Source: Naegleria gruberi
Lineage: Eukaryota
Length of the DNA: 64,000 nucleotides
Reading direction: 5' to 3' (one strand)
NCBI GenBank assembly: GCA_000004985.1
Contig: GG738873.1
Positions within the stretch are counted from its first letter, which is position 1. Every line of letters starts with the position of its first letter. The notes beneath the pieces are model-generated. The model made no database searches. It was not told the DNA's origin and saw only the letters and a program-made list of their open reading frames with translations. The position numbers were made by a program, and so were the translations under genes. Shown piece by piece: positions 1 to 64,000 of the stretch.

Positions 1-92
1 GAATGTTTCGATAATGTGATGGATTTTATGGGTGAACAAATATTGAAAGAGTAAATATTAATTTCACAAACATTTCCATCACTAAATGTAGT

Positions 93-3000
93 TTATTTGA
101 ATAATTGAACAGTTGTCATTTCTCTGGTGGCTTGAACTTGCTTGATAATTCTAAATTCCTCTGTCAAAACAAATCTAGAATAGGTATCCATCAAATTGTA
201 AACAATATCCGTCATTAGATCCATAATAACCTCATTGGTGGCAGTCTTTAACTCGGCAACTTCGCTTCCATTGAGAGTATTAATGTTAGTATTGAGAAGA
301 GTATTGTGGAGAATCAAGTACTTTCTTCTCGTGATTGAATTGATATTGACAGACATTTCAGAAGAGGAATCAATGTGAGTTTTGAAAAGTTCATCCATCT
401 CTGTAACAACCCTGTCCCATTCCCCAATATTCGCATTTGAAGGAGAAATGACATCTGAAAAATCTTGCTTGAATTTTTCCAAACGAATCCAAATAATATA
501 ATTCTCCAAACTCATCTCAGTTTTGGTGTATTGACGGAATAATTTCAACAAGTACTTGTTTTGTTTGAGAGTCAAAACCTCAAATTTTTCATCAAACTCT
601 TGGAAGGCATTGGCTTGCTTTTTAGTGAACCATCCTCCCTTAGTAAATTCAGTCTTGAGAGCCCAAACAACAACAAATCCACCAAATGCAATAATCAAAC
701 AAATAGTCATTAAAGTTTCAAACAAGAATATAACACTATCCATCATGTCAACTATGTCGTTATTGGTAGAGTCGCCAGAGAATCTCAAACTCAAAGTTGA
801 AAAACCAACCAAGTAAGAAACTATAAAGAAAAGCATTGCTGCCAAATAAAAGATAACCTCCGTTCTGAACATTAGTACATCATTTGAAATGAATGTTTTG
901 AAAATGGATCCTAGTAATCTACCTCCTTTTGCAAGCTCCTGAGAAAAATTATTCTTGACGAGTGCTTGTTGGGAATTAGCAGTTGAAGAATCGATTACTA
1001 ATGAATTCATTTCCTCAGCAATATCAACAACTTCATCTGACATTTGTTTGTTTGACTTTTCGAGAACTAGATCAGTAACATAAATAGCAATAATCACCAT
1101 AGTCATTATTATCAACAAGATGAAAATAGATACCGTTGAAGCAGTTGAGAATTGAGCAGTGGTAAGTGAGCTATCTCCTCTTAAAATAACAAAAATGGAA
1201 AAGTAGATGAGAAAAAGTACTCCAGTAATTATGCTAGTAACGACAAGGACAGTCTGCTTTTTCAAAATATTCAGATACTTGACCATGGAATCCTTCTTGT
1301 TTGTTTCTATTGCTTTCATCATCCACTCATAAAAATACCTGTGAACTAGATATCTGAGTGACATTATCATGTAACACCAAATAGCAGCAGCTCTCATCGA
1401 TGTAGAAATGACAGTGCAAATAGAAACCATTAAATCCAATCTCAATGAAGGGAAATATGAGTAATGGAGCAGGATTGATTTGGAAAATATTCCAACAGCT
1501 AAATTTTCAATAAACAGAGAGGCAAGAGCCAAATGTGGGGTAATGTATCTGGACTTGACAGGTTGTTTCTTCCTTAATATAATTAACAACGCAAATATTA
1601 TGCCAATAACTACAAGAAATATGGAAGAAATGGCAATATTAGCAGTGGAGAGAGAATCATGAATACTCCTATCATTCCTCTTATAGGGAGCTTCTGAGAA
1701 ATCGATAAATGCTGAGAACCTTGTTGTGTGATCACAATAGCATGTCACCGTTCCATTACTGTATGAGGTACTACAACCGTTTTGAAGCCATTTCATTTCA
1801 GTTTCATTCCAATATCTACAGACATAGGTCTTGACAATCTCTGGGTTCGAAGAGTTACTGTTAAGTGTGGAATTGATTAAGGTTTCATTGATAGTCCCCT
1901 CATCAATGGTAAAAGTTAGGGTGATATTCTCAGATAGATTGTTGAGTGGAACATAGGTACCACTTACTAGGGTCTTGAATTGTAAAATTTTGGCACCAGG
2001 AAAAGAAATAGATTGATCAGTGAAAAACTGTTCAGGAGAGGATTCAAATCGAACAATGCCAAAACTAGTAGCAGAAGGTCCCAACGCAGCACCAATAGTA
2101 GAGGGAATAGCCACACTGTGAGAGGCATCAATAGGGCTACTTCCTCTATTCTCATCTAAAACAACGAGTACTACAAAGTTTTTCGTTTCAACTTTGACTG
2201 GTTCTTTTTTTCCCTCATTCTTATTGGAGATTGCAATAGCAGAGAGTGAGCTATCAATGGCCTTTTGCATTGTTTTCAATTCGAGTGACAATTCCACAAG
2301 GTTAGAGGCAATTAGTAATAAATTAGTGGAAATATTGTTGATGATGATGGTAGCCGAATGTAATTTTTTCAAAGTGTCTGAGAAATCATTCACTGTTTTG
2401 GAAATAGCTTCCTTGCCAGCTTCTGTGAGATAGTTAGTATAGACAGAGTCGGTAATAACCAATAGAGTTTGGGTTAAAAAGATACTCTGTTCAGTGGTAA
2501 TGTTTGAGGTCTTGTTTGTGAGGGTACTAGCTATAACCTCAATCAGTTCTGTCTTGTTGGTTACATTTTGTAGATTGTTAGCAATTTGATTAATAGATCC
2601 AATATCTAGCTCTTTAATCCTACTTGGATTATCCGTTACTTGTTTTAGAGAGAAAACTGATATTGACCTTGATTGAGAACTATTACCAACAATGATATCA
2701 TAGTTTCTATCAATAATTGTGGCTTCAATTGAATATTCTCCAACAGTTAGAAGTGGCAATTTCCAGGTTAGAGAGGTTGTGTTTTCAGAGTAGAAATAAT
2801 TGCCATTCCTAATTGTAAATGTTATAATCAAGGATTCCTTCTTATTGTAATAGGTTGTAAAATTAGAGTCTGCAAAGCTTAAAATAACATGAGTGTTGTT
2901 GGACTGAGTATCCAACATGGAGCTATCTGTCAATGAGAGGATTACGTTCTCACCAGCTATTAACAGTGCTCCACAATCAAAACCATCGCTATTAGAATTG

Positions 3001-3860
3001 CAACTACAAACATCTAAAATCTGGCATTGGCCCTTTCCTTGACAGACATCTGAGCTATTGGACAATATCGAAAAACAACTAGTCAACCCACAATTCGATC
3101 CAAAATGTCCTGCAGAACATGAACAAACATCTGGAAGTGTGCAATTACCTCTCCCAGAACAAACCAATGAGCTCTGATAATCCACAGAGAAACACGAATA
3201 GGATGAACAATTAGAATCATAATATTCACTCTGACAAGTACATGAACCATTGGCCGTACAATTTCCACGTCCAGAACAAACAAGAGGTGATTCCTGTGTC
3301 AATGAATCACAAACATACAAGTTATTGCACTTATTTCCATAATAACCAACACTACATGAACAATTGTTCTTGGAAATGCACTTTCCATGACCAGAACATA
3401 CAGAAGAACTTGATGAAGACTGTCCATAGCATTTGTAATTATCACCATCATCGTCGTCATCGCCTTCATCGTCATCACTCTCGTCTGATATCGAACGGGA
3501 GTGGTGGGTCTTGTCTCGATAAATTATGTTGTTGTTGATGGTGGGTATTTCTTGGCCCTGTACCAAAATTATCCAATTAGAATTGTGTTTGAGAAACCTT
3601 CTCGGTGATGGCAACACATTATTATTATTATTCGAAATTAATAGATTCCAATAATTACTATTCGAAAATACATCCGATGAAATTAGCAAAAAGCAAACAG
3701 ACACTATGAAAATTAGAACAACACATAAGTTCCTCCTCGCCGAATAATTCCAACATAATTTTAAAACTGATGATATGTAATTCTCCTTCCGCATACATGA
3801 TAATTTCCCCTCCAAAATACAACAAGCATCATCTTCCGTATTACTTCTAACAAGTAGCAT
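93..3860 (-). CDS. Adhesion-GPCR-like receptor: signal anchor, tenascin-type EGF repeats, GPS-like motif, 7TM, C-terminal RGS-like domain
   Basis: 1255-aa ORF; repeated Cys-rich EGF-like units (CSGHGKC..CSCSVGYYGNKC, CSGRGNCT..CTCQSEYYDSNC etc.); 'CRYWNETEMKWLQNGC..CYCDHTTRFSAF' GPS-type motif immediately before seven hydrophobic helices; C-terminal 'EMSLENYIIWIRLEKFK' resembles RGS core (SxENLxFWxAxExFK). Possible N-terminal intron not resolved. Confidence 0.6.
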   Translation of the reverse strand: MLLVRSNTEDDACCILEGKLSCMRKENYISSVLKLCWNYSARRNLCVVLIFIVSVCFLLISSDVFSNSNYWNLLISNNNNNVLPSPRRFLKHNSNWIILVQGQEIPTINNNIIYRDKTHHSRSISDESDDDEGDDDDDGDNYKCYGQSSSSSSVCSGHGKCISKNNCSCSVGYYGNKCNNLYVCDSLTQESPLVCSGRGNCTANGSCTCQSEYYDSNCSSYSCFSVDYQSSLVCSGRGNCTLPDVCSCSAGHFGSNCGLTSCFSILSNSSDVCQGKGQCQILDVCSCNSNSDGFDCGALLIAGENVILSLTDSSMLDTQSNNTHVILSFADSNFTTYYNKKESLIITFTIRNGNYFYSENTTSLTWKLPLLTVGEYSIEATIIDRNYDIIVGNSSQSRSISVFSLKQVTDNPSRIKELDIGSINQIANNLQNVTNKTELIEVIASTLTNKTSNITTEQSIFLTQTLLVITDSVYTNYLTEAGKEAISKTVNDFSDTLKKLHSATIIINNISTNLLLIASNLVELSLELKTMQKAIDSSLSAIAISNKNEGKKEPVKVETKNFVVLVVLDENRGSSPIDASHSVAIPSTIGAALGPSATSFGIVRFESSPEQFFTDQSISFPGAKILQFKTLVSGTYVPLNNLSENITLTFTIDEGTINETLINSTLNSNSSNPEIVKTYVCRYWNETEMKWLQNGCSTSYSNGTVTCYCDHTTRFSAFIDFSEAPYKRNDRSIHDSLSTANIAISSIFLVVIGIIFALLIILRKKQPVKSRYITPHLALASLFIENLAVGIFSKSILLHYSYFPSLRLDLMVSICTVISTSMRAAAIWCYMIMSLRYLVHRYFYEWMMKAIETNKKDSMVKYLNILKKQTVLVVTSIITGVLFLIYFSIFVILRGDSSLTTAQFSTASTVSIFILLIIMTMVIIAIYVTDLVLEKSNKQMSDEVVDIAEEMNSLVIDSSTANSQQALVKNNFSQELAKGGRLLGSIFKTFISNDVLMFRTEVIFYLAAMLFFIVSYLVGFSTLSLRFSGDSTNNDIVDMMDSVIFLFETLMTICLIIAFGGFVVVWALKTEFTKGGWFTKKQANAFQEFDEKFEVLTLKQNKYLLKLFRQYTKTEMSLENYIIWIRLEKFKQDFSDVISPSNANIGEWDRVVTEMDELFKTHIDSSSEMSVNINSITRRKYLILHNTLLNTNINTLNGSEVAELKTATNEVIMDLMTDIVYNLMDTYSRFVLTEEFRIIKQVQATREMTTVQLFK

Positions 3861-4148
3861 GATGATATTTTCTACTTGGGAATGCGTGATAATTATTTTG
3901 ATATTGTTTTTTTTAGTGAACTTGAAAAATTATGGAAAGGAAAACCAAGGATGGATCTAGAAAGCGTAGTGACATTGATAACTGCAGTAAATTGTTTCAT
4001 AACATGACTCTGATATTATTGATATTATTAATAGAATTTTGATATCTTGAAATTGGCCTATCTGATTTGAAATTTTCAAAACTTGCATTCTTGGTCTTGT
4101 ACATTATCTTCAACAGAATACAACTGTCATAAGTCAAACATCAAAAAA

Positions 4149-6291
4149 ATGGGCAATGAACAATCAGCACCAACTTCATCAGTACCAGCAGGTACAGAAT
4201 TAGCTACAATGCCAATTCGTCGTAACACAACTAACTATGCTTCCACAGCTGGCAGCTCATCCATCACAGCCTCCTCCACAAACAACAACCTTCTCAACAA
4301 TAGTACTACATCCAACAATCACGATCCTAACAATAATTCAAATAATCAAAATAATGGAAATTTCCTCTCCCTCCTCACCACCTCCCAAACATTAATTTAT
4401 GGCTATGCAAACAATGCCTCCCATCAAGTTGATCCATTCCGATCCAATGTAAAACAATTGGCCGATTTAATCAGACCAAATGCTCTTCAACTCGCTCCTC
4501 AGGAAGGCTTCTTTCATATCAGCGTCATGTTGGATGAAATCTGCAAGACTCACGAAGACATTTTAAATAACTATCGTAAATATTTGCCACTGGTAGAGTT
4601 TGCATTGAGCGGGAAAACTGAGAACAATGTATTGTTTGGATCAGGTGGTGGTGGGAGTATTTTTGGCGCCACTTCTTCATCTGCCTCCTCTTCAAAGGAA
4701 GCCTTTGAAAAATTGTTATTCTCTCTAAAAAATCACATTAACAATACGAGGAATGCTATTGAGGGATTGGTTGCTGCTTCGGAGAGTTATGAGAGGAGAA
4801 GTTTAAAGGCTAGTAATCAATCGTCGCATTCTCAGACTGCTTCAATGGTTAATTTGTTACCAACTTCGGGAATTACTTCGTTTGATTGGTCGACAATTGC
4901 TAATAAGAAGGTAAATTTTGATTTTAATTGATGATTAATAATTTTAATAATTATTCAATAATAATATATATATTATATTATACAAATTTAATACAAAATT
5001 TTGGAATTGTTATTGAATGGATAACATACAAATATTAAATTATATTGATTGGAATAATTATTTAATATTTTAGAAATATTTTCAAATTAAGGATGAAATT
5101 GAAATATTGCTAACATACCACTTGGAAGAATTACGTGGATATAAAGAAATTGTGGAAAAGGCTAATGCAAAAGGAGATACAGAAGTTAATGTAGCAACTA
5201 TAATTTCTGATGAATTTGCTGCAGAATTTTGGAAAACTAATTGTGGAGCTAATGTATTTTCTATTGATAAGGAAGCATTTATTGACTTGTTGGATGCTAA
5301 CTTTCAGGGTTGGTCTAAACGTGTAAAAAAAACATGGGTTGAGGAGATATCAGAGCTCATAGATCCAACCTGTGACAGTGTTGTTTCCATTGTAGATTTC
5401 AAAACTGTTTTACAATGGTTCGGTCCTTTCACAATTTCCTTCTTTACACCTATGGACAGTTTTTTAGCCCAGAAACATTTTTGGGGAAGTATTTCATCCA
5501 TGGAAGCTCAACACTTACTTGATTCCCAGGAGCCTGGTACTTTCCTCATTAGATTTTCTGAAATTGAAGCTGGTGCTTTTTCTATAAGTGTTGTAGAACA
5601 AGAGAGTGATGACAATTTAGGTCTCTCAGGTGGTGAATCTACCATTTTCAAGCAAACTTCTCACTTTATATTGAGAAGGAAAAAGGAAGACCAAAAATTC
5701 CTCTTTATTCTTTGTGAAAATGATACTGAATTCAAATGTGAAACTGTTGATCAATTAATCAAACAATATCGTTTGACATTTAAATATCCATTCACTGATG
5801 AAACTCAAAAATTAGAAGTTAAACAACAAGAGGACGAGTTGGACTTTTTCAATTTTATGAAATCAACAGCTGCTCTCAGTGCTCTTGACGATGATGAAGA
5901 AAACTCAAACTTTGTAAAATTCAGAGGAAGAATTGTTGACAAGTCCATTGCCAAGCAAAATGAAAAAGTTCCTCCAAACTCTACCAAAAAGACACCAACT
6001 TCAGCCACACTCAGCACTCCAAAACCATCTGGTCACAATAGAGTTCTCTCAACAGCTAGTAGTAGTGGAAATTCTTCTCCAGTACCAAATACTCCAACTA
6101 CCATTGCTGTAGCTTCACCGACAACCACTCCTTCTACCACTCTTCCATCTGATAAGAATATCACTACACCACAACCAGCAGCATCATCATCATCTGCAAC
6201 AGTTAGTAGTAGTGCCAATTCTACCACCAGTAGTAGTAGTACACCATCAATAGATGAAAATAATATTGCTCTTGAGGAAAAGAAGCAATAA
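4149..6291 (+). CDS. STAT-family protein (poly-Asn N-terminus, helical region, EF-hand-like linker, SH2 domain); 2 exons (4149..4910, ~5092..6291)
   Basis: SH2 signature 'FWGSISSMEAQHLLDSQEPGTFLIRFSE' (STAT-type GTFLLRFSE); EF-hand-like 'IDKEAFIDLL..VSIVDFKTVLQWF' just upstream as in the STAT linker; donor GTAAAT at 4911, acceptor AG at 5073 or 5091 (both in frame); MGNEQSAP start in A-rich context. Confidence 0.75.
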
Positions 6292-6575
6292 TTTCAAGAT
6301 TAGTTTGATTTAATTGAATCATTAAATCTTTAAATTATTATCCACCATTTTATAACTTTTCTACAATTTTAGAAATGAAATCAATCTGGATTCATTGGTA
6401 ATACATCATAAACAAGCTAAATATGCTATTTGAGTATTTGGTTTATTTCAAGAAATCACCAAACAACTCAACATACCATAAATGGTTATTCATTACAAAA
6501 AGTAATTCATTTAAATTTAAATTTGCTTTAAAACCAGAGAGTCACCATCCACTTGAAAACAATAAGAAAAAAGAA

Positions 6576-7202
6576 ATGAAAGTTTATTTTGCGCTTTGCA
6601 TTGCAGTAGTTTTGTGCCTTGTCAATTTTGGAATCTGTCAAGGGGATCGTTACATTCCAAGTCATCCACTCGATCAGTACAACAAGCCAGCAGACAACAA
6701 ACATCAAGCACCAAATGCGCTTCCATACTATCCGTACATGCCAATTTACATTCCACAATTTAAGGCACCAGAATATAAAATTCCTGAACCTCCAAAGTAT
6801 ACCATTCCAGAAGCTCCTAAAGCTCCTCAAGCTCCATGGAATTATCTTCACAATGCTCCAAGTTACTATGCTCAACCATTTAATTCAGAAGAATTTAAAA
6901 AGTACATGCCAGATTGGTTAAATGCCAAACCACTCCATGCTCAACAACCAAAGGATTTCCCTAAATTCCCTCAATTCCCTCAATATGCTGGAAATCAACA
7001 TCAATATGGACAACAATATGCCTCGCCTTATGCTCCACAAGATTGGAATGAATTCTTCAAGAAGCAATACCCATGGACTGAACAATACAATGCCTTCCCT
7101 TGGAGCACTCAAAAACAAGGTTTTGCCAAACCATTGAAATCTGTTGGTTCCATTTCAGAGTCTGACAATAATGTTAGTGGAGATGAAAGCGAAACCATTT
7201 AA
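6576..7202 (+). CDS. Secreted Pro/Tyr/Gln-rich protein (signal peptide MKVYFALCIAVVLCLVNFGICQG)
   Basis: ORF with N-terminal signal peptide followed by low-complexity PxY/PQ-rich sequence (PEYKIPEPPKYTIPEAPKAPQAP..); start chosen at first Met preceding the hydrophobic leader. Confidence 0.55.
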   Translation: MKVYFALCIAVVLCLVNFGICQGDRYIPSHPLDQYNKPADNKHQAPNALPYYPYMPIYIPQFKAPEYKIPEPPKYTIPEAPKAPQAPWNYLHNAPSYYAQPFNSEEFKKYMPDWLNAKPLHAQQPKDFPKFPQFPQYAGNQHQYGQQYASPYAPQDWNEFFKKQYPWTEQYNAFPWSTQKQGFAKPLKSVGSISESDNNVSGDESETI

Positions 7203-7570
7203 AGATATTATCGTAGTGATTAATGAACAATTTTGTTAAATAAATTAACCTTAAATGTTTGTGATTGAAATGTTAAAGCTTTTTCTTTAATATGTTATAG
7301 CATCCTCAAAACAAGTACCGCTGGAACATATATAGTATAGGCCTAACTGTAACAACCTAACTTTATTTGAACTTGATCAATACATTATTGGTCATCATCG
7401 CTCTGTTCGTTCTGGGATGTCAAGTTGAACGTTCACAAAGTGAATTGCTTAGTAATCATTGTGATGCATACTCTCAAAAACATCACTATTATACCTCAGA
7501 GGTTTATGTTTGCTCGAACATTTGTCTGCCTTATCAAAATTGTTGACAATTTCTTATCAATGTTGCTTTT

Positions 7571-8383
7571 TTACACTTCGTCATCAACATCATTTAGCTC
7601 CATTCCATTGGAATGTTTTGGTTGGGTTGGTTGATAAAAGTTACTAGTAACATCTTGATTCTCTGGATTAGTAATGCATAGAATTGGAATTTCACAAGCA
7701 AGAAAATATTCTGATGAGGTGGAGCTTACACAATCTGGATCAGAATTACAATTCTCAGAATCTTCTTCTAAACGAGTTAATGTGTGATCAGTTTCATCAT
7801 TAAAAGAAAACGTACGATCTTCTTCGATAGTCTTAATAGTCAACGCTTGTGAACCAACAGTAGACAATGTTGTTGTTGTAGAAAAGAGAGATGAAGTTGA
7901 TTGTGGATAAACCTTATTATCTGACTTGTTTCTGAGAGATCCTAGTCTTGGCATGGAGAGACCTCTCTTTGGTTTTGAAGGTAAATTATCAAGGGAGGAT
8001 GTGGTGGAGTGTGTTGAAGAGATGGTTCTAGCAGTGGTGGAAGTACTAAGGAGAGATGAAGTTGGTCTATAACATGTGGATGAGGTGGAAAGTGTTCTCG
8101 AGGTGCTATTAGTAGCAGTATGTGTTGTAGCAGAGGAAATGGTTGAAGAGAGTGAATTAACCTTAATAAAGAAGGCAGGCTTGGCACTTGGTTTACGAGT
8201 CAGTATATCGACCAGTTTGTTTCCACTCTTACTAGTTTCATCATCCTTCTTCAAACTCTTCTGACTTGTCTTTTTGAGGCTTGATGATGACGACGATGAA
8301 TCACTTAGGACGGTTACTGTCGTCGAGGTTGTATTTGAATTTACAGCTGAGTTTCCCATTTTCCTTAGTCGAGAGAGAAACAA
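7571..8383 (-). CDS. Ser/Thr-rich hypothetical protein (MGNSAV.. N-terminus)
   Basis: 270-aa ORF, S/T-rich low complexity typical of dictyostelid proteins; true start may be the internal MGNSAVN Met at 8359. Confidence 0.45.
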   Translation of the reverse strand: MFLSRLRKMGNSAVNSNTTSTTVTVLSDSSSSSSSLKKTSQKSLKKDDETSKSGNKLVDILTRKPSAKPAFFIKVNSLSSTISSATTHTATNSTSRTLSTSSTCYRPTSSLLSTSTTARTISSTHSTTSSLDNLPSKPKRGLSMPRLGSLRNKSDNKVYPQSTSSLFSTTTTLSTVGSQALTIKTIEEDRTFSFNDETDHTLTRLEEDSENCNSDPDCVSSTSSEYFLACEIPILCITNPENQDVTSNFYQPTQPKHSNGMELNDVDDEV

Positions 8384-9562
8384 TGTTATATGTCTATTAA
8401 ATATTTACACGAGGTTGAGAGGTTTGTTATTTTTGAACGTTTACGTTACGAGTATATGAAGTAAACGTTGTCGAGGAGGTTCTTGTGTTGTTATTTTTTT
8501 CTTAGTGGGAGTTTGCCTGCCCCAAAGGGAAGCATGTGCTCTTGTTGAACGCAAGGCGAATTGCATTGATCTCTTTTTGAGGTTAAATAGCTTGAAAAAA
8601 GAGATTTTTTACTGCAACGAATAAGGAGTCGAATACAGTGATTTTATAAAAGAAGCTAAGGAAGATGAATAAGGTAAATGCAAGGAATTGTTTTCGCTCT
8701 CGTTATTTTTTTAAAATATTCGGTAGAGTTTGTTATTCGTCCAAGTTTGGGTCTGTGAGAAACAAACATGTGAATGATGGCTCATCAGCTCAAAATCCAA
8801 CCTCTGCAATTGTTGAATTATTCTTGTTGGTGAAGATATTGATGATGAATTAATAATGTATCCATCTCCTTAAAGTTAGTTAGCTTGTTCCAAAGAATCA
8901 AAAGAATAAATTGCTCAGAATCATCTCTGTAGTGTGGCTCACAAAAGCTGTATTGATTTTTACAGTTTCTGTTGAGGGGTTTGAGGAAGGTCGTAAATGG
9001 AACGAGCACAAGAAAGTAAAGAATTTTTTCGATAATCTCTTTTTACCTTGTTTGAGTGAATATCACGCGCAGCTCAATAACAGAGATTTTTCTGTATTAT
9101 GTACAACATTGTTTTCAAGGCGAACAAAAGGTTCATTTGTAACAACTCGCTCAATTCATTGGTCATAATTTGAATTCGGGGAATACTCTTCAAAAATTAG
9201 TTTTCAAATCTAGAAACATTTTCACCTGGTGCCCAACTCTCAATATATTTAACATAATTTTGAAAGGTGAAGGTAAGAGTTATAACTGTAAATAAACTGT
9301 AAACAATTTTTTTTTCTTTCCTTGTCGAATAGTATCACGCCAATTTATCCATTACCTCCATACCACAAGGTATGCACATTCATTGTAAACTTTTGAAACC
9401 CTACATTGTAATTTCTATCTCAGAACAAAATTATTGTCCTAATCCTCTTCCAGGCCTGATAGTTGACCTGAAAATTGAAATGAATCTTCAAACAAAACTC
9501 CGCAACAGAAACTTTGTGCTTCTCAAAATCAGCGCCTTGTTTCAACAAACACAACAAAAAAA

Positions 9563-11014
9563 ATGCAACATCATACCGTCAGATTATACTCGTTGCTGCT
9601 CATGTTGTTGGTTAGCACAGCGTTGATATGTTCGACATGGACTTTTTCAGCAGCTGTAGAAGGATCAAAACTACCAAGAATAACAACAACAACTATGGAT
9701 TATACTCCATTATTTATGCACTTGGCATTTACATCAGTGCCGACTGAGATGGTGGTTTCATTTCATACCAATGATTATGATGAAAAGATTTTGGGTAAAC
9801 CTTTTGTAAAATATGGAAAGGAGGATACATTAAAGATTGGAGCTAAAGTTTCGTGGATTGGAGCTGTGATTACTCAATATGGTGATGTGAAACATACTGG
9901 ATACGATTTTAATATTTTAATGAAGGATTTGGAATATCAAACCAAGTATTATTATCAAGTTGGGTTTTTGGGAAGTAATGTAACTTCTGGTGTTTATAAT
10001 TTCCATACCAGAACTGATCCAAGATCAATTGATAGTTTTGAAACTACAGTTGTCATGTATGGAGATCAGGGAACAACCAATTCAAAGTATGCCATTGCTC
10101 AAGTTGAGAATTTTATTCATTCTTTTTACAATGACAAGTCGGCAAAGAATATGTTTATTTATCATTTAGGTGATATTTCATACGCTGATGATTGGCCTGG
10201 AATTTTATATCAAGTAATCTGGGCTCGTTATTTAGACATGATGTCAAACATTATGCCATTTGTATCTTACATGACCTTGCCTGGAAATCATGAAAAGGGA
10301 CCAAAAATTCCACCTTATCATTCCTACGAAGAAGGATTTGTTGCTTACAATCATAGATTCTTCATGCCACTCAGAAATGATTCTCGCTTTGGACATAACA
10401 TGTGGCACTCTTTCCAACATGGTCCAATTACCTTTGTGAGTATTGACACCGAAACCAATTTCCCTCACAATTTCTATCCTGAGTACGATTTTAAGGGAGA
10501 TCAAATGAAGTGGTTAGACGAAACTTTGAGCAAAATTGATAGAAAGGTAACACCTTGGGTTATAGTTTTAGGACATAGACCAATTTATACTTCAAAGCAT
10601 GGATTTAGTAATGCTGAAGGTATTCCAGAAGGTCAAGCCATAATTGTCCAAGATGCATTTGAAGAAATATTGTACAAGTATCATGTTGATATTGCCACAT
10701 TTGGGCATGTTCACTCGTATCAGAGAACTTTTCCTACGTACAAGTTACAAGTAGAAACCAAGACTAATTATCACAATTTAAGATATCCTATTCACATTAT
10801 TAATGGAGCTGGTGGTTGCTTGGAAGGAATTACTATTTTCATGCACAAATATTCACCTTGGAGTGCAAAAATTTTCAATGAAGATGAAGCATATGGAATT
10901 TTGAGAACCTCCTATAATCCAACAACCAGAGTACACAAGATTACCTTCAATTTGCATGCTGCTAAAACTAATGAAATTGTAGACACTGTAACAATAACCA
11001 AAGATGCCTATTAA
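9563..11014 (+). CDS. Purple acid phosphatase-like metallophosphoesterase (secreted)
   Basis: All five PAP metal-ligand motifs in order: 'YGDQG', 'GDISYAD', 'LPGNHE', 'VLGHRPIY', 'GHVHSYQR'; N-terminal signal peptide; single exon; A-rich context before ATG. Confidence 0.9.
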   Translation: MQHHTVRLYSLLLMLLVSTALICSTWTFSAAVEGSKLPRITTTTMDYTPLFMHLAFTSVPTEMVVSFHTNDYDEKILGKPFVKYGKEDTLKIGAKVSWIGAVITQYGDVKHTGYDFNILMKDLEYQTKYYYQVGFLGSNVTSGVYNFHTRTDPRSIDSFETTVVMYGDQGTTNSKYAIAQVENFIHSFYNDKSAKNMFIYHLGDISYADDWPGILYQVIWARYLDMMSNIMPFVSYMTLPGNHEKGPKIPPYHSYEEGFVAYNHRFFMPLRNDSRFGHNMWHSFQHGPITFVSIDTETNFPHNFYPEYDFKGDQMKWLDETLSKIDRKVTPWVIVLGHRPIYTSKHGFSNAEGIPEGQAIIVQDAFEEILYKYHVDIATFGHVHSYQRTFPTYKLQVETKTNYHNLRYPIHIINGAGGCLEGITIFMHKYSPWSAKIFNEDEAYGILRTSYNPTTRVHKITFNLHAAKTNEIVDTVTITKDAY

Positions 11015-11160
11015 TATATTTACTGAACTAGTTTCATCTCTTTTTGATGAACAAGTAAATTGTCAATAACTTTATTTTGTATTGATTTTTTTTGTGATAG
11101 GTTCATGATCTTAAACATCTTGTCTCTCAAGTAAATCTTTCTAATTTAAAGTACTATAAT

Positions 11161-11842
11161 TTACTTTTGCAATGAATCCAACTCTCTAATGTAGTCATCA
11201 ATTTGACTGAGAATAATTTCCTTTTGTCTTCTATCCATAGGTCCCAACTTTTCCATATGTTCAATAAATTGAACTCTCTCATCAATTTCCTCTTGAACTA
11301 TTTTTGATGGAATGAATGTATTGAATATTATACTTGAAATAACACTTACTCTCTTCAAACCTGGATTTTTGTTTAACCACAGGCTTGTTGGAAGGAACGA
11401 TTTGCTTATCAATTCTTCCTTTGAGTACTGCTTGAGGCACATTCTTTCGTCCTCCAAATTCGTTATAGGTGGCCAAGATATTCTTCTCTCTATCTCTATC
11501 TACAGTTGGGGAAGGTCTAAACACTTCCTTCTGAAAGAGAGACTCCTCAAACATTTTCTTCTTTGTTGTAAATTTCCCTCTATTCGTATCAGGGAATATA
11601 TTCTCCTCCTTCTGTCTCAACTTGTAAGACAACATGGCATCATCAATAGATTTTTGTTTCGAGACGGCAATCCCAGTGCTCGGAAGTGATGATTTATACT
11701 TGTAAGACTCCATAATTTCCTTCTTTTGAAAATGACTCAGCTTGGCATCACCCACCATATCCTTGATCAACTTTTCCGTATCATATTTCGATTGCATCTT
11801 GGAGGAGGTCGTTGATGATTTTGTTCCCTTAGAGAATGACAT
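11161..11842 (-). CDS. Hypothetical protein; coding frame changes between two overlapping ORFs (candidate 52-nt intron 11298..11349 with GTAAGT donor, exact structure unresolved)
   Basis: ORF 11282..11842 (MSFSKGTKSS..) and ORF 11161..11457 (..EEIDERVQFIEHMEKLGPMDRRQKEIIL..) overlap in different frames on the same strand; minus-strand GTAAGT at 11349 and AG at 11298 but phase could not be reconciled cleanly. Confidence 0.4.
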
Positions 11843-12232
11843 TTTTTTTAATTGATTTTTCTATCAAAAAGCAGTACAATTTTGGCGGGAAAGAAATGCC
11901 TCATTACCATTAACCTCAACGCTTAACTATTCTCATGAATGGAACAATTCAACTCATTAGCAATACCACACGAACTTGTAAACTTCATATTAAAAAAAAC
12001 AATCCAATCCCTGAAATTTCAGTTGACTTCAGTGCAACATCCACATGCCCTTCCAATTTTTCATCAACAGAAAAAATGATTGACATTTGAAATTTAAAAA
12101 AAAATTAGCAGCAAAGAGAGCCATTTTTCCTTCGAGCCTGCTGCTACTCGCCTCAAACACAAAAAAAACCCGCGCCTTTTTATTTCCAAGAGAGTGAGTT
12201 CTCAGAGCAAATCCATTTTGGTCCGTACTAAT

Positions 12233-12271
12233 ACAACAACAAACCAAACAAACAAACAAACAACAACAACA
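12233..12271. repeat. (CAAA/CAA)n microsatellite in 5' flank of LRAT-like gene
   Basis: caacaacaaaccaaacaaacaaacaaacaacaacaacac. Confidence 0.6.
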
Positions 12272-12364
12272 CATTATCAACAGCAAGGTTTAAAAATTAC
12301 CTTCCCGTGAACAATTCAACTCATCAACTCATCAACAACAACTAACTTGTAAAAAACCAAGAAA

Positions 12365-13626
12365 ATGGGTTTAGTAAATAGTCGTCCAGAACATCCGCAC
12401 AATCCACCAAGTAAACCACCATCCAGAAAGAATAATCATCTATCTGATGATGATATGGTCATTAAGAAACTCAAGAAGGGTAATCGTCAAGCACAGAATA
12501 TGCCAGAGGAGGAATTGAGAGAGTGGGCACGTTCATTGTGTAATGAAACTGATTTGAAGGAGTGGTATCTGAATCCGGAATTTGCTACCACTGTTGAACA
12601 TTATGAAAAGTTGGAAAAGGTTAATGCTGCTGCAGTCAATGCTAATTCATCGTCAACTGGTGCAAGTGTATTTTCAAGTACGAGTGAATCAGCCGAAACT
12701 AAACCAACTGAAAATGGCGAAGCTTTTAATTTGGACGATATTGATTTTGATTTGGAAGATATTAGAAAGGATGCTGCTCAACCATTTATGCAAATCGGAA
12801 AGAAAATTAAGATCAAATTGATCATTGCTGAAATTTGTAAATCTGATACACAAAAGGCTTTGAGAAAAATGTTGAGTCCAATTTTGACTAAATTGGATTA
12901 CCAACAACAATTTGGTATGTTCCACTCTGCCCTTGTTATTGGTCCTTGGTATTTAGAGGTATAGTATTTATTCTAATAGTTTCTAATAATATTTTTTGTA
13001 TTCGATTCTTGTCATGAACATATTAATAATAATAATAATAACAACAATGAAAATAGTGGAACAACTCATCCTTATGTATTCCTAGAAAGTGTTATAGTAG
13101 TGCTGCCATGATTGCAGCTGATTTGGAATATCAAGGTGTTGCAACATTTGACTTGACGACAACTATTGAAAAGATTAGTAAGGTTATTATTGATTGGAAT
13201 GTAAATAAGGAATATGACCAACAAAATGCAAATTGCCAACAATTTGTTGATGACATTATCAAAGCTTTGGATGTTCCTGTTGTTTTTACTGGTGTTTTAG
13301 GAGAATATTTGAATAACTTGAGATCAAAGGGTGAATGTAAAATATTCTTCCCAGTGAATGAAAACTTGAGAGAAAAATTTGGTATCAAGGAATCTCAAGT
13401 TGGATTCAAGACCCATGCCGAATTGGATAAATTTGTCAAGGATTTAATCGACAAGGAACCATTGTTTGAACAGGATTATCCTGAGGAATGGAACTTGTTG
13501 AAGAGTTTCGACAGAGCTTTCTGGTTACGTCACTTCCGTCACGATAAAGATCCAACATACCAACCTCATGAATGTCCTTTCAATGATCCATCTGTGACAG
13601 CCAGCTTTAAGAAAGAATGGTTCTAA
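12365..13626 (+). CDS. LRAT / H-rev107-like (NlpC-P60 superfamily) acyltransferase-like protein with N-myristoylation motif; 2 exons
   Basis: MGLVNS N-terminus (MGxxxS); exon 1 ends with His box '..FGMFHSALVIGPWYLE' (cf. RHWAIYVGDGYVVH) and exon 2 carries the 'NCQQFVDDII' Cys box (cf. NCEHFV); intron roughly 12951-13095, donor/acceptor phase not fully resolved. Confidence 0.65.
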
Positions 13627-13872
13627 ACAATGTGTAACATTGCACGTGTTACTGAGCTTGCTGTTCCCAATTTCATTGTACTACTGTATTTATATCAAGT
13701 AAATAAACATTAACCTCAATAATATTTCTTTACCTAAGTTGTTACAAAAATATTCTTAAATGGATGATGCAAATTGATATAGTGATTTGATACTTTGATT
13801 AATGGTGATTGATGCCGCAACCGGTAGTTATCTTCTTTCAAAACAACACTACAAAAAAATAACTGTTCTTCT

Positions 13873-14986
13873 ATGAGGATTTATTGCAGCTGTTACCATT
13901 ACTTGATCTGTCTAATTTTTCTTAGTTCAATATTAAGGAGCTCAAAACTGTCATTAGTCGATTGCCAAGTGACACCCAACAAAAATTTTGTTAAAGCAAT
14001 TGATGTTGCCACTGCCATCTATACTCGTTCTGATGAATGGAGAAGAACATTGGAGGATTATAAAATCATATTCAAAGCACCCGAATGTTCATTGACTGCA
14101 AAAGATTTTCCATCCAATTTAAACTTTTCAAGAAATTACATGACAGTTTGTGGAGAAGTTGAGGCAATATATCCCTGGAAATATGTTCATCATGTTTCGG
14201 GTGAGCTACTTGTAAAAACAATCAGGGAACAATATAAACTTCCCAAACTGGATATGGTATTCCTTAATATCAATACAAGTGAGGGTTATTTCTATTCAAT
14301 GAGAAGGGCTGTCGATTCAGGTAAGTAATTATCATTATCAGCGATATTAGAAGCTCTGATTCAAGGATATTGTGACGTGGCAGTGGCTTCAACAAATTGG
14401 GATTCAGAAAGAGCCAAGGTAGTTCATTTCCAATGTAAGTTTTCCACTTCAAGTTACTAATCACCATGTCATATTATTAATAATATTAACAGGTGCATAC
14501 GCCAGTTCATATTTTGGATTTGTTCGTTCTGAGTTAGATCCACAAATTAAAGTAAGAAATGAAACTGATTTAAATAGACCTGGCTTCAATGTTGTTGTTT
14601 CGATAGGAACAATAACAGACACGTGGGCCACAAACAATCTCAAAAAAGCAAACATTATAAGGCTCACTACGTATGAGGAAGCATTTCAAATGATCCTACA
14701 GAAACAAGTTCACACCTTCATTGCTGATTCACTCGATATGTTTTTGTGGTTATCTCAAAACAGGAACAATTGCTCCACTTGCTATGGTAAGTCTCACTCG
14801 ATTAGCTGATCTGTTAACAATCTAATGATTGAAAGTAAAAGCATTTGGTGAGAATTTGCCATTGGGCTCCTTTGTATCCAACAATTTGGTTGATACATCA
14901 TTTGCCTCAACAAATCAGACAAGTATTTTCCTTCCTCTCTTCTTCATCATTCTGACCACCATAACCATTAAATTTATCACTTACTG
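13873..14986 (+). CDS. Secreted, probably GPI-anchored, solute-binding protein family 3 (periplasmic amino-acid-binding type) paralog 1; 4 exons
   Basis: Signal peptide; 'EGYFYSMRRAVDSG|YCDVAVASTNWDSERAKVVHFQC|AYASSYFGFV' aligns with the GlnH/HisJ core 'G(K)[33 protein letters not shown]'; GTAAGT donors at 14324, 14441, 14787; C-terminal hydrophobic tail after Ser-rich omega region. Confidence 0.7.
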
Positions 14987-15138
14987 ATGTTAGTAAACAT
15001 GTTGGGCATTTAATTTTAAAATACCTCAATACTTATCTCTAAAATCCCATTAGTTTTGACAAATTTAATTAATGGTGATTGATGGCTCATACAATTGCTA
15101 TATCTTCAAACTAGCAAAAAAAAATCCCAATATACTAA

Positions 15139-16254
15139 ATGAGGGTTCATTCTAATTTCATCTATTTCGTCATCATATTTTTTCTTAGTTCATTATTAAG
15201 GAGCTCCAAACTGTCATTAGTCGATTGCCAAGTGACACCCAACAAAAATTTTGTTAAAGCAATTGATGTTGCCACTGCCATCTATACTCGTTCTGATGAA
15301 TGGAGAAGAACATTGGAGGATTATAAAATCATATTCAAAGCACCCGAATGTTCATTGACTGCAAAGGATTTCCCATCCAATTTAAATTTTTCAAGAGATT
15401 ATATGACAGTTTGTGGAGAAGTTGAGGCAGTATATCCCTGGAAACATATTCATCATGTTTCGGGTGAGCTACTTGTAAAAACAATCAGGGAACAATATAA
15501 ACTTCCCAAACTGGATATGGTATTCCTTAATATCAACACGAGTGAGGGTTATTTCTATTCACTGAGAAGAGCTGTCGATTCAGGTAAGTAATTCTCATTA
15601 TCAGAAACAACAAGCATATCTTTCCTATCAAAGGATACTGTGATGTGGTAGTGGCTTCAACAAATTGGGATTCAGAAAGAGCCAAGGCAGTTCACTTCCA
15701 ATGTAAGTTAATATAATTGTTAATTCCTCTAATTTCAATAGGTGCATACGCCAGTTCATATTTTGGATTTGTTCGTTCTGAGTTAGATCCACAAATCAAT
15801 GTAAGAAATGATACTGAAATGGACCGTGCAGGCTTCAACGTTTCTGTCTCAATAGGAACAATAACAGACAAGTGGGCCACAAACAATCTCAAAAAAGCAA
15901 ATATTATCAGGCTTAGTGGATATGAGGAAGCCTTTCAAATGATCCTGCAGAAACAAACGCACACCTTCATTGCTGATTCTCTCGATTTGTTTTTGTGGTT
16001 ATCCCAAAACAAGAACAATTGCTCCACGTGCTATGGTAAGTCTATTCAAGTACAAAACTATATTAATATTATTAAATTAATAATTAATGGTTAAATTATT
16101 AAAATTAGTAAGAGCTTTCGGAGTGAATTTTCCAATCGGTTCCTTCGTATCCAATAATCTAGTTGATACATCATCTGCCTCAACAAATCAGACAAGTATT
16201 TTCCTTCCTCTCTTTCATGTCTTGATCTACATCACTCTCATCATTTGCTTTTAA
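15139..16254 (+). CDS. Secreted, probably GPI-anchored, solute-binding protein family 3 paralog 2 (tandem duplicate of 13873..14986); 4 exons
   Basis: About 1266-bp tandem repeat unit including promoter ('ttaatggtgattgatg' upstream of both); identical exon/intron layout; about 90% identical protein; exon 4 ends ..SIFLPLFHVLIYITLIICF*. Confidence 0.7.
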
Positions 16255-16400
16255 ATCATTTTTTTAATTGAAAAGCAAAAACATTAAATTCTTCCATGTA
16301 AAAAATTGAATGAATTGTCCTTATATGTAATCATTATTACATAGATTAAGCTCTCTTCTTAATAGAATCATGATAATTGAATTTGGATTTAGTTTAAAAA

Positions 16401-17651
16401 ATGGAAAAACAAGCATTTGTGAATGTGCAAGCAAATTCACTCGAATTTCTTGCTAAATATTTGGAGGAAAACAGACAAACTCCAATGGATCATGTAATTA
16501 TTAATAATGAATTATATTCAATTATAGCATCGGGAGGAAATAGAGGGTGCACCATTTACAAAACAACTAATTTTGAAAGCAGCACCAAATGGCAATCCAC
16601 CTTGATCGGAGAATTTGAATTAATTAAAGAGAATCAATCTGATGATGATTTATCCCAAATGTATTGCCTCTCTATTGATAGGAATATTTATATAATTACC
16701 ATCTCTAATAATTCAATGAGTCGTATTCATCGAATTTCTATTCAAAAGTCTGATGAAGAGGAAAATTATGTGGAAACCTTGTTTGAGGATAGTGGTGGTG
16801 ATTTTATTGGAATTGATCCAGGGCTGATTGCAGATTCAAAGAGGAATTGTTTATATTTCATGTTTGGATTGACTGTGGCTGATTCGGCCAAGAAGAATAT
16901 TACCAGATTTGATATTAATACTGGATCTTTTTCTGTTATTGGTGAATTGGATAGGGAATTCTACTGTTTATCCTCAACATTTTGGAAAGATAGATATATA
17001 ATCTTAGTTGGAGGTCTAACAAATTTGACACCTTCATCAGATATTTTGGCTTTTGATGTTGAACAAGGAATTTGGAAGCAAATCTATAGAGCTAAATCAA
17101 TGCCAGTAATTTATCCACGATACATGTCAGGAATTACAATGGTTTCCAATAATTATGCATCTCAATTTCATCCTGAAATTCCAAAAGATTCCAATACTGA
17201 TACGATATTTATTTATGGTGGATTTTTGGATTATGAAGTGGAAGTTAGTGACCATTCAAGATTTTTCATTAGTAGACCCTCTCACGAAGTCATTCTCCAC
17301 TATTTGAAAGAAAGTGAATGGATCGATAATATGGAATCTGATTGTGAGAAGAGAATCCCAATCAGTTTGACTGATATTTGTACACCAGAAGATAGAAAAC
17401 TTGAGAAACTACACATAAGAAGAATAAAAAGTGGCATAGAGGATGACGATGCAGAAGACAGCAATGAATTCAAGATTTTACCCACTTGCACATTTTCCAC
17501 AATACTCCCTCTGAAAATTAGAGGAAGGCAGGAATTATTAATTTTCAGAAATACTGAACAAGTCTTAAAAATTCAATTATTCCACAATAATCCATTCCAC
17601 AGAGAGTCGATGAATAAGAACCCAGATGTCTCAATTCTTTTTTCAGAATGA
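16401..17651 (+). CDS. Kelch/beta-propeller-like hypothetical protein
   Basis: 416-aa ORF with Kelch-like 'ILVGG', 'IFIYGGF' blade motifs; terminated by TGA at 17649. Confidence 0.5.
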   Translation: MEKQAFVNVQANSLEFLAKYLEENRQTPMDHVIINNELYSIIASGGNRGCTIYKTTNFESSTKWQSTLIGEFELIKENQSDDDLSQMYCLSIDRNIYIITISNNSMSRIHRISIQKSDEEENYVETLFEDSGGDFIGIDPGLIADSKRNCLYFMFGLTVADSAKKNITRFDINTGSFSVIGELDREFYCLSSTFWKDRYIILVGGLTNLTPSSDILAFDVEQGIWKQIYRAKSMPVIYPRYMSGITMVSNNYASQFHPEIPKDSNTDTIFIYGGFLDYEVEVSDHSRFFISRPSHEVILHYLKESEWIDNMESDCEKRIPISLTDICTPEDRKLEKLHIRRIKSGIEDDDAEDSNEFKILPTCTFSTILPLKIRGRQELLIFRNTEQVLKIQLFHNNPFHRESMNKNPDVSILFSE

Positions 17652-17705
17652 ACATTGTACAACTTCCGTGTTGTAATGTTGGAACTAGGAAAAAGCCAAA
17701 AAAAA

Positions 17706-18719
17706 ATGTCTTTACATGATGATGATGAACCTGTTACACTTTTCCTAATTGATTTTAGATCGAGAACATTGAATTATTGTATTAATAATTGTGATTATGC
17801 CGATGCAGATGAAAATAACAACATTGCACTCATTCAACAAGAAATGGAATGGTTAAAGAAAAGCTTTAGAAAGCCAAAAACTTTATTTTCCTATCAATTC
17901 GAAAATCCTCCACGAATTTCCTTACCAGAAACTGAGCTCCGATTTGATGTTAAAATTTCATATAGATACGATTGTTTGATTGTTATTGCATCAGACATTT
18001 ATGTTTTTGATCGAAAGTCGAAATTATTGATCAATTCTTTTAAATTTGCAAATGTTGTGCTATCAACTTTGGATGATGAACATGATGAACTGTACGTCAT
18101 GATACCAGACCGAACAAATTACAAAGTTGAGAAGTATTCATTAGGACAATTTATCAGAAGCAAGGAGAAGGAGAAAGCACAACCAATTTGGTCAGTAACT
18201 GCATGCTCTAATCCGTATGGTGCTGTTGTGTTTAATGGTTTGGAGCACAGATATTTGATTATACTTGATAACTCCAGTGATGAAAGTAATTTGATAATAG
18301 TGGATTGTGAGGATGGATCCTTAATTGAAAACACAATTTTTACAGTTCCTCCGAATGGCTATTCGCTAGGAATGATCTCAAGGAAGGAAATAATTGTTGG
18401 GTGCTCAGATATTATTGGAATTTATGAAATTGATGAGAAATCATTTGGTGCCACAAGACAAGCTCTCAATTTGATAGTTTCTGCATCTATGAAGGACGCC
18501 ACAGAATTCTATTCAATTATTCATGACGAATTGAATCGAAAGATTATCCTTTCAAATGCTGATAGTAACTCAATTACAGTTATGAGGAGAGACAATTTAG
18601 AAACAGTACAAACCCATAATTGTGAGGGCTCTGTACGGGGTGTTTCAGGATTGTGTTTGGATGAATATACGGGAGAGCTTTATGTATGCTTTTCAAATGG
18701 ATTGTTAATATACAAGTAG
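17706..18719 (+). CDS. Hypothetical protein (possible beta-propeller); begins 55 bp after the upstream gene's stop, same frame
   Basis: ATG in 'aaaaaaaaATGtct' context; ORF is open in frame back to 17655, separated from the upstream ORF by a single TGA. Confidence 0.5.
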   Translation: MSLHDDDEPVTLFLIDFRSRTLNYCINNCDYADADENNNIALIQQEMEWLKKSFRKPKTLFSYQFENPPRISLPETELRFDVKISYRYDCLIVIASDIYVFDRKSKLLINSFKFANVVLSTLDDEHDELYVMIPDRTNYKVEKYSLGQFIRSKEKEKAQPIWSVTACSNPYGAVVFNGLEHRYLIILDNSSDESNLIIVDCEDGSLIENTIFTVPPNGYSLGMISRKEIIVGCSDIIGIYEIDEKSFGATRQALNLIVSASMKDATEFYSIIHDELNRKIILSNADSNSITVMRRDNLETVQTHNCEGSVRGVSGLCLDEYTGELYVCFSNGLLIYK

Positions 18720-19162
18720 ATCAAGTTAAACCCCTTATATCTGATAATCTTTGTTTCTACATTTCCAAAATAACCTCTCCTGCATTTCTCTTTCAAATTG
18801 TTTGGGTTTCCTATTGCCATGCAAGAGACAAGGAGAAATGAACGTATTTTTCGAATTATGATCTAATTATTACAGAAAGGACATTCCATTAATTTGGCAT
18901 GAGCTGAAGAAGATGGTAAACTCTATTGTTTCATATTATTTGAATTTCGCCTCTCAGGTTGATAACGACTCCTGTTGCTGACTTTCCGATAGATGGACGC
19001 CATTTTAAAGATATTTCGAATTTGATTGATACAATCAGTTCTAGTTCGCATACTTGAGTTTACTAAGATTACAACAATTATAAAACAACAAAGGAACACA
19101 GACACTGCCTGTAGCACATCAGAAGCATGATTGATTCTCTGAGACAACATTAATAATTAGGT

Positions 19163-19411
19163 TTATGGCAAACCAGGCCAATCCTCTACATATTGGATCT
19201 TAAAATCTGGCCAATCTTCAACAATTTGAATCTTATAATCAGGCCAATCTTCAACAATTTGCCACTTTCCAACACTATCTGGCCAATCATCAACTTGTTT
19301 AACCTTGAGATCTGGCCAATCTTCAACAATTTGAACTTTGTAATCTGGCCAATCTTCTACGAATTTGATTTTGCCATAGATTTGGGCAATTTGATCTTTG
19401 GAAATGGTCAT
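19163..19411 (-). CDS. Small repeat protein: seven tandem 11-residue 'VEDWPDxKxQI' repeats
   Basis: 82-aa ORF MTISKDQIAQIYGKIKF[VEDWPDYKVQI][VEDWPDLKVKQ][VDDWPDSVGKWQI][VEDWPDYKIQI][VEDWPDFKIQY][VEDWPGLP]; ATG start, TAA stop. Confidence 0.5.
   Translation of the reverse strand: MTISKDQIAQIYGKIKFVEDWPDYKVQIVEDWPDLKVKQVDDWPDSVGKWQIVEDWPDYKIQIVEDWPDFKIQYVEDWPGLP
19172..19365. repeat. 33-bp tandem repeat (x6-7) encoding the EDWPD units
   Basis: periodic 'ggccaatcttcaacaatttgaa(t/c)tt..' 33-nt units visible on the plus strand. Confidence 0.7.
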
Positions 19412-19529
19412 GATATTGATTGTGAAATTTGATCAGAGCTAAAAGCGAATGGAAATGTTATCAAGTGAACGACCTTCCACAATTTTTTTTAAGTAATTTA
19501 TTTGGAGAAATGTTTTCTGATTCAATTGT

Positions 19530-19892
19530 TTACAATGAATTTATTTTTAAAACTACCCGTGCCTGAACAATACGCCCTTGAATTGTGTATGGAAATAATC
19601 TGTCGTATCTGTTTGGAATTTTGTAAAAATCAACAACTTCCTTATCAATTTCTATTTTGGATTCATCTTCGAGTAATTCTATTGCTGATGGTCTCTTATC
19701 AACTTCCTCTTCGAGCATTAAAGGAAGAACTCTTTTGATGGTTTCATTTTCAATTTCAAGTTCGTTCAAGCATTGAACTACATTCGAATGATTTTCTAAA
19801 TTTCTTACTCGTTTTCTAGATAAAACTTCCAACATTACTAATCCTAATGAGTAAATGTCACTTTCCGGAGATTCAACAATTCTGGTTGTCAT
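19530..19892 (-). pseudogene. Protein kinase C-lobe fragment (subdomains VIII-XI only), truncated at a 5S rRNA gene
   Basis: 'TTRIVESPESDIYSLGLVMLEVL..KRPSAIELL' matches the GTxxYxAPE / DxWSxG / ..RPs.. kinase subdomains VIII, IX, XI; no room for subdomains I-VII because the 5S gene starts 14 nt upstream and the 14-3-3 gene follows. Confidence 0.55.
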
Positions 19893-19906
19893 TAAATAGA
19901 TAAAAA

Positions 19907-20026
19907 GACTACAGCACCACAGGTTCCCAAGTTGTCTCCAACCTCAGTACTGATGTGGCTCGACGATGCTTAACTTCTCAAATCGGACGGGATGAGGTGC
20001 ATTCATCGTGATATGGCCGTAGCCAT
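19907..20026 (-). rRNA. rrn5: 5S ribosomal RNA gene (copy 1)
   Basis: Reverse complement reads ..GGCTACGGCCATATCACGATGAATGCACCTCATCCCGTCCGATTTGAGAAGTTAAGCATCGTCGAGCCACATCAGTACTGAGGTTGGAGACAACTTGGGAACCTGTGGTGCTGTAGTCTTTTT; helix I pairing 5'GGCTACGGC/3'GCTGTAGTC; followed by T5 Pol III terminator (plus 19902-19906). Confidence 0.9.
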
Positions 20027-20077
20027 TCATAATCTTAAATTAAGGTTTATTTATCGTTTTTCAGCTTTGTGTAGACA

Positions 20078-20999
20078 CTAATCATCATCTGGTCCAATTT
20101 CAGTTTCACTCGACCACAAAAATAAATTATCCTTCAACAATTGTAGTATCAGTACAGCATCCCTTTCATCACCATATTCATCTTGCTTTTCCAATAATTC
20201 CTCAATGTGTGTCATGGCTAGATCGAATTCTGGACGTGCAATACTAATTGCCTTTCCAACATCAAACATTATGTCAGAATAAAAATATGAATAGTTTAGA
20301 ATAAGCCCCAATCTAATAGAATTCGTGCAAGGTAAGAGATTGATCAGCTCATATGATTTTTCATAACTTTCCAAAGCTTTAGCTTTCCAATCTGAAATTC
20401 TAAATCTATAATCCACATTGTAAATATATTTGAAAAAATCTCCTTTAACTTTCCAATAAAAAACAGAATCCACCAATGACAAACTTTCCACCTTCAAAAC
20501 TTGATCAATAATCTCATTAATTTCATAACAATAGTGCTCTGTTTTTTCCTGAATTTCTTTCACAAATCTTTCACACAACCCAACTTGCCAATCTTCTCCC
20601 TTATTCTCATGTCTACTCTGCACATTCACAACACTTCTAAAAGCCTTACTATAATCATATAATACATTTTTATAGGCAACCACTAATAGAGATCGTTCCT
20701 CAATTGTGGGAATGGGTTCATGAACCGATTGAATAATTATTTCCAAGATTAAACTCTTCATTTCCGAAACCATATCTTGATCATCAATATCATCAAATAT
20801 ATCAATTATTATTATCATCATCAATTATTATTAATAATAATAATTAATAGCAATGATGATGAATTATTATTATATTGGATGTTTAAATATCATCAAACTC
20901 ACCTTCATAACGACCTGCTTGTTCACATAATTTTGCATTGAATAATTTCTCATTCCGAGAGGCAATGAAAGGTTGTTGTAATGATGGTGATAAAGACAT
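20078..20999 (-). CDS. Highly divergent 14-3-3-like protein; 2 exons (20999..20893, 20776..20078)
   Basis: Exon 1 'MSLSPSLQQPFIASRNEKLFNAKLCEQAGRYE' (cf. AKLAEQAERYDDM); exon 2 'ERSLLVVAYKNVL', 'VFYWKVKGDFFKYI', 'NSIRLGLILNYSYFYSDI', 'AVLILQLLKDNLFLWSSE' match 14-3-3 helices 3, 7, 8, 9; minus-strand donor GTGAGT at 20892, acceptor ..gatcaag at 20777. Confidence 0.75.
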
Positions 21000-21433
21000 T
21001 TTTTTTATTAATATTTTGTAAAGAATTGAAATTACAATTGCAAACATTTTCAAACAATCAAGAAAAATTGTAAACAGAAAATACACATGTTAAAGTTTAG
21101 TATTGAATTACAATAATATTAAAGAATGTTACAATTTGCATCACAAAGTTTGCCATTGAAGGAATTTACTCCTTCAGCTAGTTCTATTTTACAAAATGGA
21201 ACCTCATGATTGAATTTTATTAATTTTTTAAAAGGAATCTTAAAAAGTAATTCAATAAAATTTAGTCCTTAATCTTAAAATGGAATTTCGAATAAAAAGT
21301 AAACTAAACTTTTTTCCAACAATTTTTTCTCAATAGTACCTAGGTAGTGACAATCGGAGCCTTTCACCTCCATTTATTCTAAATCTGGCATAAAACTGTT
21401 ACACTCCTGTCAAAATTCAACGTTAAAAAAAAA

Positions 21434-24400
21434 ATGTCAACAGTAACCAAAGTCAACTCTCTGTTGCTTTGGGCTCAGAATGCCACAAAAAACTACGACA
21501 ATGTAGAAATTAAAACCTTCTCATCGCCTTCGTTTGCTAATGGCTTGGGTTTTTGTGCTATTATTCATCACTTTCGTCCGGATTTAATTCCCTATGGTAA
21601 GTAGTGATGATTTTTTGTATAAACCAAGTTGTGTTGATTTTTGTGATGATTTTTTGTGTTGATTTTATTTGAAATGGTGATTTTGTGGTGTGATTGGGTG
21701 TGATTCATTTCGGATAACACTTTCGAATATGTATTGTTTCGAATACAGATACATTGACCACTTTGAATGCCAAACACAATTTAGATTTGGCTTTTAGAGT
21801 AGCAGAACATGAATTGGGATGTACACAATATTTGGAAACAGAAGATTTGTTAAATTGGTTAGTAATCAACATCATCATTGTGAAAAGTATTAACAAACTT
21901 TGGACGAAATTAATTCGAAACTTGGGGAAAAAAACAGTGCTCGACCAGAACCAAAAACCATTCAAATGCAACTCAATGAATATCGAAGAGTTTTAGGAAG
22001 TGCCAATGAAATTCATAAAAAGAATTCTGATTTTGGAGATTTAGTCAAAGATTACGAAGATGCACAATCATTGAAGAGATCGGCAACAATGCCACCAAAG
22101 AGTTTTGAAAATCCGAATACTTTATTGAATTCTTCATCGTCTTCCTCTCCTCAGGGAGCTTCATCTGCCAATTTGGGAAGCAAACTTTCAATTCAATCGA
22201 GTGGTGGCAGTTCAGATGATCCAAAGAAGGGAATTGTTGCAAGACAGAAAGAGGCCTATTTGCAAGAAACTAAACCATCGATTACCATTACGAGTAGCTC
22301 ATCTCAATTTGATCAATTAAAGAATATGGATGATGCCAAGAAGAAAATTAAAGAATTATACGAACAAGTGTCCAGTTTGAGAGATGACAGTGATAGTATT
22401 AGAAGGGAGAATAGTGATTTGAGTATGAAATTCAGGGAAGCTCAACATTTGAAAGATGAAACTGAATTGGTATTTAAACAACAAAATGAAAATCTCAAAA
22501 AGAAAATTTCACAACAACGTCAAGAAATTGAGGACGAGAAAAATTCCAAACTCTCACTGGAAACATCAATTACCAAATTGAAACAAGAATTGGAAACTTT
22601 GAAAAAGGAAAGCACTGAATACAAGAAGAAGATTGAAACTTTGGAAAAGTTACAAGAATCTAATAAGGAAAGTTCTAAATCTGCTTCAACTGATCTTCAA
22701 AAACAAGTTGCCGAGCTCAATAATCTACTCAAACAAAAGGAACGTGTCATTTCTCAATTCGAAACTGAAAAAATTTCAACTTTCAAGGATTTACAAAACA
22801 AACTTGCTGAAAAGGAAAAGGATATTCAAAGTTTGAAGAATTCTCTTAAAAACCTAACAGAGGAAGCTGAAAAGACTAAGATTGAAAAGGAATCTTTAAT
22901 GAGTGAAATGAGTCAACAAGAAGGACTTTCTGGTGAGCTCAGCAAATTACAAGACTCACTGAAACAAATTACAATGGATAAACAAATTGCCGAAAGAAAA
23001 GCTCAAGACGTTGAAATGCAAAGAAATGATATTACCCAAAAACTCACTCAAGTACAAAAAGAACTTGAAGACTCCAAAAAGAACCTTTCTACCAAGTTGA
23101 CCGAATCTCAAAAATTAGAACAAGAATCAAAGAGTTTGAAAGAGCAAAATTCAAAACTCTCTCAAGAAATTTCAGAAAAAAACAAGTTACTCGAAAAGGA
23201 AAAACTCAATTTGAAGGAAGGTAACGAAAAGGTTCTCACTGAAAAACAAAAACTTGAAAAGGAAGTTGAAGATTTGAAAAAGCAAATTGCCAAATATATT
23301 GAAACTTCAAAGGAATTGGATAAGGCCAACAATGAAACCAAGAAATTCAGTGATATGGTCAACAAGCTCACCACCGAAGTTTCCACACTAAAGAAGGAAA
23401 AGGAAACTCTCAAATCAGAAAAGGAAAATGTTGAGCTCTCAATGAAACGTCAAGCAACTGAACTAGAGGAAAAGTATCAAGAAAAAATCGATCAATTTTT
23501 GGAAAAGAACAAAATGTCCTCAAAACAACAACAATCAGTTCTTGATTTACAAATTGAAGATCTCAGAGATCGTATTGAAGACCTCAAGAGAGAGAAACAA
23601 CTCGTTAAAGATGAGCTTAATCAAGTAGAAAGTGCCAAGAATCATGAGATTACAGAATATAAGAACAAGATTAGTCAACTTGAATCAGATCTCTCTAAAA
23701 AGTCCTCTGTCTCTCCATCCGTTGCCAATTTACCACAACTCATCGAACAAGAAAGAAAGGAAAGATTTGTTTTGGATCAATCCATTCTCTGTTTTGAAAA
23801 TTGCACATTCTCTAACCAAATTCCAACACCAGTCAAGTCCATCTATCATGCTCTCAATTTCTGGTTAGAATCTAGTGAAACATTTGGAGTCAATCTTGTC
23901 AATTCTCTCAGTTACAAGTTTGGTTCTTACATTACCTATGATTTACAAAAATCTGCTTACTGGCTCAATGTCATGATTAGAATTTTACACTTGTTGAAGA
24001 ATGAATCAGAATATGAAAAGAAGATCAAGTCCATTCTCAAGAATAACATTAACGAAAAGCAATTTACTGCCCTCACCACTAACGAATCAATTACAAAGAA
24101 ATCAGAATTCCTTGTACTTTCTCATTTCTCACTTTCTAATGATGGAAAAGTTCAACAACCATCCATTGACAAGTTTTTAATTTCTCTCTCACAACTCATT
24201 TATGATTCCTATTTTGAAATTATTAAGAGTATGCTCTTGAAGGCCAAACCTTTGATTTTAGAGAAATTGTTTGGTGTTACAAAGAATAATCCAACTCCAA
24301 CCTTAGGTAAAGTTAGTGGAGATGTCAAGATTGATGTAATTGTAAAGAATATGGCTTCATGGATGGATCAAATTAAGGATAGTTATTTGGATGCTCGTTT

Positions 24401-25231
24401 GATTATTCACATGTTTGAATCTTTGGCTAACTTGATGGATTCTTACATCTTTAATCAATTTATTACTTTTATCAGTTCTGAGAAGGAAAAGACAAGAAAT
24501 GCCAATCAATTAAGAGATTCCACTATGAATCATGCCATTCATCTCAAGATGTCTGTTTCATTCTTGGAAAGTTTCTTCTTTGAGGAGCATTTGACAGCTG
24601 GTCTTGATATTCAAAATCTTTTCCATCAAACAAGAGTATGTATTTATTTCAATATCATTATTTACAATTAATTCCAAAAAATTAATAGGAAGCTGCTGAT
24701 GTTTGTGTACTAGGTCAAAAAGATTTACTTCAAAAAGGAAATGATTTACGTGAAATTGTCTGTCCTCATTTGGTTACTTCACAAATCTCTGTCTTGCTAT
24801 TGGAAAGTACAACTAGTGCTCAAAACTTGGTTGTTCCAACTCTGGCACCATGTGGATTTACTGACCCAACTACTTTTGCTAAACAAACATCACCACTCTT
24901 TGATTTTGAATCCAAATTTATGACAATTCAATCCTTACAAACAGTTCAATATCCATCCATTTTTGATAAGAACAGACAAGAGTATCCATTCCTGTATCAT
25001 TTGGCAAGGAAGAGTTCAACATCTTCTTCGACAGCAACAGAAGAAGAGGACGATGTCAGTAATTCGTCATGGACTTCTCCATCCAAACAAAACATTCTCT
25101 CCAGCAGCAGTTCAGCAACATCATCCACCAACTCATCTCCTTCCTCTTCTACAAGTCAACAAGAAAAGAGAAGAGGTCAAAGAATGGAAAGATATCAGAA
25201 ATTAGATATGAATAATGGACTTTTCGAATAA
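21434..25231 (+). CDS. Calponin-homology (CH) domain protein with long coiled coil and C-terminal globular (DIL-like?) domain; at least 4 exons
   Basis: Exon 1 (21434..21596) '[47 protein letters not shown]' is a canonical CH domain, continued after intron in '[37 protein letters not shown]'; 21900..24650 is heptad-rich (E/K/L/Q) coiled coil; C-terminal about 250 aa globular; introns at 21597..21747, ~21858..21937, 24651..24693. Confidence 0.65.
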
Positions 25232-25325
25232 ATTTGATGTTAACATAAATCTCAGGTTCTACTATTAAATCCTAATTTAAATATTAATCGAGTGGAATGA
25301 TTATTTACAAGTATTTGAAAATGAT

Positions 25326-26110
25326 TTATTCTTCTTTCTTTTCTTCTTCCTTCTTTTCCTCCTTCTTTGGATAGGCCTTTTGGGCTTCTTCGAACTTGGT
25401 CTTGAATTCTTGAGCAACTAGAGGAATTGTTAATAAAACAATTTAAACATGAGAGAAACTTACTTTCACTAGTTTGGAAACGAATGGCAAAAGTTTCAAC
25501 CTTTTGTTCGTTATCGGCAAAATCAGCTGGGGAAGTATAAACCCAAGCCTTGTCGCTACCAACATTAGGAGACAACTTGATTTCTGGGAAGATCGTATGG
25601 TTAGCACAGATAGTCATGATCTTGTCTCTTCTCATCAAAGCTCTGACTCTCTTGTCAACCTTGTGTTGGAGGAATCTCATTTGACCAACACCACGTTCCT
25701 TCCATTCGTTGGCTTCACTGTCGAATCTGTAAAGCTTAGCACGACTAGTAAATTTCAAATCCAAAATTTAATTTGTTGTTGTGTGATGAATAACAAAATA
25801 TTAATAATGTGATCATATTGTTCAGGTTATTGTTGTTGTATAATAGTAATAATATAAATAAAAAGTAATCGTATAATATTATTATTATTAAATTTGTTAT
25901 TCCGTATAATTCATCATCCACACGATTAGCACACACAAAGGCTTCAAAAAAAACTTACACATTATAAATTTCTTCTTCATCATCATTCTTTACGGAGACA
26001 TCAACAGTTGGGAGGGCATCCTTGTCAACCAAAGGAGTGAAATGAGCCTTGCATTCTTCTTCCTTGGCGAATTCAGTAGTTTCTTGTGAGTTATCTTCAG
26101 TATCAGACAT
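25326..26110 (-). CDS. ranbp1: Ran-binding protein 1 (RanBP1); 3 exons (26110..25959, 25744..25464, 25417..25326)
   Basis: 'RAKLYRFDSEANEWKERGVGQMRFLQHKVDKRVRALMRRDKIMTICANHTIFPEIKLSPNVGSDKAWVYTSPADFADNEQKVETFAIRFQTSE' = RanBD1 domain; spliced C-terminus 'IAQEFKTKFEEAQKAY..' (cf. NAENAQKFKTKFEE); minus-strand GTAAGT donors at 25958 and 25463. Confidence 0.9.
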
Positions 26111-26334
26111 GGTGGTGTTGGAATATTTTTTAAAATGCTGCAAAAATATTTCGTGTTCCTTCAAAATTAAAAAGGAGGGAAAATTTTATTGCTTGTTCCC
26201 TGCAAGAGAATTCCGAGCAAAGGTTGAAATTTTTAATTTTTCAATATGAACAATAAGGAAATTTATTAAGAATGATGAAAATTATGTTATTGAATAATAA
26301 GAGATGGAATAATATTTAGTTAATTTTAATAATC

Positions 26335-27440
26335 ATGATGAAGAATTTAATATTTAAAAAAATGATCAAAAACAAAACATCACAAAGATTGCTGTCGGAA
26401 ACTCTTCATGATAATCAAAGTTTGCAACAGACAAGAGATGAGGAAAGGAATGAAATATTATTAAAATCACATGAGGATTTCCTATCGGAAATGAAGGTAA
26501 ATCAAGGATTGGGAGTATTCGATTTTTGGCAAACTTGTTTGGAATGTGTTGCCATTGCTTTACAATTTACTTGTTGTTGTTTATTTTGTATTATATTCTA
26601 TATAATTTATAATATCGAGCCGTATGGAAATTATCAGGATTTGGAAATGACTTTGTTGATTGCTAATTTCATATTAATTTTACCTTTTCTCTATATTCAT
26701 CATTCAAGGAAGAATCAGAATGGCAGTAGAAATTCATCATCATCGTCATCATTTGTTTATTCGATATTTAATTGGATCATTGTAGTGTTGATCTTGTTGG
26801 GTGCAGCACCCATTTTGAGAACACTCACTCTCCTCTATTCACAAGATACCATTATTGCATTGGTTTTCTTTTCATTCCTTATTCACTTATTTACTCATGA
26901 TTATTACTTTGTGAATGGAAAATCGAAAAAGTATAATTGTTACTTGTCGCTGAATTGTGTGATTTTTGTGAGTGCATTGTTGGCTTCTCGATTGAAATAT
27001 TCATTGGATGCCTTTGTAATTTTAATCATTGCCATTCAAATATTTCTATTATTTCCATTCTTGAGATTTGAATTGAGAAAGGAGGGAAGAAATTTCGCAT
27101 ACGTTTCAATTTTTATTGTAATTGTTGCAGTGACAGGAGTTTGCCTCTTTTACTTTGTTCAATCCATTTTCCTCTTCTTTACCTTTATCCTAATCAATAC
27201 CATGTTGGTTTTCATAATGCCTTACCTGTTTGTTCTCTCTCAAACCAATTACAAAAGGTATGTTACATAGTATTCCAATTTTTCACATTCGAAATTTCTT
27301 AAAATCATATTAGAGTTATATCTGGACCTTGGGATGAAGCTGTTGTAGCACCTCAAGAATATGAAAAATTAGAACAATACCTTTCCACAATTACTCCAGT
27401 CAATATTCAAGACTTACCTCAGAGAGAAGGCTCTGAATAA
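26335..27440 (+). CDS. pigC: GPI-GlcNAc transferase subunit PIG-C (Gpi2); 2 exons (26335..27257, 27314..27440)
   Basis: 'DTIIALVFFSFLIHLFTHDYYF..LSLNCVIFVSALLASRLKYSLDAFVILIIAIQIFLLFPFL' aligns with human PIG-C '[60 protein letters not shown]'; spliced C-terminus '..RVISGPWDEAVV' matches PIG-C 'HGPWDEAEI'; donor GTATGT at 27258. Confidence 0.85.
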
Positions 27441-27441
27441 T

Positions 27442-29028
27442 TTGCAAAGCCTTTTTATGATTAATTTCACAAGGCTTTTTTTCATTTACAAAAAAATGTC
27501 TTTAAATCATCAACAGCATTATCGGAAAGGAGAAATCATCACTAACAAGAAACAACAGAATAATAGTAGTACTAATTCATCAGTCTCTTCTCGGAAGAAG
27601 AGAAACAAATTATTAAAGAATTTATATTATCGATCAATAGATGGAAAATTCCAGGCTAGATGCAGTCCCTACAATGTAGGAAAGTCAGTCATGCAAGTAC
27701 CTATTAAATTGTTGGAAGATGAGGAGAAGATTCTGAGGAGGAGTGTTTCTCTTGGATTCACGAGGAATGGTAATCATTTGGTTGCCTATAGATTGGAGGA
27801 TGATATTTATGATCAGGAAGATGATATGATTGAAGAGGCTAACAAGCTGCTCTATTTGGTATTCTTTAAATTCGAGGTTGGAAGTTGTTTGGCTATTGAT
27901 AGCTGTTTCCAGATTGTCACAAACAATGTGAAAGATCTACTTTTTCCTCGATATGAAGGTAATGCTAATGAAGTAACAGTTAAAGTTGATAGCATGGGTC
28001 AGTTACTGTCAAATCCAGGAAAGAGAAGAATTGTAAATAATAGATCAGTTTCATTGGATGATTTTATTCCAAAATTTATTGTTCATGATGTACATTTTCA
28101 TTTCACAGAGACGATTGGTGAGGATGTTTTTCTGGTCTACCAGTATGCTAAAATGACTGCTGAAAAAGTTTATTTCATGTCAATAATGCCAAATGTATTG
28201 AATGTGAGAAGAGGAAATATCTACTCCTTGGCTATACGGTACAATGCCTCTACCGATGTGAATATCAGCATTTTCAACGCAAACTTGAATTTGGCATCTC
28301 TAGAAAATAACAGGCACTTGATATCTATTCTCACTCCAACAACTGTGGAATTATTTATTTTCGAGAGTATGATAATTGAGGAAAAGTATGAAGTGTTGGA
28401 CCCTTTTGAGATGAGTAATAATAATGAGGATGAATTTGGATCAATTCGCAAAGGACTCAGTGAAACTATTTCACTTAGTTATATACCAATTATCAAGAGA
28501 AGTGACGACTTGAGGACGACTTTTATCAGGACTAGCAACTTTTACCATCTCAACATTGAGGAATTTCTCTCATGTCAAATAGATCGAGATCAACGAATTA
28601 ATGACTATAGCTTTAAGGTAATCAAATGTGAGGATGTATCAGGGAAAGTATTCCTCCTTATAGCAGCCGACATTGCCAGATATCAACACATGCAAAGGAT
28701 GATCTATCATTGTATCATTGAGCCTGTTGACACTACCAACAACCAAAGACCATCCCTTAAAATCATCAACAAGCAATGTGTCATCGTTGCCACCAATTCG
28801 CCCATTCACCAACTCGTTCAAAATCTGTGTTTCATCTATTTGAAAAAAGAAATTCCCAAAGCTCACATCTACTCTTGCTTTAACAATGAGAATCTATTCA
28901 CAACAGGAACATCCACTTCCATTCTTTGTAATCCGCTTCTTCCCATCTGCCTCACCAACACTTCTTTTACCTCAACAAGTAGTAACAATCCACCAATCAA
29001 CAACATTCACAGAATTTCATCTCAATAA
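27442..29028 (+). CDS. Hypothetical protein (about 510-528 aa; start may be Met at 27496)
   Basis: Long uninterrupted ORF with non-repetitive composition; no recognisable motif. Confidence 0.5.
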   Translation: MQSLFMINFTRLFFIYKKMSLNHQQHYRKGEIITNKKQQNNSSTNSSVSSRKKRNKLLKNLYYRSIDGKFQARCSPYNVGKSVMQVPIKLLEDEEKILRRSVSLGFTRNGNHLVAYRLEDDIYDQEDDMIEEANKLLYLVFFKFEVGSCLAIDSCFQIVTNNVKDLLFPRYEGNANEVTVKVDSMGQLLSNPGKRRIVNNRSVSLDDFIPKFIVHDVHFHFTETIGEDVFLVYQYAKMTAEKVYFMSIMPNVLNVRRGNIYSLAIRYNASTDVNISIFNANLNLASLENNRHLISILTPTTVELFIFESMIIEEKYEVLDPFEMSNNNEDEFGSIRKGLSETISLSYIPIIKRSDDLRTTFIRTSNFYHLNIEEFLSCQIDRDQRINDYSFKVIKCEDVSGKVFLLIAADIARYQHMQRMIYHCIIEPVDTTNNQRPSLKIINKQCVIVATNSPIHQLVQNLCFIYLKKEIPKAHIYSCFNNENLFTTGTSTSILCNPLLPICLTNTSFTSTSSNNPPINNIHRISSQ

Positions 29029-29139
29029 TTTTGATTGGCATTCGCTTATCCAATTTGACCTCAAAATGTCAATAAATAGAACCAACAATGTATTGTAAAT
29101 GGATTGGATGTTAACTCTTCCAATCAATAACAGAAAAAA

Positions 29140-30627
29140 ATGCTACAACACAAGTTCATCCAATCTTCCAAGAATTTGATCAGCAACAATCGTTCCCCAT
29201 CACTGTTGCTCTTCGGAAAGAATATTGCTTTCAAGAAGGATCAATACAATTTGATTGATCAAAGCAGAGGATTTCAATCATGTTTGTATCGTTCTAATGG
29301 TGTTTCTCCACTTCCAACAGCTGTTGCACCAACAACCTCTTCACCAACAACAACAAATCCTCCGGCTATTGCTAATGCTATTAGTACTGCAACACCAACA
29401 GCACCAGTTACTGTTGTGCAGACATCAGTGGTCGATGGAGTTGTTTCATCTACAACTACATCATCATCAGTGATCTCTTCAAGTAATTCACAACCTAATG
29501 CTGCCACTATTGTAATTATTCAACAACAACCAGCAACATCAACAACAAATGGAACAAGTGATGGTGTTACATCTGTATCATCCGATCAATCACAAGGAGT
29601 TCTTCCTTCCACCAGTACCAGTCAACAGCAAACAATTATTCAAATTGATACTCAAGTATTTTCAAAGCAAATTGAACAAGCTGTCAAACAACAAATGAAA
29701 CAAAGTCTTTCTAAACATGCTTATGAACCTACTGGAGAGGAAAGTTTTGAAATTATGGAACATTTGGAAAGAGAAAGATTGTATGAAGAAAGTAAAGGAA
29801 AAGGATTGATTTATCAATTTAGAAGATTTATGAAAAAGAAGACGTCCTTATTGACAAATTTATTGGCAATTGGTAAAATTTTACCAGCAAATGCCATCAT
29901 GTCTCTCTTCTTTTCATTCCACAAAATGGAACAAAATTATAAGGAAAGAATTTTTGCTCAAAGAATTACAGCAAGTTTGAATTTCATTGACAAGAAGTCA
30001 AACACCTTCAAAATTAGAAATATCTTCTGTAAAAACTTGGATGAAGTTGTGTTAAATAATCAAGCAGTAGTTCAGGTCATCCAAGAAGCAGCTTCCAAAA
30101 CCAATAAGGAAGCACCAATTGTAATTTTACCCGATGAAGGTAAGCATTCATAATTATTAGAAATAATTCATTAATATTATCGAAATGCATGTGAAATTAT
30201 TTAAAAATCAGATAAGTGGTTTATTTTGAACCTTGTACAATCATGTATTTCACAAAATGTTGCTTCTGGATATTTCAGACAAGATATGATGCTCAAACAT
30301 CACAGTGAATGGTACGTTTAGTTTCATTTTGTCTAACAGTATTAATTTTCTCATTCCTTTCAGGTATGTTTTTGCCATCACCAATGAGACAGATGTGAGC
30401 ATTAAAAAGATGAGAGTTGTCATTGCGCAAGAGAAACTCTTAAAATCAATTCATGATGGAACTGTAAATCAACCAGAATTTGGTATGTACTCAATTCATA
30501 ATAATGGAATCATATTTAAACTTCTCAATATAGAACATGTTTATGGTGAAATTAGATGGAATACTGTGAAATTAATGTCAAAAATGTATCATGAACAGTA
30601 TGACTCGATTATGGAAAGTAAGTAGAT
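29140..30627 (+). CDS. Hypothetical T/S/Q-rich protein; multi-exon (exon 1 29140..30148, further short exons near 30268-30302, 30363-30481, 30532-30620)
   Basis: GTAAGC donor at 30149; downstream short ORF pieces flanked by ..ttcag / GTATGT / GTAAGT signals continue coding potential. Confidence 0.4.
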
Positions 30628-31083
30628 TCAAATTTCACAAATAGTGACATGACACTCTATTCACACAACAAATTATTTTACAATACTCTTGAATATGAAA
30701 CTTTGTGTGTTTCAAACAAAGTCTTTTGTATTAATTTGCTTGTCGTAAATTTTGCTTTCCATTGCTGGAAGATGTCTCTTCGGGGGTTTGGTTGTCAAAT
30801 TAAACATGACACGAGACAATGAAAAGTGTGCACGCAAAGGCGCAAATATGATGTGGAAAATTCTTTTGAAAGACGTTAAAATGGTCCAAGCACTTATTCG
30901 AAACCCTTACTACTGGTTAAGGAGGCAATGAATTGTCAGCTTGTCAAACCGTTTGGTAAGGTTTGGCTTTTGCGTGATGGATCGTTTTGCATATTATGCG
31001 AATAACCATTCAAAAAAGAAAATCTCAAACACTTCCACTCAAGGTTTTTATTCGAAACTAAACTTCTACCGACTCGACACAAT

Positions 31084-31740
31084 ATGAAGAGAAACAAGGA
31101 ATTTTTTCAAACTCTCACCAACGACTTTCTTTCACCTGGCACATCTTCGGCAGCCAGCAAGACGAAACCTAAAAACTCTATCGAAAAGCAAATCTTTACT
31201 TTCGAATTGAATAATAACAATACCAGTATTTCGAATAGTATCGAACATGTTGATTGTACAACAATGGTCGATAGACTCTCCATGCCATCATCTCCTTCCA
31301 ACTCTAGCTCTTCATCATCCTCACCTAACTTTAAAAGCTATTCGAAACTTAACAAGCCAAAATTAACACATTGTCTTTCTAACTCACCACTCTTACAATC
31401 TCCACAATCACCAACTGTGAAATCTCCTGCTTCTACAAATAGCCCTTCGAATAACAGCAATTCTTCCAGTGATTGGAAGTGGAAATCAGAAGATGGTATT
31501 CGAAAGAAGAAGAAATCAAGAAAAGATTCATGGGTGCAAATGGCATCTCGAGTGATTGTTCACCAAGAAGAAAACAAATCAACAACATGTTGTTTAAATA
31601 ATGTACATAAGAAAATGGAAACCTCACCCCTCTCTAATTATATAACAAATGACATGTCAATTGAACCACCAACTATTGTGATAACAAAACCAAATAGAAT
31701 TGTAAGAACATCAATAAAAATATCAGAACTGTTGAATTAA
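31084..31740 (+). CDS. Ser/Asn/Pro-rich hypothetical protein
   Basis: 218-aa ORF, low-complexity S/N/P-rich, basic patch KKKKSRK. Confidence 0.45.
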   Translation: MKRNKEFFQTLTNDFLSPGTSSAASKTKPKNSIEKQIFTFELNNNNTSISNSIEHVDCTTMVDRLSMPSSPSNSSSSSSSPNFKSYSKLNKPKLTHCLSNSPLLQSPQSPTVKSPASTNSPSNNSNSSSDWKWKSEDGIRKKKKSRKDSWVQMASRVIVHQEENKSTTCCLNNVHKKMETSPLSNYITNDMSIEPPTIVITKPNRIVRTSIKISELLN

Positions 31741-31969
31741 AGGTTAAAAACTTTGAATTATTATGAAATTACACAATGTACTTATATTGTATGTCAATTC
31801 TCGAACTTTTAAAACTAATTCGAGCTTATTCTCAAGTATTAATCAAAGAACATAATAGAAATGATCTTTGTTTTCCTTAGACATTTAATGACAAATATTG
31901 TAAAAAACAGAGATGGGGCAAGAATCTGGTTTTTTATTAACGGATTATTAAAAGTACTTTAGACTCTAT

Positions 31970-33255
31970 TTACAACAAGATTCCAAACAATGCCAAAACA
32001 GCAATGACAACAATACTTCCAATCTTGACACTACTTGCACTTGAAACAGTTCCTGATGCAGATTTATCCTCAGCACCTATTTACATTCAATTTTCAATAT
32101 CAATTTTCATATTGATTTCAACAATGTTAAATATTAATATTAATTATTATACTTACCAAGAGAAGGATCCCAATTCAAATTATCAACTCTTTCAGTCAAT
32201 GAAGCATAAAATCTAACAACACTTGCAAATGTTAAATCCTTCTTCAATGCACTTGTTGCAGCATTAAGTGAAAAATCAGATTTCAAAGCAGTTGTCACCA
32301 ATTGACTCTTTGTAATTCCAGCACTCAATGTACTATATTTGGAAACAAAGGTTTGGAATGACAAGTATGGATTTGGTAATTCAAAACCGTCTGGCAAATT
32401 CCATGAAGAGAAGAAACTTGTCTGATTGAATTGAATGACTTTTTGATCTGATGTGGCTGTGTCTGGTCTTTCTTCAGCCAAAATGTTTCTTGCACGTGGT
32501 TTCTCAAAGATTGCACCTCTGAATGCAACCAAAGTGCTGATACCTAACTTGGAATTGGCATTGGAATATTTAATTCCAGTGATTTCTAATGAAGATTTGA
32601 AAGATGAAGGGACCAAAACTTGAGTGACAGTTCTACTGACAAGTGTCTTGGATTCAAATGAAACTTCATTAGTAGTAATGAATCCAGTGAATGTAACTGT
32701 ACAGAAATTAGGAATATCAACACTTGAAACAGCCTTATACACAGCAGCACTTCCATCACTTGTCAAATCTGTCTTGGTTACAGAAATAACCTTCCATGAC
32801 AATCCAACAAGTGAATACTCCTTAACAATTGAATCAGCAGTATTTGGTTGATAACCAGGAGTACCATCATTATCCAAATACTCAAAAATCGAATCAAAAC
32901 CAAAAGCAACACCAGTATCAATATTAATTGTCAATGGAGCCAACTTGTTTCCTAATTGAATTTTGAAACCAGCACTTGCTGCCATTTTAATCATTGGCAA
33001 TGTAGCAACTGATGCCTCGAACTTTAAGCCAGTGAAAGTGGACAAGGATGCCTTGGTAGTGACATTGAAATCACATGTGGTTCCTGAAGTAAATGTCACT
33101 TGATTGGCTGGAGTAGAGTATTGAACATTTCTCTTACATGAGAGTGAAGTTTGACGGAATTTGAGAGAAATCTCATCCAAAGCATGGATGAACGGTAAAA
33201 GTGAAAACACCAAGCAGAGTGTTAACAAGATATTTTTACAGATATAAAGTTTCAT
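31970..33255 (-). CDS. Secreted Ser/Thr-rich protein with predicted GPI-anchor signal; 2 exons (33255..~32158, ~32080..31970)
   Basis: Signal peptide MKLYICKNILLTLCLVFSLLPFIHA; last exon after a minus-strand GTAAGT intron encodes '..AEDKSASGTVSSASSVKIGSIVVIAVLALFGILL*' (Ser-rich omega region plus hydrophobic tail). Confidence 0.6.
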
Positions 33256-33527
33256 TTTTTTTTTGATAAGTTTTGGTCAATTGTGATTTGGAAGACGTTG
33301 AAATTTGAAGATCTCAAGAATAGTGTGACAGGTTGGAAATTTGCGCTTATAAAATCGGTAGATAAGTGAAATTCCTTGAGTTTCGAATGCAGAGTTGGAG
33401 AGTTTGAAAAGTTTATTCTATAACGAGATGTGATAATGTTAATTTTCCTTGAGTTTACAATGAGGGGTATTGTTGGAAGGCTTTTTTGTAGTATCGAGGA
33501 GATCCGGTTTGTCCAGAATATTCGAAA

Positions 33528-35429
33528 TTATTGGATTAAACATTTAGGTTTACCATTATTCGAAACTTGAGAATCCTGTAAAAGACAGCACTTTACAATC
33601 AATTCTTTCAATTCTTCAATTCCCACCATTTTCAATGAAGAAACTTCTGTAAATGATAAACATTTCAATTCTCTGGCTAGATTTTCTCCTTCCTCATACG
33701 AAACTATTCTTGGTTTTTCTTTCGAATAAAAATTTTCTCCTGGATTATAATTCCTCAAATCAGATTTTGTTCCCAACAGTAGAATTGGTGTTTTTGGTGA
33801 GTGAAGTCTTGTTTCCTCTACAAAAGTATCCTTAACTCGATGAAAGCTGTCTAAATTGTAGATACTGTACACTACAATGGTAAGATCTGGTGGAGGAGAG
33901 TAGGATAAATATCTAATTATTTCATAATCATATCCTCCAGCTGTATCTCTCATTTGGAGTGTGAATGTTTGATTTTTGAGAGTTACTGGAATTGGATGTT
34001 CACTTTCGAATACTGTTGGGATGTATTCTTGTGGAAATTCATTCATGGCTAGTACTATTTGCATTGAGGTTTTACCAACATTTGATGATCCAATTACGGT
34101 AATTCTAAATTCATGTAAATTATTTTCAGTTTCCTTGACAAGTTGTTGAATGTCTTGTTTTAAAATTTCCTGTTTTGGCTTGAATTGAAATTCAATGAGG
34201 GTTTTAATTCTTCCCAGTTCAATAATGTGATTTTTGGATTGTTGATAAAAAGTTCTTGAATGTAAAGCAAGATTGTAATAATTAACTCCACTACGTCGTG
34301 GGCTCACATTTTGTGATTTGCTTAACAAGAACTTCTTCCATAATTTGTCCTCAATGCTTAGTTGACTAAGTTGACAGTCTTTTCCAATCAATTGAACATT
34401 ATTGAGATCATGAACTGGTAAATATTCCAAAATCATTCTAAAAATGTCTTCGTTTAGCATTGATAACTTTCCATTATTTTCCTTTGCATTGATATTTGAG
34501 ATAGATTGTTGATATTTTCCTCCCCAGACAAAATAATAAACCACAAAGGTTAATTCGTGGGGTGTGTAAATGGTCAATGAATGGAAAACAGGTCCAAATT
34601 CAGAATTATTAAACACTCGAGAGAGAAAATGAAAGTTTTCTTCTCTCCACTCATTCTTCTCTGAGAGGTTTAAACTATGTAGAGTGGTAAAATCATGATT
34701 TGAATTACAACCACCAATCAAGAATAGCCTATCGTTTTCTATCCATGATTTGTGACCATATCTTGAAATATTTTGAGGAATTTTCTTGATTTTACAATTC
34801 AGATACTCAGATTCTGATAAATTTTCTAAATCAATTAGTAAAACGTCATTGATTGGAATATTTCCACTTTGTTTTCCACCTGAAATGATCAACAAATTAT
34901 TGTAAATCAGTGAGGAATGAAAGTATCTCCCCAAAATTTCATTATTTTTCCTATTTTTTAAAGACCGACATTTCCATTCGAAAGTTTTCAAATTTAATTC
35001 GAAAACTTGATTGGAAACAAATCCATCAGAATCATATCCACCAAATATAATCATGGAATCTTTGTAAATCTCAGCAGAATGTCCAAATCTGGGAGAAATA
35101 ACTTGATCATTCACAGTTGTTAGTTTCGTCCATTTTCCAACAGATTCCTTTGAATTAAATTCGAATTGCCAAACATCAGCTAGATATCCATTCGATTTAC
35201 CACCAAATAAAATCATTTTGTGATCATGGGAGATTGCAGAATGGAAATTTCTTGGAGATGGTTTTTCACCTTCCGATAAAATTATTGGAATGCAAGATTC
35301 TGATGAAATTTCATAAACTCTCAACTGATCAGAGTATTCGTTTTGATTGGCACTTTCGAGTAATCCACCAAAAATTAAAATATATTCATTGTTGATATTG
35401 ACGGATGTGTGACCGATGAGTTTTGACAT
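33528..35429 (-). CDS. Kelch-repeat + F-box-like + Rho-family small GTPase fusion protein with CAAX box
   Basis: N-terminal Kelch blades ('IFGGL','ILFGGKSNGYLADVWQF','IIFGGYDSDG','LIGGC'); 'LNEDIFRMILEYLPVHDLNNVQLIGKDCQ..LWKKF' F-box-like; C-terminal GTPase 'VIGSSNVGKTS','IPTVFE','DTAGGYDYEIIRYLSY','LLGTKSDLR', ends ..PKCLIQ (CaaX). Confidence 0.75.
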   Translation of the reverse strand: MSKLIGHTSVNINNEYILIFGGLLESANQNEYSDQLRVYEISSESCIPIILSEGEKPSPRNFHSAISHDHKMILFGGKSNGYLADVWQFEFNSKESVGKWTKLTTVNDQVISPRFGHSAEIYKDSMIIFGGYDSDGFVSNQVFELNLKTFEWKCRSLKNRKNNEILGRYFHSSLIYNNLLIISGGKQSGNIPINDVLLIDLENLSESEYLNCKIKKIPQNISRYGHKSWIENDRLFLIGGCNSNHDFTTLHSLNLSEKNEWREENFHFLSRVFNNSEFGPVFHSLTIYTPHELTFVVYYFVWGGKYQQSISNINAKENNGKLSMLNEDIFRMILEYLPVHDLNNVQLIGKDCQLSQLSIEDKLWKKFLLSKSQNVSPRRSGVNYYNLALHSRTFYQQSKNHIIELGRIKTLIEFQFKPKQEILKQDIQQLVKETENNLHEFRITVIGSSNVGKTSMQIVLAMNEFPQEYIPTVFESEHPIPVTLKNQTFTLQMRDTAGGYDYEIIRYLSYSPPPDLTIVVYSIYNLDSFHRVKDTFVEETRLHSPKTPILLLGTKSDLRNYNPGENFYSKEKPRIVSYEEGENLARELKCLSFTEVSSLKMVGIEELKELIVKCCLLQDSQVSNNGKPKCLIQ

Positions 35430-35508
35430 TTTTTTAATAATTGTTTTCCTGTTAAATAGGTAAAGATGAAGGTTCTATCAACACATTCTTGTAAACATTT
35501 GTGTGAAA

Positions 35509-35566
35509 TCGGGTGTGGTATAGTGGTAGCATTCCAGACTGTCACTCTGGCGACCCGGGTTCAATT
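35509..35566 (+). pseudogene. Truncated tRNA-Asp(GUC) gene remnant (5' 58 nt; T-stem 3' half and acceptor 3' strand missing)
   Basis: tcGGGTGTGGTATAGTGGTAGCATTCCAGACTGTCACTCTGGCGACCCGGGTTCAATT: D-arm, perfect anticodon stem CCAGA/TCTGG with loop CTGTCAC (anticodon GTC), T-stem 5' half CCGGG and T-loop TTCAATT, then non-complementary TGTTTTG. Confidence 0.5.
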
Positions 35567-36159
35567 TGTTTTGTTAGTGTGTATGAGTTAGTAATGAATG
35601 ATATCGGTTAATCCTTATTTGGAAATTTCATTCCCGGTACCCAAAGTATGAACGAGAGTTTTGACTATGTGAAATCAAATTGTTTATTGCTCGAGTGCCT
35701 TTTGATCAAGAAGTTACAGTTATGAATAATTATCAAGAAATTCAATTCCCGGCACTCGAGTTTAATTTTTGACTCTGTCTCCAATTTTTAATATTTGATA
35801 ATTAAAAAATACAAAGACAGTTGTCTATTCTACCTATTTCTCAATTTTTATAGCTTTATTTCTTAAAATCATAGAGATAATAACCTCTTCTCAAACCCTA
35901 TTTTCAATTTAAAAATTTCTGCTAATCATGCTTTATAACATGGATGGATCAAAATAATGGATTGGTTGGTTAAATTGTAATAAACTAGATTCTTCCAGTT
36001 GAATTGGTAACTCTTAAACAATTCCTCACTTGCAGTAAGATAAAGAAATATCACAAAATATAGTGCTCACTACTGAATTTCTCATTTATCCGATGAAAAC
36101 AATATATTGTTGATCAGTTTTTAATGAATAGTGAAAGGAAGCGAAATTACAAACATGTA

Positions 36160-36232
36160 GCCCGTCTAGCTCAGTCGGTAGAGCGCAAGGCTCTTAACCT
36201 TGTGGTCGTGGGTTCGACCCCCACGGTGGGCG
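36160..36232 (+). tRNA. tRNA-Lys (anticodon CUU)
   Basis: GCCCGTCTAGCTCAGTCGGTAGAGCGCAAGGCTCTTAACCTTGTGGTCGTGGGTTCGACCCCCACGGTGGGCG folds as cloverleaf (7-bp acceptor with 2 G-U pairs, D-arm GCTC/GAGC, anticodon loop CTCTTAA, T-arm GTGGG/CCCAC); near-identical to metazoan tRNA-Lys-CTT. Confidence 0.9.
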
Positions 36233-36238
36233 ATTCCG

Positions 36239-36242
36239 TTTT
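36239..36242 (+). terminator. Pol III oligo-T terminator after tRNA-Lys
   Basis: TTTT run 7 nt downstream of the discriminator base. Confidence 0.5.
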
Positions 36243-36412
36243 GATTAATTCTTATTTTGTGGAGAATAGAACTTTTTATGTGGAATATCAATGTCTTGAG
36301 TTCACTCACAATATTCTGAATGCGTGTTTCTTGATTATTTCCAATGGAATAAACTTGAGCCATTATTTTATAATTTAATTACAATATTAAATACTCTTTT
36401 CGGCACCATCAT

Positions 36413-39400
36413 CTAGAAATTTTGAATGTCAGCACTTGTTGGTCTCATACTTGGTTCCTTTGAGACCATAGTCACAATAAAATTGCAAAGCTTCTCAGAG
36501 TAACCTCTTGATATCAAGTGTTCCATTGTTCTGTCCAACACCACTTCTTCCTTATCGTATAATAATTGAGCTGTAATGTTTAAATCTAAGGAATCATTTG
36601 CCATGGCCTGAATGAGTGAAACTCCAAGTGAAAATATATCAGCACTATAACTGTATTTTCTAGAAAAGACCTCAGGTGCCATATATTGCAATGTTCCTGC
36701 AACTGAATTTTGAGTTTCTCCAGTTTCCTTTGCCTCTCCATAATCACCAATAACCACTTGGATTTCATCCAATTCACGGTCCAATTTACTATAGAAAATA
36801 TTACGTGGTTTGATATCTCTGTGAACAATTAGTTTCTCTTGGTGAAGATAGTTCAAACCATCTCCAAGTTGTTTCATGATGGAGATGATCATCTTCTCAG
36901 AGACAATCTTTCCATCTTGTTTCAAATCTTTCAAGGCATGTTCCAAGTCGCCTTCATAAAATTTCATTACAATACAAATAGATTGAATAATCTGTGCTTC
37001 AAAGAATTCATAAACTTCAACCAGATTTGCATGTCTGTATGAAAGTGTTTTGGAACATTCATCAATAATTTTAGAATGTCTGCTTTGATCATAACTAATA
37101 GTCTTGATGGCAACTGGCATGTCATTCTTTTTAGAATCCAAACAGAGATAACATTTACCAAATGCACCCTGACCAATAACTTGTTGAATCTTGTATCTAT
37201 CTTTGAGCAAAGAATGATCTGTGTTTTGAGTAGAAGAAGTAGTAGTTGTGTTAGTATTGGAAGTATTGGAAGACAATTGGTACAAGGAATTGTTAAAGGT
37301 ATCGCTTGGGAAATCTGAAGTCACTGATGTACTATTATTGGCTGTTTGAGTGACATTTTCATCAATGGTTGTTATCATTTCAATTGGTTTTTCCTTAGTA
37401 ACCAGTGGTTTGCTTTTCTTCTTCTTTAATTTCACAATGAGACAGATGGTGACAATGATTGCAAGCAATATTAACAATACCAATAATGTTAAACCCACAA
37501 CCAATCCAACAATCAATCCAATGTTAGAATTAACTGGAGTAGTCACTTGTCCATTCTTGGATGCAAGTGGAGAGACATAGGTAGGAGGAACAATTCTATT
37601 CTCACAACTCAATCCACTATATCCTTCCAGACATGAACAACCATTACTTGATGTACATGTTCCATTTCCACTACAATTTTTCACGGCATCACAAGAGAAG
37701 AGGGAACAATCGAGACTTCCCTTCCATCCACTAGTGCATGAGCATGTATTATTACTCACACAGAAACCATGTCCTGAACAGGCATTCAATGTTTCACATG
37801 AGAAGAGAGAGCAATCAGAACTTCCTCTCCAGCCAGAATAACACGAACAATTGTTCATTACACAATCTCCATGTCCACTACATTGATTCTGTAGGTCACA
37901 ACCAAAAGAGATTGCTCTCACCTTTCCATTACTTGTGTCAGCAATGAAAATTTTAGATTCATCAGCAGAGAGAGCTACTCCCATTGGTCCATAAAATTGA
38001 GTTTCCAAAGGGTGCAAATTCTCTCCATTGTATCCATACAGTGGTGCAGTACCAGCAATGGTTATCAAAGTTCCATTCTTAAATAATTTCCTTATGGCAT
38101 GGTTTTGGGAATCAGAAATCAATAGTTCATCATTGGATAAAATGGCAAGACCAGCAGGATATCTCAACATTGAATTAACACCACTCAAATTCTCCCCACT
38201 ATATCCATCCACCCCAGTTCCTGCAATGGTAATGAGGGTTCCATCATTGAGAATTTTTCTCACTCGATGGCCTTCATACTCTGAAAAAATAACTTCATTA
38301 TTAGAGGTCAGTACAATTCCATATGGATTATTAATATTGGCACTAGTTGCTAATAGCCCATCTCCATTGTAGGTAGAAGTACCGGTACCAGCTACAGTAA
38401 TGATGGTCTGATTGAAAAACACTTTTCTAATTCGATGATTTCCAGAATCGGTAATGTACAAATCTCCATTTGTGGATCTGGCAATTCCTTTTGGTAAATT
38501 TAAATGAGCACTAGTAGCAGGAATGTTATCAGCATTGTATCCAGTAGTTCCAGATCCAGCTTTTGTTATTACAATTCCACTAGAAGATATGAGATATTTC
38601 ACAGTTGACGAATCAACAAAATAGTACTCCCCTACATTGGGCACGAGTGGAGATCTGGGTGAAATATAACTTGGAGTAATGGTTGTGATAATTCCACCGA
38701 GTGAAATCTTTCTCAATCTATAATTTCTTGTGTCGGCCACAATAACCTCATTATTTGGAGCGACAGCAACCGATTCTGGACCAAAGAGTTTTGCCTTCAC
38801 TGCCTCAATATTATCACCATTGTAGCCGAGATTGGAACCTGTTCCAGCAACAGTAGTGATGATATTGTTTGTGTTAATCTTTCTGACTCTGTAATTTCCA
38901 CCATCGGAAATGAAAATCTCCCCACTCGAGGATATAGCAATGCCTCTTGTGACTCTGAACATGGCATTGGATGCCAATTGATTGTCTCCAGCATAGCCAT
39001 ATGATGATCCAGCTATTAATGTTGCAACTCCATTCGTTTGAATCATGTACACTTTATCTGAAACAGTGACATAGAGAGCACCAGTGATTGGAGATATTGC
39101 CATTCCATTGACTGTATTAGTCTGGCCAGAGAGTTCAAAAGTAGTGAACATGACTACACTGGTGCCATTATTGAAAACCTTTCTAATCTTGTCATATTCT
39201 CCAATGTAAACTTCTCCACTATTAGAGATGGCAATGGAAGTGGGGAAGTTTAACTGTGCATTAGTTGCATCCTGTACCACAGTGGATGTATCTGTTCCAC
39301 CTCCAGCGAATGTTCTAATGATACCATCCGTATACGAAACTACACGAATTTTGTTATTTGAGGTTTCTGCAATATATAAATTATTATTCACAGGAGAGAT

Positions 39401-39961
39401 GACAATTCCACCTGGTGTATTCAATAGTGCATTGGTAGCGACTCCATCATCACCGATACTCCCTGGTACACCAACTTGACCAGCGTATGTGCTAATCAAA
39501 TTACTAGATAATATGACCTTTCGAATAACATGACTATTCGTATCAGACAAGTACATGACATCACTATTCTGAAAAGCAAGTGCACTAGGATAATTGAAAC
39601 GAGCCAAAGTTGCTATAGTTGTCGTGACAGAACCAGGAATACCCACACCAGCAATTGTTTTAATTTTACCACTACTTGCCACTACTTGTCTCACTCGACA
39701 ATTTATCTTGTCAACTATGAAAATGTCACCATTGTTACTTGGAGAGAGTGCAAGACCATCAGGTATGGCAATTTCTGCCTTGGTAGCATCAATGTTATCA
39801 CCATTGTAACCATTGGGATAACTACCTGCTATGGTTTTTACATGGTATAAAGATTGACCGTGGACAATTGGTTGGGCAGCAAGAAACACCAAGTGAAACA
39901 AAAACAACAATGGTAGCAAGAATGTTGAGCTATTAGTGTTGTTGAGTTTCAATTTGTCCAT
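36413..39961 (-). CDS. Receptor-like protein kinase: signal peptide, multiple NHL repeats, tenascin-type EGF repeats, single TM, cytoplasmic kinase domain
   Basis: NHL-like blades ending in ..RVRKI/..RIRKV/..RLRKI (x8 or more); 'CSGHGDCVMNNCSCYSGWRGSSDCS..CSGHGFC..CSGNGTC' EGF units; TM 'IGLIVGLVVGLTLLVLLILLAIIVTICLIV'; kinase motifs 'IGQGAFGKCY','VAIKTI','HRDIKPRNIF','GDYGEA','YMAPE','DIFSLG'. Confidence 0.85.
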   Translation of the reverse strand: MDKLKLNNTNSSTFLLPLLFLFHLVFLAAQPIVHGQSLYHVKTIAGSYPNGYNGDNIDATKAEIAIPDGLALSPSNNGDIFIVDKINCRVRQVVASSGKIKTIAGVGIPGSVTTTIATLARFNYPSALAFQNSDVMYLSDTNSHVIRKVILSSNLISTYAGQVGVPGSIGDDGVATNALLNTPGGIVISPVNNNLYIAETSNNKIRVVSYTDGIIRTFAGGGTDTSTVVQDATNAQLNFPTSIAISNSGEVYIGEYDKIRKVFNNGTSVVMFTTFELSGQTNTVNGMAISPITGALYVTVSDKVYMIQTNGVATLIAGSSYGYAGDNQLASNAMFRVTRGIAISSSGEIFISDGGNYRVRKINTNNIITTVAGTGSNLGYNGDNIEAVKAKLFGPESVAVAPNNEVIVADTRNYRLRKISLGGIITTITPSYISPRSPLVPNVGEYYFVDSSTVKYLISSSGIVITKAGSGTTGYNADNIPATSAHLNLPKGIARSTNGDLYITDSGNHRIRKVFFNQTIITVAGTGTSTYNGDGLLATSANINNPYGIVLTSNNEVIFSEYEGHRVRKILNDGTLITIAGTGVDGYSGENLSGVNSMLRYPAGLAILSNDELLISDSQNHAIRKLFKNGTLITIAGTAPLYGYNGENLHPLETQFYGPMGVALSADESKIFIADTSNGKVRAISFGCDLQNQCSGHGDCVMNNCSCYSGWRGSSDCSLFSCETLNACSGHGFCVSNNTCSCTSGWKGSLDCSLFSCDAVKNCSGNGTCTSSNGCSCLEGYSGLSCENRIVPPTYVSPLASKNGQVTTPVNSNIGLIVGLVVGLTLLVLLILLAIIVTICLIVKLKKKKSKPLVTKEKPIEMITTIDENVTQTANNSTSVTSDFPSDTFNNSLYQLSSNTSNTNTTTTSSTQNTDHSLLKDRYKIQQVIGQGAFGKCYLCLDSKKNDMPVAIKTISYDQSRHSKIIDECSKTLSYRHANLVEVYEFFEAQIIQSICIVMKFYEGDLEHALKDLKQDGKIVSEKMIISIMKQLGDGLNYLHQEKLIVHRDIKPRNIFYSKLDRELDEIQVVIGDYGEAKETGETQNSVAGTLQYMAPEVFSRKYSYSADIFSLGVSLIQAMANDSLDLNITAQLLYDKEEVVLDRTMEHLISRGYSEKLCNFIVTMVSKEPSMRPTSADIQNF

Positions 39962-40503
39962 TTTTTTGAAAGTTATTGGTCTTTGTTAACACAGTATCTT
40001 GGTCTCTCCACAAGGAAAGGTCGCGGTACTCATCCAAGATACTACTCTCCATGGAGTTCAGTTGCCAATATAAAGATCGGACTTGCAATCTCATTCACGC
40101 ATTCATGTGTACCTGTTCAAGTTTAAAAAAGTGTTGTTTTTGAACATGAATGAGCAATGCATAGAAGGCACAATATTTAAAATGTTTGCGAATGATTCGT
40201 TTCAAAAAGTGATCATGTTCATTAAAGTTTCATTGTCACATTGAACAATGATAGTATCTGCAGAACCAACGAATGGTCTGTTTCAAATATTTGTTGCACC
40301 AAATCAGAATGGTAACATTTTCAAATGCAAGTCTCTTACTGTCAACATCGTCCATCTCTCAGTGGACCTTAAGAGAGTATCAATTCGTGCCTTGGAAGCT
40401 TTTTTGTTTGGATGGAGGTCTTGGTTTAAGTGTGGGAGATTGTGGTGGAGTAATTGAGGAAGAATCATTTGATACTATTGACCTATATTTTCTTTATAAA
40501 AAA

Positions 40504-41618
40504 ATGGCAAAACACAATCTTGCATCTCTTCCACAAGAAATTCTTCGGATCATATTATCGTATCATGTAATAGGCACATGTGGAGAATCAGCTGATTCTT
40601 CTCGGAAGGAAAAAACAACAATTTCCATCAATCAAGAAATTAAATTTATGACCAATTTTCAATCGATCAGTTCAATAATTAATAGCAAATTAAAGGAATA
40701 TTTTGATGATTTTTGGAGTGGAATTTTTGAACAATATTGTGTTGATGAAGAGGAGAAACAGGATCCTAAATTTCGAATAATGAAAGAGAAATTGGTAGAA
40801 ATGGACGAATTAAAGAGAAAGATTCTTTTAATTCGTTATATTGCTCCGATTATGATAAAACACGAAAAGATAAGAAAGACATTTAGAGATTATTTGAGAA
40901 TTGTAGTATTTGGTGATGAAGCAGTGGGTTAGTTTATTTGAAATTAATTGTTTCTAATATTGAAAAGGAAAGTCCAGTATAATTCTACGTTTCATAGAAG
41001 GTGAATTTAAAGAATGGGATCCAACTGTTGAGGATTTTCATTTGAAATCTGTAAAATTTGGAAATTCAACAACTAATCTCGATATTCTTGGTGTGGGTAC
41101 GTGAATTGAAATATTTCTTTTTAACAATTCTCGAAACTCCATATACGGATAGCTGGCCAAATGGAACACAACTCACACAGCATTAGAAATGGATATCTGA
41201 GTCAATGTGATTGTTATCTGGGTGTCTGCTCAGCAACCATCAAAAATTCAATGAATTATATAGAAGAAAACATTCAAGATTTAAATAATTCTAAGGATGG
41301 GCCCTACACACCAATCATTGTTGTGTTAAATAAGATGGATCTTATTGAGAATGATATCAATGACAGTTCAGATCGGAAATGAACAGAATTATTAAGAAAA
41401 ATAATCTTGAAAATGTTTTCACTGTTGAATGCAGTGCCAAGACAGGCGAAAATATTTCACTAATATTTGATGCATGTATTCAAATGTATATTTATGAATA
41501 TTTGAGAAGAAAGTGGTGGAATCTTTTGGAAAATGTCGCCAAGTTTGACTCTAAATATATTGAGCTGTGTACTGCTGATCCTTCCAAGTCAAAGAAAAAA
41601 ACTTGCCTCCTGAACTAG
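40504..41618 (+). CDS. F-box-like + Ras-family small GTPase fusion with CAAX box; 3 exons (40504..40927, 40967..41096, 41153..41618) and an apparent +1 frameshift near 41364-41382
   Basis: N-terminal 'LASLPQEILRIILSYHV' F-box-like; 39-nt intron 40928..40966 restores P-loop/switch I 'VVFGDEAVGGKSSIILRFIEGEFKEWDPTVEDF'; 'LDILGV|AGQME' split by intron 41097..41152; 'IIVVLNKMDL' (NKxD); after frame change 'ECSAKTGENI' (SAK) and C-terminal CLLN. Confidence 0.65.
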
Positions 41619-41659
41619 TAATTTTAATGGTTTGTAAACTTGGAGATTGAACTGACAGT

Positions 41660-44600
41660 TTGTTAAAAAAAATGATAATTGACCAACACCAAACTGCACC
41701 TCGTTGGATTTGCAACAAGTGCCAAGGATTCATCGATAGGGGAACAATCCGATACGTCAATACTGATGAAAAGGACTTTGACTTGTGTGAAAATTGTTAT
41801 CACTGGTGTTGGGAACAGTATCAGAAGAGAAAGCAACATAATACAAATTCACAATTTAATTCTCTTGATGATGATGGTGATGATGATGTTGGGAATAACA
41901 CGGAAAATAACAAAATATTGGACATGTTCTGTAGGGATTTGGAATTTATTGTACCAACCAAGTATCACTATTCTGAAATGAAAGGACGAATTAAAAGTTC
42001 CGATCGGTTTAATAGTTCTCTGTTTAGATCATTTGTTGAATATTCACTCAATCCTTGCTTTGGATTGTTGAAACAAGATGATGGTCCCTATCATTTTCAA
42101 ACCTATGAACAGGTATTTCATTTGATTTGTTGCATCAGTATTGGATTAGATCAGATTTTGAAACCATTAATACGAGTGGGAAAGAGACAATTTGTATCAA
42201 TATGTGGAAAGAATAATTTGTATTGGTATTTGAGTGATTATGCTTGTTTCTTTAGGGGGTTTGTGATTGCCCCCATTCATTTTGCTCAATCATTTGAGGA
42301 GACGAAATATTGCATTGAACTGACAGAGAGTCAAGTTGCTATTTGTACTGAAGAAATGTTAGATTTATTCATTAGAATTACCAAAGAGTTGGATATTGTG
42401 AAATATATTATTGTAATGGATGATACAGAATCAAAATCAAGAGGAAAATTTACCAATCAAAGAGGAACACAAGAAATTGAAATTATTCCAATGAATGACA
42501 TTATTGACGCTGGAAAATCAATATTGTGTGAATATTTGAATGAAAAGAACAAACCAAGAACGAATCCATATCCAGAACATTATGAAAATCACGAGACAAT
42601 CCTTGTGACTCCACCTCAGGACAAGTACGATCCTAGAAAGATGTGGATTGGAGTGGAACATGAAGAATTTATTCTAAATAGGTTGGATAATGAGGAGGAT
42701 CTAGTGACTCTTGTTTTCACAAGTGGATCCACTGGTATTCCAAAAGGAATCATGATGAGTGATAGAGCTTTGAGAAAGGAAGTACTCAGTTTAAGGATAA
42801 AAGATCCTAAAGTTCGTTTCTCTTTTTGTCCACTCGCTCACATGAGTGATAGAAAATACACCCTATTGGCCATGTGTAATGGAGCCAGAGTTGGAATATT
42901 TACTAGAGAATTTGTTCACATCTTTGAGGATATTCAAAACTGCAAACCAGTTGTAATTGCATCCACTCCAAGATTATTCAATGTGCTGTACGATGAGTTT
43001 AAGAAAGTAGTCGAATTGGAAAGAATTCGTTGGCTTTCTTCCACTGAAACTGGGAAACCAAAAACTGAGAAGGAACTTGAGGAAAGAACCATGCTTGACT
43101 TTCAATACATGCTTGGTGGGCGTGTTCAATCAATTATTCTTGGAGGGGCTTCTTCTAGCCCACAATTAAGAGAATTTTTGGCAAAATGTTTCCAGTGTAA
43201 AGTAACAGATGGTTTTGGAATGTCTGAAGCTGGAGGAATTATGAATAACAATCGACTCAACACTAATGTCGAATACAAGTTGATTGATGTTCCTGAATTG
43301 AGCTATTTCACAACAGACAAACCTTATCCGAGAGGAGAACTTTGTGTCAAGACAAATTACATGTTTATTGGATATTATAAGAATGAAGAGCTCACTAATA
43401 ATGCACTGGATGAAAATGGATGGTTACACACCAACGATATTGTTGAAGAATTAGGACCAAATCAAATCAGAATTATTGACAGACTGAAGAATATTTTCAA
43501 ATTGAGTCAGGGTGAATTCATAGCACCTGCCAAGATTGAAGATGCTCTCACTACCTCTAAATTTATTTTCCAAGCTTTTATTTATGGCAATGTGACAAAG
43601 AGCTACTTGGTTGGTGTCATTGTTCCCAACAAAACAGTTTTAAAACAGTTTGCAATTAAGGAAGGAATTATCAAACCATCAGCCGATCACCATCTCCTAA
43701 ATGAAGAAGAGAAAGAAGTATTGGCAAATAATGAGCTGATCAAGAAAGCTCTATGTGAAGAGATTGAGAAAGTTGCTGTAAATTGTTCACTTTTGTCTTA
43801 CGAAGTTCCAAAAGATTTTATCATTGAATTTGAACCTTTTAGTGAGAAAAATGATTTACTAACCTCCTCTATGAAGGTTAAGAGATTTGGATGTGAAATG
43901 AAATATAAGGAACAATTGGAGACACTCTATGAGCATGTAGATAGAAATTACAAGAGAAAGTTGGACGAAGATTTGATTCGTGAATTGTTAGTGAACTCCT
44001 CATCAGGCTCAGAGGAATCTGCAGATGGAAATATGAAAATTATTGACAGTCTTCATGCAGTTAAATTTTCTGGAATTATGAAACAAAAATTCAACATTGA
44101 CATTCCACTTTCATTGATATTTTCTCAAACGGATAGGAATGTGGAAAGTGTAGTGAGTAGAGTTTCAAACTTTGTCACAAAAGGCCAAACTAATCAGCAA
44201 TCGTATGACTGGAAAAAGGATATTCTCTTACCACAAGAACTTCTCGATGAAATTACTGACATTACTTCAAAAGGAAAGCAGAAATTCAATAAGATATCAA
44301 ACCTAAAGAAGGGTATTCTTCTGACTGGCTCAACTGGATTTTTAGGTGCCTTCCTATTGAGAGATTTATTGGAGAATTTACAAACAGCTCAGGAGCATGT
44401 GAAAATCTATTGTTTGATAAGAGAAAAGAATCAGCAACACAGTTTATTCACTAGATTGAAGAAACATCTTGTAAAATTCAATATCTGGAAAGATACTTAT
44501 GAAAGGAGAATATCTGTCATTAGGGGAAATTTACAGGATGAGAATTTAGGTCTCTCTCATGAGGAATTCAACAAATTGGCTGGAGATGTTGACATTATTT

Positions 44601-45604
44601 ACCACAATGGAGCATATGTCAACTCAGTCATGTCGTACTCTCAATTATTCTCTTCCAATGCTGGATCTACGTACTATTTATTGAAACTTGCTTGCCTGTC
44701 ATCAAAATTGAATATCCAAAATGATGGAGATTCCTTAACACCAATTATTCTCGTTTCAACTGTTGGTGTTGTACAATCTGCGTTGTCAGAATTTGATCTA
44801 CCAACCAGAAAATCTCAAGTTAATGATAACCCTCAGGAAACTAAAGAAATGATTAGCAATCATGTCGATCAAGTCATTGGTCAACTGAAACCAATTATTG
44901 AAAAAGCAGCTGGGTATAACAGCACCAAATTTATTGCAGAACAATACATTCAACAAGCAAGGTTATTGGGATATCCCGGTGCCATCTTTAGACCAGGAAT
45001 GATTGGAAGTGATACTGAGAATGGAGTTTCGAATTTAGAGGACTGGGTCAATAGGTTGATTCTGGGATGTTTCGAATTGGGTTGCTTCCCACAAACCAAA
45101 AAATCTCTCAATGTCATTCCTGTGGATATTATTTCAAGAGTGATTGTGGAATTGACACAGAATGAGAATGTATTCATTGGTACTTTACAATCCAATCCAA
45201 ACTATTTGATTTATGAGGTGGCTAATCTTTCTCAATATGAAATTCAAATTGATAATTTACTTGGCATCGCTGCCACAACTCTAGCGAAATTGCTAAACAA
45301 GAAACCAATGGAAATGGTTAGCTACACTAAGTGGAAACAAATACTGAATGAGAGAACATCAACCGAAGAAAACGAAATGTTATTGATTTTGAAAACTCTC
45401 TTCAAATCAGATACGGAATTTCTAAAAAGCATAAACAAACTCCAAGACAACCACATTCAGAAAATCATTGAAGTTCTTTCTAGATCAGAAAGCATACAGT
45501 GCAGAGAATTAGTTCCTAACAAAAATCTAAACCAAAACTATCTTGAAAAACAAGCTCTATACCTAGTCCAGAGTCTCAAGAAGAAATTGGGCGAAAATTT
45601 ATAA
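41660..45604 (+). CDS. ZZ-type zinc finger + long-chain acyl-CoA-synthetase-type adenylation domain + phosphopantetheine carrier + NAD(P)-dependent thioester reductase (carboxylic-acid-reductase-like A-T-R enzyme)
   Basis: 'WICNKCQGFIDRGTIRYVNTDEKDFDLCENCYHWCWEQY' ZZ finger; AMP-binding core 'TSGSTGIPKG', 'GWLHTNDIVEE', 'IIDRLKNIFKLSQGEFIAPAKIE' (ACSL-like); PCP-like 'IDSLHAVKFSGIMKQ'; R domain 'LLTGSTGFLGAFLL', 'YHNGAYVN', 'GYNSTKFIAE' (YxxxK); single 1314-aa exon. Confidence 0.8.
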   Translation: MLKKMIIDQHQTAPRWICNKCQGFIDRGTIRYVNTDEKDFDLCENCYHWCWEQYQKRKQHNTNSQFNSLDDDGDDDVGNNTENNKILDMFCRDLEFIVPTKYHYSEMKGRIKSSDRFNSSLFRSFVEYSLNPCFGLLKQDDGPYHFQTYEQVFHLICCISIGLDQILKPLIRVGKRQFVSICGKNNLYWYLSDYACFFRGFVIAPIHFAQSFEETKYCIELTESQVAICTEEMLDLFIRITKELDIVKYIIVMDDTESKSRGKFTNQRGTQEIEIIPMNDIIDAGKSILCEYLNEKNKPRTNPYPEHYENHETILVTPPQDKYDPRKMWIGVEHEEFILNRLDNEEDLVTLVFTSGSTGIPKGIMMSDRALRKEVLSLRIKDPKVRFSFCPLAHMSDRKYTLLAMCNGARVGIFTREFVHIFEDIQNCKPVVIASTPRLFNVLYDEFKKVVELERIRWLSSTETGKPKTEKELEERTMLDFQYMLGGRVQSIILGGASSSPQLREFLAKCFQCKVTDGFGMSEAGGIMNNNRLNTNVEYKLIDVPELSYFTTDKPYPRGELCVKTNYMFIGYYKNEELTNNALDENGWLHTNDIVEELGPNQIRIIDRLKNIFKLSQGEFIAPAKIEDALTTSKFIFQAFIYGNVTKSYLVGVIVPNKTVLKQFAIKEGIIKPSADHHLLNEEEKEVLANNELIKKALCEEIEKVAVNCSLLSYEVPKDFIIEFEPFSEKNDLLTSSMKVKRFGCEMKYKEQLETLYEHVDRNYKRKLDEDLIRELLVNSSSGSEESADGNMKIIDSLHAVKFSGIMKQKFNIDIPLSLIFSQTDRNVESVVSRVSNFVTKGQTNQQSYDWKKDILLPQELLDEITDITSKGKQKFNKISNLKKGILLTGSTGFLGAFLLRDLLENLQTAQEHVKIYCLIREKNQQHSLFTRLKKHLVKFNIWKDTYERRISVIRGNLQDENLGLSHEEFNKLAGDVDIIYHNGAYVNSVMSYSQLFSSNAGSTYYLLKLACLSSKLNIQNDGDSLTPIILVSTVGVVQSALSEFDLPTRKSQVNDNPQETKEMISNHVDQVIGQLKPIIEKAAGYNSTKFIAEQYIQQARLLGYPGAIFRPGMIGSDTENGVSNLEDWVNRLILGCFELGCFPQTKKSLNVIPVDIISRVIVELTQNENVFIGTLQSNPNYLIYEVANLSQYEIQIDNLLGIAATTLAKLLNKKPMEMVSYTKWKQILNERTSTEENEMLLILKTLFKSDTEFLKSINKLQDNHIQKIIEVLSRSESIQCRELVPNKNLNQNYLEKQALYLVQSLKKKLGENL

Positions 45605-46267
45605 AGTTTTAAGAAAAGATAAAGTTGCAATATGTCTGAGTTTTCTGGATTTTCAAAAAGTGAAATATTCCGAATGTTAAATTGAAATACTTATTACCAG
45701 GTTAGCTAGCCATAAAATTTGTCATCATACATGCTCGGAATTTGACAAATACTCAATTTTACTCTGATTGAGATTTCTTTGTGCAATGATTTTTCAATTA
45801 ATTAAAAGAGTTAGGTGGCTCCTAATCTGACGGTTTGTGCAATGTCTGATTGAAACCAAATCAAAGTGAGCAATTAAGCTCAAACCCTGATCCCTACAAA
45901 AAATTGAGTTAATAGTAGATGCAACCCGTGAGCTGCTTTCAGCTATTAAACTGAAAAGAAAAGATACTACACTCGATCAAAGCCAATTGGCCGAGAAAGA
46001 TGGTTTTGAGAATTGCATAAGGAACAGAGTATTTATTCTGTTGGTTGTGGAGTGAAGAATGGCAAAATGTTTGTGGTATTTTAATAAATTTTAATGCCTT
46101 GTTCGACTATTGATATTGAACATGTAGCGAATCTTAATAATCAATATTTATGATGGAGCAGTTCAATCAGAACTTGGAAAGAATGTGAGAAGCAAACTTG
46201 ACTAACAATTAAGGGGGATGCATTGATAAGTAAAACGTGAACTAGTGAAAAAAACAAATAAACAAAA

Positions 46268-46387
46268 AGACTACAGCACCACAGGTTCCCAAGTTGTCTC
46301 CAACCTCAGTACTGATGTGGCTCGACGATGCTTAACTTCTCAAATAGGACGGGATGAGGTGTATTCATCGTGATATGGCCGTAGCCA
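46268..46387 (-). rRNA. rrn5: 5S ribosomal RNA gene (copy 2)
   Basis: Same 5S sequence as copy 1 with 3 substitutions (..GAATACACCTC.., ..CCTATTTGAG..); T-run terminator on minus strand (plus aaaaa 46264-46268). Confidence 0.9.
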
Positions 46388-46502
46388 TACATACTAATAA
46401 AATATGAAATAAATGAATTCACAATAATGACATTTCAAAATCCTTACTTCGTTTCTTAACCTTAGTAAGAAACAATCATTCATTATTCTCATTAATGGAT
46501 TA

Positions 46503-48110
46503 TTAAAATTTAATAATAATTTTCTTATGTTGACTCTTATCATATTTGGTAATAGTAAAACAATTAAATTGTTTCAAATTGATTGTTAACCATTCGTAAA
46601 ATTCTTTAAATTGACAATTATTGGAATCATAATCACCATACAATTCCACTATCAAAGTGGTCAATTTTGCCAACTTGCATACCTCCTTTCTAAACTTATC
46701 TCCAAAAATGTATTCCCACTCAATTTGATTTACTTTGAGAGTTGTCAAACTGGTTAACAACCCCAAGTTTAAAAACCTAAATTTCACTCTCGACAGTCCA
46801 GGATAAGTTGGTATCGTAAACTCAAAATATTCCAATTTCTCAAGCTTTGAAAGATGAATTAATGGAATGCAATCTGAGAATGTCAAAGATTTGAGTTCAG
46901 GGAAACCTTGAATCATTTGAAAATCATCTAACAAAAGAGTTTGTAGTTTCACTCTGCTCAGAGTTTTAGAATTTGATAATTGAATTATGGATTCCATATC
47001 AGATCTGTTAGTATCAATGATTAATGTTTTCAATTTTGGAAATTCAGAAAGAGAGGCACATACATCAACCATGGAATCATTATGGTTATCATGTTTGGCA
47101 TCCAGAATTTGTAGTGTTGTTAAATTTTTCAATTGTTTCAAACTGTCTGCTTTTTCCAAAGTCAATCCTCCATAAAAACTTAAATATTCTAAATTGGGGA
47201 AATGCTGAATATTGTCTAAGGTACTCCCACATTCATATTTACTCCTCAATTCCAATTTAGTGCATTTATCATAAATTTGATCAAGTTTAATTTTATCCAT
47301 ACCAAAACAAAAGATATCCACCAGTCTTAAATGTTCCACATTAGGAAATAATTTTAAAATAGGTTTCAATAATTCTAGATTTCTTGGCACATCCTCAAAA
47401 TTTACAACCTTGATAGAATTAAAAAGATCTTGATTCCTCTTTGATTTTGCTGATAATTTCTCAATCTTGTGGCAATATGCATTCACGAACTTTTGTTCAA
47501 TTTTTCTTTCCTTAGTTAACTTGGATCTATCAAAGCTATCACCATCACAAACTTCACACTTTTTCTGAAATATCAGCTTTTTATCCGAAATTTTAGTAAT
47601 TTGATTCAACAGTTGAGTTTCCCAATATGGAATATTAGAACTATTCAAACTTTTCATTTTCCATAACAAAAATTTAACTCTCGCCATATTGGAATTCTTC
47701 CTACACTCATTAACAAGTCCAAATTTAAATATAAATTTAATTCTTCCATCGGAGAGAAATCTTCCAAACCAATCCTTAATAAACAATTTCCAATCAATTA
47801 CAGATTCATCATTAAACTCATCAATACAAAGCGTCGAATTAATTATTACATTCCCACAAAATTCCAAAATATACAAGACACAATCGGAGGGAAGCCTAGC
47901 AAATTGTGAGGCAATACAACGAGAAGCAGAAACAGAAACAGAATTTGATGATCGCCTTATTCCGTCTTGTCGTTTAATCAATGCTGCGGAAGGAGTAGAA
48001 ACATGCCGTTTCGAAGTGATCCTATATGATGATGTTTTAATTGGTGATGAATTGGAAATATTCATAGTCGTGGTTGTATGACTGTTCATTCCTTCTTTAA
48101 AAGATTTCAT
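46503..48110 (-). CDS. Leucine-rich-repeat hypothetical protein
   Basis: 535-aa ORF; C-terminal half has irregular LxxLxLxx(N/C)xL repeats (..LKNLTTLQILDA.., ..LKTLIIDTN.., ..LKSLTFSDC..). Confidence 0.5.
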   Translation of the reverse strand: MKSFKEGMNSHTTTTMNISNSSPIKTSSYRITSKRHVSTPSAALIKRQDGIRRSSNSVSVSASRCIASQFARLPSDCVLYILEFCGNVIINSTLCIDEFNDESVIDWKLFIKDWFGRFLSDGRIKFIFKFGLVNECRKNSNMARVKFLLWKMKSLNSSNIPYWETQLLNQITKISDKKLIFQKKCEVCDGDSFDRSKLTKERKIEQKFVNAYCHKIEKLSAKSKRNQDLFNSIKVVNFEDVPRNLELLKPILKLFPNVEHLRLVDIFCFGMDKIKLDQIYDKCTKLELRSKYECGSTLDNIQHFPNLEYLSFYGGLTLEKADSLKQLKNLTTLQILDAKHDNHNDSMVDVCASLSEFPKLKTLIIDTNRSDMESIIQLSNSKTLSRVKLQTLLLDDFQMIQGFPELKSLTFSDCIPLIHLSKLEKLEYFEFTIPTYPGLSRVKFRFLNLGLLTSLTTLKVNQIEWEYIFGDKFRKEVCKLAKLTTLIVELYGDYDSNNCQFKEFYEWLTINLKQFNCFTITKYDKSQHKKIIIKF

Positions 48111-48215
48111 TTTTTTTATTAAAAAGAAATTACATAATTAATTCAAGTTTTATATTTCTCATGTACTTTACAATTAATTTGGAGTGATAGAATTAGTCCA
48201 GATAGAATGAGTCAA

Positions 48216-49590
48216 TTAAGCAAGTTGTTTGAAGAATCTGTTCCACATTGCCTCATTTGCCTTTTCTAAATCAATTTTTTTATCATCTTCTTCATCTTCT
48301 TCTTCCTCATCTTCCTCGTCTTCATCTTCTGCAAAATTGGAATTATTTGAAAGACCTCTACACTTGTGCAGTGGTTTCTTTTTAGCACGAAATAAATTAG
48401 GTTCGTTTCGGTCGATATATTGGTCTGCTGCCTCAGATAATGAGACTACTTTACAAAATCTATTCGTGTTCTCTATCAAATTGGAAATACTCTTTGAATT
48501 TTTAAATGGTAAAACGTTTAAACTTCCATTATTGGTGGAAACTTTTACAAAATCAAAGAATTTTTCAGACTTGTTGTAAATTGAAATTTCAACTTGTGAA
48601 AAATCTGTTGGATCATCTGGTTCGGAAGCATCATCTTTTGAAGTGCAAATATATTGATGAGTCAATTGGGGTTTGAATATTAAGGGAAGGGATGGCTCAG
48701 TATTAGAAATCATCTTACAAATAGAATGAATGAAATCTCTCAAAATAATGGGATCCTTTTCGATTGAAATAATAATATCATCATCATAGATCCATCCATC
48801 ATAATTTCTAATTTTGGATTTGAATATTGAGGTTTCTTTGGAATTGAGCTGGACGACTTGTCGAATAATAAAATCGTCATAGTTTCCTCCAGGTTGACGT
48901 CTAGAGTTTCATCTCAGTAATCATAAAAAAATATGAAACTTACTCTAATACTTTAAAATCAATTATCATCTTGATATCAAGAGAATCTTTGAATTGTTTC
49001 AATTCAGGTGACAGCTTTTCACTCAGTAATAAGCTCAATCTTGGTTCAATTCTCTTTCTTTTGAAATATTCCACAAATTGATTAGAACTCAAGAGTGTTA
49101 TAATGAGTTTTTCGTAATGAAAATCAAACTGTTTACAAGTTACTGCCAAATTGACCATCGAAGAACCATCTAAAAATTCACACACATGTGAAAATTCATC
49201 AAAATTCAATTTCAAACCACATTTTCCACTCAATTGAATTTCCTCACATTGTGCTCTAACAACTTTGTTTCTTTCAAAGAATCGATGCAACACTGTTTCA
49301 TATTGATCATGATATTTTCTTACCTCATCCTCCTCAAAGTAATTCCATTCTGTGTAAATATCACCACACAAACCGAAAAAGTAGTACCTAGAAGGATCTG
49401 CAGTGTCAGAAACCTCCGATGCTTCAAGTTGTAATATTTCATCAATTTGATCATCATTTAATTTGTGGCCATATTCGAGAAGGGCTTTTCTAAAATAGAG
49501 GTAGAATGGAGTGAGAGGAACTACGTGTCCATTGATGATGATTGGAGTCGGCTCGGTTAATGTTACGAGAGTACGTTTACGTCTTGCCAT
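48216..49590 (-). CDS. Hypothetical acidic protein; two ORFs (49590..48940 and 48900..48216) joinable in frame through a 43-nt GTAAGT..AG intron (48901..48943)
   Basis: TAA stop of upstream ORF overlaps a GTAAGT donor; splicing to ..ctctag acceptor continues the frame (..FKVLE|ERQPGGNYDDFIIRQV..RDFIHS..); poly-Asp/Glu tract near C-terminus. Confidence 0.45.
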
Positions 49591-49753
49591 TTTTTTTAAT
49601 AAACTTTACAATGACAGTGAAAATCTAGCAAAAAAAGAAAGTTCTCTTTAATGATCAATTCCGATAATATTCTATATTTTCATAACATCAAGAAAACCAT
49701 CTAATCTACCTAATATCTTAAAAATATAATATGAGAGTTTATTTATCTCTGGC

Positions 49754-51243
49754 TCATTCTTTTAAAACCCAATTTGAAAGAATATCTGGATCTACAGTAA
49801 GCAAATCATCAACAATTTCTCCTGCCACCACTTTTTTGAAATATGGAATGGAAGTGACTTTACATTCTCTGAAAATGTCCAACATTTCATCATTATCCAG
49901 TTTGTAAAATTTGAACTTTGAATTCAAATTGGACAATTTTCCAAATTGTGGAGAAACCATTTTACAAGGGCCCTAATTAGATTTGTACACAATTTAGAAT
50001 AACTACTTACACACCAGGTTGCTGTAAAATAAATAATTGCATTTTCTTTTGAAGAGAAAATAGCCCTAAAATCCTTTTCTTCTGTTATTGGAACTGCCTT
50101 ACCCATGATTTTCGTTTCCAAGTCCAATTTTAATGTTATCAATTCATTAGATTCTCTCAATTGTCCAACAAGTGTCATGACTTTCTCAATAGATCCTTCC
50201 TCAATATTTAATTCAATGCTATTTGATAATGTATTGACAAAATCAATGCATGATTCTGTTCCCTCTCCTTCTAAGCTCGTTATAAGTTCTCTCACCGATG
50301 CAACAATCTTTCTTGATTGTAATTTTGAAGAGTAGAATTTATCAAACTCCCTACATGGTTCTATATACTTGTCTATTGGGAAATTATTGGCACAATTCAA
50401 ATGCAAGAATGTGAGTAGCTCTTCAGTTAAAACCTCTTCTCCACACGATAATAATTGTCTTTTTAAGGTTGAATCTGATCGAGACAACCGAAGAACTGGA
50501 ATATAAGGAAGATTAAATTCATCTGACATATCATTCTTTTCAATGTCCATGCAAAGAATTTGAATTTTCTCTCCACCTTCTTCAAGTAGTTGAGCCACAA
50601 ATTCTATTACTGGAAATAAATCATCACAAGGCTCACAATTATTAATATAATTGACAACTAACACATCCATACTTGATTTCCAAACCAATTCATCATATGC
50701 AGAGTGAACCAATTTCTTCAAACTCTTCCAACCTTCAAGTTGATCGTTTAGAGATCTCTTCTCGCTCTTGTAAAATACCTTCTCCTCTCCAGATCTGATT
50801 CTATCAAGCCAACCCAATATTGGTTCAATCTCAAAAGTACCTCTATACAAAAACTTGAACACTCTCTTTGAAAAATATCTATACAATAAGAGTGCTGGTT
50901 CGAGAAGTTCAGAAATACCAAAACACTCTGGTAGATTATCCGACTCACTCAGAGGAGCATTAATCCAAACAATATCAACAACATTGGTTTCTTGGGTATC
51001 CTCATCCAACAACAATTCCATGGAGAATAATTTCCTTTGAGTGGCCTCATCTTCCGATTGTAGGATGGTTTCAATTTTTGAAAGGAAATCTTGTTCTGTT
51101 CCCTTATTAAAACAATACATTACACATCTACCATCCAATCTGGCTGCTTCTGGCGAAGAAATGGAAATCAATTTGGACATTTTTTTGAGTGAACTTTTTC
51201 TCCTTGATAATCCATTTATGAAAAATGTTCTTCCTGTTTTCAT
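49754..51243 (-). CDS. Thioredoxin-domain-containing protein (long N-terminal region + C-terminal Trx fold); 2 exons with 38-nt intron 49973..50010
   Basis: Splicing GTAAGT(50010)..AG(49973) reconstitutes the thioredoxin active site '..IIYFTATWC|GPCKMVSP..FYKLDNDEMLDIFRECKVTSIPYFKKVVAGEIVDD'. Confidence 0.7.
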
Positions 51244-51268
51244 TCAAAATGGTGTTTAAAAGATGAAA

Positions 51269-51388
51269 AGACTACAGCACCACAGGTTCCCAAGTTGTCT
51301 CCAACCTCAGTACTGATGTGGCTCGACGATGCTTAACTTCTCAAATCGGACGGGATGAGGTGCATGAATCGTGATATGGCCGTAGCCA
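51269..51388 (-). rRNA. rrn5: 5S ribosomal RNA gene (copy 3)
   Basis: Same 5S sequence; variant ..CACGATTCATGCACC.. in loop B region; oligo-T terminator (plus aaaa 51266-51269). Confidence 0.9.
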
Positions 51389-52720
51389 TTCATAATATTA
51401 ACACCATCCTTATCAAAATCCTTACTATATGAATTCGGTAATCATCCATTCGAAGCCATGTTGCAATATTCATGATCAAAGAACATTCATTGTATAATCC
51501 ATCAGAAAGGTAACACCTAGTAAAAGTGTCTACAGTATTTGTTAGAACCGCTACTGTAGATGATTTCTGACAGAAATAGCAACCATTTTTGTGATGCTTG
51601 GAACATTCCGAACAAACAAGGATTATCGCATGAAGCTTCCTCTTTTATCGCAATCAGTTGGTTCTATATTCACTAGCGTAACTCTCAATTTCTTGAACCT
51701 TTCTCAACAAAGTCCTTCATCTCCGATAGATTCTGTGATGATTTTTCAACATTCCCATTGAGGGTTTCATTTGTTACTAAGGGAAATAGTTAATTTGCTG
51801 AACCATCCACTTTGCAACCCACACATCACAACAACAGTAAGGAAAATTGCACATTCAAAACAGTGCCCTCAATTGACTTCAAGTGGACCGTTTGAAAGCA
51901 TCCTGCAAGACATAACATGGCCATGACCAAATTAATAACTTACCATTATGAAGGGAGTTTTTAGATAACGCCCACAAATAATCAGCTACAGTAAAGGAGA
52001 AAAACTGTAGTTTGAATATTATCAAGGAAGTAAATAAACGTGTTCTCCTTGCTTGAATGATCAATATGTTAATATATTCGATATGGAGGAAGGATGATTA
52101 TGATTCACTTCTACACAGAATGTTTCAAACTTTCCATTTATAAAGCAGGCATCAACATTCAATGTTGATATTTTCATAAGCAACCATTTCATCACAACAT
52201 CACATTATCCGGTAAAGTTTCAATGCCATCATGAGTTGCATCAAACATGAGCCTTCAAAATAGTGAAGGTTGCACTTTTGGCGCTTGATTTTTTTTGCAT
52301 TGTTGTTGCGTTGTTGCTCACATCAGCACATTCCAAGCTTCAAAGATGATTCAAAACGAAAACAACCTCCGAAAGCAAAAAAAAATCGGTTATATTGTAT
52401 TTGAAAAGCTGCTTTTCTCATATCCGATAATATTTTAGTGTCTTTTTGATTGTCGTCGAGACGAGTATTAGTAATTTTTAATAGCTACTACTACTTCTTT
52501 TGCTTTATCGGCTTGACACAATCTTCTTCCGTTCAACTTTGAATATCGGGTTTTATTTGGTTTTTTTTGTAGGAGGACTTGGATTGACTACTTTTTGGTG
52601 ATTGATACTATTGATAATAACATATATTGATACGACTACAACTTTTTTCAATACTACTTATTACTCGCCAGATATATTCACCTAAAAATAGTTGTCATCT
52701 TTATTAATAGATTAAAAGAA

Positions 52721-55700
52721 ATGCTACCATCATATCTTGCCAACTCTCCTGCCAGTGAAAATAACCAAGAAACTAATGTGGAATTCAATGAACAACACTC
52801 TCTAAAGAGAAAGAAAGAAGAAATAGACAAGGAATTGAAAGCTTGGGAGATTTTTGATGAAGTTAACAAGTACAAAGATGAACCATCTTTCAAGAAGGCC
52901 AAAAAAGCACTCAACCAGACTGAATGTTGTCCTGCAGGTCGTAACTTGATTGATAATGTCTTTATGCAAGATTGTGAATCATCTGATAATGATTCTTCCT
53001 CAGATGATGACCAAAGTAATGGTGCTTATAAGAAATCATGTTTAGGATTGTACAAGAGTGCAATTCCAAGCAAGGCATCCTGTATTATGGATACTTCTGA
53101 AGAATTACCATCAATCATTATCCCAGCTAGAAGAAGAAGAAAGAGTGCCAATACAAATAGTCCAACTTCACCAACTATTCCATCAAACGTTACTAATGAA
53201 CAAGTAACAACATTGGCTAATGTTTCTTCTGCACGTTCTGCAAAGAAATGGAACTCTTTCGAAATGATGCCTCACGGTATTTTGGTATTCATAATGTCAT
53301 ACATTTCTCAACCAATGATCATTCATGCAATGATGGCTGTTTGTAAGAGATGGTACCAAATCTCCAAGTTCAGTACACTTTGGAAGAGAATTGATTTTAA
53401 TGGTTCATTCAAGATCAAATCAATGAGTGATGTTGTTGGTTTCCTCGAAGACTTTACCACTTTAAAGATTTCTGACATGAGAAAGACCTATGCATTAGGT
53501 TCTACTGTGCTCATGGAATCTTTGGGAGGATTAGGTCAAAAGGAAGTTATTTACAATGTCCAACAATATGAATATGGTCTTTCTCTCCAAAAACAAGAAC
53601 AATTAGGTATCTATAAGAATGGTGGAGTTTTACTCCCACCAAAGAAATCCAGAATGCCTCACCTTTTTGGTGAAATCATTTTACCTGCTTCTTGTTCAAA
53701 CCTCTCTGTTGAAACTTTTGAAAAGTTGAAAGAGGTTTATCCATCCTTGTCTAAATTGGTTCTTCCAATGTGTTCTACAATTTCCACAGTTTCTAATACT
53801 GGTGCATTTCCTATCAATGCTGATAACAATTCCAGAATTCAATTCAATACTGAAGACATTGAAAACAGTATTTCTGATTCTGTACTATTGCAAATTGCCA
53901 AGATGCCATATTTGAGCTATCTTAAAGTATCTACTCATCACAAGTTAACTGATCAAGGTTTGAATGAATTTTCCATTCTTTCAAAGAGACTTGAATCCAT
54001 TGAACTTGACTATTGTTTGGGTTTGACTCAGCAATCACTCTTGCATCTTGTAAAGAATAGCAAACATATTAACACTATTAGTGCTCTCAGCAATGGAAAC
54101 ATTGTTTTGGGAGATCAAGAACTTGTAGAATTATCCCAATATGGTTCTCATTTAAAAGAATTGAGAATTGATGTTTCAAATATTTCTCTTCCATCCTTCG
54201 CTACCTTTATTAAGGGTTGCAGAAGACTCCAAACTTTATTTATTAGAGGTCTTGATTGTATTACTGATAAGACCCTCGATGTTATCTTTGCCGAGCTCCG
54301 TTACATTCGTAATATTACAATTATTTGTGAGAGCCCTGAGAAGACTGCTACAAACAAAATCTTCTCTACAACAATTTCTAGCACCACCTTAGAATCCTTC
54401 CAAATTACTGGTTGTGAGACTTTGAACATTTCCTTTGATCATTGCACCAACTTGAAGAAAGTATCTATTGACCAATGCAAGAGCTTGACTGGTCTTCAAA
54501 TTTCTAACTCCTTACTTGTTGATGAACTAAAATTCAGAAGTAGTAACATTGCATATGTGAACCTTTCACAATTGATAAATTCATTGCCAAAGTTGAGAGA
54601 GTTTGAACTCTTTGATTGCCAATCAGGAGAAACAAACAAGACTGTTACTTTCAATTCTGATATTATGAGAAAGATTATTATTCTCATGTGTAACGACATT
54701 ATCAACCTTGAAGTTTTATGTAGTAATCTTAGATCTATGAGCGTTGATTTGTGTGCCAACATTGAAAAGTTGATTCTCAAGAGTCCAAAGTTGGAAAATT
54801 TACAAATGTTTGCTCTTCCTCAATCAGCTACTCCAAAGCTCAAACATTTATTTGTTGAAAGTGATCATATCCAATCTTTGAACTTGCAAAAGATTCTCTC
54901 ACTCGAACAAATTGCAGTCAAGTGCAAGTCTTTGGATTCACTCAATGTTTCCAACCTTCATCAACTCAGAAGATTGGAAACTGGACCATGTCCAAAGCTT
55001 GAAAAGTTAGCCCTAGGAAGTGTCTTCCTCTTATTTGATGATCATCTTGTATCCAATATTATTAGCAAGTGTCCAAATATTAGTATGTTGAGCATTTCCA
55101 ATAGTGTATCATTGAATGATGTATCACTTGGAGTTTTGTGCAACAATTTGCCAAACCTTCAAGCTCTTGTCATTTCCAATTGCCAACGTTTGTGGAATGT
55201 CAACATTCAATCATCTGTACTTAAAGGTATCCAAATCTCAGATTGTCATCTCCTCAAGTATTTAAACTTGAAGAGTGAAAATCTTAACAAGTTATTCATT
55301 AGAAATTGTCCAAATGTTGAAGATTCTACATTTGATAACCTCTCTGCCTTCAGTCCAAATATCAAGTTTGTAGAGTTGGTTAATTGTAGTATGCTCAAGT
55401 CACCACATCTCAAGCTTCCACAACTTGTCGATCTCCATTTCAGAGAATGTGCCCAATTAGAAGTTCCAACCATTACTTCTGAATATTTGAAAAAGTTGTT
55501 GATTGTTTCTTGCACAAAGTTTTCTCACTTTAATGCTCAATCAGCAACCCTCTCTGAAATTTTACTCTCTGAATGTCCAAACTTGAACGAAGCTAATCTT
55601 ACAAAGAGTCTTTCCCAAACCGAAAACATTCAAGCTATTGTTTTCGATAAGTGTAAGGCCCTTAGAGCTCCTCAATTGAATCTTGATAACCTCAAGCTCG

Positions 55701-56449
55701 TTAGATTTACCTCATGTAATAATCTTGTCAATCCAAAGATTAATATTAGAGGTAATTTGTCTGTTCTCTCCTTCCAACATTGTGATAACATCAAGATTGA
55801 AAAGTTGAGCACCAACATTACTGGACAAAATATTGATAATATTGAAATTACTGAATGCAAGGGAATGACCAAACTCTCTTGTGATTTACCAACTAAGAGT
55901 TTGAGTGTTAGTGGATGTTCCAAACTTTCCTCTCTCACTCTTTCTCAAACCATTCAAACAATCCTTGTTGAAAAATGTCAAGCTCTCTGTACTATTCAAT
56001 GCCCACAAGAATGCCGTGTGACTGAGCTTAAAGTTAAGGATTGTGAACAATTCTCCTCTGTTCAATTTAGTGGACCAAATCAAGATATGAAGATTCTTGG
56101 ATTTTCAAGATGCCCACGTTTATCTGATATGTGTTTAGCATCCATGTTAAGCAAGTGCCAAACTCTTGAAAAGGCAAGATTAAGTGCTTGCGGTCTTGCT
56201 CGTCCATTTATTAATCATGCCAATTTATCTACTTTACATATTTCTCATTGTCAATACTTGGAAAGAATGAGATTAAAATGTCCAAAGCTTATTACCCTCA
56301 AACTCAATGATTGTCAAGCTTTAAATTCTGTTGTATTTGCTGAAGCTTCACCTGAGCTTAAGAATGTAACATTGAAAGGGCTTTCTGTCTGTGCATCTGA
56401 TAGAGAACTTTTGATGAGATGTTCCAACTCTAGTGTTGCCTCACAATAA
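52721..56449 (+). CDS. F-box / leucine-rich-repeat (FBXL-type, Cys-containing LRR) protein, 1242 aa
   Basis: F-box 'MPHGILVFIMSYISQPMIIHAMMAVCKRWYQISKFSTLWKRIDF'; more than 25 LRR_CC units (..CxNLxxLxLxxCxxLTD..); single exon. Confidence 0.8.
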   Translation: MLPSYLANSPASENNQETNVEFNEQHSLKRKKEEIDKELKAWEIFDEVNKYKDEPSFKKAKKALNQTECCPAGRNLIDNVFMQDCESSDNDSSSDDDQSNGAYKKSCLGLYKSAIPSKASCIMDTSEELPSIIIPARRRRKSANTNSPTSPTIPSNVTNEQVTTLANVSSARSAKKWNSFEMMPHGILVFIMSYISQPMIIHAMMAVCKRWYQISKFSTLWKRIDFNGSFKIKSMSDVVGFLEDFTTLKISDMRKTYALGSTVLMESLGGLGQKEVIYNVQQYEYGLSLQKQEQLGIYKNGGVLLPPKKSRMPHLFGEIILPASCSNLSVETFEKLKEVYPSLSKLVLPMCSTISTVSNTGAFPINADNNSRIQFNTEDIENSISDSVLLQIAKMPYLSYLKVSTHHKLTDQGLNEFSILSKRLESIELDYCLGLTQQSLLHLVKNSKHINTISALSNGNIVLGDQELVELSQYGSHLKELRIDVSNISLPSFATFIKGCRRLQTLFIRGLDCITDKTLDVIFAELRYIRNITIICESPEKTATNKIFSTTISSTTLESFQITGCETLNISFDHCTNLKKVSIDQCKSLTGLQISNSLLVDELKFRSSNIAYVNLSQLINSLPKLREFELFDCQSGETNKTVTFNSDIMRKIIILMCNDIINLEVLCSNLRSMSVDLCANIEKLILKSPKLENLQMFALPQSATPKLKHLFVESDHIQSLNLQKILSLEQIAVKCKSLDSLNVSNLHQLRRLETGPCPKLEKLALGSVFLLFDDHLVSNIISKCPNISMLSISNSVSLNDVSLGVLCNNLPNLQALVISNCQRLWNVNIQSSVLKGIQISDCHLLKYLNLKSENLNKLFIRNCPNVEDSTFDNLSAFSPNIKFVELVNCSMLKSPHLKLPQLVDLHFRECAQLEVPTITSEYLKKLLIVSCTKFSHFNAQSATLSEILLSECPNLNEANLTKSLSQTENIQAIVFDKCKALRAPQLNLDNLKLVRFTSCNNLVNPKINIRGNLSVLSFQHCDNIKIEKLSTNITGQNIDNIEITECKGMTKLSCDLPTKSLSVSGCSKLSSLTLSQTIQTILVEKCQALCTIQCPQECRVTELKVKDCEQFSSVQFSGPNQDMKILGFSRCPRLSDMCLASMLSKCQTLEKARLSACGLARPFINHANLSTLHISHCQYLERMRLKCPKLITLKLNDCQALNSVVFAEASPELKNVTLKGLSVCASDRELLMRCSNSSVASQ

Positions 56450-56612
56450 TATGATGGTTTTTAGTGAGTGTCAATGTTGAGAATGTTGTGTGGTAAGAAT
56501 ACGTCGTTTATTCTCAAATTTTTTCAAAATAAAGCGTGATTTGTACATTTAACTTGTTAATTTCCTCTCAAAGAGTCTTATTGAGCTTATCAGATTACAT
56601 TATTTACAATAT

Positions 56613-58056
56613 TTACATGATGAACAACTTCTTGCCGTCCTCTTCTTGGAATGATTTTCCATCTCTTGGATCAACAAATGTTCCATTATTCTTTGCCATA
56701 TTTTCTGCCACTCCTTTTTGACTGTATACATTTCCATTTGGGAATACAAGAGGCGGATTTAAGTGATCCATTATATCTCCACAAATTGAACAAACAAGTT
56801 TGGAGTGGTGATGGTGAGCGAATGGTAAATCCTTTGCAAGCTCTTTGAATAGTGGATGTGACAGTGGGTCGTTAACATTGATCGAATTCTCATCGTATGA
56901 ATAAGGGGTCTTGAGTGCAGAAAGTCCAGCTTTAAGAAGTTTGAAAAGGGTGGCCTCCTCAGTCATTCCATAAAGTTTGTAATTCTCCTTATTGAACTCT
57001 TCCACCAATTCATCCCATCTCTTATCATCGTACAATTCCTTATATCCTGCCATTAGAGTTTTTGGTCCAAATGCAAGAGCAGCCATAATTTTCTTTACAG
57101 TATTAGTTTGTTCAGGTGTTATTTTACAAGAGTTATCGTCTTCATTTGTTGTTGTTGCTGCTGATGAATTACCCTTATCTACAATAGGATTAGTTAGGTA
57201 TTTTCTTGCATGAATAACAGCTTCCATTTTCTTATCTTGCTTTGATAATTCAATAAATTCCTGAACTCTAAGATCAAACTCTATATTGCTCTGAATTTTT
57301 CCAATAAATTGTTACATAATAAGTCAACATATTGATGCAAATGTAAACATATAAATAATTATTACACAAAATAGTCATTCACACAATTATTAGAATAATT
57401 AAAGCAATTCAAGTAAATTAAATCCAACTTACTGATATCTTTCTCAATCTTGATCTGTTCTCCGAGCACCACTTAAGAGCTGGACCACAATCATTATTTT
57501 TCAAACCCTCAATAATTCCTCTAATTTGAATAAACACTTGAGTATTTACCAAGTGCTTAATCTTTTCCGAATCAGCCAAGGCTAGAGCAGTTTCATAATG
57601 TCCAAATCGAAGAAGATAATCTACCAACACTCTACTCACTCTCACCCTTCTCCAATTGGAAAGAGTACGATACTGATTATCATCAATATTGGAGGTAGAC
57701 TTTCTTCTTGATATGGCTCCATCAATGAGTGGATATTCATTGAGGTGATCGATACGATCCTTGCACGTATTCAATAATTGTGTTTCTTCAATGTTGGTTT
57801 CTTCCAACTTTCTCTTAACTCCTCTCAACTTGGTTACAACCTTATCGAGAAAATTAGTTTGATCTTGAATGGAGAGGTTTTGTTTTGAAGCCTTTTGAAG
57901 CATTTCCTTCATGGCCTTTTCTAATATTGATAAATCCTTCTCAACCGATTTTTGTGATGATCTAAACTCAAAGTTTAGCATTTCAAAGGGTACCTGAAGT
58001 AAATCATGTTCCGATTCTAATTCTTTGGAGGTTGAATGAGACAATGATGAAGACAT
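56613..58056 (-). CDS. maea: MAEA/Fyv10-type CTLH-complex E3 ubiquitin-ligase subunit (LisH-CTLH-CRA + degenerate RING); 2 exons (58056..57433, 57290..56613)
   Basis: 'VLVDYLLRFGHYETALALADSEKIKHLVNTQVFIQIRGIIEGL..ALKWCSENRSRLRKI' (LisH/CTLH) and C-terminus 'SKLVCSICGDIMDHLNPPLVFPNGNVYSQKGV..FVDPRDGKSFQEEDGKKLFIM' parallel human MAEA '..[27 protein letters not shown]..KVYIM'; 142-nt intron with GTAAGT donor. Confidence 0.85.
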
Positions 58057-58227
58057 TTTTTAAAAGGAATGTATCTTGAATAGTATTGGATGTATTAATA
58101 AACGATAATAAGACTGGAAGATTAAAAGATAATCTAATCAAATATTCTAATACTATCACAAGTTCTACAAAATAATAATTCTAAATTTGATTTTTAAATA
58201 TATTTTTTTTATAGTGGAAAAAACAAC

Positions 58228-58641
58228 TTATTGGGTTTCTTCAGTCTTCAATCTGGCAGTAGCGTTCAAAACCTTGATGTCCAATTCCTTAGCTCTTTCA
58301 ACAATTTGCTTTCTCTTTTGAGCACCAGTCTTAGCAGAAATGACGGCAGCATACTTGTTGTTATGCATCAACAAGACTTCGAGATCCTTAGCATTAGCGA
58401 CAACGTATGGGATCAATCTAGTCTTTCTGTCGTGGAATCTGGAGACCTTAGCAGTACCGAAACCAGATGAAGGCAAAGCTCCGTGACCTCTGTAGTGTCT
58501 TCTCAAAGGGTTATCAATACCGTGTGGACATCTCCAGGTGGTCTTTTGGGCCAATCTGGTGAATTTGTGGGCATCGAAACGTCTAAACTTCTTGTCTCTC
58601 TTGTGGACAGGCTTGACTCTCAAAGCTGGTGTGACGGACAT
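58228..58641 (-). CDS. rpl32: 60S ribosomal protein L32 (eL32)
   Basis: 'MSVTPALRVKPVHKRDKKFRRFDAHKFTRLAQKTTWRCPHGIDNPLRRHYRGHGALPSSGFGTAKVSRFHDRKTRLIPYVVANAKDLEVLLMHNNKYAAVISAKTGAQKRKQIVERAKELDIKVLNATARLKTEE' co-linear with human RPL32; the longer ORF to 58845 is upstream read-through. Confidence 0.9.
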   Translation of the reverse strand: MSVTPALRVKPVHKRDKKFRRFDAHKFTRLAQKTTWRCPHGIDNPLRRHYRGHGALPSSGFGTAKVSRFHDRKTRLIPYVVANAKDLEVLLMHNNKYAAVISAKTGAQKRKQIVERAKELDIKVLNATARLKTEETQ

Positions 58642-59315
58642 TGTGAGATATTTTTTTTCAACAAAATTTTTAATCAACAAGACTATTAGATTTTTACAAT
58701 GAAAATTTTTTGTGCAATAAAATTCAAGCATAAAAATTTTGAAGCAACAACAAGCTTGGCATAGCTTCTTCATCATGTCCCATAGATGATTATTTATGTA
58801 AAGATGGTACGGAAGTCGTGATACTTGACTTGAAAACACTAACACGTACCAACAATACGAGAGGAAGAATTTGTTGAAGGAATTAGCAGCTTATCCTATT
58901 AATATTATAATTATATGTTCATCAATGACAAAGCAAACACCACTACAAACTAATATTGCAGCCAGTAGTTGCTTCTCTAGCTAATAATTATAATATATTA
59001 ATTATAGGATATATATAATTAAATAATATTGGAGTTATAGGAGAAAGATTTAACTTGATTAATAACAACATAACAACCAGTCTTCAAATACCCTTCTGGT
59101 ACTTGATGTGATACGGACAACAATTATCTACCAGTATGAATCAAATGATTATTCCATGATCACATTATTAACACTACACAAATCTAAAGAATTCAAAGTC
59201 TTGGTATATCTTAATGTATTGGAAGGAACTTCTGGCACTCTTTCAAGTAATTACGACCAAGTAGAATTCAAATATTTACTGAGTGGATGTCTTGGAAAGG
59301 TTCTAAACAACATCT

Positions 59316-60005
59316 TTATTCAGATTTACATTGATCAATTGGTGGACAAATATCTGGTACCTTAAACACATTTGGATCAACACTCTCAACCATATTATAA
59401 TTATTTTCCAAGCTACTTCCAAATGAATCTTGTGAGTAGGTATTTAAAATCCAACAATTCTCGCTCTGAGATGGATTATCATTGAAAATGAAAGTCTCCA
59501 TGAATTGCTGTTGCGATTTGGAGACAATTCTCTTTGCATCTAAATGACCAATTCTGACCTTGCTGATATTTCCTTGATTTGGAAGACAGAACCAATCGAA
59601 ATCATATTGATATTTGACACATCCACATTGATTATTCATGATTTCAAAGTTGACATATTGGGAGCCAGCAATTCTGAATGTGTAGAGGATGTGAGGAGTT
59701 GGTTGACCAGTAGGTGATTTGGAGACTTCTTGTCTAATCTTTCCTAATTTATAATCTGCATAGAATGAGGAAGTGCCATTAAAAGAATTAATCATGGAAT
59801 TTGGGGTGAAAAAAATGTAATCACCAAGCATGGAGACAGTTCTTGGTAAACAACATAAATTACCTGCTGATCCTCTCTTTTTAGACAAACTTTTGGAAGT
59901 TTCGAATAGTTTACTGAGAGGAGTCAAAGAGAAATTGGTGCCACAGGTCACAGAAGAAATTGTAAGGATGGTTAAAAACAATGCATAGAGAAGTGATTTG
60001 TTCAT
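59316..60005 (-). CDS. Secreted Cys-containing hypothetical protein
   Basis: Signal peptide MNKSLLYALFLTILTISSVTCG; 229 aa, 10 Cys. Confidence 0.5.
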   Translation of the reverse strand: MNKSLLYALFLTILTISSVTCGTNFSLTPLSKLFETSKSLSKKRGSAGNLCCLPRTVSMLGDYIFFTPNSMINSFNGTSSFYADYKLGKIRQEVSKSPTGQPTPHILYTFRIAGSQYVNFEIMNNQCGCVKYQYDFDWFCLPNQGNISKVRIGHLDAKRIVSKSQQQFMETFIFNDNPSQSENCWILNTYSQDSFGSSLENNYNMVESVDPNVFKVPDICPPIDQCKSE

Positions 60006-60619
60006 TTTTTAATAAAGGAGTTGATTAGTTGTTGATCTTTCGGCTAAACATTAAGTAATCCATAGGGTTTCCAACTTGATTCCAATCTAAAATTTGGACA
60101 CCATTCTCCTGAGCCATTCTCTCCGTACCAACTCCACTTCCAAAACAATTAATTGAAATGCTCATTAGTGGCGTTGTAATTGATCTGGCAGTAATCCCAC
60201 AACTATGTTTGGGAGAAATATTTGAAATACTTTGAATCGAGGTAAGATGGATCCTATCTTAATGAAAAACCAAGTAGTACCTTACACATTATTTGGGTTT
60301 CCGAGCTGTTAATACGAAACTGTACTGTAACTAATGAAACTAAACATTCGGAAGAATATATACCAAGATGCATTTGAAGGTAATTCTTGAATTACTTGTG
60401 GTGAAGATGATACACCATACTATTCCGATCATGAAGAATAAAATGTTGGTATTACTATTGAAATGATCTTTTGTCAAATTTTCTTATCATCCATTAACTA
60501 TCTATTTGCATTATGAAGATTAAAATATACAACAATAATTCAATGAATCAGAAAAATCACTAAACCTTTTCACAATAAGTTATATATTAATGTACAATGA
60601 TGATTAGAGAGTTTCTAAT

Positions 60620-61447
60620 CTATTCCTTCTTTGACTTCTTACTAGACAATGCCTTGATAATACCCTTAGTGAGTTTAGTGAACCACATGATATTCAAAAA
60701 GGCCAAATTCAAACATTGGAGAAGCCAAAAACCGAGAGCAATCCAACCATTAACACCCTTTTCACCAACATAATTCATCCAAGCTCCCCAAGTATGAACA
60801 AAGAAGAGAATATTAAAGACAACATATCCAAGTCTAAAGATTGCCCATGAAAGCCACATCATTAATCCGTTCAAGACATAGATCATTGCTTCCTTGAAGC
60901 CTCCCTTCTCCAAGAACCATCTACCATTAATAAAAACAGTAGTATGTTCAGTCAATGTGACCCAGACACCCAAAATTTGAGCAACCTTCAATTGAACAAG
61001 TGCAATTTGAGCACCAGCAATACAAACATGGTGAATAATCATTTCAATTCCTCCAATTTGTGGATAATAATAAAAGACAAACAATAAATCAATAATCATA
61101 TAACCAGTTGAATAGTAAAAGATACATTCAGCATATAAAGAAGTGTGAAGGAAATCCCATTCAGACAAAAACTTGATATCATTCAATAAAATCCATCCTC
61201 CGACAAATCCCATCACAAATGAGTGAATTGAAGAAATGATACGTGATTCGTATTCATTTCGATCTTTGAGTTGAAGAGAATTGTAAAACTTTGGAAGGAG
61301 AATTGTTTTACAAAGAATTTTCATAACAAATAAATAGAGCAAGAGATTTCCGACCAAACTTGCCAACAATACTTGATGAGGAGTTGAAATTCCATAAGAA
61401 GACAAACTTTGATGCACGTCTTGAACAATTTGAATCACTCCACTCAT
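60620..61447 (-). CDS. TLC (TRAM/LAG1/CLN8)-domain multi-pass membrane protein
   Basis: Six hydrophobic helices; conserved TLC 'EMIIHHV' His-His motif and 'W..L..F' helices. Confidence 0.65.
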   Translation of the reverse strand: MSGVIQIVQDVHQSLSSYGISTPHQVLLASLVGNLLLYLFVMKILCKTILLPKFYNSLQLKDRNEYESRIISSIHSFVMGFVGGWILLNDIKFLSEWDFLHTSLYAECIFYYSTGYMIIDLLFVFYYYPQIGGIEMIIHHVCIAGAQIALVQLKVAQILGVWVTLTEHTTVFINGRWFLEKGGFKEAMIYVLNGLMMWLSWAIFRLGYVVFNILFFVHTWGAWMNYVGEKGVNGWIALGFWLLQCLNLAFLNIMWFTKLTKGIIKALSSKKSKKE

Positions 61448-61892
61448 TCTCTAATCTTACTTTTTTTTACTTTACTCTTATATAACTTTAGATAACTATC
61501 AGTTGTTGTTGTTGTTGTTGTACGGTTACTTCAACACTCTACTAATCACTACACTCCCGATAATGATGATGTGAAAGAAAAAAGGGCGAACAGCAATCGC
61601 TTTAATTTTTTTCAAATAAAAAACACAAACTCCTCTGTTATGAGAGTTTCGATACAATAATTGCGCCAATCATCACTATCGATAATTCCTCCATGTGAGG
61701 AGGAAGAAATTTGGATGTTTTGGTGTTGACGTGCGCAGGCATTTATCTAATGATTGGATTTGGATAAAATACGGAGAGTTTTTGAATCTTCATAATTGGT
61801 TTGATTGGATTACAATTTACAAAAAACTGCAATTCAGCATGGATGACTTGAGGGAGGACTCAATGAAGTTAAAAAATTGTTGATTTTATTTA

Positions 61893-62852
61893 TTAAGGAA
61901 GTGGTCTTGCGTGTGCTTTAATTTCTTCAACTTTTTCCTTAATCCAGGATTTGAGTGAGTGATCTTCTGGTTTTGCTTCTTCTTTGAGAGTTTCGTGCAT
62001 GATTGGTACTTCACCTTCCTTGAATTGAACTGTTTCAGGATTGGCATTTGGAACGTATTGAGGCATGGTGGTACGAAGATGTTCTTCTTGGAGAGGATTG
62101 TTAGTCAATCTCACTTGTTCTTCTGGAGTGAGAGTTTCTTTGAAGGTATCTTTGAGATGTTGGTTGGTGGCTTTGGCCTTATCGAGAAGTTCGTCTCTGG
62201 TTTCGTATCCAGTTTCTTTAAGGTCTTGGACAGTTTCTTTGAGAGTGTCTTTCCATTCAGAACCTGTTTCCTTGATGTTATCCTTCATGTCATAGGCCTT
62301 ATTGACTACATTTTCCTTGACATCAGCTGCCTTGTCCATCACTTTCTCTTTCACGTCACTTGCCTTGTCCATCACTGTATCCTTGACATCGGCTGCTTTA
62401 TCCATCACTGTATCTTTCGCATCAGCAGCTTTATCTTTCATTTCATAAGCTTTATCCATAACTGTCTCCTTCACATCAGCAGCCTTATCTTCCCACTCAC
62501 CAATCTTGGTTTTAATTCCTTCCTTCAAGTCGTGTGCCTTCTTCTTGATCGTATCCTTCCAATCTGAAGCAGTTTCCTTGATCGTATCCTTCTTGTCTCT
62601 CAAATAATCTTTGGTTTCATCGTAGGATTCTTTGATGTTGTCCTTAATCGAATCCTTGACATTCTCAACTCTTTCTTTCAAATTGTCCTTGAGCATTTCC
62701 TTCTTTTGAATATCGACTGGAACAATCTTTTCATTGGCTGGTGTCTTGGCTGGATTGCTGGAGGCACTGTACAGTGCTAATTGAATGACGAAACCTATTA
62801 GAATTGCAAATACGAAACCTGTTAAAAGTCTCTTATCAATTTGAAAATCCAT
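61893..62852 (-). CDS. Membrane-anchored LEA-like (group-3 type) protein with tandem 11-residue 'MDKAADVKDTV' repeats
   Basis: N-terminal TM 'LLTGFVFAILIGFVIQLALY'; charged K/D/E-rich 11-mers (KDTIKETASDW, KAADVKETVMD, KAADAKDTVMD, KAADVKDTVMD, KASDVKEKVMD, KAADVKENVVN); start taken at MDFQIDK Met. Confidence 0.6.
   Translation of the reverse strand: MDFQIDKRLLTGFVFAILIGFVIQLALYSASSNPAKTPANEKIVPVDIQKKEMLKDNLKERVENVKDSIKDNIKESYDETKDYLRDKKDTIKETASDWKDTIKKKAHDLKEGIKTKIGEWEDKAADVKETVMDKAYEMKDKAADAKDTVMDKAADVKDTVMDKASDVKEKVMDKAADVKENVVNKAYDMKDNIKETGSEWKDTLKETVQDLKETGYETRDELLDKAKATNQHLKDTFKETLTPEEQVRLTNNPLQEEHLRTTMPQYVPNANPETVQFKEGEVPIMHETLKEEAKPEDHSLKSWIKEKVEEIKAHARPLP
62296..62490. repeat. 33-bp tandem repeat (about x5) encoding the LEA-like 11-mers
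   Basis: ccttgtccatcactgtatccttgacatcggctg-type units repeated head-to-tail. Confidence 0.7.
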
Positions 62853-63180
62853 TCTTGTTGTTTTTTTGCTAATTTTCTTCCAATGGATTGTAAAGCAGGT
62901 AGTTTTCAATAAAACGGTTATTCTGTTTGGGAAGTTTTCATTATAGAAACTTGCTCTAATAGAATTTATTCACATGGATGTTATACATTTCCATTTATGA
63001 GCATTTTTATATATGGAAATTCACAATTTTCAGAATTATTGGACTCAATTATTTGAGACCTGATGAGCAACTGCATGTTTCAACTATTAGAATTTCATCA
63101 CACAAGGAAAATGTCCAAGTTTGCAAATATAAATTGAATAATTCCATAATAAATATTGAACTGTTGCTGTTTTATAAATC

Positions 63181-64000
63181 TTAATCACTGTACAGAGTTT
63201 CGTATGTTATATAATTTCGATATCTTGGTATGTATCTTATTTTTGTATAAATGTTCATGTCGTGATCTTCTGGGCTGAGCTTGTCAATTAAATTGAGAGC
63301 TGTATGGTATAGTTTTGCAAGATTTTCCCTATTTTCCACTTTCCAACAAGTATCTTTCGAATAGATATCTTTATCCAATTGAGAATATTGATAATTTTGA
63401 TAGAATGTTTCACAATACTCTACGAATGGAACATATTCACCATTGTAATTGATGCAATGTACCTGTTCCAACAAAGTTTTGAAGGCATGTAAACAACCAA
63501 CTTTCCATATTCTTTCTTCTGGATTCCAATCATGATATATTTCACAAATTTTCACAAGACATTCAATATTGAGTGAGTGAGTGATAAATTTTCCCAAAAT
63601 GGTAAGGGCATCAATTGCCTCAAACCAATTAAATTCAAATTCTGCAAATAATGACCCAACAAATTTGTTAACATACTCATCATAGTATGAATCAGGTCTA
63701 TTTCCTCCATCTAATTCATTCATTTTGTGAATTAGTTTTACAAGATCAAATTTTGGATATTTGTCAAAGTAATTATTGAAATAATGTGTAATGGCACCAT
63801 ATGGTTTTGTGAGGAAAGTGTTCATAAAGTTGTGAGCTATACCTAAATGATCTAAGACACATTCATATGGATCAAAATCCGGTAGTATTTCAATAATTTT
63901 CATCACTTCCTTATCTCTGAATTGATACTTATGAAGAAGGAGTTTCATATTCAAATGGTCAATCAGTTCACATTTAAACAACACATGCAAAAAATCAAAT
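63181..64000 (-). CDS. Hypothetical protein, 3' part only (5' end lies beyond the window edge)
   Basis: 269-aa ORF open to the window boundary; stop at 63181. Confidence 0.45.
   Translation of the reverse strand, partial: FDFLHVLFKCELIDHLNMKLLLHKYQFRDKEVMKIIEILPDFDPYECVLDHLGIAHNFMNTFLTKPYGAITHYFNNYFDKYPKFDLVKLIHKMNELDGGNRPDSYYDEYVNKFVGSLFAEFEFNWFEAIDALTILGKFITHSLNIECLVKICEIYHDWNPEERIWKVGCLHAFKTLLEQVHCINYNGEYVPFVEYCETFYQNYQYSQLDKDIYSKDTCWKVENRENLAKLYHTALNLIDKLSPEDHDMNIYTKIRYIPRYRNYITYETLYSD

Follow-up and report, generated by a model that had tools for sequence, protein, structure and literature searches.

An EGF-repeat and GAIN-domain surface protein of Naegleria gruberi that carries a cytoplasmic RGS domain behind a seven-helix membrane bundle

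The minus-strand gene at positions 93 to 3860 of the 64,000-nucleotide stretch of Naegleria gruberi DNA that we analyzed (the window) encodes a surface protein in which EGF repeats, an adhesion-receptor-type GAIN domain with its GPS motif, and seven membrane helices are followed by an RGS domain in the cytoplasm. It adds a member to the large “7TM RGS” family, which is known from the sister species N. fowleri and has been tested there in part, and it is probably a receptor-type GTPase-activating protein (GAP) that carries its RGS domain on the cytoplasmic face. The single-exon open reading frame (ORF) is one unbroken frame of 1255 codons (1255 amino acids [aa]; stop codon at positions 93 to 95) and its full-length product is 100% identical to P0001, an N. 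gruberi “predicted protein” at NCBI and UniProt whose precomputed Pfam list contains neither RGS nor GPS. GAIN-7TM-RGS receptor-GAP is now a suitable name for this entry. Domain identities, topology, family membership, and the conservation of catalytic and contact residues are established here. The ORF coordinates given in a preliminary description of this DNA held, as did its observation of EGF repeats, a GPS-like motif, seven transmembrane (TM) helices, and an RGS-like tail, and its interpretation of the overall architecture is supported. We found no further family member elsewhere in the window.

Relatives were collected by exhaustive HMMER search, and conservation was scored in 76 of them; colinear homology extends to more than 76 proteins, and the more distant matches to the full GPS-7TM-RGS module are metagenome proteins. 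N. fowleri has 28 7TM RGS proteins, including Nf 7TM RGS1 to 4, and three of their RGS tails (Nf 7TM RGS2, 3, and 4) act on Nf Gα subunits as selective GAPs (Bosch, Jeck & Siderovski, J Biol Chem 2022, PMC9283941). Like these proteins, which have EGF and/or lectin ectodomains, ours has an EGF ectodomain and a GPS motif ahead of seven TM helices, with the RGS domain at the C terminus, and all form one homology family. Based on this layout and on homology across the 7TM and RGS regions, the protein belongs to the Naegleria 7TM RGS family, but unlike Nf 7TM RGS1 to 4 it comes from another species and another subfamily. The preliminary description held that such a protein would be an unusual self-limiting receptor; the same architecture had already been described in the N. 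fowleri family (PMC9283941). That study reported GPS motifs, and the full GAIN fold, Stachel conservation, and 7TM class are absent from it; to it we add that the ectodomain has a complete GAIN fold and, within it, a conserved Stachel-like strand, and that the catalytic H/T residues and the Gα-contact residues are constrained family-wide. The closest N. fowleri relative, FDP41_001840 (P0169), shares 33% identity over aa 286 to 1255, lacks the EGF N terminus, and is not among the four tested N. fowleri proteins. P0022 carries both cloning-primer peptides of Nf 7TM RGS1 at the right spacing (180 aa) and matches the GPS-7TM-RGS profile over positions 23 to 682 (E = 3e-171); judged from the primers only, it is probably Nf 7TM RGS1.

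All features described below lie on the minus strand. Near the N terminus, the hydrophobic segment VVLIFIVSVCFLLISSDVF (aa 46 to 65, positions 3666 to 3725; Kyte-Doolittle peak, 2.68) is a signal peptide or, alternatively, a signal anchor. Four teneurin/tenascin-type EGF repeats occupy aa 144 to 296 (positions 2973 to 3431), as identified by Pfam and by cysteine spacing. Their 24 cysteines, six per repeat, follow the spacing C-x10-C-x5-C-x5-C-x-C-x8-C in four copies, and Pfam matched EGF_2 (E = 7.9e-11, four stretches) and EGF_Teneurin (E = 5e-6) in this region, bearing out the EGF-type repeats first noticed from the cysteines. Beyond them, aa 298 to 405 (positions 2646 to 2969) form strands in the AF2 model (model residues 11 to 107; pLDDT, 64 to 80) that Foldseek matched to the PKD domain of AAVR (7wqp_R; TMt, 0.51), tentatively suggesting an Ig/PKD-like β-sandwich.

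Both halves of a GAIN domain follow in the AF2 model. Subdomain A (aa 405 to 549, positions 2214 to 2648) is a helical bundle (model residues 108 to 252; pLDDT, 80 to 93) with Foldseek matches to the GAIN domains of BAI3 (4dlo; E = 2e-8) and BAI2 (8oek; E = 6e-8). Subdomain B (aa 555 to 723, positions 1692 to 2198) contains exactly 13 β-strands and 2 short helices (model residues 258 to 426) and matched CD97 (8ikj; E = 1e-9). Canonical subdomain B likewise comprises 13 strands and 2 helices, the GPS motif being the last five strands (Arac 2012, PMC3321182), and the predicted structure matches a full GAIN fold by that definition. The same definition places GAIN/GPS directly before the first TM helix (PMC3321182); in the model, TM1 begins at aa 728, after a final GAIN strand that ends at aa 723.

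The GPS motif (aa 681 to 718, positions 1707 to 1820; CRYWNETEMKWLQNGCSTSYSNGTVTCYCDHTTRF covers aa 681 to 715) was delineated by Pfam GPS (PF01825) and by conservation. Its residues C681, W684, W691, C696, C707, C709, H711, T712, T713, F715, and F718 are 96 to 100% conserved in the 76 relatives, with the four cysteines and two tryptophans at 99 to 100%. A Pfam scan of the whole protein missed the motif, which was recovered by cutting the Cys-rich EGF part from the query (28.9 bits versus a cutoff of 22.5; E = 1.7e-6). The GPS-like motif reported earlier is therefore real by this score, and the seven TM helices start about 10 residues on.

Conservation among relatives marks H711-T712 / T713 (positions 1722 to 1730) as a putative autoproteolysis site, with the histidine present in 76/76 relatives, the threonine at −1 in 73/76, and the threonine at +1 in 75/76. 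Self-cleavage is uncertain, because a Thr occupies the −1 position here, where adhesion GPCRs have Leu (triad H-L / T/S), and the L837A substitution impairs cleavage in latrophilin-1 (PMC3321182). From T713 onward runs a Stachel-like last GAIN strand, TRFSAFIDFSEAP (aa 713 to 725, positions 1686 to 1724), recognized from the AF2 model, where it occupies residues 417 to 426 directly ahead of TM1, and from the family logo, T-x-F-[SA]-[AT]-F-[ILV]-[EQ]-[YF]. This strand aligns with TNFAVLMD of a GPS+7tm_2 protein.

The seven-TM bundle spans aa 728 to 1068 (positions 657 to 1679), as TM1 (728 to 761), TM2 (774 to 799), TM3 (806 to 835), TM4 (869 to 895), TM5 (901 to 930), TM6 (998 to 1026), and TM7 (1032 to 1068), with a third cytoplasmic loop of 67 aa. 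This topology agrees with the seven helices that had been proposed to follow the GPS motif. The label “adhesion-GPCR-like” fits the GAIN/GPS and the EGF ectodomain, and the helices themselves gave no class B2 match. Pfam 7tm_2 (PF00002) had no match in the protein at E values up to 10 and none in 16 family members at E < 0.01; the family profile found no solved GPCR across TM2 to TM7 in the PDB at E < 1; and adhesion/secretin 7TMs were not the nearest neighbors in profile-profile or structural comparison. A disulfide between TM3 and ECL2 is a defining feature of class B2 adhesion GPCRs. No conserved one occurs here, as ECL2 is the 5-aa DSSLT without Cys and the 7TM region has no conserved Cys. 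An adhesion-GPCR alignment that reached into TM1 was rejected as proof of 7TM homology, because proteins with a GPS motif, one TM helix, and a kinase, as well as REJ proteins, align alike. The bundle has a GPCR fold in which class B is not recognizable, and its position behind a GAIN domain bears on how GAIN domains joined 7TM receptors in evolution.

These features also bear on a bifunctional version of the self-limiting receptor proposed in the preliminary description. In this version a true GPCR, engaged by its Stachel, would act as a GEF on Gα and the attached RGS domain would end the signal, producing brief pulses. We regard this as unlikely. Conservation of the Stachel-like residues would be explained equally well by their place in the fold, where they form the final GAIN strand. 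Reports of GEF activity are lacking for all 7TM RGS proteins, and the activity described for AtRGS1 is that of a GAP (PMC9283941).

In the receptor-type GAP that we favor instead, the RGS domain covers aa 1089 to 1254 (positions 99 to 596), based on Pfam, the family profile, the AF2 tail model, and Foldseek. For the protein alone, Pfam RGS (PF00615) matched aa 1098 to 1231 just below threshold (23.1 bits versus a cutoff of 23.9; E = 1e-4), overlapping the tail peptide originally noted as RGS-like (aa 1093 to 1131), and the paralog P0002 scored 37.9 bits. When the full-length protein is annotated by Pfam thresholds, both its RGS and its GPS domain are overlooked. The RGS and GPS resemblance goes beyond chance, because 16/16 aligned family members matched both profiles (RGS, E < 0.01; best, 2.5e-12) and because the family profile, run against solved structures, found RGS domains (E = 1e-13; RGS5, E = 1.3e-13) and adhesion-GPCR GAIN domains (E = 1e-8). 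The AF2 tail model (pLDDT, 92.7) has 8 DSSP helices, with α8 and α9 merged, and its top 44 Foldseek PDB matches were all RGS domains (TMt, 0.6 to 0.73; probability, 1.0), which points to an all-helical RGS-box fold. The RGS-like tail first suspected from a short peptide is borne out, and the disordered tail lacking RGS helices that would have spoken against it does not appear in the model; of the three Pfam profiles suggested for checking it, GPS exceeded its cutoff, RGS fell short with the single protein, and 7tm_2 failed.

Alignment to RGS5/RGS16 placed the Gα-contact residues at E1115, S1117, E1119, N1120, N1172, D1225, T1226, R1229, and F1230. Among these, E1119, N1120, N1172, D1225, and R1229, which we take to be the equivalents of RGS4 E87, N88, N128, D163, and R167, are 99 to 100% conserved across the 76 relatives; S1170 is Glu in 89% of them. 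From these residues the tail looks catalytically competent, and by analogy with the N. fowleri tails it may well have GAP activity. Against this stand the subthreshold Pfam score, the Ser at 1170, and an identity of only ∼25 to 28% between this tail and the subfamilies to which the tested N. fowleri proteins are related.

It is very improbable that the tail is a noncatalytic scaffold, comparable to the RGS-homology domains of GRKs and axin, in a protein that signals by another route. The subthreshold single-sequence Pfam score, insertions in the α4-α5 and α6-α7 regions relative to R4 RGS proteins, and the presence of axin RGS-homology and SNX13 RGS domains low among the fold matches (ranks 45 to 49) would suit such a role, but the best structure and sequence matches are the catalytic R4-type RGS8, RGS1, RGS16, RGS4, and RGS5, all tested Gα-contact residues are kept and near-invariant across the family, and related tails are active GAPs (PMC9283941). 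A chance ORF, a pseudogene, or a misread resemblance with no real receptor behind it, favored by the initial borderline RGS score and nothing else, is refuted by 1255 open codons identical to a database gene model, more than 76 colinear homologues, the profile matches, two confident AF2 models, and the Foldseek RGS matches.

As a receptor-type GAP, the protein would present its EGF repeats, β-sandwich, and GAIN domain outside the cell, and the GPCR-fold seven-helix bundle would hold the RGS domain at the cytoplasmic face, where it would speed GTP hydrolysis by at least one of the numerous Naegleria Gα subunits and so keep signaling off. Ectodomain and GAP may be coupled: binding to or pulling on the EGF/GAIN region could change the 7TM conformation or the localization of the protein and thereby the amount of GAP activity reaching Gα. 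Before the 7TM change, the protein would possibly cut itself at H711-T / T713 and expose the Stachel-like TRFSAFIDF.

More speculatively, a GAIN/Stachel switch might be wired to a non-class-B GPCR-fold bundle with GAP output, an “inverse adhesion GPCR,” a possibility that we hold with considerable doubt. We are similarly tentative about its presumed action, in which force or ligand at the ectodomain would relieve or impose the brake on a (partly self-activating) Gα. If such a receptor exists, tethered-agonist or mechanical control of a 7TM bundle would predate class B2 or be more portable than it. The GAIN/Stachel switch is otherwise known only as a class B2 GPCR activator. An inverse receptor of this kind would work through its H-T / T site and the conserved pair R836/E1001. 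N. gruberi, a laboratory species without the pathogenicity of its brain-eating relative N. fowleri, would be the practical system for the question raised in 2022 of whether an adhesion-type ectodomain controls the GAP covalently joined to it and, if so, how.

Metazoan adhesion GPCRs (class B2: ADGRE5/CD97, ADGRL/latrophilins, and ADGRB/BAI) share with the protein a large adhesive EGF ectodomain, a GAIN domain with a 4-Cys/2-Trp GPS motif and an H-x-T site right before TM1, and a Stachel-like strand, T-x-F-[SA]-x-[FL]-[IM]. AtRGS1 is a membrane GAP on Gα with glucose as its extracellular cue, and 7TM-RGS proteins also occur in plants, Trichomonas, and other protists (PMC9283941). Seven TM helices and a C-terminal RGS domain are common to these proteins and ours, the likeness to AtRGS1 being one of layout only. 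AtRGS1 is not known to have a large ectodomain, EGF repeats, or GAIN/GPS. The class C orphans GPR158 and GPR179 recruit RGS7-Gβ5 noncovalently; in GPR158 the RGS protein is a separate polypeptide and there is no GAIN domain, and its structural likeness to the Naegleria protein goes no further than the generic GPCR fold. In Polycystin-1/PKD1-like and GPS-kinase proteins, GAIN/GPS is likewise juxtamembrane, as a portable module (PMC3321182), with other membrane and cytoplasmic parts and without RGS. Our own distant matches included a REJ+GPS protein (P0155) and three proteins with a GPS motif, one TM helix, and a kinase (P0130, P0140, and P0147).

The protein encoded at 93..3860 on the (-) strand of the window, which is Naegleria gruberi DNA, is a new member, hitherto without annotation, of an already known Naegleria family of seven-transmembrane (7TM) proteins with C-terminal RGS domains. 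Its ORF runs for 1255 codons with no interruption, and the gene is therefore a single exon, in agreement with its gene model. The product matches an N. gruberi "predicted protein" in NCBI/UniProt (P0001) at 100% identity over the full length, and the precomputed Pfam list for that entry contains EGF families only. The EGF repeats, GPS motif, and RGS tail named in the preliminary description are all confirmed, and its domain reading is correct.

The C-terminal tail was suspected to be RGS-like in the preliminary description, based on a peptide at aa 1093-1131 that overlaps the PF00615 (RGS) match at aa 1098-1231. On the full protein, this match spans profile positions 5-109 of 117 and scores 23.1 bits (E=1e-4), just under the 23.9-bit cutoff. 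We nevertheless regard the tail as a real RGS domain because of four independent lines of evidence: a paralog, the family profile, a structure model, and the contact residues. P0002, an N. gruberi paralog of 2047 aa that is colinear with aa 639-1243 at 25% identity (E=6e-54), has a tail that scores 37.9 bits on PF00615. When a profile of 16 family members was compared with all PDB sequences, RGS5 was the best RGS match (E=1.3e-13), followed by RGS16, RGS3, RGS10, RGS8, RGS2, and RGS4 (1e-12 to 1e-9); an Entamoeba RGS-RhoGEF was also matched. All 16 members individually match PF00615, and the low single-sequence score probably reflects insertions between helices 4-5 and 6-7 in the protein's subfamily. 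The AlphaFold2 model of aa 1076-1255, built from a 27-sequence alignment, is all-helical (mean pLDDT 92.7, pTM 0.84), and a Foldseek search of the PDB with this model gave RGS domains for all of the top 44 matches, with R4-type domains leading (target TM-scores 0.6-0.73, probability 1.0).

In RGS4, the G-alpha switch regions are contacted by E-x-S-x-E-N preceding helix 4, by Asn128 of the alpha5-alpha6 loop, and by D-S-Y-x-R-F where alpha7 meets alpha8 (RGS4 numbering). The N. gruberi tail has E1115-M-S1117-L-E1119-N1120, N1172, and D1225-T-Y-S-R1229-F1230, which alignment to RGS5/RGS16 puts in matching positions. Conservation among 76 full-length relatives, one per cluster at <=50% identity, is 100% for E1115, E1119, N1120, N1222, and R1229 and 99% for N1172 and D1225.

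The ectodomain carries the EGF-type Cys repeats noticed earlier: 24 cysteines at aa 144-296 form four C-x10-C-x5-C-x5-C-x-C-x8-C repeats, with four Pfam EGF_2 matches (E=7.9e-11) and additional matches to teneurin-type EGF models. The sole hydrophobic stretch at the N terminus (aa 46-65; window 3666-3725, (-) strand) is preceded by ∼45 residues, or by 22 if Met23 is the start. Should this stretch be an uncleaved anchor and not a signal peptide, any GPS cleavage would leave the N-terminal fragment tethered to the membrane. The proposed GPS motif (aa 681-715, CRYWNETEMKWLQNGCSTSYSNGTVTCYCDHTTRF) is absent from Pfam output for the whole protein; with the Cys-rich N terminus trimmed, PF01825 (GPS) reaches 28.9 bits (E=1.7e-6), above its curated cutoff of 22.5. 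In the 76 relatives, conservation is 99-100% for the four Cys and two Trp of the motif, for His711, and for Thr713.

Based on an AlphaFold2 model of aa 298-1255 (mean pLDDT 77.4), the ectodomain is predicted to hold a complete GAIN domain. A beta-sandwich (aa ∼298-405) is followed by a helical bundle (aa 405-549; pLDDT 80-93) and a beta-domain (aa 555-723) containing exactly 13 strands plus two short helices, corresponding to GAIN subdomains A and B as defined by the helical bundle and 13-strand/two-helix beta-domain of the latrophilin-1 and BAI3 crystal structures (PMC3321182). As another GAIN hallmark, the last strand (aa 714-723) leads directly into TM1 (helix from aa 728). The top Foldseek matches were inactive CD97/ADGRE5 (E=1.1e-9, 544 aligned columns) and the GAIN domains of BAI3 (2e-8) and BAI2 (6e-8), and the family profile matched PDB sequences of the GAIN regions of ADGRF1, ADGRL3, ADGRD1, ADGRG1, and others (1e-8 to 1e-6). 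The family logo C-terminal to the putative scissile bond is T-x-F-[SA]-[AT]-F-[ILV]-[EQ]-[YF], and hhalign aligned the N. gruberi sequence, TRFSAFIDF, with TNFAVLMD of a GPS+7tm_2 protein; we consider it Stachel-like on both grounds. Self-cleavage at the GPS is at most plausible, because the residue preceding the bond is Thr, not Leu, in 73/76 relatives and the latrophilin-1 L837A change impairs cleavage (PMC3321182).

The GAIN domain is joined to a GPCR-fold 7TM bundle that is not recognizably class B. The model has seven helices (aa 728-761, 774-799, 806-835+, 869-895, 901-930, 998-1026, and 1032-1068) and a third cytoplasmic loop of 67 residues. The predicted cytoplasmic segments contain 5, 8, 6, and 4 Lys+Arg residues versus 0, 0, and 0 in the three very short outer loops (5-6 aa), and 23 of 25 N-x-S/T sequons lie upstream of TM1, placing the N terminus outside and the C terminus, with the RGS domain, in the cytoplasm. 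Conserved residues specific to the family include Q-P-V-x-S-R after TM1 (P767, S770, R771), P775, and D930, together with R836-[Y/F] where TM3 ends on the inner side, L996-x-F998-R999-x-E1001 where TM6 begins on that side, and F1059-G-G in TM7. The suggested latrophilin-like character of the bundle is not supported. Alignment of TM1 with adhesion GPCRs is uninformative about 7TM kinship: proteins that combine GPS with a single TM and a kinase, or with REJ domains, align alike.

Searching 1.84 billion representatives exhaustively with a GPS-7TM-RGS profile in HMMER returned 806 proteins at E<=1e-3, of which 86 reached E<=1e-30, the majority covering the whole module; those assigned to a species belong to N. 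gruberi, N. fowleri, or N. lovaniensis, and the remainder are environmental sequences. The closest relative is environmental (P0026; 44% identity over the module), and the closest N. fowleri protein, FDP41_001840, shares 33% identity over aa 286-1255 without the EGF N terminus. Bosch, Jeck and Siderovski (J Biol Chem 2022) described 28 N. fowleri 7TM proteins that carry an RGS domain at the C terminus, including a number with GPS and several with EGF repeats and lectin domains, "reminiscent of the adhesion GPCRs" (PMC9283941), the same architecture as here. A family member, P0022, bears both cloning-primer peptides of their Nf 7TM RGS1 at the correct spacing, tying the published set to the present family. 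On their own, the RGS domains of Nf 7TM RGS2, 3, and 4 selectively accelerated GTP hydrolysis by Nf G-alpha2/3/5/7, two of them self-activating, and a switch-1 G-to-S mutation abolished the effect; 7TM-RGS proteins also occur in plants (AtRGS1), Trichomonas, and many more lineages (PMC9283941).

Based on homology and conserved residues, the N. gruberi protein is most likely a receptor-type GAP, and its tail would be expected to have the GAP activity of its relatives. The 7TM bundle would keep the RGS domain on the cytoplasmic side of the plasma membrane to deactivate G-alpha-GTP there, with input supplied by the EGF/GAIN ectodomain. The preliminary description instead envisaged a "self-limiting" receptor with GEF and GAP within one chain, an idea with which the GPCR fold and the conserved pairing of an Arg in TM3 with a Glu in TM6 are compatible but which we consider improbable. 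For a receptor-type GAP, analogy with adhesion GPCRs and AtRGS1 suggests that self-cleavage, Stachel engagement, and ectodomain-to-GAP coupling may occur, all of which the N. fowleri authors expressly leave undecided (PMC9283941). The remaining interest lies in the way a GAIN/Stachel module might control a GAP, and in the attachment of the GAIN domain to a 7TM bundle not recognizably of class B.

Distant environmental matches (P0130, P0132, P0140, P0147, and P0155) have a GPS with canonical H-L-T before a single TM and protein kinase, behind REJ, or before a true 7tm_2 bundle, which shows GAIN/GPS to be a portable juxtamembrane module. Elsewhere in the window, a 1182-aa ORF (36413-39961, (-)) combines NHL/teneurin-NHL repeats, teneurin-type EGF repeats, and a C-terminal protein kinase domain, a receptor-kinase layout whose EGF type is shared with the ectodomain encoded at 93..3860. 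The ORF at 5107-6291 (+) encodes a Cbl_N2 EF-hand-like domain (E=5e-6) and then SH2 (E=9e-11), amounting to a tyrosine-kinase-binding module of the Cbl type, here in a heterolobosean amoeba; 4083-4931 (+), with no Pfam match, is perhaps its upstream exon. A 633-aa ORF (33528-35429, (-)) fuses a Kelch beta-propeller with a Ras/Roc-type small GTPase domain, and a 1314-aa ORF (41660-45604, (+)) has AMP-binding and NAD_binding_4 ("male sterility") domains in a carboxylate/aminoadipate-reductase-like layout.

What the first reader, a model, noticed from the sequence alone, without database searches (positions are those of the whole stretch)
13780..16260. Tandemly duplicated, intron-containing, GPI-anchored bacterial-type solute-binding protein (SBP_bac_3) genes
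Two paralogs (13873-14986 and 15139-16254), about 1266 bp apart and including the promoter, encode signal peptide + periplasmic amino-acid-binding fold. 'G-YCDVxVASTNWDSERAKxVHFQCAYASSYFGFV' aligns residue-for-residue with the GlnH/HisJ '[35 protein letters not shown]' core. Each has a C-terminal GPI-anchor-like tail. Each has three spliceosomal introns at identical positions, so they are long-domesticated eukaryotic genes and not contamination. A free, cell-surface-tethered amino-acid-binding domain without channel or receptor TM module is unusual. It could be an extracellular nutrient or signal sensor, or an ancient horizontal acquisition.
Basis: partly seen in the sequence, partly recalled or inferred. 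Interest (0 to 1): 0.6.

Follow-up and report, generated by a model that had tools for sequence, protein, structure and literature searches.

The report
Tandem surface-anchored, permuted amino-acid-binding protein genes
Two neighbouring Naegleria gruberi genes each encode a probably lipid-anchored cell-surface protein with the bacterial amino-acid-binding "Venus flytrap" fold, rewired so that its last two helices come first; they belong to an unstudied amoeba gene family and are wrongly merged into one gene in the public annotation.

Summary
Window 13873-14987 and 15139-16254 are two tandem paralogs from Naegleria gruberi, 86% identical in DNA. Each has three GTAAGT..AG phase-1 introns at identical positions. 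Exons are conserved, introns have diverged, and dN/dS is 0.21. Each encodes about 320 aa: signal peptide, one domain, then a GPI-type C-terminal signal.

The domain is a class-F (SBP_bac_3-like) amino-acid-binding fold:
- Single sequences score below Pfam's cut-off (18 vs 26.4 bits).
- A family profile hits solved amino-acid-binding proteins at E=1.5e-20.
- The alpha-carboxylate Arg and alpha-amino Asp are conserved across the family.

1. NCBI model NAEGRDRAFT_68554 fuses the two genes.
2. They belong to a multigene family in Naegleria, Willaertia, another heterolobosean and unidentified eukaryotic contigs.
3. The domain is circularly permuted. The N-terminal helices are homologous to the C-terminal helices of bacterial binding proteins.

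No channel or receptor module lies nearby.

The most likely role is a surface-tethered small-ligand capture or sensing protein. Ligand, partner and anchor are untested. I rate it a new variant of a known kind, of moderate interest.

The parts
13799..13814 (+). Upstream motif TTAATGGTGATTGATG of copy A, 59-74 nt before the ATG
   Evidence: Exact 16-mer found only here and before copy B. Chance expectation is 0.19 per window at up to 2 mismatches. Aligned. No function tested.
13873..14320 (+). Copy A exon 1. Encodes the signal peptide (13873-13962), the permuted N-terminal helices (13969-14070), a Cys/Pro linker, and the first part of lobe 1.
   Evidence: Hydrophobic leader. N-terminal helices at residues 37-51 and 54-62 with block pLDDT 95-97.
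14321..14365 (+). Copy A intron 1 (45 nt, GTAAGT..AG, phase 1)
   Evidence: The acceptor at 14365/14366 gives AVDSGYCDV, which is contiguous in all 25 aligned family members. The NCBI model uses an upstream acceptor that inserts ALIQ.
14366..14434 (+). Copy A exon 2. Contains the Arg165 codon (14410-14412), the conserved alpha-carboxylate ligand.
   Evidence: This position is R in 79 of 80 family sequences. It aligns with the Arg of the TITxER motif in solved binding proteins.
14435..14492 (+). Copy A intron 2 (58 nt, phase 1, within HFQ-C|AY)
   Evidence: The N. lovaniensis gene at L001:8001-9103 has an intron at the same position.
14493..14786 (+). Copy A exon 3. Encodes lobe 2, with Thr212 (14609-14611) and Asp251 (14726-14728).
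   Evidence: Position 212 is T or S in 75 of 78 sequences. Position 251 is D in 61 and E in 8 of 78.
14787..14835 (+). Copy A intron 3 (49 nt, phase 1)
   Evidence: The acceptor at 14835/14836 gives C-Y-V-K-A-F-G, which matches the family spacing C-x-x-x-x-F-G. The alternative acceptor 6 nt downstream would delete two residues.
14836..14987 (+). Copy A exon 4. Encodes the last strands of lobe 1, a linker, the candidate omega site Ser292 (14898-14900), the GPI-type signal (14901-14984) and the stop codon TGA (14985-14987).
   Evidence: In the model, residues 292-299 have low pLDDT and residues 302-319 form a terminal helix.
15069..15084 (+). Upstream motif TTAATGGTGATTGATG of copy B, 55-70 nt before the ATG
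15139..15583 (+). Copy B exon 1. Encodes the signal peptide (15139-15225), the permuted helices (15232-15333), the linker and the start of lobe 1.
   Evidence: 92.6% identical to exon 1 of copy A.
15584..15633 (+). Copy B intron 1 (50 nt, phase 1)
15634..15702 (+). Copy B exon 2. The Arg164 codon is at 15678-15680.
15703..15741 (+). Copy B intron 2 (39 nt, phase 1)
15742..16035 (+). Copy B exon 3. The Asp250 codon is at 15975-15977.
16036..16108 (+). Copy B intron 3 (73 nt, phase 1)
16109..16254 (+). Copy B exon 4. Encodes the end of lobe 1, the candidate omega site Ser291 (16171-16173), the GPI-type signal (16174-16251) and the stop codon TAA (16252-16254).

Best explanation
The region holds two separate, tandemly duplicated Naegleria gruberi genes. 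Both are under purifying selection.

Each encodes a secreted, disulfide-stabilised, N-glycosylatable protein of about 260 mature residues. Its single domain is a circularly permuted class-F (SBP_bac_3-type) two-lobed 'Venus flytrap' binding fold. The two helices that end a bacterial amino-acid-binding protein sit at the N-terminus here, joined to strand 1 by a new Cys/Pro-containing linker. The chain ends right after the last strand of lobe 1. A short Ser/Thr/Asn linker and a C-terminal hydrophobic signal follow. The signal is most likely exchanged for a GPI anchor at about Ser292.

Inferred mechanism: the protein sits on the outer face of the plasma membrane and closes its two lobes around a small ligand that carries an alpha-amino-acid-like head group. 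The carboxylate would bind invariant Arg165. The ammonium would bind Asp251, with help from Thr212.

The protein has no transmembrane or cytoplasmic part. The bound state would therefore have to be read out in one of two ways. It could dock on an unidentified membrane partner, as lipid-anchored bacterial binding proteins dock on transporters, chemoreceptors and kinases. Or it could be taken up by endocytosis, as GPI-anchored nutrient receptors are.

Shown here: gene structure, duplication, selection, fold, permutation, residue conservation and family distribution. Inferred: GPI anchoring, surface location, ligand class and readout.
For: **Gene models and duplication.**. dN/dS is 0.21 over the mature region. 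Exons are 76-93% identical and introns 47-65%.

**Organism and family.**
- The window translation matches N. gruberi XP_002676195.1 / NAEGRDRAFT_68554.
- A full HMMER scan found 386 hits at E<1e-3 and 35 at E<1e-30. Most are 300-340 aa proteins with a leader and a hydrophobic tail.
- Named members come from N. lovaniensis, N. fowleri, Willaertia magna, two more N. gruberi loci and Heterolobosea sp. BB2.

**Fold.**
- The family profile hits AncCDT-1 at 1.5e-20 and glutamate-, glutamine-, arginine- and cysteine-binding proteins at 1e-14 to 1e-7. By contrast GluR0 scores 1e-5 and the NMDA GluN1 ligand-binding domain 3e-4.
- The AlphaFold model has pLDDT 88.3 and pTM 0.76.

**Permutation.**
- A 36-position profile of the N-terminal extension hits only the last 30 or so residues of class-F binding proteins: 5eyf residues 207-237 of 245 at E=1.2e-4, 6h30 at 1.1e-3, 3vv5 at 0.018. 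Seventeen of 23 listed hits are of this kind.
- A single-sequence query gives 9 of 9 such hits.
- Moving the N-terminal segment to the C-terminus raises scores and extends coverage to the end of the profile. P0071 against TIGR01096 goes from 61.7 to 72.8 bits and from profile positions 34-208 to 34-250 of 250. P0109 against GlnH goes from 27.6 to 36.7 bits and from 47-189 to 47-242 of 248.
- The model has helices at 37-51 and 54-62 before strand 1 and none after the last strand, 270-285.

**Binding residues and cysteines.** Position 165 is R in 79/80, position 251 is D or E in 69/78, and position 212 is T or S in 75/78. Six cysteines are conserved.

**Membrane tether.** There are leader and tail hydrophobic peaks and 5-6 N-glycosylation sequons. 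A GPI-like tail occurs in 47 of 59 family members with complete tails.
Against: - Neither window protein alone reaches Pfam's SBP_bac_3 gathering score: 18 vs 26.4 bits.
- For copy A itself the de-permutation gain is negligible, 23.9 to 24.4 bits. A local hhalign of the N-terminal extension against bacterial units was not significant, P=0.11. The permutation is therefore established at family level and by model topology, not from copy A's sequence alone.
- I could not read the model coordinates. Where the N-terminal helices pack, and how the cleft is shaped, were not inspected.
- GPI anchoring rests on a home-made heuristic. Some family members instead have a true transmembrane helix with a basic tail (P0136) or an N-terminal signal anchor (P0060, P0071).
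- No ligand, partner, expression or localisation data exist. Searches for the locus identifiers found no paper.
- Residues that line the side-chain pocket in bacterial proteins are not conserved (position 99). The ligand need not be a standard amino acid.
Confidence: 0.6

Rival explanations
1. The current NCBI/JGI model is right: one gene (NAEGRDRAFT_68554, 462 aa) encodes a cytosolic or otherwise unanchored protein with two tandem binding domains.
For: This is the deposited model. Tandem binding domains do exist in bacteria, for example GlnPQ and the multi-domain fusions seen.
Against: - The model starts at Met90 of copy A, inside strand 1.
- It inserts ALIQ where all 25 relatives are contiguous.
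- It then splices over copy A's last exon, its stop codon, the intergenic region and copy B's start and leader.
- Every homolog in N. lovaniensis, N. fowleri and Willaertia is a single-domain protein of 300-340 aa, apart from one apparently fused 557-aa Willaertia model (P0012), and nearly all have their own hydrophobic tail; most also show a leader.
- Both copies keep an in-frame ATG, leader, tail and stop. The proximal upstream motif is duplicated as well.
Confidence: 0.04
2. The gene products are as described, but the C-terminal hydrophobic stretch is a permanent single-pass or tail anchor rather than a cleaved GPI signal.
For: The tail is about 20 hydrophobic residues, long enough to span a bilayer. 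Related proteins use other anchors: P0136 has a transmembrane helix plus the basic tail RFVRQRRNYDGI, and P0060 and P0071 have N-terminal anchors. No dedicated GPI predictor was run.
Against: The hydrophobic stretch runs to the very C-terminus with no cytoplasmic residues. It is preceded by a polar spacer of about 6-8 residues and a small-residue triplet, S-F-A in copy A and S-S-A in copy B. The same pattern occurs in 47 of 59 relatives. This is the canonical GPI signal layout as established in the field.
Confidence: 0.2
3. The fold is kept but small-molecule capture is not the function. The proteins would be an enzyme of the cyclohexadienyl-dehydratase type, or a structural, adhesive or antigenic surface-coat family.
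For: Cyclohexadienyl dehydratases and their reconstructed ancestors are among the best sequence and fold matches. The family is multigenic, glycosylated and surface-tethered, like many protist coat proteins. The side-chain pocket positions vary.
Against: - The top 'CDT' hits are AncCDT-1 and AncQR, which are binding proteins, not enzymes.
- The Arg/Asp pair that binds the amino-acid head group is almost invariant across about 80 divergent sequences. A mere scaffold would not be expected to keep it.
- dN/dS is low, unlike diversifying coat antigens.
- An extracellular prephenate or arogenate dehydratase has no obvious substrate. This last point is inference.
Confidence: 0.13
4. The genes are bacterial contamination or a recent bacterial transfer, or they are exons of a larger glutamate-receptor-like gene.
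For: The domain type is overwhelmingly bacterial. Ionotropic glutamate receptors contain a related domain.
Against: - Each gene has three spliceosomal introns, host-like GC of about 35%, and eukaryotic neighbours on a 462-kb scaffold.
- The best bacterial single-domain proteins score only about 50-64 bits against the family profile, while family members score above 200.
- Each copy starts with a leader and ends with a stop.
- No transmembrane channel exons lie within 4 kb on either side.
- Sequence similarity is closer to bacterial ABC-type binding proteins than to receptor ligand-binding domains.
Confidence: 0.02

Closest known systems
Bacterial class-F (family 3) polar amino-acid-binding proteins of ABC importers (GlnH/GlnBP, HisJ, LAOBP, ArgBP, ArtJ; Pfam SBP_bac_3)
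   Different: The domain is circularly permuted: the C-terminal helices have moved to the N-terminus. It has six conserved cysteines, N-glycosylation sites, a eukaryotic leader and a GPI-type signal. The genes contain introns. No ABC importer or other partner is encoded nearby. Pfam's gathering score is not reached by the window proteins.
Ligand-binding domain (S1S2) of ionotropic glutamate receptors, including bacterial GluR0 and plant GLRs
   Different: The domain is not split by a channel module. There are no transmembrane exons, and each gene is a free-standing single domain. Sequence similarity is weaker than to ABC-type binding proteins: 1e-5 to 3e-4 against 1e-20.
PfVFT1 (Plasmodium falciparum PF3D7_0606800, PDB 5jkq), a free-standing secreted Venus-flytrap protein of a protist
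   Different: No sequence-level similarity was detected: it is absent from the profile hits. It is reported to have no identifiable membrane anchor and to be probably not GPI-anchored (PMC13199436). I could not read the structure paper, so its topology was not compared.
Tp0684 (MglB-2) of Treponema pallidum, a naturally circularly permuted glucose-binding lipoprotein
   Same: It is a precedent for a natural topological rearrangement of a periplasmic-binding-protein fold that keeps ligand binding, in a lipid-anchored protein (PMC4990184, title and abstract, found).
   Different: It is bacterial, belongs to the sugar-binding class rather than class F, and has a different break point. It is unrelated in sequence.
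GPI-anchored eukaryotic ligand-capture proteins and co-receptors (folate receptor alpha, melanotransferrin, GFR-alpha, trypanosome transferrin receptor)
   Same: The architectural logic is the same: a high-affinity extracellular binding domain with no cytoplasmic part. It works either through endocytosis or by presenting the ligand to a transmembrane partner (general knowledge). Melanotransferrin also has a periplasmic-binding-protein-type fold.
   Different: They are not homologous at the sequence level, and none is a class-F amino-acid-binding domain. The comparison is functional analogy only and was not tested here.

Membership tests
Pfam SBP_bac_3 (PF00497) / class-F type II solute-binding proteins | Whole-protein score above Pfam's gathering threshold | tested here: not met
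   Copy A scores 18.1 bits and copy B 18.3 bits against a cut-off of 26.4, at E about 0.002. Thirteen of 25 family members match at E<0.01, the best at 9.8e-8.
Pfam SBP_bac_3 (PF00497) / class-F type II solute-binding proteins | Significant sequence homology to experimentally solved members | tested here: met
   phmmer of copy A hits AncCDT-1 at E=3.5e-6. The family profile gives 1.5e-20, with 58 PDB sequences at E<1e-3, all of them solute-binding proteins or proteins built on the same fold (dehydratase and chorismate-mutase fusions, MltF, glutamate-receptor ligand-binding domains). NCBIfam LAO and GlnH models hit at E=2.5e-5 and 6e-5.
Pfam SBP_bac_3 (PF00497) / class-F type II solute-binding proteins | Two alpha/beta lobes joined by a two-strand hinge | tested here: met
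   [not shown]
Pfam SBP_bac_3 (PF00497) / class-F type II solute-binding proteins | Canonical chain order: strand 1 at the N-terminus and two helices after the last strand at the C-terminus | tested here: not met
   The homolog of the C-terminal helices is at the N-terminus. The model has helices 37-51 and 54-62 before strand 1 and none after strand 270-285.
Pfam SBP_bac_3 (PF00497) / class-F type II solute-binding proteins | Arg (alpha-carboxylate) and Asp/Glu (alpha-ammonium) ligand residues | tested here: met
   R165 aligns with the Arg of TITxER and D251 with the Asp of the (V/L)xD motif. Conservation is R in 79/80, and D in 61 plus E in 8 of 78. Actual binding was not tested.
Pfam SBP_bac_3 (PF00497) / class-F type II solute-binding proteins | Works with a cognate membrane partner (ABC importer, chemoreceptor or sensor kinase) | not testable with these tools
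   No such gene lies next to the pair. Eukaryotic gene order is not informative. Interaction experiments are needed.
Ionotropic glutamate receptor ligand-binding domain | Binding domain split into S1 and S2 by a pore-forming transmembrane module in the same polypeptide | tested here: not met
   The domain is continuous within each gene. Each gene starts with a leader and ends with a stop. There are no transmembrane exons in the flanks.
GPI-anchored proteins | Cleavable N-terminal signal peptide | tested here: inconclusive
   A hydrophobic leader follows a basic residue, with Kyte-Doolittle windows above 1.6 at residues 3-24. No SignalP-type predictor was available.
GPI-anchored proteins | C-terminal signal: small omega and omega+2 residues, a polar spacer, and a hydrophobic tail that ends the protein | tested here: met
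   In copy A the pattern is S292-F-A, a spacer STNQTS, then 20 hydrophobic residues to the C-terminus. Copy B has S-S-A. The same layout occurs in 47 of 59 relatives by my own heuristic.
GPI-anchored proteins | Biochemical evidence of the anchor (PI-PLC release, ethanolamine-phosphate-linked C-terminus) | not testable with these tools
   This needs experiments. I also did not verify here that Naegleria has a GPI transamidase. One paper's abstract states the complex is conserved among all eukaryotes (PMC9098846).
Cyclohexadienyl dehydratase (enzyme derived from this fold) | Catalytic residues and dehydratase activity | not tested
   Only overall similarity was seen. The closest 'CDT' entries are non-catalytic reconstructed ancestors.

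The most novel reading that the evidence does not exclude
This heterolobosean family could be the ligand-recognition half of a two-part eukaryotic surface receptor. A GPI-anchored, circularly permuted amino-acid-binding protein would close on a prey- or environment-derived amino acid or related metabolite. It would then dock on a transmembrane signalling protein, for example one of Naegleria's many receptor-type cyclases or kinases. The output would be chemotaxis, feeding or the amoeba-to-flagellate switch. That would be the first binding-protein-dependent chemosensing system described in a eukaryote. It would have arisen from a tandem bacterial binding-domain gene by duplication and end-trimming.
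Probability: 0.12. Interest if true: 0.8.

Novelty: new variant of a known kind. Interest (0 to 1): 0.55.

Why it matters
Free-standing amino-acid-binding 'Venus flytrap' domains are the textbook ancestors of glutamate-receptor ligand-binding domains. In eukaryotes they are known almost only as parts of channels and receptors. Here they are stand-alone, probably lipid-anchored surface proteins, expanded into a family in a deep-branching amoeboflagellate lineage that includes the pathogen N. fowleri.

The natural circular permutation is a clean case for studying how this fold tolerates rewiring. It points to an origin from tandem binding domains, and it shows a break point that may interest biosensor engineers.

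There are two practical consequences. The public gene model NAEGRDRAFT_68554 should be split in two. The N. fowleri members are candidate surface proteins with predicted ligand pockets.

Tried and rejected
- **First structure prediction.** A three-sequence alignment gave an unusable model, pLDDT 38. It was replaced by a 25-sequence alignment.
- **Word-indexed homolog search.** It returned only 2 hits for the single protein and 4 for the alignment. The exhaustive HMMER scan was needed.
- **Local hhalign test of the permutation.** Comparing the N-terminal extension with 64 bacterial domain units was not significant, P=0.11. Native and de-permuted family profiles scored the same, about 157. The permutation became significant only with a 52-sequence profile against PDB and with the de-permutation test on the more bacterial-like members.
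- **Unavailable resources.** The afdb50 fold library was not available. Model coordinates are not exposed, so I could not inspect packing or run a permutation-aware superposition.
- **Literature.** Searches on locus identifiers, Naegleria plus solute-binding or GPI, and SBP_bac_3 in eukaryotes found nothing specific. The PfVFT1 structure paper (PMC5563136) is not held.
- **Synteny.** The nearest N. lovaniensis homolog is a single copy among unrelated neighbours. The tandem duplication is therefore N. gruberi-lineage specific, and gene context gives no functional clue.
- **Metagenomic relatives.** Contigs carrying distant relatives gave no taxonomic information beyond eukaryote-like neighbours.
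- **Rejected explanations.** Contamination or recent transfer, a glutamate-receptor fragment, and the single fused gene are all rejected; see the rival explanations.
Full report
**1. What is in the sequence**

The window has about 34% GC throughout. The region at 13.8-16.3 kb contains two head-to-tail copies of one gene. I translated all frames and joined exons at GTAAGT..AG introns. This gives two complete reading frames.

| | Copy A | Copy B |
|---|---|---|
| Exon 1 | 13873-14320 | 15139-15583 |
| Exon 2 | 14366-14434 | 15634-15702 |
| Exon 3 | 14493-14786 | 15742-16035 |
| Exon 4 | 14836-14987 | 16109-16254 |
| Product | 320 aa | 317 aa |

- The three introns in each copy are 39-73 nt. All are phase 1 and lie at identical codon positions.
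- blastn aligns 13913-14941 with 15176-16214 at 86% identity.
- Exons are 76-93% identical and introns only 47-65%. Over the mature protein dN/dS is 0.21. Both copies are therefore maintained by selection.
- Upstream, only a 16-nt exact motif and about 85 nt of weak similarity are shared.
- tblastn finds no third copy in the window.

Homology settles two ambiguous acceptors. AVDSG-YCDV is contiguous, and C-x4-FG is spaced the same way, in all 25 aligned relatives. This favours exon starts at 14366 and 14836 in copy A, and at 16109 in copy B.

**2. Whose genes they are, and the existing annotation**

The best database match is N. gruberi 'predicted protein' XP_002676195.1 / NAEGRDRAFT_68554 / D2VI43. 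It is 462 aa and lies on a 462-kb scaffold. Its sequence shows it is a chimera:

- It starts at Met90 of copy A.
- It uses an upstream acceptor that inserts ALIQ.
- It splices from the end of copy A exon 3 into the middle of copy B exon 1.
- It thereby skips copy A's last exon and stop codon, and copy B's start and leader.

Homologs elsewhere are single-domain proteins of 300-340 aa, and nearly all have their own hydrophobic tail; most also show a leader. One apparently fused 557-aa Willaertia model (P0012, section 10) is the exception. The two-gene reading is much better supported.

**3. A family, not a one-off**

I ran an exhaustive HMMER scan of 1.84 billion representative proteins with a small profile. 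It gave 386 hits at E<1e-3, 105 at E<1e-10 and 35 at E<1e-30. Members with names come from several sources:

- N. lovaniensis: at least six genes, several auto-named by UniProt 'Solute-binding protein family 3/N-terminal domain-containing protein'.
- N. fowleri: FDP41_012477 and FDP41_000021.
- Willaertia magna: at least seven genes.
- N. gruberi: two further loci, NAEGRDRAFT_76161 and NAEGRDRAFT_54397.
- Heterolobosea sp. BB2.

Many more are unnamed metagenomic or read-archive contigs. One of these carries a eukaryotic THO-complex gene as a neighbour.

The closest N. lovaniensis gene is a single copy among unrelated neighbours. It shares the intron inside HFQ-C|AY. The genes are thus old residents of these genomes, and the tandem duplication is specific to the N. 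gruberi lineage.

Lower-ranking hits are bacterial proteins with 3-8 tandem binding domains fused to an ABC permease. They rank high only because their domain scores add up. Single bacterial domains score about 50-64 bits, so no close bacterial donor is visible.

**4. The fold**

- Alone, each window protein hits Pfam SBP_bac_3 only weakly: E=0.002, 18 bits, against a cut-off of 26.4.
- A 25-member family profile raises this to 1.5e-20. It lists 58 solved proteins at E<1e-3, all of them solute-binding proteins or proteins built on the same fold. GluR0 (1e-5) and NMDA-receptor domains (3e-4) are far behind the ABC-type binding proteins.
- The first structure prediction failed. With the family alignment, AlphaFold gave pLDDT 88.3 and pTM 0.76.
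- Foldseek's best matches are ligand-bound tryptophan-, arginine-, glutamine-, glutamate- and cysteine-binding proteins. E goes down to 1e-14 and target-normalised TM-score reaches 0.70. Closed forms fit better than open ones.

**5. The domain is circularly permuted**

The family has about 55 extra residues before strand 1, and it ends immediately after the last strand. Several independent observations show that the extra N-terminal helices are the missing C-terminal helices.

1. The N-terminal segment of one relative (P0060...LRTAISAALKEVMANSEWDTIYYKWFNES...) was searched against all 177,635 distinct PDB sequences. It returned nine hits. All nine are class-F binding proteins, and all match within their last 30 or so residues.
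2. A 36-position profile of this segment, built from 52 family members, makes the match significant. It hits 5eyf residues 207-237 of 245 at E=1.2e-4, the GlnPQ tandem 6h30 at 1.1e-3, and 3vv5 at 0.018. Seventeen of 23 listed hits are the same element.
3. Moving the segment to the C-terminus in silico raises scores against curated bacterial models and extends the alignment to the end of the profile:

| Protein | Model | Native | De-permuted |
|---|---|---|---|
| P0071 | TIGR01096 | 61.7 bits, profile 34-208/250 | 72.8 bits, profile 34-250/250 |
| P0071 | GlnH | 46.6 bits | 55.3 bits |
| P0109 | GlnH | 27.6 bits, profile 47-189/248 | 36.7 bits, profile 47-242/248 |

4. The model's secondary structure has helices of 15 and 9 residues (37-51 and 54-62, block pLDDT 95-97) ahead of strand 1. 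There is no helix after strand 270-285.

There are caveats. For copy A alone the de-permutation gain is negligible. A local profile-profile test was not significant. I could not inspect coordinates.

A natural permuted binding protein is known in bacteria (Tp0684; PMC4990184). I found none for this class or in eukaryotes. The match to the helices between SBD1 and SBD2 of GlnPQ suggests an origin from a tandem domain pair by loss of both ends. That is inference.

**6. Binding-site and extracellular features**

Across 105 family sequences:

- The Arg aligned with the alpha-carboxylate-binding Arg of GlnBP, HisJ and glutamate receptors is R in 79 of 80.
- The Asp aligned with the alpha-ammonium-binding Asp is D in 61 and E in 8 of 78.
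- The Gly-Thr/Ser of lobe 2 is kept in 75 of 78.
- Six cysteines (positions 72, 93, 152, 173, 266 and 269) are each conserved in at least 87% of the sequences that cover them.
- A His (246) and an Arg (184) are family-specific conserved residues of unknown role.
- Positions that contact the ligand side chain in bacterial proteins vary.

The proteins carry 5-6 N-glycosylation sequons. The assignment of ligand roles rests on the alignments plus established structural knowledge of GlnBP, HisJ, LAOBP and GluA2. It was not checked in the model.

**7. Membrane tether**

Both proteins have a hydrophobic leader and a hydrophobic C-terminal tail of about 20 residues that ends the protein. The tail is preceded by a polar spacer of about 6 residues and by S-F-A (copy A) or S-S-A (copy B).

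By a simple rule, 47 of 59 relatives with complete tails look the same. The rule requires a terminal hydrophobic window, at most one charge after it, and a small omega/omega+2 pair 4-14 residues upstream.

A few relatives use a real transmembrane helix with a basic tail, or an N-terminal anchor. One carries EGF-like repeats. The common theme is an extracellular, membrane-tethered binding domain with no signalling domain.

**8. Context**

The neighbours are a purple-acid-phosphatase-like gene at 9563-11014, ORFs with no Pfam match at 12365-12964, 13108-13626 and 17655-18719, and a Kelch-repeat ORF at 16401-17651. None is a channel, transporter or receptor.

**9. Interpretation and standing**

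These are two genes for probably GPI-anchored, circularly permuted class-F binding proteins from a heterolobosean family.

The conserved Arg/Asp pair argues that they still bind an amino-acid-like ligand at the cell surface. Whether they hand it to a membrane partner or carry it in by endocytosis is unknown. Enzyme or coat-protein roles are less likely but not excluded.

The closest eukaryotic analogue I found is PfVFT1 of P. falciparum, a secreted free Venus-flytrap protein of unknown function (PMC13199436). No publication mentions these loci.

I rate the finding a new variant of a known kind, with interest 0.55.

**10. Noticed along the way**

- The 5' part of exon 1 has dS of 0.10, against 0.28 elsewhere.
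- The bacterial multi-domain fusions begin with a half domain.
- One Willaertia gene model joins an ABCB-like fragment to a family domain.
- An ORF of 'EDWPD' repeats lies at 19163-19411.

Noticed in passing
window 13945-14140 vs 15208-15403 (residues 25-90 of both copies): The 5' part of exon 1 is almost identical between the copies: dS 0.10 and dN 0.006, against dS 0.28 for residues 91-298. This suggests gene conversion, or extra constraint, over the permuted-helix and linker region.
   Followed up: partly
window 13873-16254; NCBI XP_002676195.1 (P0001): The public gene model NAEGRDRAFT_68554 is a chimera of the two genes. It lacks both leaders and copy A's tail, and it should be split.
   Followed up: yes
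window 19163-19411 (-): An 82-aa ORF made almost entirely of tandem repeats of about 11 residues, of the form VEDWPDYKVQI. The opposite strand has a mirror ORF.
   Followed up: no
window 9563-11014 (+): An intron-less ORF of 483 aa with a hydrophobic leader and purple-acid-phosphatase domains (Pur_ac_phosph_N, Metallophos, Metallophos_C). It is probably a secreted phosphatase.
   Followed up: partly
proteins P0050, P0054, P0093 and about 40 similar bacterial hits: Bacterial proteins with 3-8 tandem binding domains fused to an ABC permease all begin, right after the leader, with a half domain (lobe 2 only; family-profile positions about 190-256). Their repeat register is therefore itself offset from the canonical domain boundary. 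This may bear on how the permutation arose.
   Followed up: no
L003:6001-9229 (Willaertia magna KAL9652493.1, P0012): The gene model joins an ABCB-type transporter fragment (end of the membrane domain plus Walker A) to a complete family member with its own leader. This is probably another fused annotation. If real, it would link the family to an ABC protein.
   Followed up: partly
protein P0062 (1013 aa, read-archive contig): A family domain in the same permuted order is followed by about 750 residues rich in EGF-like cysteine repeats. The domain is therefore also used at the tip of large surface proteins.
   Followed up: no
[not shown]
   Followed up: partly

Follow-up and report, generated by a model that had tools for sequence, protein, structure and literature searches.

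The 120-residue open reading frame that abuts a 5S rRNA gene on contig GG738873.1 of Naegleria gruberi amounts to a truncated gene copy of an ordinary kind, in a compact genome, and does not clearly record 5S mobility, since similar tail-only copies occur elsewhere and one of them, the metagenomic P0003, has no 5S gene nearby. The window analysed was the whole stretch of 64,000 nt. The overall best explanation, with a probability of roughly 0.6, is that the reading frame, here called P0001, represents a 5'-truncated, tail-only paralogue of a Heterolobosea kinase-like gene, in which an older event at the DNA level removed the catalytic half and a later one created the junction with the 5S gene. 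P0001 corresponds to the last exon of such a gene minus its first ~20 codons.

Gene order around the reading frame

The features at the junction, all on the minus strand, are as follows.

19530-19892, minus strand: ATG-to-stop reading frame of 120 aa, NAEGRDRAFT_68557 / EFC43526.1 (P0001)
19893-19901, minus strand: spacer of 9 nt, ATCTATTTA, from the 5S terminator to the ATG
19906-20024, minus strand: 5S rRNA gene copy 1 (Rfam RF00001, 105.4 bits against a gathering score of 38)
20025-20077, minus strand: spacer of 53 nt from the 14-3-3 stop codon to the 5S gene, containing the 5S upstream element ATTATGAAT
20078-20999, minus strand: 14-3-3-like gene, with exon 2 at 20078-20775, an intron at 20776-20902 (GTGAGT...AG) and exon 1 at 20903-20999

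On the minus strand the order is thus the 14-3-3-like gene, the 5S gene and P0001. The sequences of P0001 and of EFC43526.1, annotated in N. gruberi as a 'predicted protein' on a scaffold of 461,873 bp, agree at 100%; a peptide such as VLPLMLEEEVDK exemplifies its product. This identity places the DNA in a heterolobosean amoeboflagellate and replaces the dictyostelid context that the preliminary description had assumed. Forty ATG-initiated frames of at least 120 aa were observed in the window, against 0.1 per shuffled window.

The 5S gene is full length, covering model positions 1-120, and its Pol III terminator is TTTTT at 19902-19906. The ATG of P0001 lies 14 nt past the last 5S base, as had been described, and 9 nt past the T-run, so that the 9-nt spacer falls inside a 3' flank of ~10 nt in which the three 5S copies of the window resemble one another. 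The other small-RNA genes there are 5S genes at 46268-46386 and 51269-51387, one U2 gene and one tRNA gene. A Kelch gene and a coiled-coil gene lie further out, at 16401-18719 and 21434-24671, respectively.

Beyond the 5S gene, the expected 14-3-3-like gene was found to end at 20078. Its reading frame at 20078-20824 matches the Pfam 14-3-3 profile at 3.5e-42, and the spliced model improves this to 1.1e-47 with profile coverage of 2-223. The annotated model P0028 (227 aa) is missing exon 1. Apart from itself, no homologue of the 14-3-3-like protein was found at E<=1e-10.

Kinase ancestry of the fragment

P0001 was confirmed as a kinase-derived C-terminal fragment of a Heterolobosea-specific kinase-like family. 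It contains only subdomains IX-XI (helices alphaF-alphaI) and the tail of the family, in which three blocks stand out.

19821-19859, minus strand: residues 12-24, DIYSLGLVMLEVL, subdomain IX (DxWSxG-type motif and alphaF), aligned to DVYSFGVVLLELL of PDB kinases
19671-19697, minus strand: residues 66-74, KRPSAIELL, subdomain XI, with Arg67 invariant in the family alignment
19590-19637, minus strand: residues 86-101, VVDFYKIPNRYDRLFP, family-specific tail motif (F/Y)(F/Y)...RY...FP, C-terminal to the kinase domain

Residues 12-24, with DIYSLG at residues 12-17, form the most conserved block of the family alignment, and the tail motif is common to P0002, P0003 and P0019 and partial in P0018 and P0029. 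Against the definition of PF00069, subdomain IX and the Arg of subdomain XI are present, while the N-lobe (Gly-rich loop, VAIK Lys and alphaC Glu; subdomains I-III), the catalytic loop HRD..N with DFG (subdomains VIb and VII) and the APE motif of subdomain VIII are absent. Since the Gly-loop, the catalytic Lys, the HxDxKxxN loop, D(F/Y)E and GYRxPE are all missing, the product of P0001 cannot phosphorylate anything.

Subdomains VIII-XI had been assigned to the fragment earlier. The part from IX to XI holds in the family and PDB alignments but subdomain VIII does not, as the 'TTRIVESPE' that had been taken for it aligns just before the DxYSxG motif: 'RIVESPES-DIYSLG' of P0001 pairs with 'GRVSPQS-DVYSFG' and 'TLSTKS-DVYSFG'. 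The genuine GYRxPE of the relatives is located ~20 residues further upstream, ahead of the first homologous residue of P0001.

The Pfam Pkinase profile alone remains below threshold for P0001 (18.5 bits against a cut-off of 31.7, E=0.0014, profile positions 175-260 of 263), so that it is not a member of the whole domain. The kinase homology proposed from the sequence, whose absence would have refuted the earlier interpretation, is nonetheless real. A HMMER search of 1.84 billion representatives with P0001 returned 18 matches, led by P0002 (1e-27) and P0003 (1e-17) and including P0007 (9e-6). Ten of the 18 were examined with Pfam: those that were not kinases scoring above threshold were short members of the family, with a sub-threshold kinase match like that of P0001; the five long matches scanned in this way were clear kinases. 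Furthermore, the family profile matches 125 PDB kinases, including IRAK4, PBL2, BIK1 and TTK, and by sequence similarity P0001 belongs to the Heterolobosea family above other kinases.

Longer members of the family were recovered as well. The 126-aa P0007 is the C-terminus of P0019, the N. gruberi protein NAEGRDRAFT_69812 (EFC42324.1, 668 aa). A search with the family profile added P0029, FDP41_006018 of N. fowleri (E=2.4e-18), and a further member is P0018, ABK040_014959 of Willaertia magna (335 aa). In N. fowleri, FDP41_006018 and FDP41_005955 are annotated as 231-aa models plus an upstream model. These longer members pass the Pfam Pkinase threshold, with scores of 38.2, 60.3 and 65 bits, and carry HNDxKPxN, ID(Y/F)E and GYRxPE. 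The full architecture of the family, with N-terminal region, catalytic loop and C-lobe, is not found in P0001, which equals residues 567-636 of P0019 plus the tail. The proposed search for an intact paralogue therefore succeeded in part: longer members exist, but the closest matches, P0002 and P0003, are themselves tail-only.

It had also been suggested that P0001 weakly resembles the C-lobe of the NHL receptor kinase (36413-39961). A one-to-one comparison gave E=0.11 over 18 aa, which is insignificant, and this gene was rejected as parent or paralogue of P0001.

The AlphaFold2 model of P0001 has a pLDDT of 62 overall and 75-82 for residues 11-70, with values below 50 for residues 1-10 and 98-120. 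Helices were predicted at residues 9-25, 35-44, 50-59 and 70-74, and they superpose on the C-lobes of B-Raf and IRAK4 with a TM of ~0.44 on the query. The top Foldseek matches of the model are kinases without exception, at weak E-values of 0.08 or higher. In kinases the helices alphaF-alphaI normally pack on the core that P0001 is missing.

Search for further exons

An annotated reading frame of this kind could be the terminal exon of a longer gene, for instance one whose transcript begins in the 14-3-3 gene and continues across the 5S gene, which would then be intronic. Such a reading receives some encouragement from the full-length paralogue, which has an intron before its last exon near the place where the short copies begin, and from the neighbouring 14-3-3 model, which is itself incomplete. 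The sequence around P0001 speaks against it. When P0019, P0018, P0029 and 14 other kinases were used as tblastn queries, the only kinase segments in the 64 kb were P0001 and the unrelated NHL kinase (36.4-37.2 kb). No N-lobe sequence is present in the 185 nt upstream of P0001 or elsewhere in the window, in agreement with the earlier remark that there is no space for one, and full-length family members found no kinase homology in the 53-nt spacer at 20025-20077 by tblastn.

The splice signals are equally unfavourable. A scan of the minus strand from 21050 to 19880 for donors of the form GT(A/G)(A/T)GT detected only the 14-3-3 gene's own, at 20902, and the frame of P0001 meets a stop codon inside the 5S gene. 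A fusion transcript of 14-3-3, 5S-containing intron and kinase tail was rejected on these two grounds. Moreover, P0001 lacks the first ~20 codons of the last exon as it occurs in the family. Spliced upstream exons, which had been named as the observation that would overturn the truncation, were thus sought by tblastn and by the donor scan and were not found, and a mis-annotated terminal exon is very improbable.

Tail-only copies and the origin of the truncation

The closest relatives of P0001 share its shape. The tail-only subgroup consists of P0001, P0002 (NAEGRDRAFT_76522 / XP_002668562.1, N. gruberi NEG-M, 109 aa, on a scaffold of 37,377 bp) and the metagenomic P0003 (143 aa), with P0001 being 73-75% identical to P0002 and 45-48% identical to P0003. 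The motifs NLENHS, LPLML and (D/E)KRP are common to the three and were not seen in the longer members. In a neighbour-joining tree of about 109 columns, P0001 and P0002 group with 100% bootstrap and the clade of both with P0003 receives 48%. A single truncation that produced a tail-only gene, followed by duplication, would be the most economical history; the support for the clade of three is weak, however, and the short copies may instead have been truncated independently. In the case of P0002, what is annotated may be just the terminal exon of a full-length gene that has no model.

The genomic context of P0003 shows how one of these copies arose. P0003 occupies positions 2877-3308 of a 9.4-kb metagenome contig (L001), on which no 5S gene was found, and a divergent reading frame of 270 aa begins 270 nt upstream of it. 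By tblastn, neither this contig nor the 64-kb window holds upstream parts of the family. At the locus of a full-length paralogue (L002), an intron of 40 nt lies directly before GYRCPE. The P0003 contig keeps the homologous exon end and donor (TTTTCTAGAG followed by GTAAGT) and a relic intron of 46 nt, and the ATG of P0003 lies inside the relic. Because the donor site and the intron are kept, P0003 is a partial copy made at the DNA level, with its breakpoint in the penultimate exon. A retrocopy origin of the tail-only subgroup was rejected for the same intron relic.

The alignment of P0001 with this contig defines what separates the two copies. P0003 has 23 more N-terminal codons than P0001, including GYRSPE, and its truncation point is located ~70-90 nt upstream of that of P0001. 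DNA homology between P0001 and the contig starts at about position 19892 of the window, where an AAG codon (Lys) of the contig corresponds to the ATG of P0001. An AAG-to-ATG change at the first homologous codon, shown by this alignment, opens the frame of P0001.

P0003 was cut at nearly the same point with no 5S gene on its contig, so that loss of the catalytic half does not need one. We infer that this loss is probably older than the 5S junction and independent of it; the breakpoint on the 5S side accounts for at most ~23 further codons. At least one tail-only copy, P0003, was born when a partial duplication or a deletion of DNA broke the gene within its penultimate exon. In the proposed sequence of events, the DNA at the 5S gene was later rearranged, or the fragment came to lie beside that gene, and this would have removed the ~23 further codons together with the relic intron.

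The 5S junction and the question of mobility

The preliminary description had read the junction as that of a kinase gene decapitated by acquisition of the 5S gene or by a deletion. In its strict form, the proposal is that a full-length kinase gene stood at this locus and was recently cut in place by arrival of the 5S gene or an associated deletion, so that the junction is a footprint of 5S mobility. Several observations are in keeping with it. Homology to the relatives ends only a few bases from the 5S unit, counting its conserved 3' flank, and P0001 is still intact and coding-like, as expected of a recent event. No annotated full-length parent exceeds 44% identity, as expected if the sole copy was destroyed in place, and the 5S copies are dispersed, single and only 2-4 nt apart.

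These observations are outweighed by the layout of the locus and of its relatives. A plain insertion of the 5S gene into a kinase gene is excluded, since what lies beyond the 5S gene is not kinase sequence but the 3' end of the 14-3-3 gene. With a complete 14-3-3 gene in that position, decapitation at this site requires at the least that more than 1 kb was deleted or that the locus was rearranged. The two closest relatives are likewise tail-only, and P0003 was cut ~70-90 nt upstream without a 5S gene nearby. No 5S genes were found at the related family loci L001-L005. A separate exact scan of JGI metagenomes for a 24-nt pattern hit one contig (L006), which contains neither a family frame nor a 5S gene and was set aside as a chance match.

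The 5S copies themselves bear no sign of movement. Copy 1 differs from each of the other copies at 2 of 119 positions, and the three copies differ among themselves at 2-4 of 119. Their flanks align over ~10 nt on each side only, namely the ATTATGAAT-like element upstream and the T-run with a few bases downstream. No significant target-site duplication accompanies any of the copies; the longest flank repeats, of 6-7 nt, were equalled or exceeded in 75-327 of 500 shuffles. The features of a mobile 5S unit or a 5S-derived retroelement, that is, target-site duplications and shared flanks or a shared tail, were therefore not observed.

Close spacing is not peculiar to this junction either. The first ATG of an unrelated reading frame lies 25 nt downstream of 5S copy 3, and from this the tight packing of 5S genes and reading frames looks normal for the compact genome of N. 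gruberi. Copy 2 is situated 116 nt past an LRR gene and 264 nt ahead of the U2 gene. P0001 may adjoin the 5S gene simply because the genome packs its small-RNA genes into very short spacers, and either order of events would fit, the 5S gene arriving beside the fragment or the fragment landing beside the 5S gene. What endures of the decapitation proposal is that the breakpoint adjoins the 5S gene; for the missing catalytic half, a partial duplication or deletion that is older and shared with the 5S-free paralogues is the better explanation. Decapitation in place is unlikely, and no positive sign of the suggested 5S mobility was found, given the missing target-site duplication, the flanks shared over no more than ~10 nt and the equally tight copy 3. 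A literature search on 5S organisation or the kinome of Naegleria returned nothing relevant.

Coding constraint and possible function

The probable older truncation would say how P0001 arose, and the state of its reading frame bears on whether it is still a gene. By truncation relative to its functional relatives P0001 qualifies as a pseudogene; by disabling mutations or an omega of ~1 it does not, the frame of 120 codons being intact. Its codon usage is typical of the genes in the window, with an in-frame score of +0.24 bits per codon, equal to their 24th percentile, and scores of -0.96 and -0.84 in the other frames. Comparison of P0001 with P0003 gave a dN of 0.51, a dS of 1.0-1.26 and an omega of 0.40-0.55, with identities of 0.59, 0.70 and 0.47 at the first, second and third codon positions. 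For the short copies against P0007, dS has reached saturation, which makes the omega values of those pairs unusable. The C-terminal third of P0001 is poorly conserved, at 19-30% identity. Taken together, P0001 appears to behave like a constrained coding sequence, and the omega may largely reflect selection on full-length ancestors.

A contrary reading is that P0001 is a non-functional relic, a partial duplicate neither transcribed nor translated and too young to have gathered stop codons, whose gene model starts at a chance ATG. The family does produce young damaged copies: N. fowleri has three that are at least 90% identical, among which P0035 is 3'-truncated to 159 aa where its relatives have 231 aa, and in a metagenomic homologue of P0019 residues 354-524 have been lost through an internal deletion that breaks the frame. 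The three short copies start at non-homologous codons, which would fit an ORF caller taking the first ATG in a relic. With the 5S gene filling 119 of the 185 nt upstream of P0001, it is not obvious where a Pol II promoter could fit, and the confidence of the AlphaFold2 model is moderate only.

The divergence of the copies speaks against a young relic. No parent is close enough, the best full-length relative being 44% identical over 70 aa. The short copies have diverged from each other by 27-55%, yet all keep the frame to the normal C-terminus of the family, a pattern subject to ascertainment bias in that protein databases take in intact reading frames only. A neutral frame of 120 codons with this AT-rich composition would remain stop-free with a probability of 0.14 at 0.1 substitutions per site and of 0.004 at 0.5, so that neutral survival is low beyond ~0.1 substitutions per site. 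Omega is below 1, with the greatest divergence at third codon positions. The rate is not accelerated relative to outgroups, as in the distance matrix the tail-only copies are no further than full-length P0019 from the N. fowleri and Willaertia members. An untranscribed young relic is a possible but somewhat doubtful account.

Weighing a retained small non-catalytic helical protein against a freshly dead relic, we infer odds close to even, leaning slightly to the retained protein. As a candidate role, such a protein might engage the partners of the full-length paralogues as a decoy or an adaptor. This would make it a putative microProtein-type regulator, a small product of a larger paralogue that binds the parent protein or its partners, for which the signs of constraint are indirect evidence only. 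A broader and still tentative proposal is that Naegleria keeps stand-alone kinase C-lobe tail proteins, composed of alphaF-alphaI and the (F/Y)(F/Y)..RY..FP motif, which would have been born by partial duplication of the last exon and selected as putative decoys or adaptors, with expression of P0001 starting within the 5S gene or reading through it. The literature searched for expression data contained no mention of the locus tag NAEGRDRAFT_68557.

Implications

NAEGRDRAFT_68557 and NAEGRDRAFT_76522 can be labelled as tail-only derivatives of the Heterolobosea kinase-like family and should not be counted in the kinome. A gene fragment lying tight against a 5S gene in a compact genome is not by itself evidence for 5S mobility. 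If the short copies proved to be expressed and constrained, they would illustrate, on a modest scale, how the non-catalytic end of a kinase can give rise to a new small protein.

Comparison with known systems

Dispersed 5S genes are known from compact genomes, for example from filamentous fungi, where they follow birth-and-death evolution. The 5S genes of the window resemble them in being single, nearly identical copies with short spacers and unrelated flanks, and differ in showing no sign of mobility, be it a target-site duplication, a shared flank or an associated element.

Among the family members, P0002 and P0003 resemble P0001 most, in the truncated architecture and in the motifs of the subgroup. 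P0003 differs from P0001 by its 23 extra N-terminal codons, by the relic intron and donor that it kept and by the lack of a 5S neighbour. The longer members P0019, P0029/FDP41_005955 and P0018 share with P0001 the C-lobe pattern SPxSD(V/I)YSLGLV.LE.L ... L..L....(K/E)R(P/S) and the tail motif, at 34-44% identity over the common part. They differ in possessing a long N-terminal region, HNDxKPxN, ID(Y/F)E and GYRxPE, and P0001 starts ~20 residues past the last of these. The C-lobe of TKL-type kinases (IRAK4, PBL2/BIK1, B-Raf) is alike in that the family profile aligns to it from the APE motif through alphaF to subdomain XI, whereas P0001 has alphaF-alphaI only and none of the catalytic machinery.

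Unprocessed partial-duplicate pseudogenes, or truncated gene copies, constitute a general known class. P0001 resembles this class in its homology to a larger family, in the missing 5' part and in the intron relic of its sister copy P0003. It differs in having neither stop codons nor frameshifts, and in codon-position and omega patterns that suggest constraint, either recent or still acting.

Genes and reading frames around the kinase-tail fragment

The fragment, a 120-aa ORF at 19530-19892(-) that holds only the tail of a kinase-like protein, lies among the following features of the window.

16401-18719 (+): a pair of long ORFs, one of 416 aa with Kelch repeats and one of 354 aa that is unassigned
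19163-19411 (-): 82-aa ORF, 118 nt downstream of the kinase-tail fragment
20078-20999 (-): 14-3-3-like gene, annotated as model P0028, 227 aa
20903-20999 (-): candidate first exon of the 14-3-3-like gene, MSLSPSLQQPFIASRNEKLFNAKLCEQAGRYE

The annotated 14-3-3-like model appears to lack its first exon. The candidate exon joins position 20775 through a 127-nt intron (GTGAGT...AG), and once it was spliced on, the Pfam score rose from 145 to 163 bits and the profile coverage widened to 2-223. The protein matched only itself at E<=1e-10, with no other homologue found at that threshold.

The 82-aa ORF is composed of about 6-7 tandem copies of a 33-nt (11-aa) repeat of the type 'K(V/I)QIVEDWPD(Y/L/F)', and its codon-usage score of 0.49 is strongly coding-like. 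No match to Pfam was obtained, and an exact-sequence look-up found no identical sequence in the protein collection. Between the Kelch-repeat ORF and the 354-aa ORF there is nothing but a stop codon, with the second starting 4 nt after the first ends. The pair could represent either a single gene that contains a small intron or two genes packed close together.

The 5S rRNA genes and their neighbors

All three 5S rRNA genes of the window share the same orientation, and a ATTATGAAT-like element is found directly upstream of each. Two of them have the following surroundings.

45810-46386 (-): 5S copy 2 and a U2 snRNA gene
51243-51387 and 51388-52720: 5S copy 3 with its 3' flank, and the stretch that precedes it

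The U2 snRNA gene and 5S copy 2 are on the same strand, spaced 264 nt apart. The first ATG of a thioredoxin-domain ORF of 439 aa lies 25 nt after 5S copy 3 on the same strand, and the ~1.3 kb preceding this copy contains no ORF of at least 80 aa.

Family copies in metagenomes and in N. fowleri

On L001, the metagenome contig carrying the tail-only relative P0003, a short direct repeat 'TTTCGAATTACAATAG' was observed at 2816-2837 and 2877-2900, one copy lying in the relic penultimate exon and the other in the P0003 relic intron/ORF start.

Positions 1-230 of a second metagenome contig, L002, are 99-100% identical in protein sequence to P0019, the full-length N. gruberi family member. Since the sequence here jumps from residue 353 of P0019 straight to about residue 525, with a shift of frame, L002 has lost the N-lobe-equivalent region and the HNDIKPEN catalytic loop. 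The loss points either to an inactivated allele or copy in another strain or to an artefact of assembly.

The family loci of N. fowleri are located as follows.

L004 8001-8696: N. fowleri family locus
L005 6001-6480: N. fowleri family locus

Three copies were found in this species with a mutual identity of at least 90%: two of 231 aa each, both on one contig, and a third of 159 aa that ends prematurely. By sequence match, the model upstream on L004 (6795-7685) resembles the N-terminal region of P0019, and therefore the N. fowleri family gene is probably divided between two annotated models.

Follow-up and report, generated by a model that had tools for sequence, protein, structure and literature searches.

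The window analysed here, a 64-kb stretch of the heterolobosean Naegleria gruberi (scaffold_29:256001-320000), carries three 5S rRNA genes, each of them full length and on the minus strand. All three match Rfam model RF00001 from end to end and exceed its gathering score of 38 bits. A permissive Rfam scan (E<=1) of the 64 kb returned no extra 5S copies or fragments. The three minus-strand genes had been proposed in an earlier reading of this DNA, the original prediction, with coordinates that were off by 1 to 2 nt, and Rfam confirms them. What the copies have in common is a unit of about 147 bp, consisting of the 119-nt gene, 14 bp of upstream DNA and a T-rich terminator.

Table. Features of the three 5S rRNA loci in the 64-kb window, with the corresponding entries in Table S1 of PMC3369914
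Feature	Copy	Position in window	Strand	Sequence or remark	Table S1 entry
5S rRNA gene	1	19906..20024	-	RF00001, 105.4 bits, model 1-120 of 120	scaffold_29:275905-276021
5S rRNA gene	2	46268..46386	-	RF00001, 98.2 bits, model 1-120 of 120	scaffold_29:302267-302383
5S rRNA gene	3	51269..51387	-	RF00001, 100.3 bits, model 1-120 of 120	scaffold_29:307268-307384
Conserved proximal upstream block, -14..-1	1	20025..20038	-	TTAAGATTATGAAT	
Conserved proximal upstream block	2	46387..46400	-	TTATTAGTATGTAT	
Conserved proximal upstream block	3	51388..51401	-	TTAATATTATGAAT	
T-rich terminator region	1	19892..19905	-	T5, run starting at the last base of the gene	
T-rich terminator region	2	46254..46267	-	T5, then GTTTATTTG	
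T-rich terminator region	3	51255..51268	-	T4, then CATCTTTT	
Upstream word AGTAAGGATTTTGA, -62..-49	2	46435..46448	-	exact match	
Upstream word AGTAAGGATTTTGA, -39..-26	3	51413..51426	-	exact match	

The source had originally been taken for a dictyostelid, an assignment that does not survive comparison with known sequences. One protein encoded in the window matches an N. gruberi protein at 100% identity, and the spacings between the copies, 26,362 and 5,001 bp, agree exactly with those of the scaffold_29 loci listed in Table S1 of PMC3369914. The helix word in the 5S copies that had been called dictyostelid is GGTTGGAGACAAC. In that survey, published in PLoS One in 2012, 279 putative N. gruberi 5S genes were described as lying apart from the rDNA units and as having an internal control region (ICR), a TATA box and T-run terminators (PMC3369914). 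The three loci were already catalogued there, and dispersed chromosomal 5S genes were already known for N. gruberi; upstream conservation, flanks and neighboring genes of these same loci were not analyzed in that work.

The published coordinates also describe how the family is arranged across the genome. When the 279 entries of Table S1 are parsed, 5S copies fall on 117 scaffolds, and the gaps between copies on the same scaffold have a minimum of 363 bp and a median of 33.8 kb. Only 2 of 162 such gaps are shorter than 1 kb, and 33 of 162 are shorter than 5 kb versus about 5.4 expected, a pattern of loose clustering; head-to-tail 5S arrays are absent from the Table S1 coordinates. Within the window, protein-coding ORFs separate copies that stand 26.4 kb and 5.0 kb apart, an arrangement that is not a tandem array. 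Table 1 of PMC3369914 scores the N. gruberi arrangement as "tandem," a label at odds with the coordinates in the same paper, which are those of scattered, loosely clustered single genes. The dispersal of 5S genes among protein-coding genes stated in the original prediction is supported, and the genes are intact and solitary.

The large rRNA genes of Naegleria are found elsewhere. The Naegleria circle known as CERE is roughly 14 kb long, is present in thousands of copies and has no 5S in its gene list (PMC5805870 and related announcements), and for N. gruberi itself the genes named on the rDNA circle are limited to one each of 5.8S, 18S and 28S (PMC5805870). Circle and chromosome complement each other in this organization, with 18S, 5.8S and 28S on the circle and 5S on the chromosome in the window, and the claim in papers on the rDNA circle that Naegleria nuclear DNA holds no rRNA genes fails for 5S. 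Dictyostelium discoideum has a linear extrachromosomal rDNA palindrome that includes the 5S gene. It is like Naegleria in keeping its large rRNA genes outside the chromosomes, but it belongs to a different supergroup, and its linear palindrome with 5S differs from a circle without a listed 5S. The contrast with this palindrome that had been drawn for the present loci is irrelevant, as the source is Naegleria, where chromosomal 5S is the known state. Dispersed 5S genes are also described for a free-living amoeba, Acanthamoeba castellanii, in which about 100 copies are spread across most chromosomes, apart from 18S and 28S (PMC9528979). A. castellanii, however, is a member of the Amoebozoa and thus of an unrelated lineage, and its 18S and 28S genes are chromosomal, with no circular element detected (PMC9528979).

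Pairwise comparison of the copies in the window gave 2, 2 and 4 differences, instead of the 3 to 4 reported originally. Copy 1 is identical to the consensus sequence, and every consensus base pair of the Rfam structure is standard in it. Of the two variants in copy 2, G25A keeps its pair by changing G-U to A-U, and G41T disrupts C34-G41, the closing pair of loop C, leaving C34-U41 as the sole nonstandard pair of that copy. In copy 3, A22C lies in an unpaired loop and G21T disrupts the terminal pair of helix II, formed with C57, so that U21-C57 is its sole nonstandard pair. The three-way junction and helices I to V form from standard pairs in all copies, with zero or one nonstandard pair in each. 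Slight impairment of copies 2 and 3, each with one consensus pair broken, could result.

Similarity between the copies continues past both ends of the gene. In the block from -14 to -1, 10 of 14 columns are invariant across the three copies; random triplets of 14-mers drawn from the window never exceeded 9 invariant columns (0 of 200,000), and beyond the block similarity drops to background. On the 3' side, 7 of 14 columns are invariant from +1 to +14, and all copies have at least four T residues at the 3' end. Within the gene, box A is GTTAAGC at positions 51 to 57, which fits the box A pattern of PMC3369914, and a box C-like sequence, GGTTGGAGACAACTTG, at positions 82 to 97 matches the relaxed pattern but not the strict consensus.

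The upstream block bears directly on how the copies arose. Retrocopies had been suggested, according to which 5S transcripts were reverse-transcribed and inserted singly, leaving what would be mostly nonfunctional pseudogenes. Solitary copies with unrelated flanks agree with this idea, as does the one pair-breaking change in each of copies 2 and 3, but the similarity reaches 14 bp into nontranscribed DNA, and an RNA copy would not bring the invariant columns that lie there. We found no A-rich tails at the three copies and no flanking direct repeats, either longer than 7 nt or at the boundaries, that could represent target-site duplications, and every copy is full length and retains its terminator. 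In addition, because published descriptions of the extrachromosomal circle list no 5S on it, the chromosomal copies must supply the 5S rRNA of the cell and so must be working genes. Taken together, this evidence makes an origin of the three copies as retrocopies highly improbable.

Outside the 147-bp unit, when flanks of 200 nt and 1000 nt were aligned locally, scores were no different from those of shuffled sequence, except for the 14-mer AGTAAGGATTTTGA and one AT-rich low-complexity match. The flanks had been called unrelated, and segmental duplication had been argued against; both statements are borne out by this comparison, which also speaks against the possibility, raised at the same time, that the loci are parts of a transposon with conserved flanks. 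A broader version of that possibility would place 5S inside a repeated mobile element, such as a 5S-derived SINE, or inside a segmental duplication carrying neighboring DNA, and could appeal to the 14-nt word common to the upstream regions of copies 2 and 3 and to the local clustering of 5S genes genome-wide. Against it, the word stands at unequal distances from its two genes, similarity stops at the T-run with no common body or tail, and little else in the flanks aligns above shuffle level. We regard an origin of this kind as close to negligible in probability. With upstream blocks conserved, A-tails and boundary repeats absent and flanks unrelated, the copies have the features of neither retrocopies nor 5S-derived SINEs.

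All three copies lie near protein-coding genes, which were identified here from ORFs and Pfam. Copy 1 is located 53 bp past the stop codon of a 14-3-3 gene, with 13 bp between its other end and the ATG of an ORF downstream, copy 2 is located 116 bp past the stop of a weakly LRR-like ORF, and copy 3 ends 25 bp ahead of the ATG of a thioredoxin-domain ORF. These distances replace earlier values of 51 bp for the 14-3-3 gene and 115 bp for the LRR gene, and from the range of 25 to 80 bp given for the thioredoxin-domain gene, the figure of 25 bp stands. A homologue search with the thioredoxin-domain ORF gave no matches, the ORF itself included. The description of the 5S genes as tightly abutting genes in the same orientation needs qualification on both counts. 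Orientation is the same for the nearest ORF of each copy, but the other neighbor of copies 2 and 3 lies on the opposite strand, and 4 of the 6 neighboring ORFs have the orientation of the 5S gene. The gaps are indeed short, but no shorter than compactness alone would give: 77% of the window falls within ORFs of 100 aa or more, with a median gap of 204 bp, and 5S genes lie close to protein genes because the genome is this compact.

Such closeness could still be functional if 5S units provided adjacent RNA polymerase II genes with promoters, terminators or chromatin boundaries, and the short distances from copy 3 to the thioredoxin-domain ATG and from copy 1 to the genes on either side of it are the observations that would favor such a role. 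In a genome of this density, however, any intergenic insert would come to lie near a gene. Neighbor context is also different at each of the three copies, which occupy a same-strand gene pair, convergent gene ends and a divergent promoter region, and agreement in orientation is limited to the fraction given above. A regulatory role of the 5S units toward their neighbors is very unlikely on this evidence. Separately, a kinase fragment was considered as a partial duplicate of the full kinase gene of the window, and was rejected as such.

Downstream of copy 2, at a distance of 264 bp and on the strand of the 5S gene, Rfam detected a U2 snRNA gene. Copy 2 is the only one of the three window copies with U2 beside it, and the window has no repeated 5S-snRNA unit. 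Diplonema papillatum is likewise a discoban with adjoining 5S and U2 snRNA genes, but there a linked 5S-U2-SL RNA unit is present in as many as 27 tandem copies (PMC10161547), whereas in the window one copy out of three has the pairing, which is unrepeated. Scanning metagenomes with the 5S core yielded one contig only, too few to define upstream motifs; it carries a lone 5S gene, one base different from copy 1, that adjoins a protein-coding ORF, with no U2 gene within 538 bp downstream of the 5S. At two loci of N. lovaniensis and one locus of a Logan assembly, all chosen through homologues of two window genes, tblastn found no neighbors in common with the window and Rfam found no RNA genes.

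Established here are what the genes are, that they are intact and where they lie, how far their common unit extends, which organism they come from and that copies are scattered genome-wide. We conclude that the three copies very probably belong to the dispersed chromosomal 5S family of N. gruberi as ordinary and most likely functional genes. Each would represent a solitary RNA polymerase III unit of the length given above, set in one of the short gaps between the densely packed genes of this genome. In this unit, the 14-bp upstream block would be followed by the 119-nt gene with its internal control region and then by the run of four or five T residues that would end transcription, an order of elements from which we infer transcription by RNA polymerase III. 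Purifying selection, gene conversion or a combination of the two probably keeps the copies nearly identical, and their spread probably took place at the DNA level, through duplication or insertion of a small unit, and not through RNA.

The sequence upstream of the genes provides a further lead. A short motif had been noted there for copies 2 and 3, and it is real: AGTAAGGATTTTGA, read on the gene strand, occurs exactly twice in the 64-kb window, at these two places only. After its occurrence at copy 3 comes a second TAAGGAT, with the AAGGAT core starting at -24, and enrichment was seen for this core, a word picked post hoc. As a promoter element of fixed position, AGTAAGGATTTTGA is ruled out by the 23-bp difference in its distance from copies 2 and 3. 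The -14..-1 block and a movable AAGGAT-containing element may be candidate upstream elements, to be taken as a lead only. In BLAST searches of N. gruberi, TFIIIB and TFIIIC were found and TFIIIA was not (PMC3369914). In such an organism, the candidate elements might replace or supplement recognition of the internal control region. It is conceivable, if rather doubtful, from a comparison that draws on four upstream regions and a word picked after the fact, that Naegleria 5S genes may need upstream DNA outside the classical type 1 promoter, and that the unit would be copied with the block included.

Many eukaryotes have dispersed 5S genes, and with these loci published in 2012, the three copies carry little weight as a discovery. 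The useful outcome is a set of corrections: to the source organism of this DNA, to the "tandem" label attached to the N. gruberi genes and to the statement that Naegleria has no nuclear rRNA genes. If transcription required the -14..-1 block as a promoter element, this would be relevant to the mechanism of 5S transcription in a lineage in which no TFIIIA has been found.

The three 5S rRNA genes in the window are best explained as ordinary members of a dispersed chromosomal 5S family in Naegleria gruberi. The original prediction read the sequence as dictyostelid, but an open reading frame (ORF) at 33528-35429 (-) is identical (100%, full length) to an N. gruberi protein, in a window of about 34% G+C densely packed with long ORFs. 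In addition, 279 putative N. gruberi 5S genes with scaffold coordinates were catalogued in 2012 (PMC3369914), and three scaffold_29 entries in Table S1 of that paper, at 275905, 302267, and 307268, have spacings (26,362 and 5,001 bp) that match those of the window exactly. The window therefore corresponds to scaffold_29:256001-320000 of this heterolobosean, the three loci are already catalogued in the literature, and the comparison drawn with Dictyostelium discoideum is irrelevant to it.

A covariance scan of the whole window at Rfam gathering thresholds (38 bits for the 5S family) placed three minus-strand 5S genes within 1 to 2 nt of their predicted coordinates, and relaxing the threshold to E of 1 brought in no extra 5S copies or fragments in the window. 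Each gene is 119 nt long. Copy 1 equals the consensus sequence and keeps every pair of the Rfam structure. Copy 2 carries G25A, which converts a G-U pair to A-U, and G41T, which disrupts the pair closing loop C, while in copy 3 helix II loses its terminal pair through G21T and the second change, A22C, is unpaired. Pairwise differences are thus 2, 2, and 4, rather than the 3 to 4 first proposed. These are intact genes with minor variants, not decayed copies.

RNA genes and neighboring ORFs in the window, and the 5S gene of an environmental contig
Feature	Position	Strand	Evidence
5S rRNA copy 1	19906-20024	-	Rfam, 105.4 bits, full-length
5S rRNA copy 2	46268-46386	-	Rfam, 98.2 bits, full-length
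5S rRNA copy 3	51269-51387	-	Rfam, 100.3 bits, full-length
U2 snRNA	45810-46003	-	Rfam, 109 bits, full-length
tRNA-Lys(CTT)	36160-36232	+
14-3-3 ORF	20078-20824		Pfam 14-3-3 domain, E 3.5e-42
LRR-like ORF	46503-48110		Pfam LRR match, sub-threshold only
Thioredoxin-domain ORF	49924-51243	-	Pfam thioredoxin, E 2.3e-11; 439 aa
5S rRNA of L004 (metagenome contig Ga0247722_10036048)	539-657	-	One base different from copy 1; solitary

When the three loci were aligned together with 200 nt on either side, identity was seen to span the gene plus a short distance outside. The proximal upstream 14 nt (TTAnnAnTATGnAT) have 10 of 14 columns invariant among the copies, a level not reached by random sampling (0 of 200,000 triplets of window 14-mers exceeded 9 invariant columns). 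Downstream, positions +1 to +14 are T-rich with 7 of 14 columns invariant, and more distal blocks fall to background (0 to 3 columns). Local alignments of the 200-nt and 1,000-nt flanks stayed at shuffle level except for a single 14-mer and a low-complexity AT-rich match, in agreement with the prediction that flanking sequences would be unrelated apart from a short motif. The common unit is therefore about 147 bp long and takes in upstream DNA that is not transcribed. Such a unit argues against copying from mature 5S RNA, against a repeated transposon with conserved flanks, and, as originally proposed, against segmental duplication. Retrocopies, an origin suggested at first, are also disfavored by the lack of A-rich tails at any of the three copies and of flanking direct repeats other than 6- to 7-nt AT-rich words located away from the boundaries. 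The extent of the shared unit instead favors DNA-level spread, or selection on the upstream sequence, over retroposition. Because the genes are near-identical while their flanks are random, strong constraint, gene conversion, or both would be implied.

Tight abutment of each 5S gene to a protein-coding gene in the same orientation had also been proposed. The distances hold approximately: 53 bp from the 14-3-3 stop to copy 1 (claimed as 51), 116 bp from the LRR-like stop to copy 2 (claimed as 115), and 25 bp from copy 3 to the thioredoxin-domain ATG (claimed as 25 to 80). Orientation is shared with only four of the six neighboring ORFs: copy 1 has a same-strand ORF on each side, copy 2 shares with U2 a space flanked by convergent gene ends, and copy 3 falls within a 1.4-kb interval that separates divergent ORFs. 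ORFs counted from stop to stop and 100 aa or longer cover 77% of the window and leave a median gap of 204 bp, so that any intergenic 119-nt gene is necessarily near a protein gene; among the three copies we found no evidence of closeness beyond this compactness.

Several other features of these neighborhoods can be recorded. U2 and tRNA-Lys(CTT) were the only other RNA genes detected by Rfam, giving five small-RNA genes in 64 kb; U2 sits 264 bp downstream of copy 2 on the same strand, within a 904-bp space between convergent protein-coding ORFs. An ORF at 41660-45604 (+) encodes 1,314 aa with Pfam AMP-binding and NAD_binding_4 domains. Both it and the thioredoxin-domain ORF are long and intact, yet neither has an identical or near-identical entry in a collection of 5.8 billion proteins, where the former has a sole match, an N. 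gruberi paralogue on another scaffold (71% identity), and the latter has none at E<=1e-10; both appear to be absent from the gene set deposited for N. gruberi. The ORF at 19163-19411 (-) encodes 82 aa with repeated (V/I)EDWPD(Y/L/F)K(V/I)Q units and no Pfam match. Another, at 19530-19892 (-), has its ATG 13 bp past the copy 1 terminator; its match to the protein kinase profile is confined to the C-terminal lobe (Pkinase 175-260 of 263; E 0.0017, below cut-off), with no N-lobe motifs nearby. It was rejected as a copy of the full kinase gene of the window (36413-39961) and may be either an exon belonging to a gene not yet recognised or an orphan piece that a rearrangement left behind.

When metagenome contigs were scanned for the 5S core, a single 1,964-bp contig was recovered, L004, probably from a close Naegleria relative. 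Its 5S gene is separated by 165 bp from a 361-aa ORF of divergent orientation whose sequence, by eye, resembles a hydrolase, and there is no U2 within 538 bp downstream. Its proximal upstream block is loosely similar, and including it leaves 5 of 14 columns invariant. Homologues of two window genes led to loci in N. lovaniensis and in a Logan assembly, which showed no synteny with the window and contained no RNA genes. Farther upstream, the 64-kb window contains just two exact occurrences of AGTAAGGATTTTGA, at -62 to -49 of copy 2 and -39 to -26 of copy 3, a variable distance that led us to reject a classical positioned promoter element. The AAGGAT core of this word turns up 4 times across the 400 nt that precede the three 5S genes of the window and the environmental one, versus 0.21 expected (nominal P 6e-5), and was not found upstream of copy 1, U2, or the tRNA; because the word was chosen after being seen, this enrichment is a lead only.

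In Naegleria, 18S, 5.8S, and 28S are single copies on a circular extrachromosomal element of about 14 kb present in thousands of copies (PMC5805870 and related announcements). The sequenced N. gruberi circle is described with these genes and two possible ORFs, 5S being unlisted (PMC5805870), and N. gruberi 5S was scored as not co-located with rDNA units (PMC3369914). With no 5S reported on the circle, chromosomal 5S genes are therefore expected and must be the working copies. A claim in the literature on this circle, that the nuclear DNA of Naegleria lacks rRNA genes, does not apply to 5S. Dispersed 5S rDNA is known in many species, according to a review (PMC6562748); Acanthamoeba castellanii has about 100 copies on most chromosomes (PMC9528979). 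In the discoban Diplonema, 5S, U2, and SL RNA genes form a tandemly repeated unit (PMC10161547), whereas the window holds a single 5S-U2 adjacency, a superficial likeness only.

Table 1 of PMC3369914 marks a tandem arrangement as present for N. gruberi 5S, but the coordinates in its Table S1 (279 entries across 117 scaffolds) contain no head-to-tail arrays. The 162 same-scaffold neighbor gaps have a minimum of 363 bp and a median of 33.8 kb, with only two below 1 kb. Clustering is loose, with 33 gaps below 5 kb versus about 5.4 expected for 279 genes evenly spread over 41 Mb (genome size from PMC10161547), and the three genes of this window, versus 0.44 expected per 64 kb (P ~0.01), are consistent with it. 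The total of 279 is probably an overcount, since some tiny scaffolds have entries at identical coordinates (e.g., 6695-6811 on both scaffold_248 and scaffold_382), which suggests that they may be duplicate or allelic.

Each 5S gene would operate as a self-contained Pol III unit made up of an internal control region, the block conserved just upstream, and a T run as terminator. A box A match (GTTAAGC) lies at 51-57 of the gene, GGTTGGAGACAACTTG at 82-97 matches box C under a relaxed pattern only, and a T4-5 run ends each gene. Given their integrity and the lack of another reported 5S source, all three copies would be transcribed and functional. The feature is real, intact, ordinary, and already in the literature, and the small interest that remains lies in two points. 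N. gruberi 5S genes should be described as "dispersed and loosely clustered" rather than "tandem," and the conserved upstream block, in an organism for which one study reports no TFIIIA (PMC3369914), is for that reason worth a genome-wide look.

Follow-up and report, generated by a model that had tools for sequence, protein, structure and literature searches.

A divergent 14-3-3 paralog of Naegleria gruberi with substitutions in the phosphate clamp and the dimer interface

Described 14-3-3 proteins and the Naegleria gruberi locus

Few eukaryotic proteins are as strongly conserved as 14-3-3 proteins, whose Arg-Arg-Tyr phosphate clamp is regarded as invariant. In 14-3-3 zeta, substitution at Arg56, Arg127 or Lys49 strongly lowers the binding of phospho-ligands. 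Clamp, groove and interface positions are given here in human zeta numbering. The phosphate-binding triad consists of Arg56, Arg127 and Tyr128, and the two subunits of 14-3-3 dimers are joined by an Arg18-Glu89 salt bridge (PMC3154893). Divergent protist paralogs standing beside one canonical epsilon-like copy have been described, namely Cp14a and Cp14b of Cryptosporidium parvum and the second 14-3-3 of Plasmodium (Brokx et al. 2011, PMC3154893). Cp14a failed to bind any mode I-III peptide that was tried, and its Arg-Arg-Tyr triad is present in the sequence but mis-oriented; the protein also lacks the Arg-Glu dimer salt bridge and dimerises with a Cys-Met pair in its place (PMC3154893). Such divergence was stated to be unseen outside Apicomplexa (PMC3154893).

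We analysed NAEGRDRAFT_34237 (XP_002676271.1, D2VI47), a gene lying in a 64-kb stretch of Naegleria gruberi DNA, hereafter the window. Its product is a member of the 14-3-3 family. It matches Pfam PF00244 with 163 bits (cut-off 33.2), residues 22-254 falling on profile positions 2-223 of 223, and PDB 14-3-3 chains match it at E about 1e-35. AlphaFold2 predicts the nine-helix 14-3-3 fold (pLDDT 88.9, pTM 0.84), and the top Foldseek matches of this model in the PDB are 14-3-3 chains with a TM of 0.84-0.90, normalised by target length. The canonical N. gruberi 14-3-3 (NAEGRDRAFT_80121, D2VIW7), human zeta and epsilon and plant GF14 belong to the same full-length Pfam family and share the same predicted fold, but the product is only 33-39% identical to them. 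The canonical N. gruberi protein, which scores 356 bits on the Pfam profile, is 35-36% identical to the product, and its corrected distance from it is 1.28, compared with 0.07 from the canonical protein of Willaertia and 0.53 between the canonical Naegleria and human proteins. The initial annotation, made from the DNA alone, had proposed a very divergent 14-3-3 paralog that keeps the skeleton motifs AYKN, KGDxxxY, IRLGLxLNxSxFY and LLxDNLxLW; the degree of divergence is borne out and every one of these motifs was found in the product. More broadly, of the 95 columns that are nearly invariant in the family the product retains 59, helices G and I being nearest to the canonical protein (11/16 and 12/18 residues identical). 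Compared with the canonical proteins, the B-C and H-I loops carry insertions, and the canonical long acidic tail has as its counterpart a short one ending in GPDDD, with about 10 residues after helix I (SSETEIGPDDD), which are acidic at the extreme end and of low pLDDT.

Gene structure and the intron

The gene lies on the minus strand and runs in two exons, with an unbroken reading frame, from an ATG at 20999 to a TAG stop at 20078-20080; the spliced product has 264 aa (Table 1) and no entry was found for it in the protein collection searched. Exon 2 is 100% identical to the public protein, which identifies the host as Naegleria gruberi (Heterolobosea), so that the dictyostelid framing of the initial annotation, with fttB as the reference, was mistaken. 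The public model XP_002676271.1 lacks exon 1 and begins at Met38. Exon 1 yields a tblastn HSP of its own at 20960-20904 and agrees with the canonical helix A in 9 of 16 residues.

Table 1. Features of NAEGRDRAFT_34237, in positions of the window
Feature	Position	Strand	Description
Exon 1	20903..20999	-	ATG + 32 codons + base 1 of codon 33
Exon 1 product	20903..20999	-	MSLSPSLQQPFIASRNEKLFNAKLCEQAGRYE; helix A, dimerisation helix
Intron	20776..20902	-	127 nt, GTGAGT...AAG, phase 1, 18% GC
Exon 2	20078..20775	-	codons 33-264 + TAG stop 20078-20080; helices B to I of the 14-3-3 fold
Helix-3 segment AYKNVLYDYSKAFR	20636..20677	-	residues 66-79
Helix-4 interface residues	20543..20557	-	Lys85 to Glu106 (20555-20557); Glu89 to Lys110 (20543-20545)
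Helix-5 motif KGDFFKY	20426..20446	-	residues 143-149
Helix-7 groove motif IRLGLILNYSYFYSD	20273..20317	-	residues 186-200
Helix-9 groove motif LILQLLKDNLFLW	20114..20152	-	residues 241-253
C-terminal GPDDD	20081..20095	-	GPDED in the paralog; takes the place of the canonical long acidic tail

A low-complexity insertion, MMMIIIIDIFDD, had been reported at the exon junction. It is absent from the protein, as MMMIIIIDIFDD is the in-frame read-through of the 3' part of the intron. The sole AG downstream of the donor is at 20777-20776, hence there is one usable acceptor, and splicing at this site gives ...AGRYE/DMVSEMK..., which aligns ungapped with the canonical ...AERYD/EMVQSMK...; this unique splice solution restores helix A. 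Retention of the intron leads to a stop after 38 codons. As an acceptor, AAG is weaker than CAG and TAG, which occur in the paralog and in a canonical Naegleria gene. The position and the phase of the intron are common to NAEGRDRAFT_34237, its paralog and this canonical Naegleria 14-3-3 gene, the paralog being compared through a metagenome copy (L001 251-297) and the canonical gene through another assembly (L004).

A splice variant restoring GARRxSWR or KGDYxRY would contradict the reading of an altered protein. None was found, given the single usable acceptor and a tblastn search of the canonical protein across the 64-kb window, which matches this locus alone and reveals no alternative exon. 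The altered residues of helix 3 and helix 5 lie deep within one continuous exon.

Phosphate clamp, peptide groove and dimer interface

Conservation was assessed in 276 retrieved family proteins and in an alignment (A2) with 116 canonical-type sequences. The canonical helix 3 reads AYKNV(I/V)GARR(A/S)SWR and the product has AYKNVLYDYSKAFR at this place: Lys49 and Arg60 are kept as Lys68 and Arg79, while Gly53 is replaced by Tyr72, Arg55 by Tyr74 and Arg56 by Ser75 (codon 20648-20650). In helix 5, where KGDYYRYL has become KGDFFKYI, Arg127 is replaced by Lys148 (codon 20429-20431) and Tyr128 is kept as Tyr149. Both of these changes had been noticed in the initial annotation and stand as described. 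Arg occupies position 56 in 269 and position 127 in 272 of the 276 family proteins, and both positions are 100% Arg in the 116 canonical-type sequences of A2. The clamp, taken as Lys49 and the Arg56-Arg127-Tyr128 triad, is hence incomplete, with Arg56 and Arg127 replaced and Lys49 and Tyr128 kept. Unlike Cp14a, where the triad is present in the sequence, the Naegleria protein has the first Arg of the triad truly replaced.

The backbone-binding and hydrophobic residues of the groove are all retained (8/8), with Leu172 and Asn173 in helix 7 (Leu192 and Asn193) and Leu216, Ile217, Leu220, Asn224, Leu227 and Trp228 in helix 9. Lys120 and Asp124 are likewise shared with the canonical proteins. Changes close to the groove comprise, besides the Tyr at Gly53, Val176 to Tyr196, Glu180 to Asp200 and Pro165 to Ser; in addition Glu131 is replaced by Asn. 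The qualification of the protein as non-phospho-binding goes beyond this evidence, as Lys49, Arg60, Tyr128, Asn173, Asn224 and Trp228 are kept and the change of Arg127 to Lys is conservative. On residue identities, a weakened or re-specified clamp would suit the data no less well than a non-functional one, and the term neofunctionalised describes something we infer from the sequence.

At the dimer interface, Arg18 and Asp21 are kept as Arg30 and Asp33. Position 89 is Glu in 100% of the 116 canonical-type sequences and is occupied here by Lys110, and the Arg18-Glu89 pair is thus missing. Given that Arg18 is kept, the inter-subunit salt bridge is charge-reversed on one side. The loss of this bridge does not by itself rule out homodimers, because Cp14a dimerises without it. 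From the identities of the residues, a homodimer would contain four like-charge contacts, and pairing with the canonical N. gruberi 14-3-3 in a heterodimer would preserve two of the four salt bridges; the protein may therefore serve as the deviant subunit in an asymmetric dimer having one strong and one weak site. The ground for this dimer prediction is the conserved helix A alongside the charge-reversed Glu89 and Lys85 positions.

The two-gene subfamily and alternative explanations

The sister paralog is the N. gruberi "14-3-3 protein-like protein" D2VEK1 (XP_002677642.1), which is 44% identical, lies on a different scaffold and has a public model likewise devoid of exon 1. A variant of D2VEK1 that is 98.7% identical is present in metagenome ERR1078381. 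Among about 15 billion proteins D2VEK1 is the one closer relative, and in exhaustive phmmer over 1.84 billion representatives followed by BLAST re-ranking only D2VEK1 and its 98.7% variant resemble the query more closely than they do human zeta. A profile search scored the two paralogs at 462 and 415 bits; canonical proteins follow at 189 bits, and nothing else scores higher. Among the matches listed in this search, N. lovaniensis and Willaertia each give one canonical-type 14-3-3 only; an N. fowleri protein falls in the canonical N. gruberi cluster. No ortholog elsewhere was obtained by word-indexed search, by phmmer over the 1.84 billion representatives or among the profile matches listed, nor by scans of JGI metagenomes with peptide patterns and a subfamily DNA pattern (YWKxKGD-N45-DWK). 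The word-indexed search missed D2VEK1 when run with the query and was nearly empty when run with the paralog; having missed the paralog, it is not exhaustive on its own. In NJ bootstraps NAEGRDRAFT_34237 and D2VEK1 are sisters in 100% of the replicates. Their long branch joins other divergent sequences with a bootstrap of at most 30%, so that the deep placement is unsupported and no grouping with other divergent 14-3-3 sequences is supported in the NJ tree. As for lineage-specificity, which the initial annotation had proposed to check by phylogeny, the subfamily was seen in the N. gruberi lineage only.

Both paralogs share a set of derived states, namely Arg55 to Tyr, Arg56 to Ser/Thr, Glu89 to Lys, loop insertions and a C-terminal GPD(D/E)D, as well as the motifs KSLIL, ERFxKxxQEK, EIIDxxL, YWKxKGD, VDY and DWKxKxLExYE. 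They are reciprocal closest relatives and, with these shared derived residues and insertions and the common intron position, form a subfamily. The clamp and groove of D2VEK1 are more degenerate (Arg60 to His, Tyr128 to Asn, Asn173 to Ser, Leu227 to Asp), Arg18 is Leu, and Arg127 is kept. The subfamily would have originated when a 14-3-3 gene was duplicated at the DNA level, and very fast evolution would have followed, the clamp Arg56 and the salt-bridge Glu89 being lost before the split of the two copies and Arg127 changing to Lys later, in the NAEGRDRAFT_34237 copy.

The reading that we prefer, and to which we give a somewhat better than even chance, is that of an intact two-exon gene in a two-gene, fast-evolving N. 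gruberi subfamily, whose product would bind through the groove and have a phosphate site that is weakened or re-specified. Extended peptides would still be bound in the groove and, judging from the residues at the phosphate site, standard pSer/pThr motifs would be held weakly, or binding would in part be independent of phosphorylation. Alternatively, NAEGRDRAFT_34237 could encode an ordinary phospho-Ser/Thr reader, for which Lys68, Arg79, Lys148 and Tyr149 suffice, perhaps aided by Lys76, the divergence being client specialisation. This is rather unlikely in our estimation. It agrees with a basic or Tyr side chain at four of the five clamp positions, with the retention of Asn173, Asn224, Trp228, Lys120, Asp124 and most hydrophobic residues of the groove, and with helices G and I being the most canonical-like ones. 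Nevertheless, the near-universal Arg at position 56, without exception in the canonical-type set, implies a strong constraint wherever phosphate is bound, the mutagenesis of 14-3-3 zeta points to reduced phospho-ligand binding, and a bulky Tyr stands at both the Gly53 and the Val176 positions of the groove. D2VEK1 has gone further still, and its loss of Arg60, Tyr128 and Asn173 suggests that phosphate binding is not a constraint on the subfamily. A more far-reaching view is that both N. gruberi genes could be lineage-specific pseudo-readers, in which phosphate recognition was given up while the fold, the hydrophobic groove and helix A were kept, and which would act as phospho-independent scaffolds or as partners in asymmetric dimers with one site. 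We regard this view as tentative and doubtful. If it is true, asymmetric dimers would tune the reading of doubly phosphorylated clients.

It is quite improbable that the gene is a non-functional relic, that is a duplicated copy, silent or nearly so, which drifts under relaxed selection and has acquired no stop yet. The extreme divergence (corrected distance 1.28 from the canonical N. gruberi protein, itself 0.07 away from its Willaertia counterpart), the disappearance of functional residues that are invariant elsewhere, the weak AAG acceptor and a 3' end cramped by a 5S rRNA gene 54 bp beyond the stop are all compatible with decay; a literature search by accession found no publication mentioning the gene and no expression record, and other Naegleria proteomes gave no ortholog among the profile-search matches listed. 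However, indirect arguments weigh against decay. A stop-free run of 264 codons has a chance of about 2e-9 at this base composition, and drift that altered about 64% of the residues would almost certainly have broken the frame. Neither the donor, the lone acceptor nor the phase is damaged, and splicing with them recovers helix A, which is well conserved; the fold-determining core is preserved in a product that AlphaFold2 folds confidently, and the frame, the intron and the shared derived motifs have been kept independently in two paralogs. Furthermore, dN between the paralogs (0.54) is well below dS (about 1.6), which gives a dN/dS of about 0.34 or lower, a rough average over both lineages that is no proof of present-day constraint on NAEGRDRAFT_34237 because dS is saturated. 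NAEGRDRAFT_34237 is probably functional, with a phospho-clamp that its residues suggest to be weakened or altered, a state for which the divergent 14-3-3 proteins of Cryptosporidium set a precedent. As to a foreign gene acquired from a virus or by horizontal transfer, or an artefact of assembly or contamination, the lack of orthologs in other sequenced Naegleria among the profile-search matches listed and the unsupported deep position in the tree would be in keeping with it, but it is hardly conceivable: GC (0.33) and GC3 (0.27) agree with those of the window and of D2VEK1, the spliceosomal intron coincides exactly in position and phase with that of a canonical Naegleria 14-3-3 gene, the gene lies among ordinary eukaryotic genes, between 5S rRNA, U2 snRNA and tRNA genes, and the search of about 15 billion proteins gave no nearer relative from any source, viral or other. 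We rejected a foreign or viral origin on the base composition and the intron shared with a canonical Naegleria gene.

The 14-3-3 set of N. gruberi comprises one canonical copy, almost unchanged between Naegleria and Willaertia, and two fast-evolving copies without Arg56 and Glu89. The phenomenon of the degenerate 14-3-3, known from Apicomplexa, is now extended to Heterolobosea, and the pair offers a natural experiment on the capacities of the 14-3-3 fold deprived of its standard clamp. Its importance is modest, as it concerns a variant inside a well-known family whose functional role is predicted from sequence. The public models of both paralogs need correction for the missing exon 1 and helix A ahead of structural or interaction work.

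The best 60 of 124 PDB sequence matches are all canonical-type, including C. parvum Cp14-epsilon (2npm), and gave no sign of a specific kinship to Cp14a or Cp14b, 2O8P and Cp14b being absent from these 60. The likeness to the apicomplexan Cp14a and Cp14b would then appear to be functional and analogous only. A replaced clamp is also seen in Anaeramoeba flamelloides KAJ3445754.1, with Lys49 to Leu, Arg56 to Met and Tyr128 to His; this protein is unrelated to the Naegleria pair in the NJ tree and is nearer to the canonical family, with a Pfam score of 246 bits.

Gene structure and public models

The divergent 14-3-3-like gene consists of two exons which, after splicing, give an open frame of 264 codons (table). 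The donor GTGAGT lies at 20902 (-), thirty-two codons past the ATG, and the sole AG between it and the downstream coding sequence is found at 20777-20776. Excision of this 127-nt intron (18% GC) unites ...AGRYE with DMVSEMK..., and the junction aligns without gaps to ...AERYD/EMVQSMK... of the canonical protein; with the intron retained, reading from the ATG hits a stop after 38 codons. Hence the low-complexity insertion MMMIIIIDIFDD, which the initial annotation had placed in the protein, is the 3' end of the intron read in frame; it lies in the mechanical ORF 20078-20824 and is spliced out. An in-frame ATG is also present upstream at 21047, with no stop in between (21000-21047, -), and would add the 16 N-terminal residues MFAIVISILYKILIKK. 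The start at 20999, which follows an A-run, appears to fit homolog length better.

Exon 2 matches N. gruberi XP_002676271.1 (NAEGRDRAFT_34237, UniProt D2VI47) with 100% identity; therefore the window is heterolobosean, and the dictyostelid origin proposed earlier has to be abandoned. The record (227 aa, on a scaffold of 462 kb, annotated as "predicted protein") begins at Met38 and is devoid of exon 1 and helix A, and no mention of this accession was found in the literature searched. The public model of the N. gruberi paralog, XP_002677642.1, is shortened in the same way: it begins MMVEIK and is devoid of exon 1 (helix A), which lies 5' of a short phase-1 intron. The divergent gene is thus already in databases, yet undescribed and mis-modelled.

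Family membership and altered residues

The spliced protein matches the Pfam 14-3-3 profile with 163 bits over positions 2-223 of 223, compared to 356 bits for canonical N. gruberi NAEGRDRAFT_80121 and 150 bits for the paralog, and PDB 14-3-3 chains match it with E about 1e-35. Its AlphaFold2 model (118-sequence alignment) displays nine helices, with a pLDDT of 88.9 and a pTM of 0.84, and the Foldseek matches to this model are solved 14-3-3 proteins (TM 0.84-0.90 on target-length normalisation). Sequence and predicted fold place the gene in the 14-3-3 family. This family has as its signature the Arg-Arg-Tyr triad and the Arg-Glu dimer bridge (PMC3154893), and the Naegleria gene departs from both.

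Residues were mapped in human 14-3-3 zeta numbering and checked against the DNA. In the phosphate clamp, Lys49, Arg60 and Tyr128 are kept (Lys68, Arg79 and Tyr149) while Arg56 becomes Ser75 and Arg127 becomes Lys148. Position 56 is Arg in 269 of the 276 retrieved family proteins and position 127 in 272, so that these two key observations of the initial annotation are correct and far from chance. The groove carries Gly53 to Tyr72, Val176 to Tyr196, Pro165 to Ser185, Glu131 to Asn152 and Glu180 to Asp200. A further finding is a charge reversal at the dimer interface, where Glu89 (Glu in 261/276) is replaced by Lys110, Lys85 by Glu106 and Tyr82 by Phe103, with Arg18 and Asp21 kept as Arg30 and Asp33. 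Positions 56, 127 and 89 are 100% conserved in the 116 canonical-type sequences of the alignment. Furthermore, the protein keeps Asn173, Asn224, Trp228, Lys120, Asp124, Leu172, Leu216, Ile217, Leu220 and Leu227, and matches the family at 59 of 95 columns with a conservation of 90% or more.

With the first clamp Arg gone, a Lys in place of the second and two bulky Tyr in the groove, affinity for standard phosphopeptides would probably be lowered and not lost outright, since Lys49, Arg60 and Tyr128 are kept along with the Asn residues that hold the backbone. Hence the proposal of a non-phospho-binding scaffold stands as regards the altered clamp and goes too far as regards binding. A homodimer would set Arg30 against Lys110 and Asp33 against Glu106, both at two sites; pairing with the canonical protein would retain Arg30-Glu95 and Asp33-Lys91. 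The interface charges, together with the conserved helix A, suggest a preference for heterodimers, the weakest step of this mechanism since Cp14a of Cryptosporidium can form homodimers without the Arg-Glu bridge (PMC3154893).

Functionally, the nearest precedent is given by two divergent paralogs of Cryptosporidium, Cp14a and Cp14b. In the authors' screen, Cp14a bound no mode I-III peptide among those tested, whereas a peptide modelled on the phosphorylated C-terminal tail of Cp14b stabilised that protein; in their view such divergence is confined to Apicomplexa (PMC3154893). Degenerate clamps are also found sporadically in other protist or metagenome 14-3-3 family proteins, among them P0159, P0265 and P0194 (KAJ3445754.1 of Anaeramoeba flamelloides, 14-3-3-like); examples of the changes are Leu for Lys49, Met for Arg56 and His for Tyr128. 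The phosphate clamp has thus been lost several times independently in the family.

Sister paralog, origin and probable maintenance

Searched exhaustively with phmmer, 1.84 billion cluster representatives gave one protein at 44% identity, P0130, whose 90% cluster includes N. gruberi XP_002677642.1 (D2VEK1), which bears the annotation "14-3-3 protein-like protein". When all retrieved proteins were re-ranked by BLAST, the only ones nearer to the query than to human zeta were this paralog with its variant, and the query. With a profile made from both paralogs, these score 462 and 415 bits and all other proteins 189 bits or less; among the matches listed, N. lovaniensis and Willaertia each give only a canonical-type 14-3-3. 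The canonical N. gruberi cluster includes an N. fowleri protein, and no further relatives were found in JGI metagenome scans. A word-indexed search with the query missed the paralog, which phmmer ranked third; negatives from that search alone do not amount to absence.

Neighbour-joining unites the two paralogs as sisters with 100% bootstrap support, and the long branch obscures their deeper placement. Corrected distances are 1.28 between the divergent gene and canonical N. gruberi and 1.02 between the paralogs, compared to 0.53 for canonical N. gruberi versus human and 0.07 versus Willaertia. Derived states common to both are Tyr for Arg55, Ser or Thr for the lost Arg56, Lys for Glu89, insertions in loops B-C and H-I, and GPD(D/E)D at the C-terminus; the losses in clamp and salt bridge are therefore older than the paralog split. 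The paralog is more degenerate (Arg60 to His, Tyr128 to Asn, Asn173 to Ser, Leu227 to Asp, Arg18 to Leu). Its gene structure, taken from metagenome contig L001, shows that an exon 1 is present, though unannotated, and is followed by a 47-nt intron identical in codon position and phase to that of the query, and a canonical Naegleria gene (L004) has an intron at the same site. Given this common position, the divergent genes go back to an ordinary 14-3-3 gene with an intron, duplicated at the DNA level.

Although the acceptor is AAG and there is no ortholog for a clean selection test, the gene is probably live rather than a relic. The probability of 264 stop-free codons by chance is about 2e-9 at window composition, splice signals and phase are undamaged, and helix A, encoded by the unannotated exon, shares 9 of 16 residues with its canonical counterpart. 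Moreover, the two copies have retained frame, intron and shared motifs over about one substitution per site, with dN = 0.54 and a saturated dS of about 1.6 (Nei-Gojobori), hence dN/dS of about 0.34 or lower. GC and GC3 resemble the surroundings.

Genomic neighbourhood

Features of the window, with the paralog's exon 1 for comparison
Feature	Position	Strand	Details
14-3-3-like gene	20078-20999	-	ATG at 20999, TAG 20080-20078
Unannotated exon 1	20903-20999	-	paralog (L001): 163-250
5S rRNA gene	19906-20024	-	Rfam 98-105 bits (range over three copies)
5S rRNA gene	46268-46386	-	same range
5S rRNA gene	51269-51387	-	same range
U2 spliceosomal snRNA gene	45810-46003	-	Rfam 109 bits
tRNA-Lys(CTT) gene	36160-36232	+	
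82-aa ORF	19163-19411	-	almost all tandem 9-10-residue repeats, (V/I)(E/D)DWPD(Y/L/F)K(V/I)Q
ORF	19530-19892	-	Pfam Pkinase positions 175-260 only (C-terminal lobe), 18.5 bits, below cut-off
Calponin-homology domain exon	21434-21604	+	
Long coiled-coil ORF	21900-24671	+	
Kelch-repeat protein gene	16401-17651	+	

The first 5S gene follows the 14-3-3-like stop codon after only 54 bp and is itself followed, 13 bp on, by the ATG of the next ORF; the 3' end of the 14-3-3-like mRNA must therefore be very short or overlap the 5S gene. The ORF starting directly after this 5S gene represents a truncated kinase remnant or else an exon with no obvious upstream partner, and the 82-aa repeat ORF gave no match in a Pfam search. 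The calponin-homology exon and the coiled-coil ORF presumably form one gene with an intron between them, divergently oriented from the 14-3-3-like gene. The three 5S copies have in common only the 5S sequence and a T-run terminator, and thus stand alone as dispersed genes and do not form a repeated unit; one of them is about 265 bp from the U2 snRNA gene.
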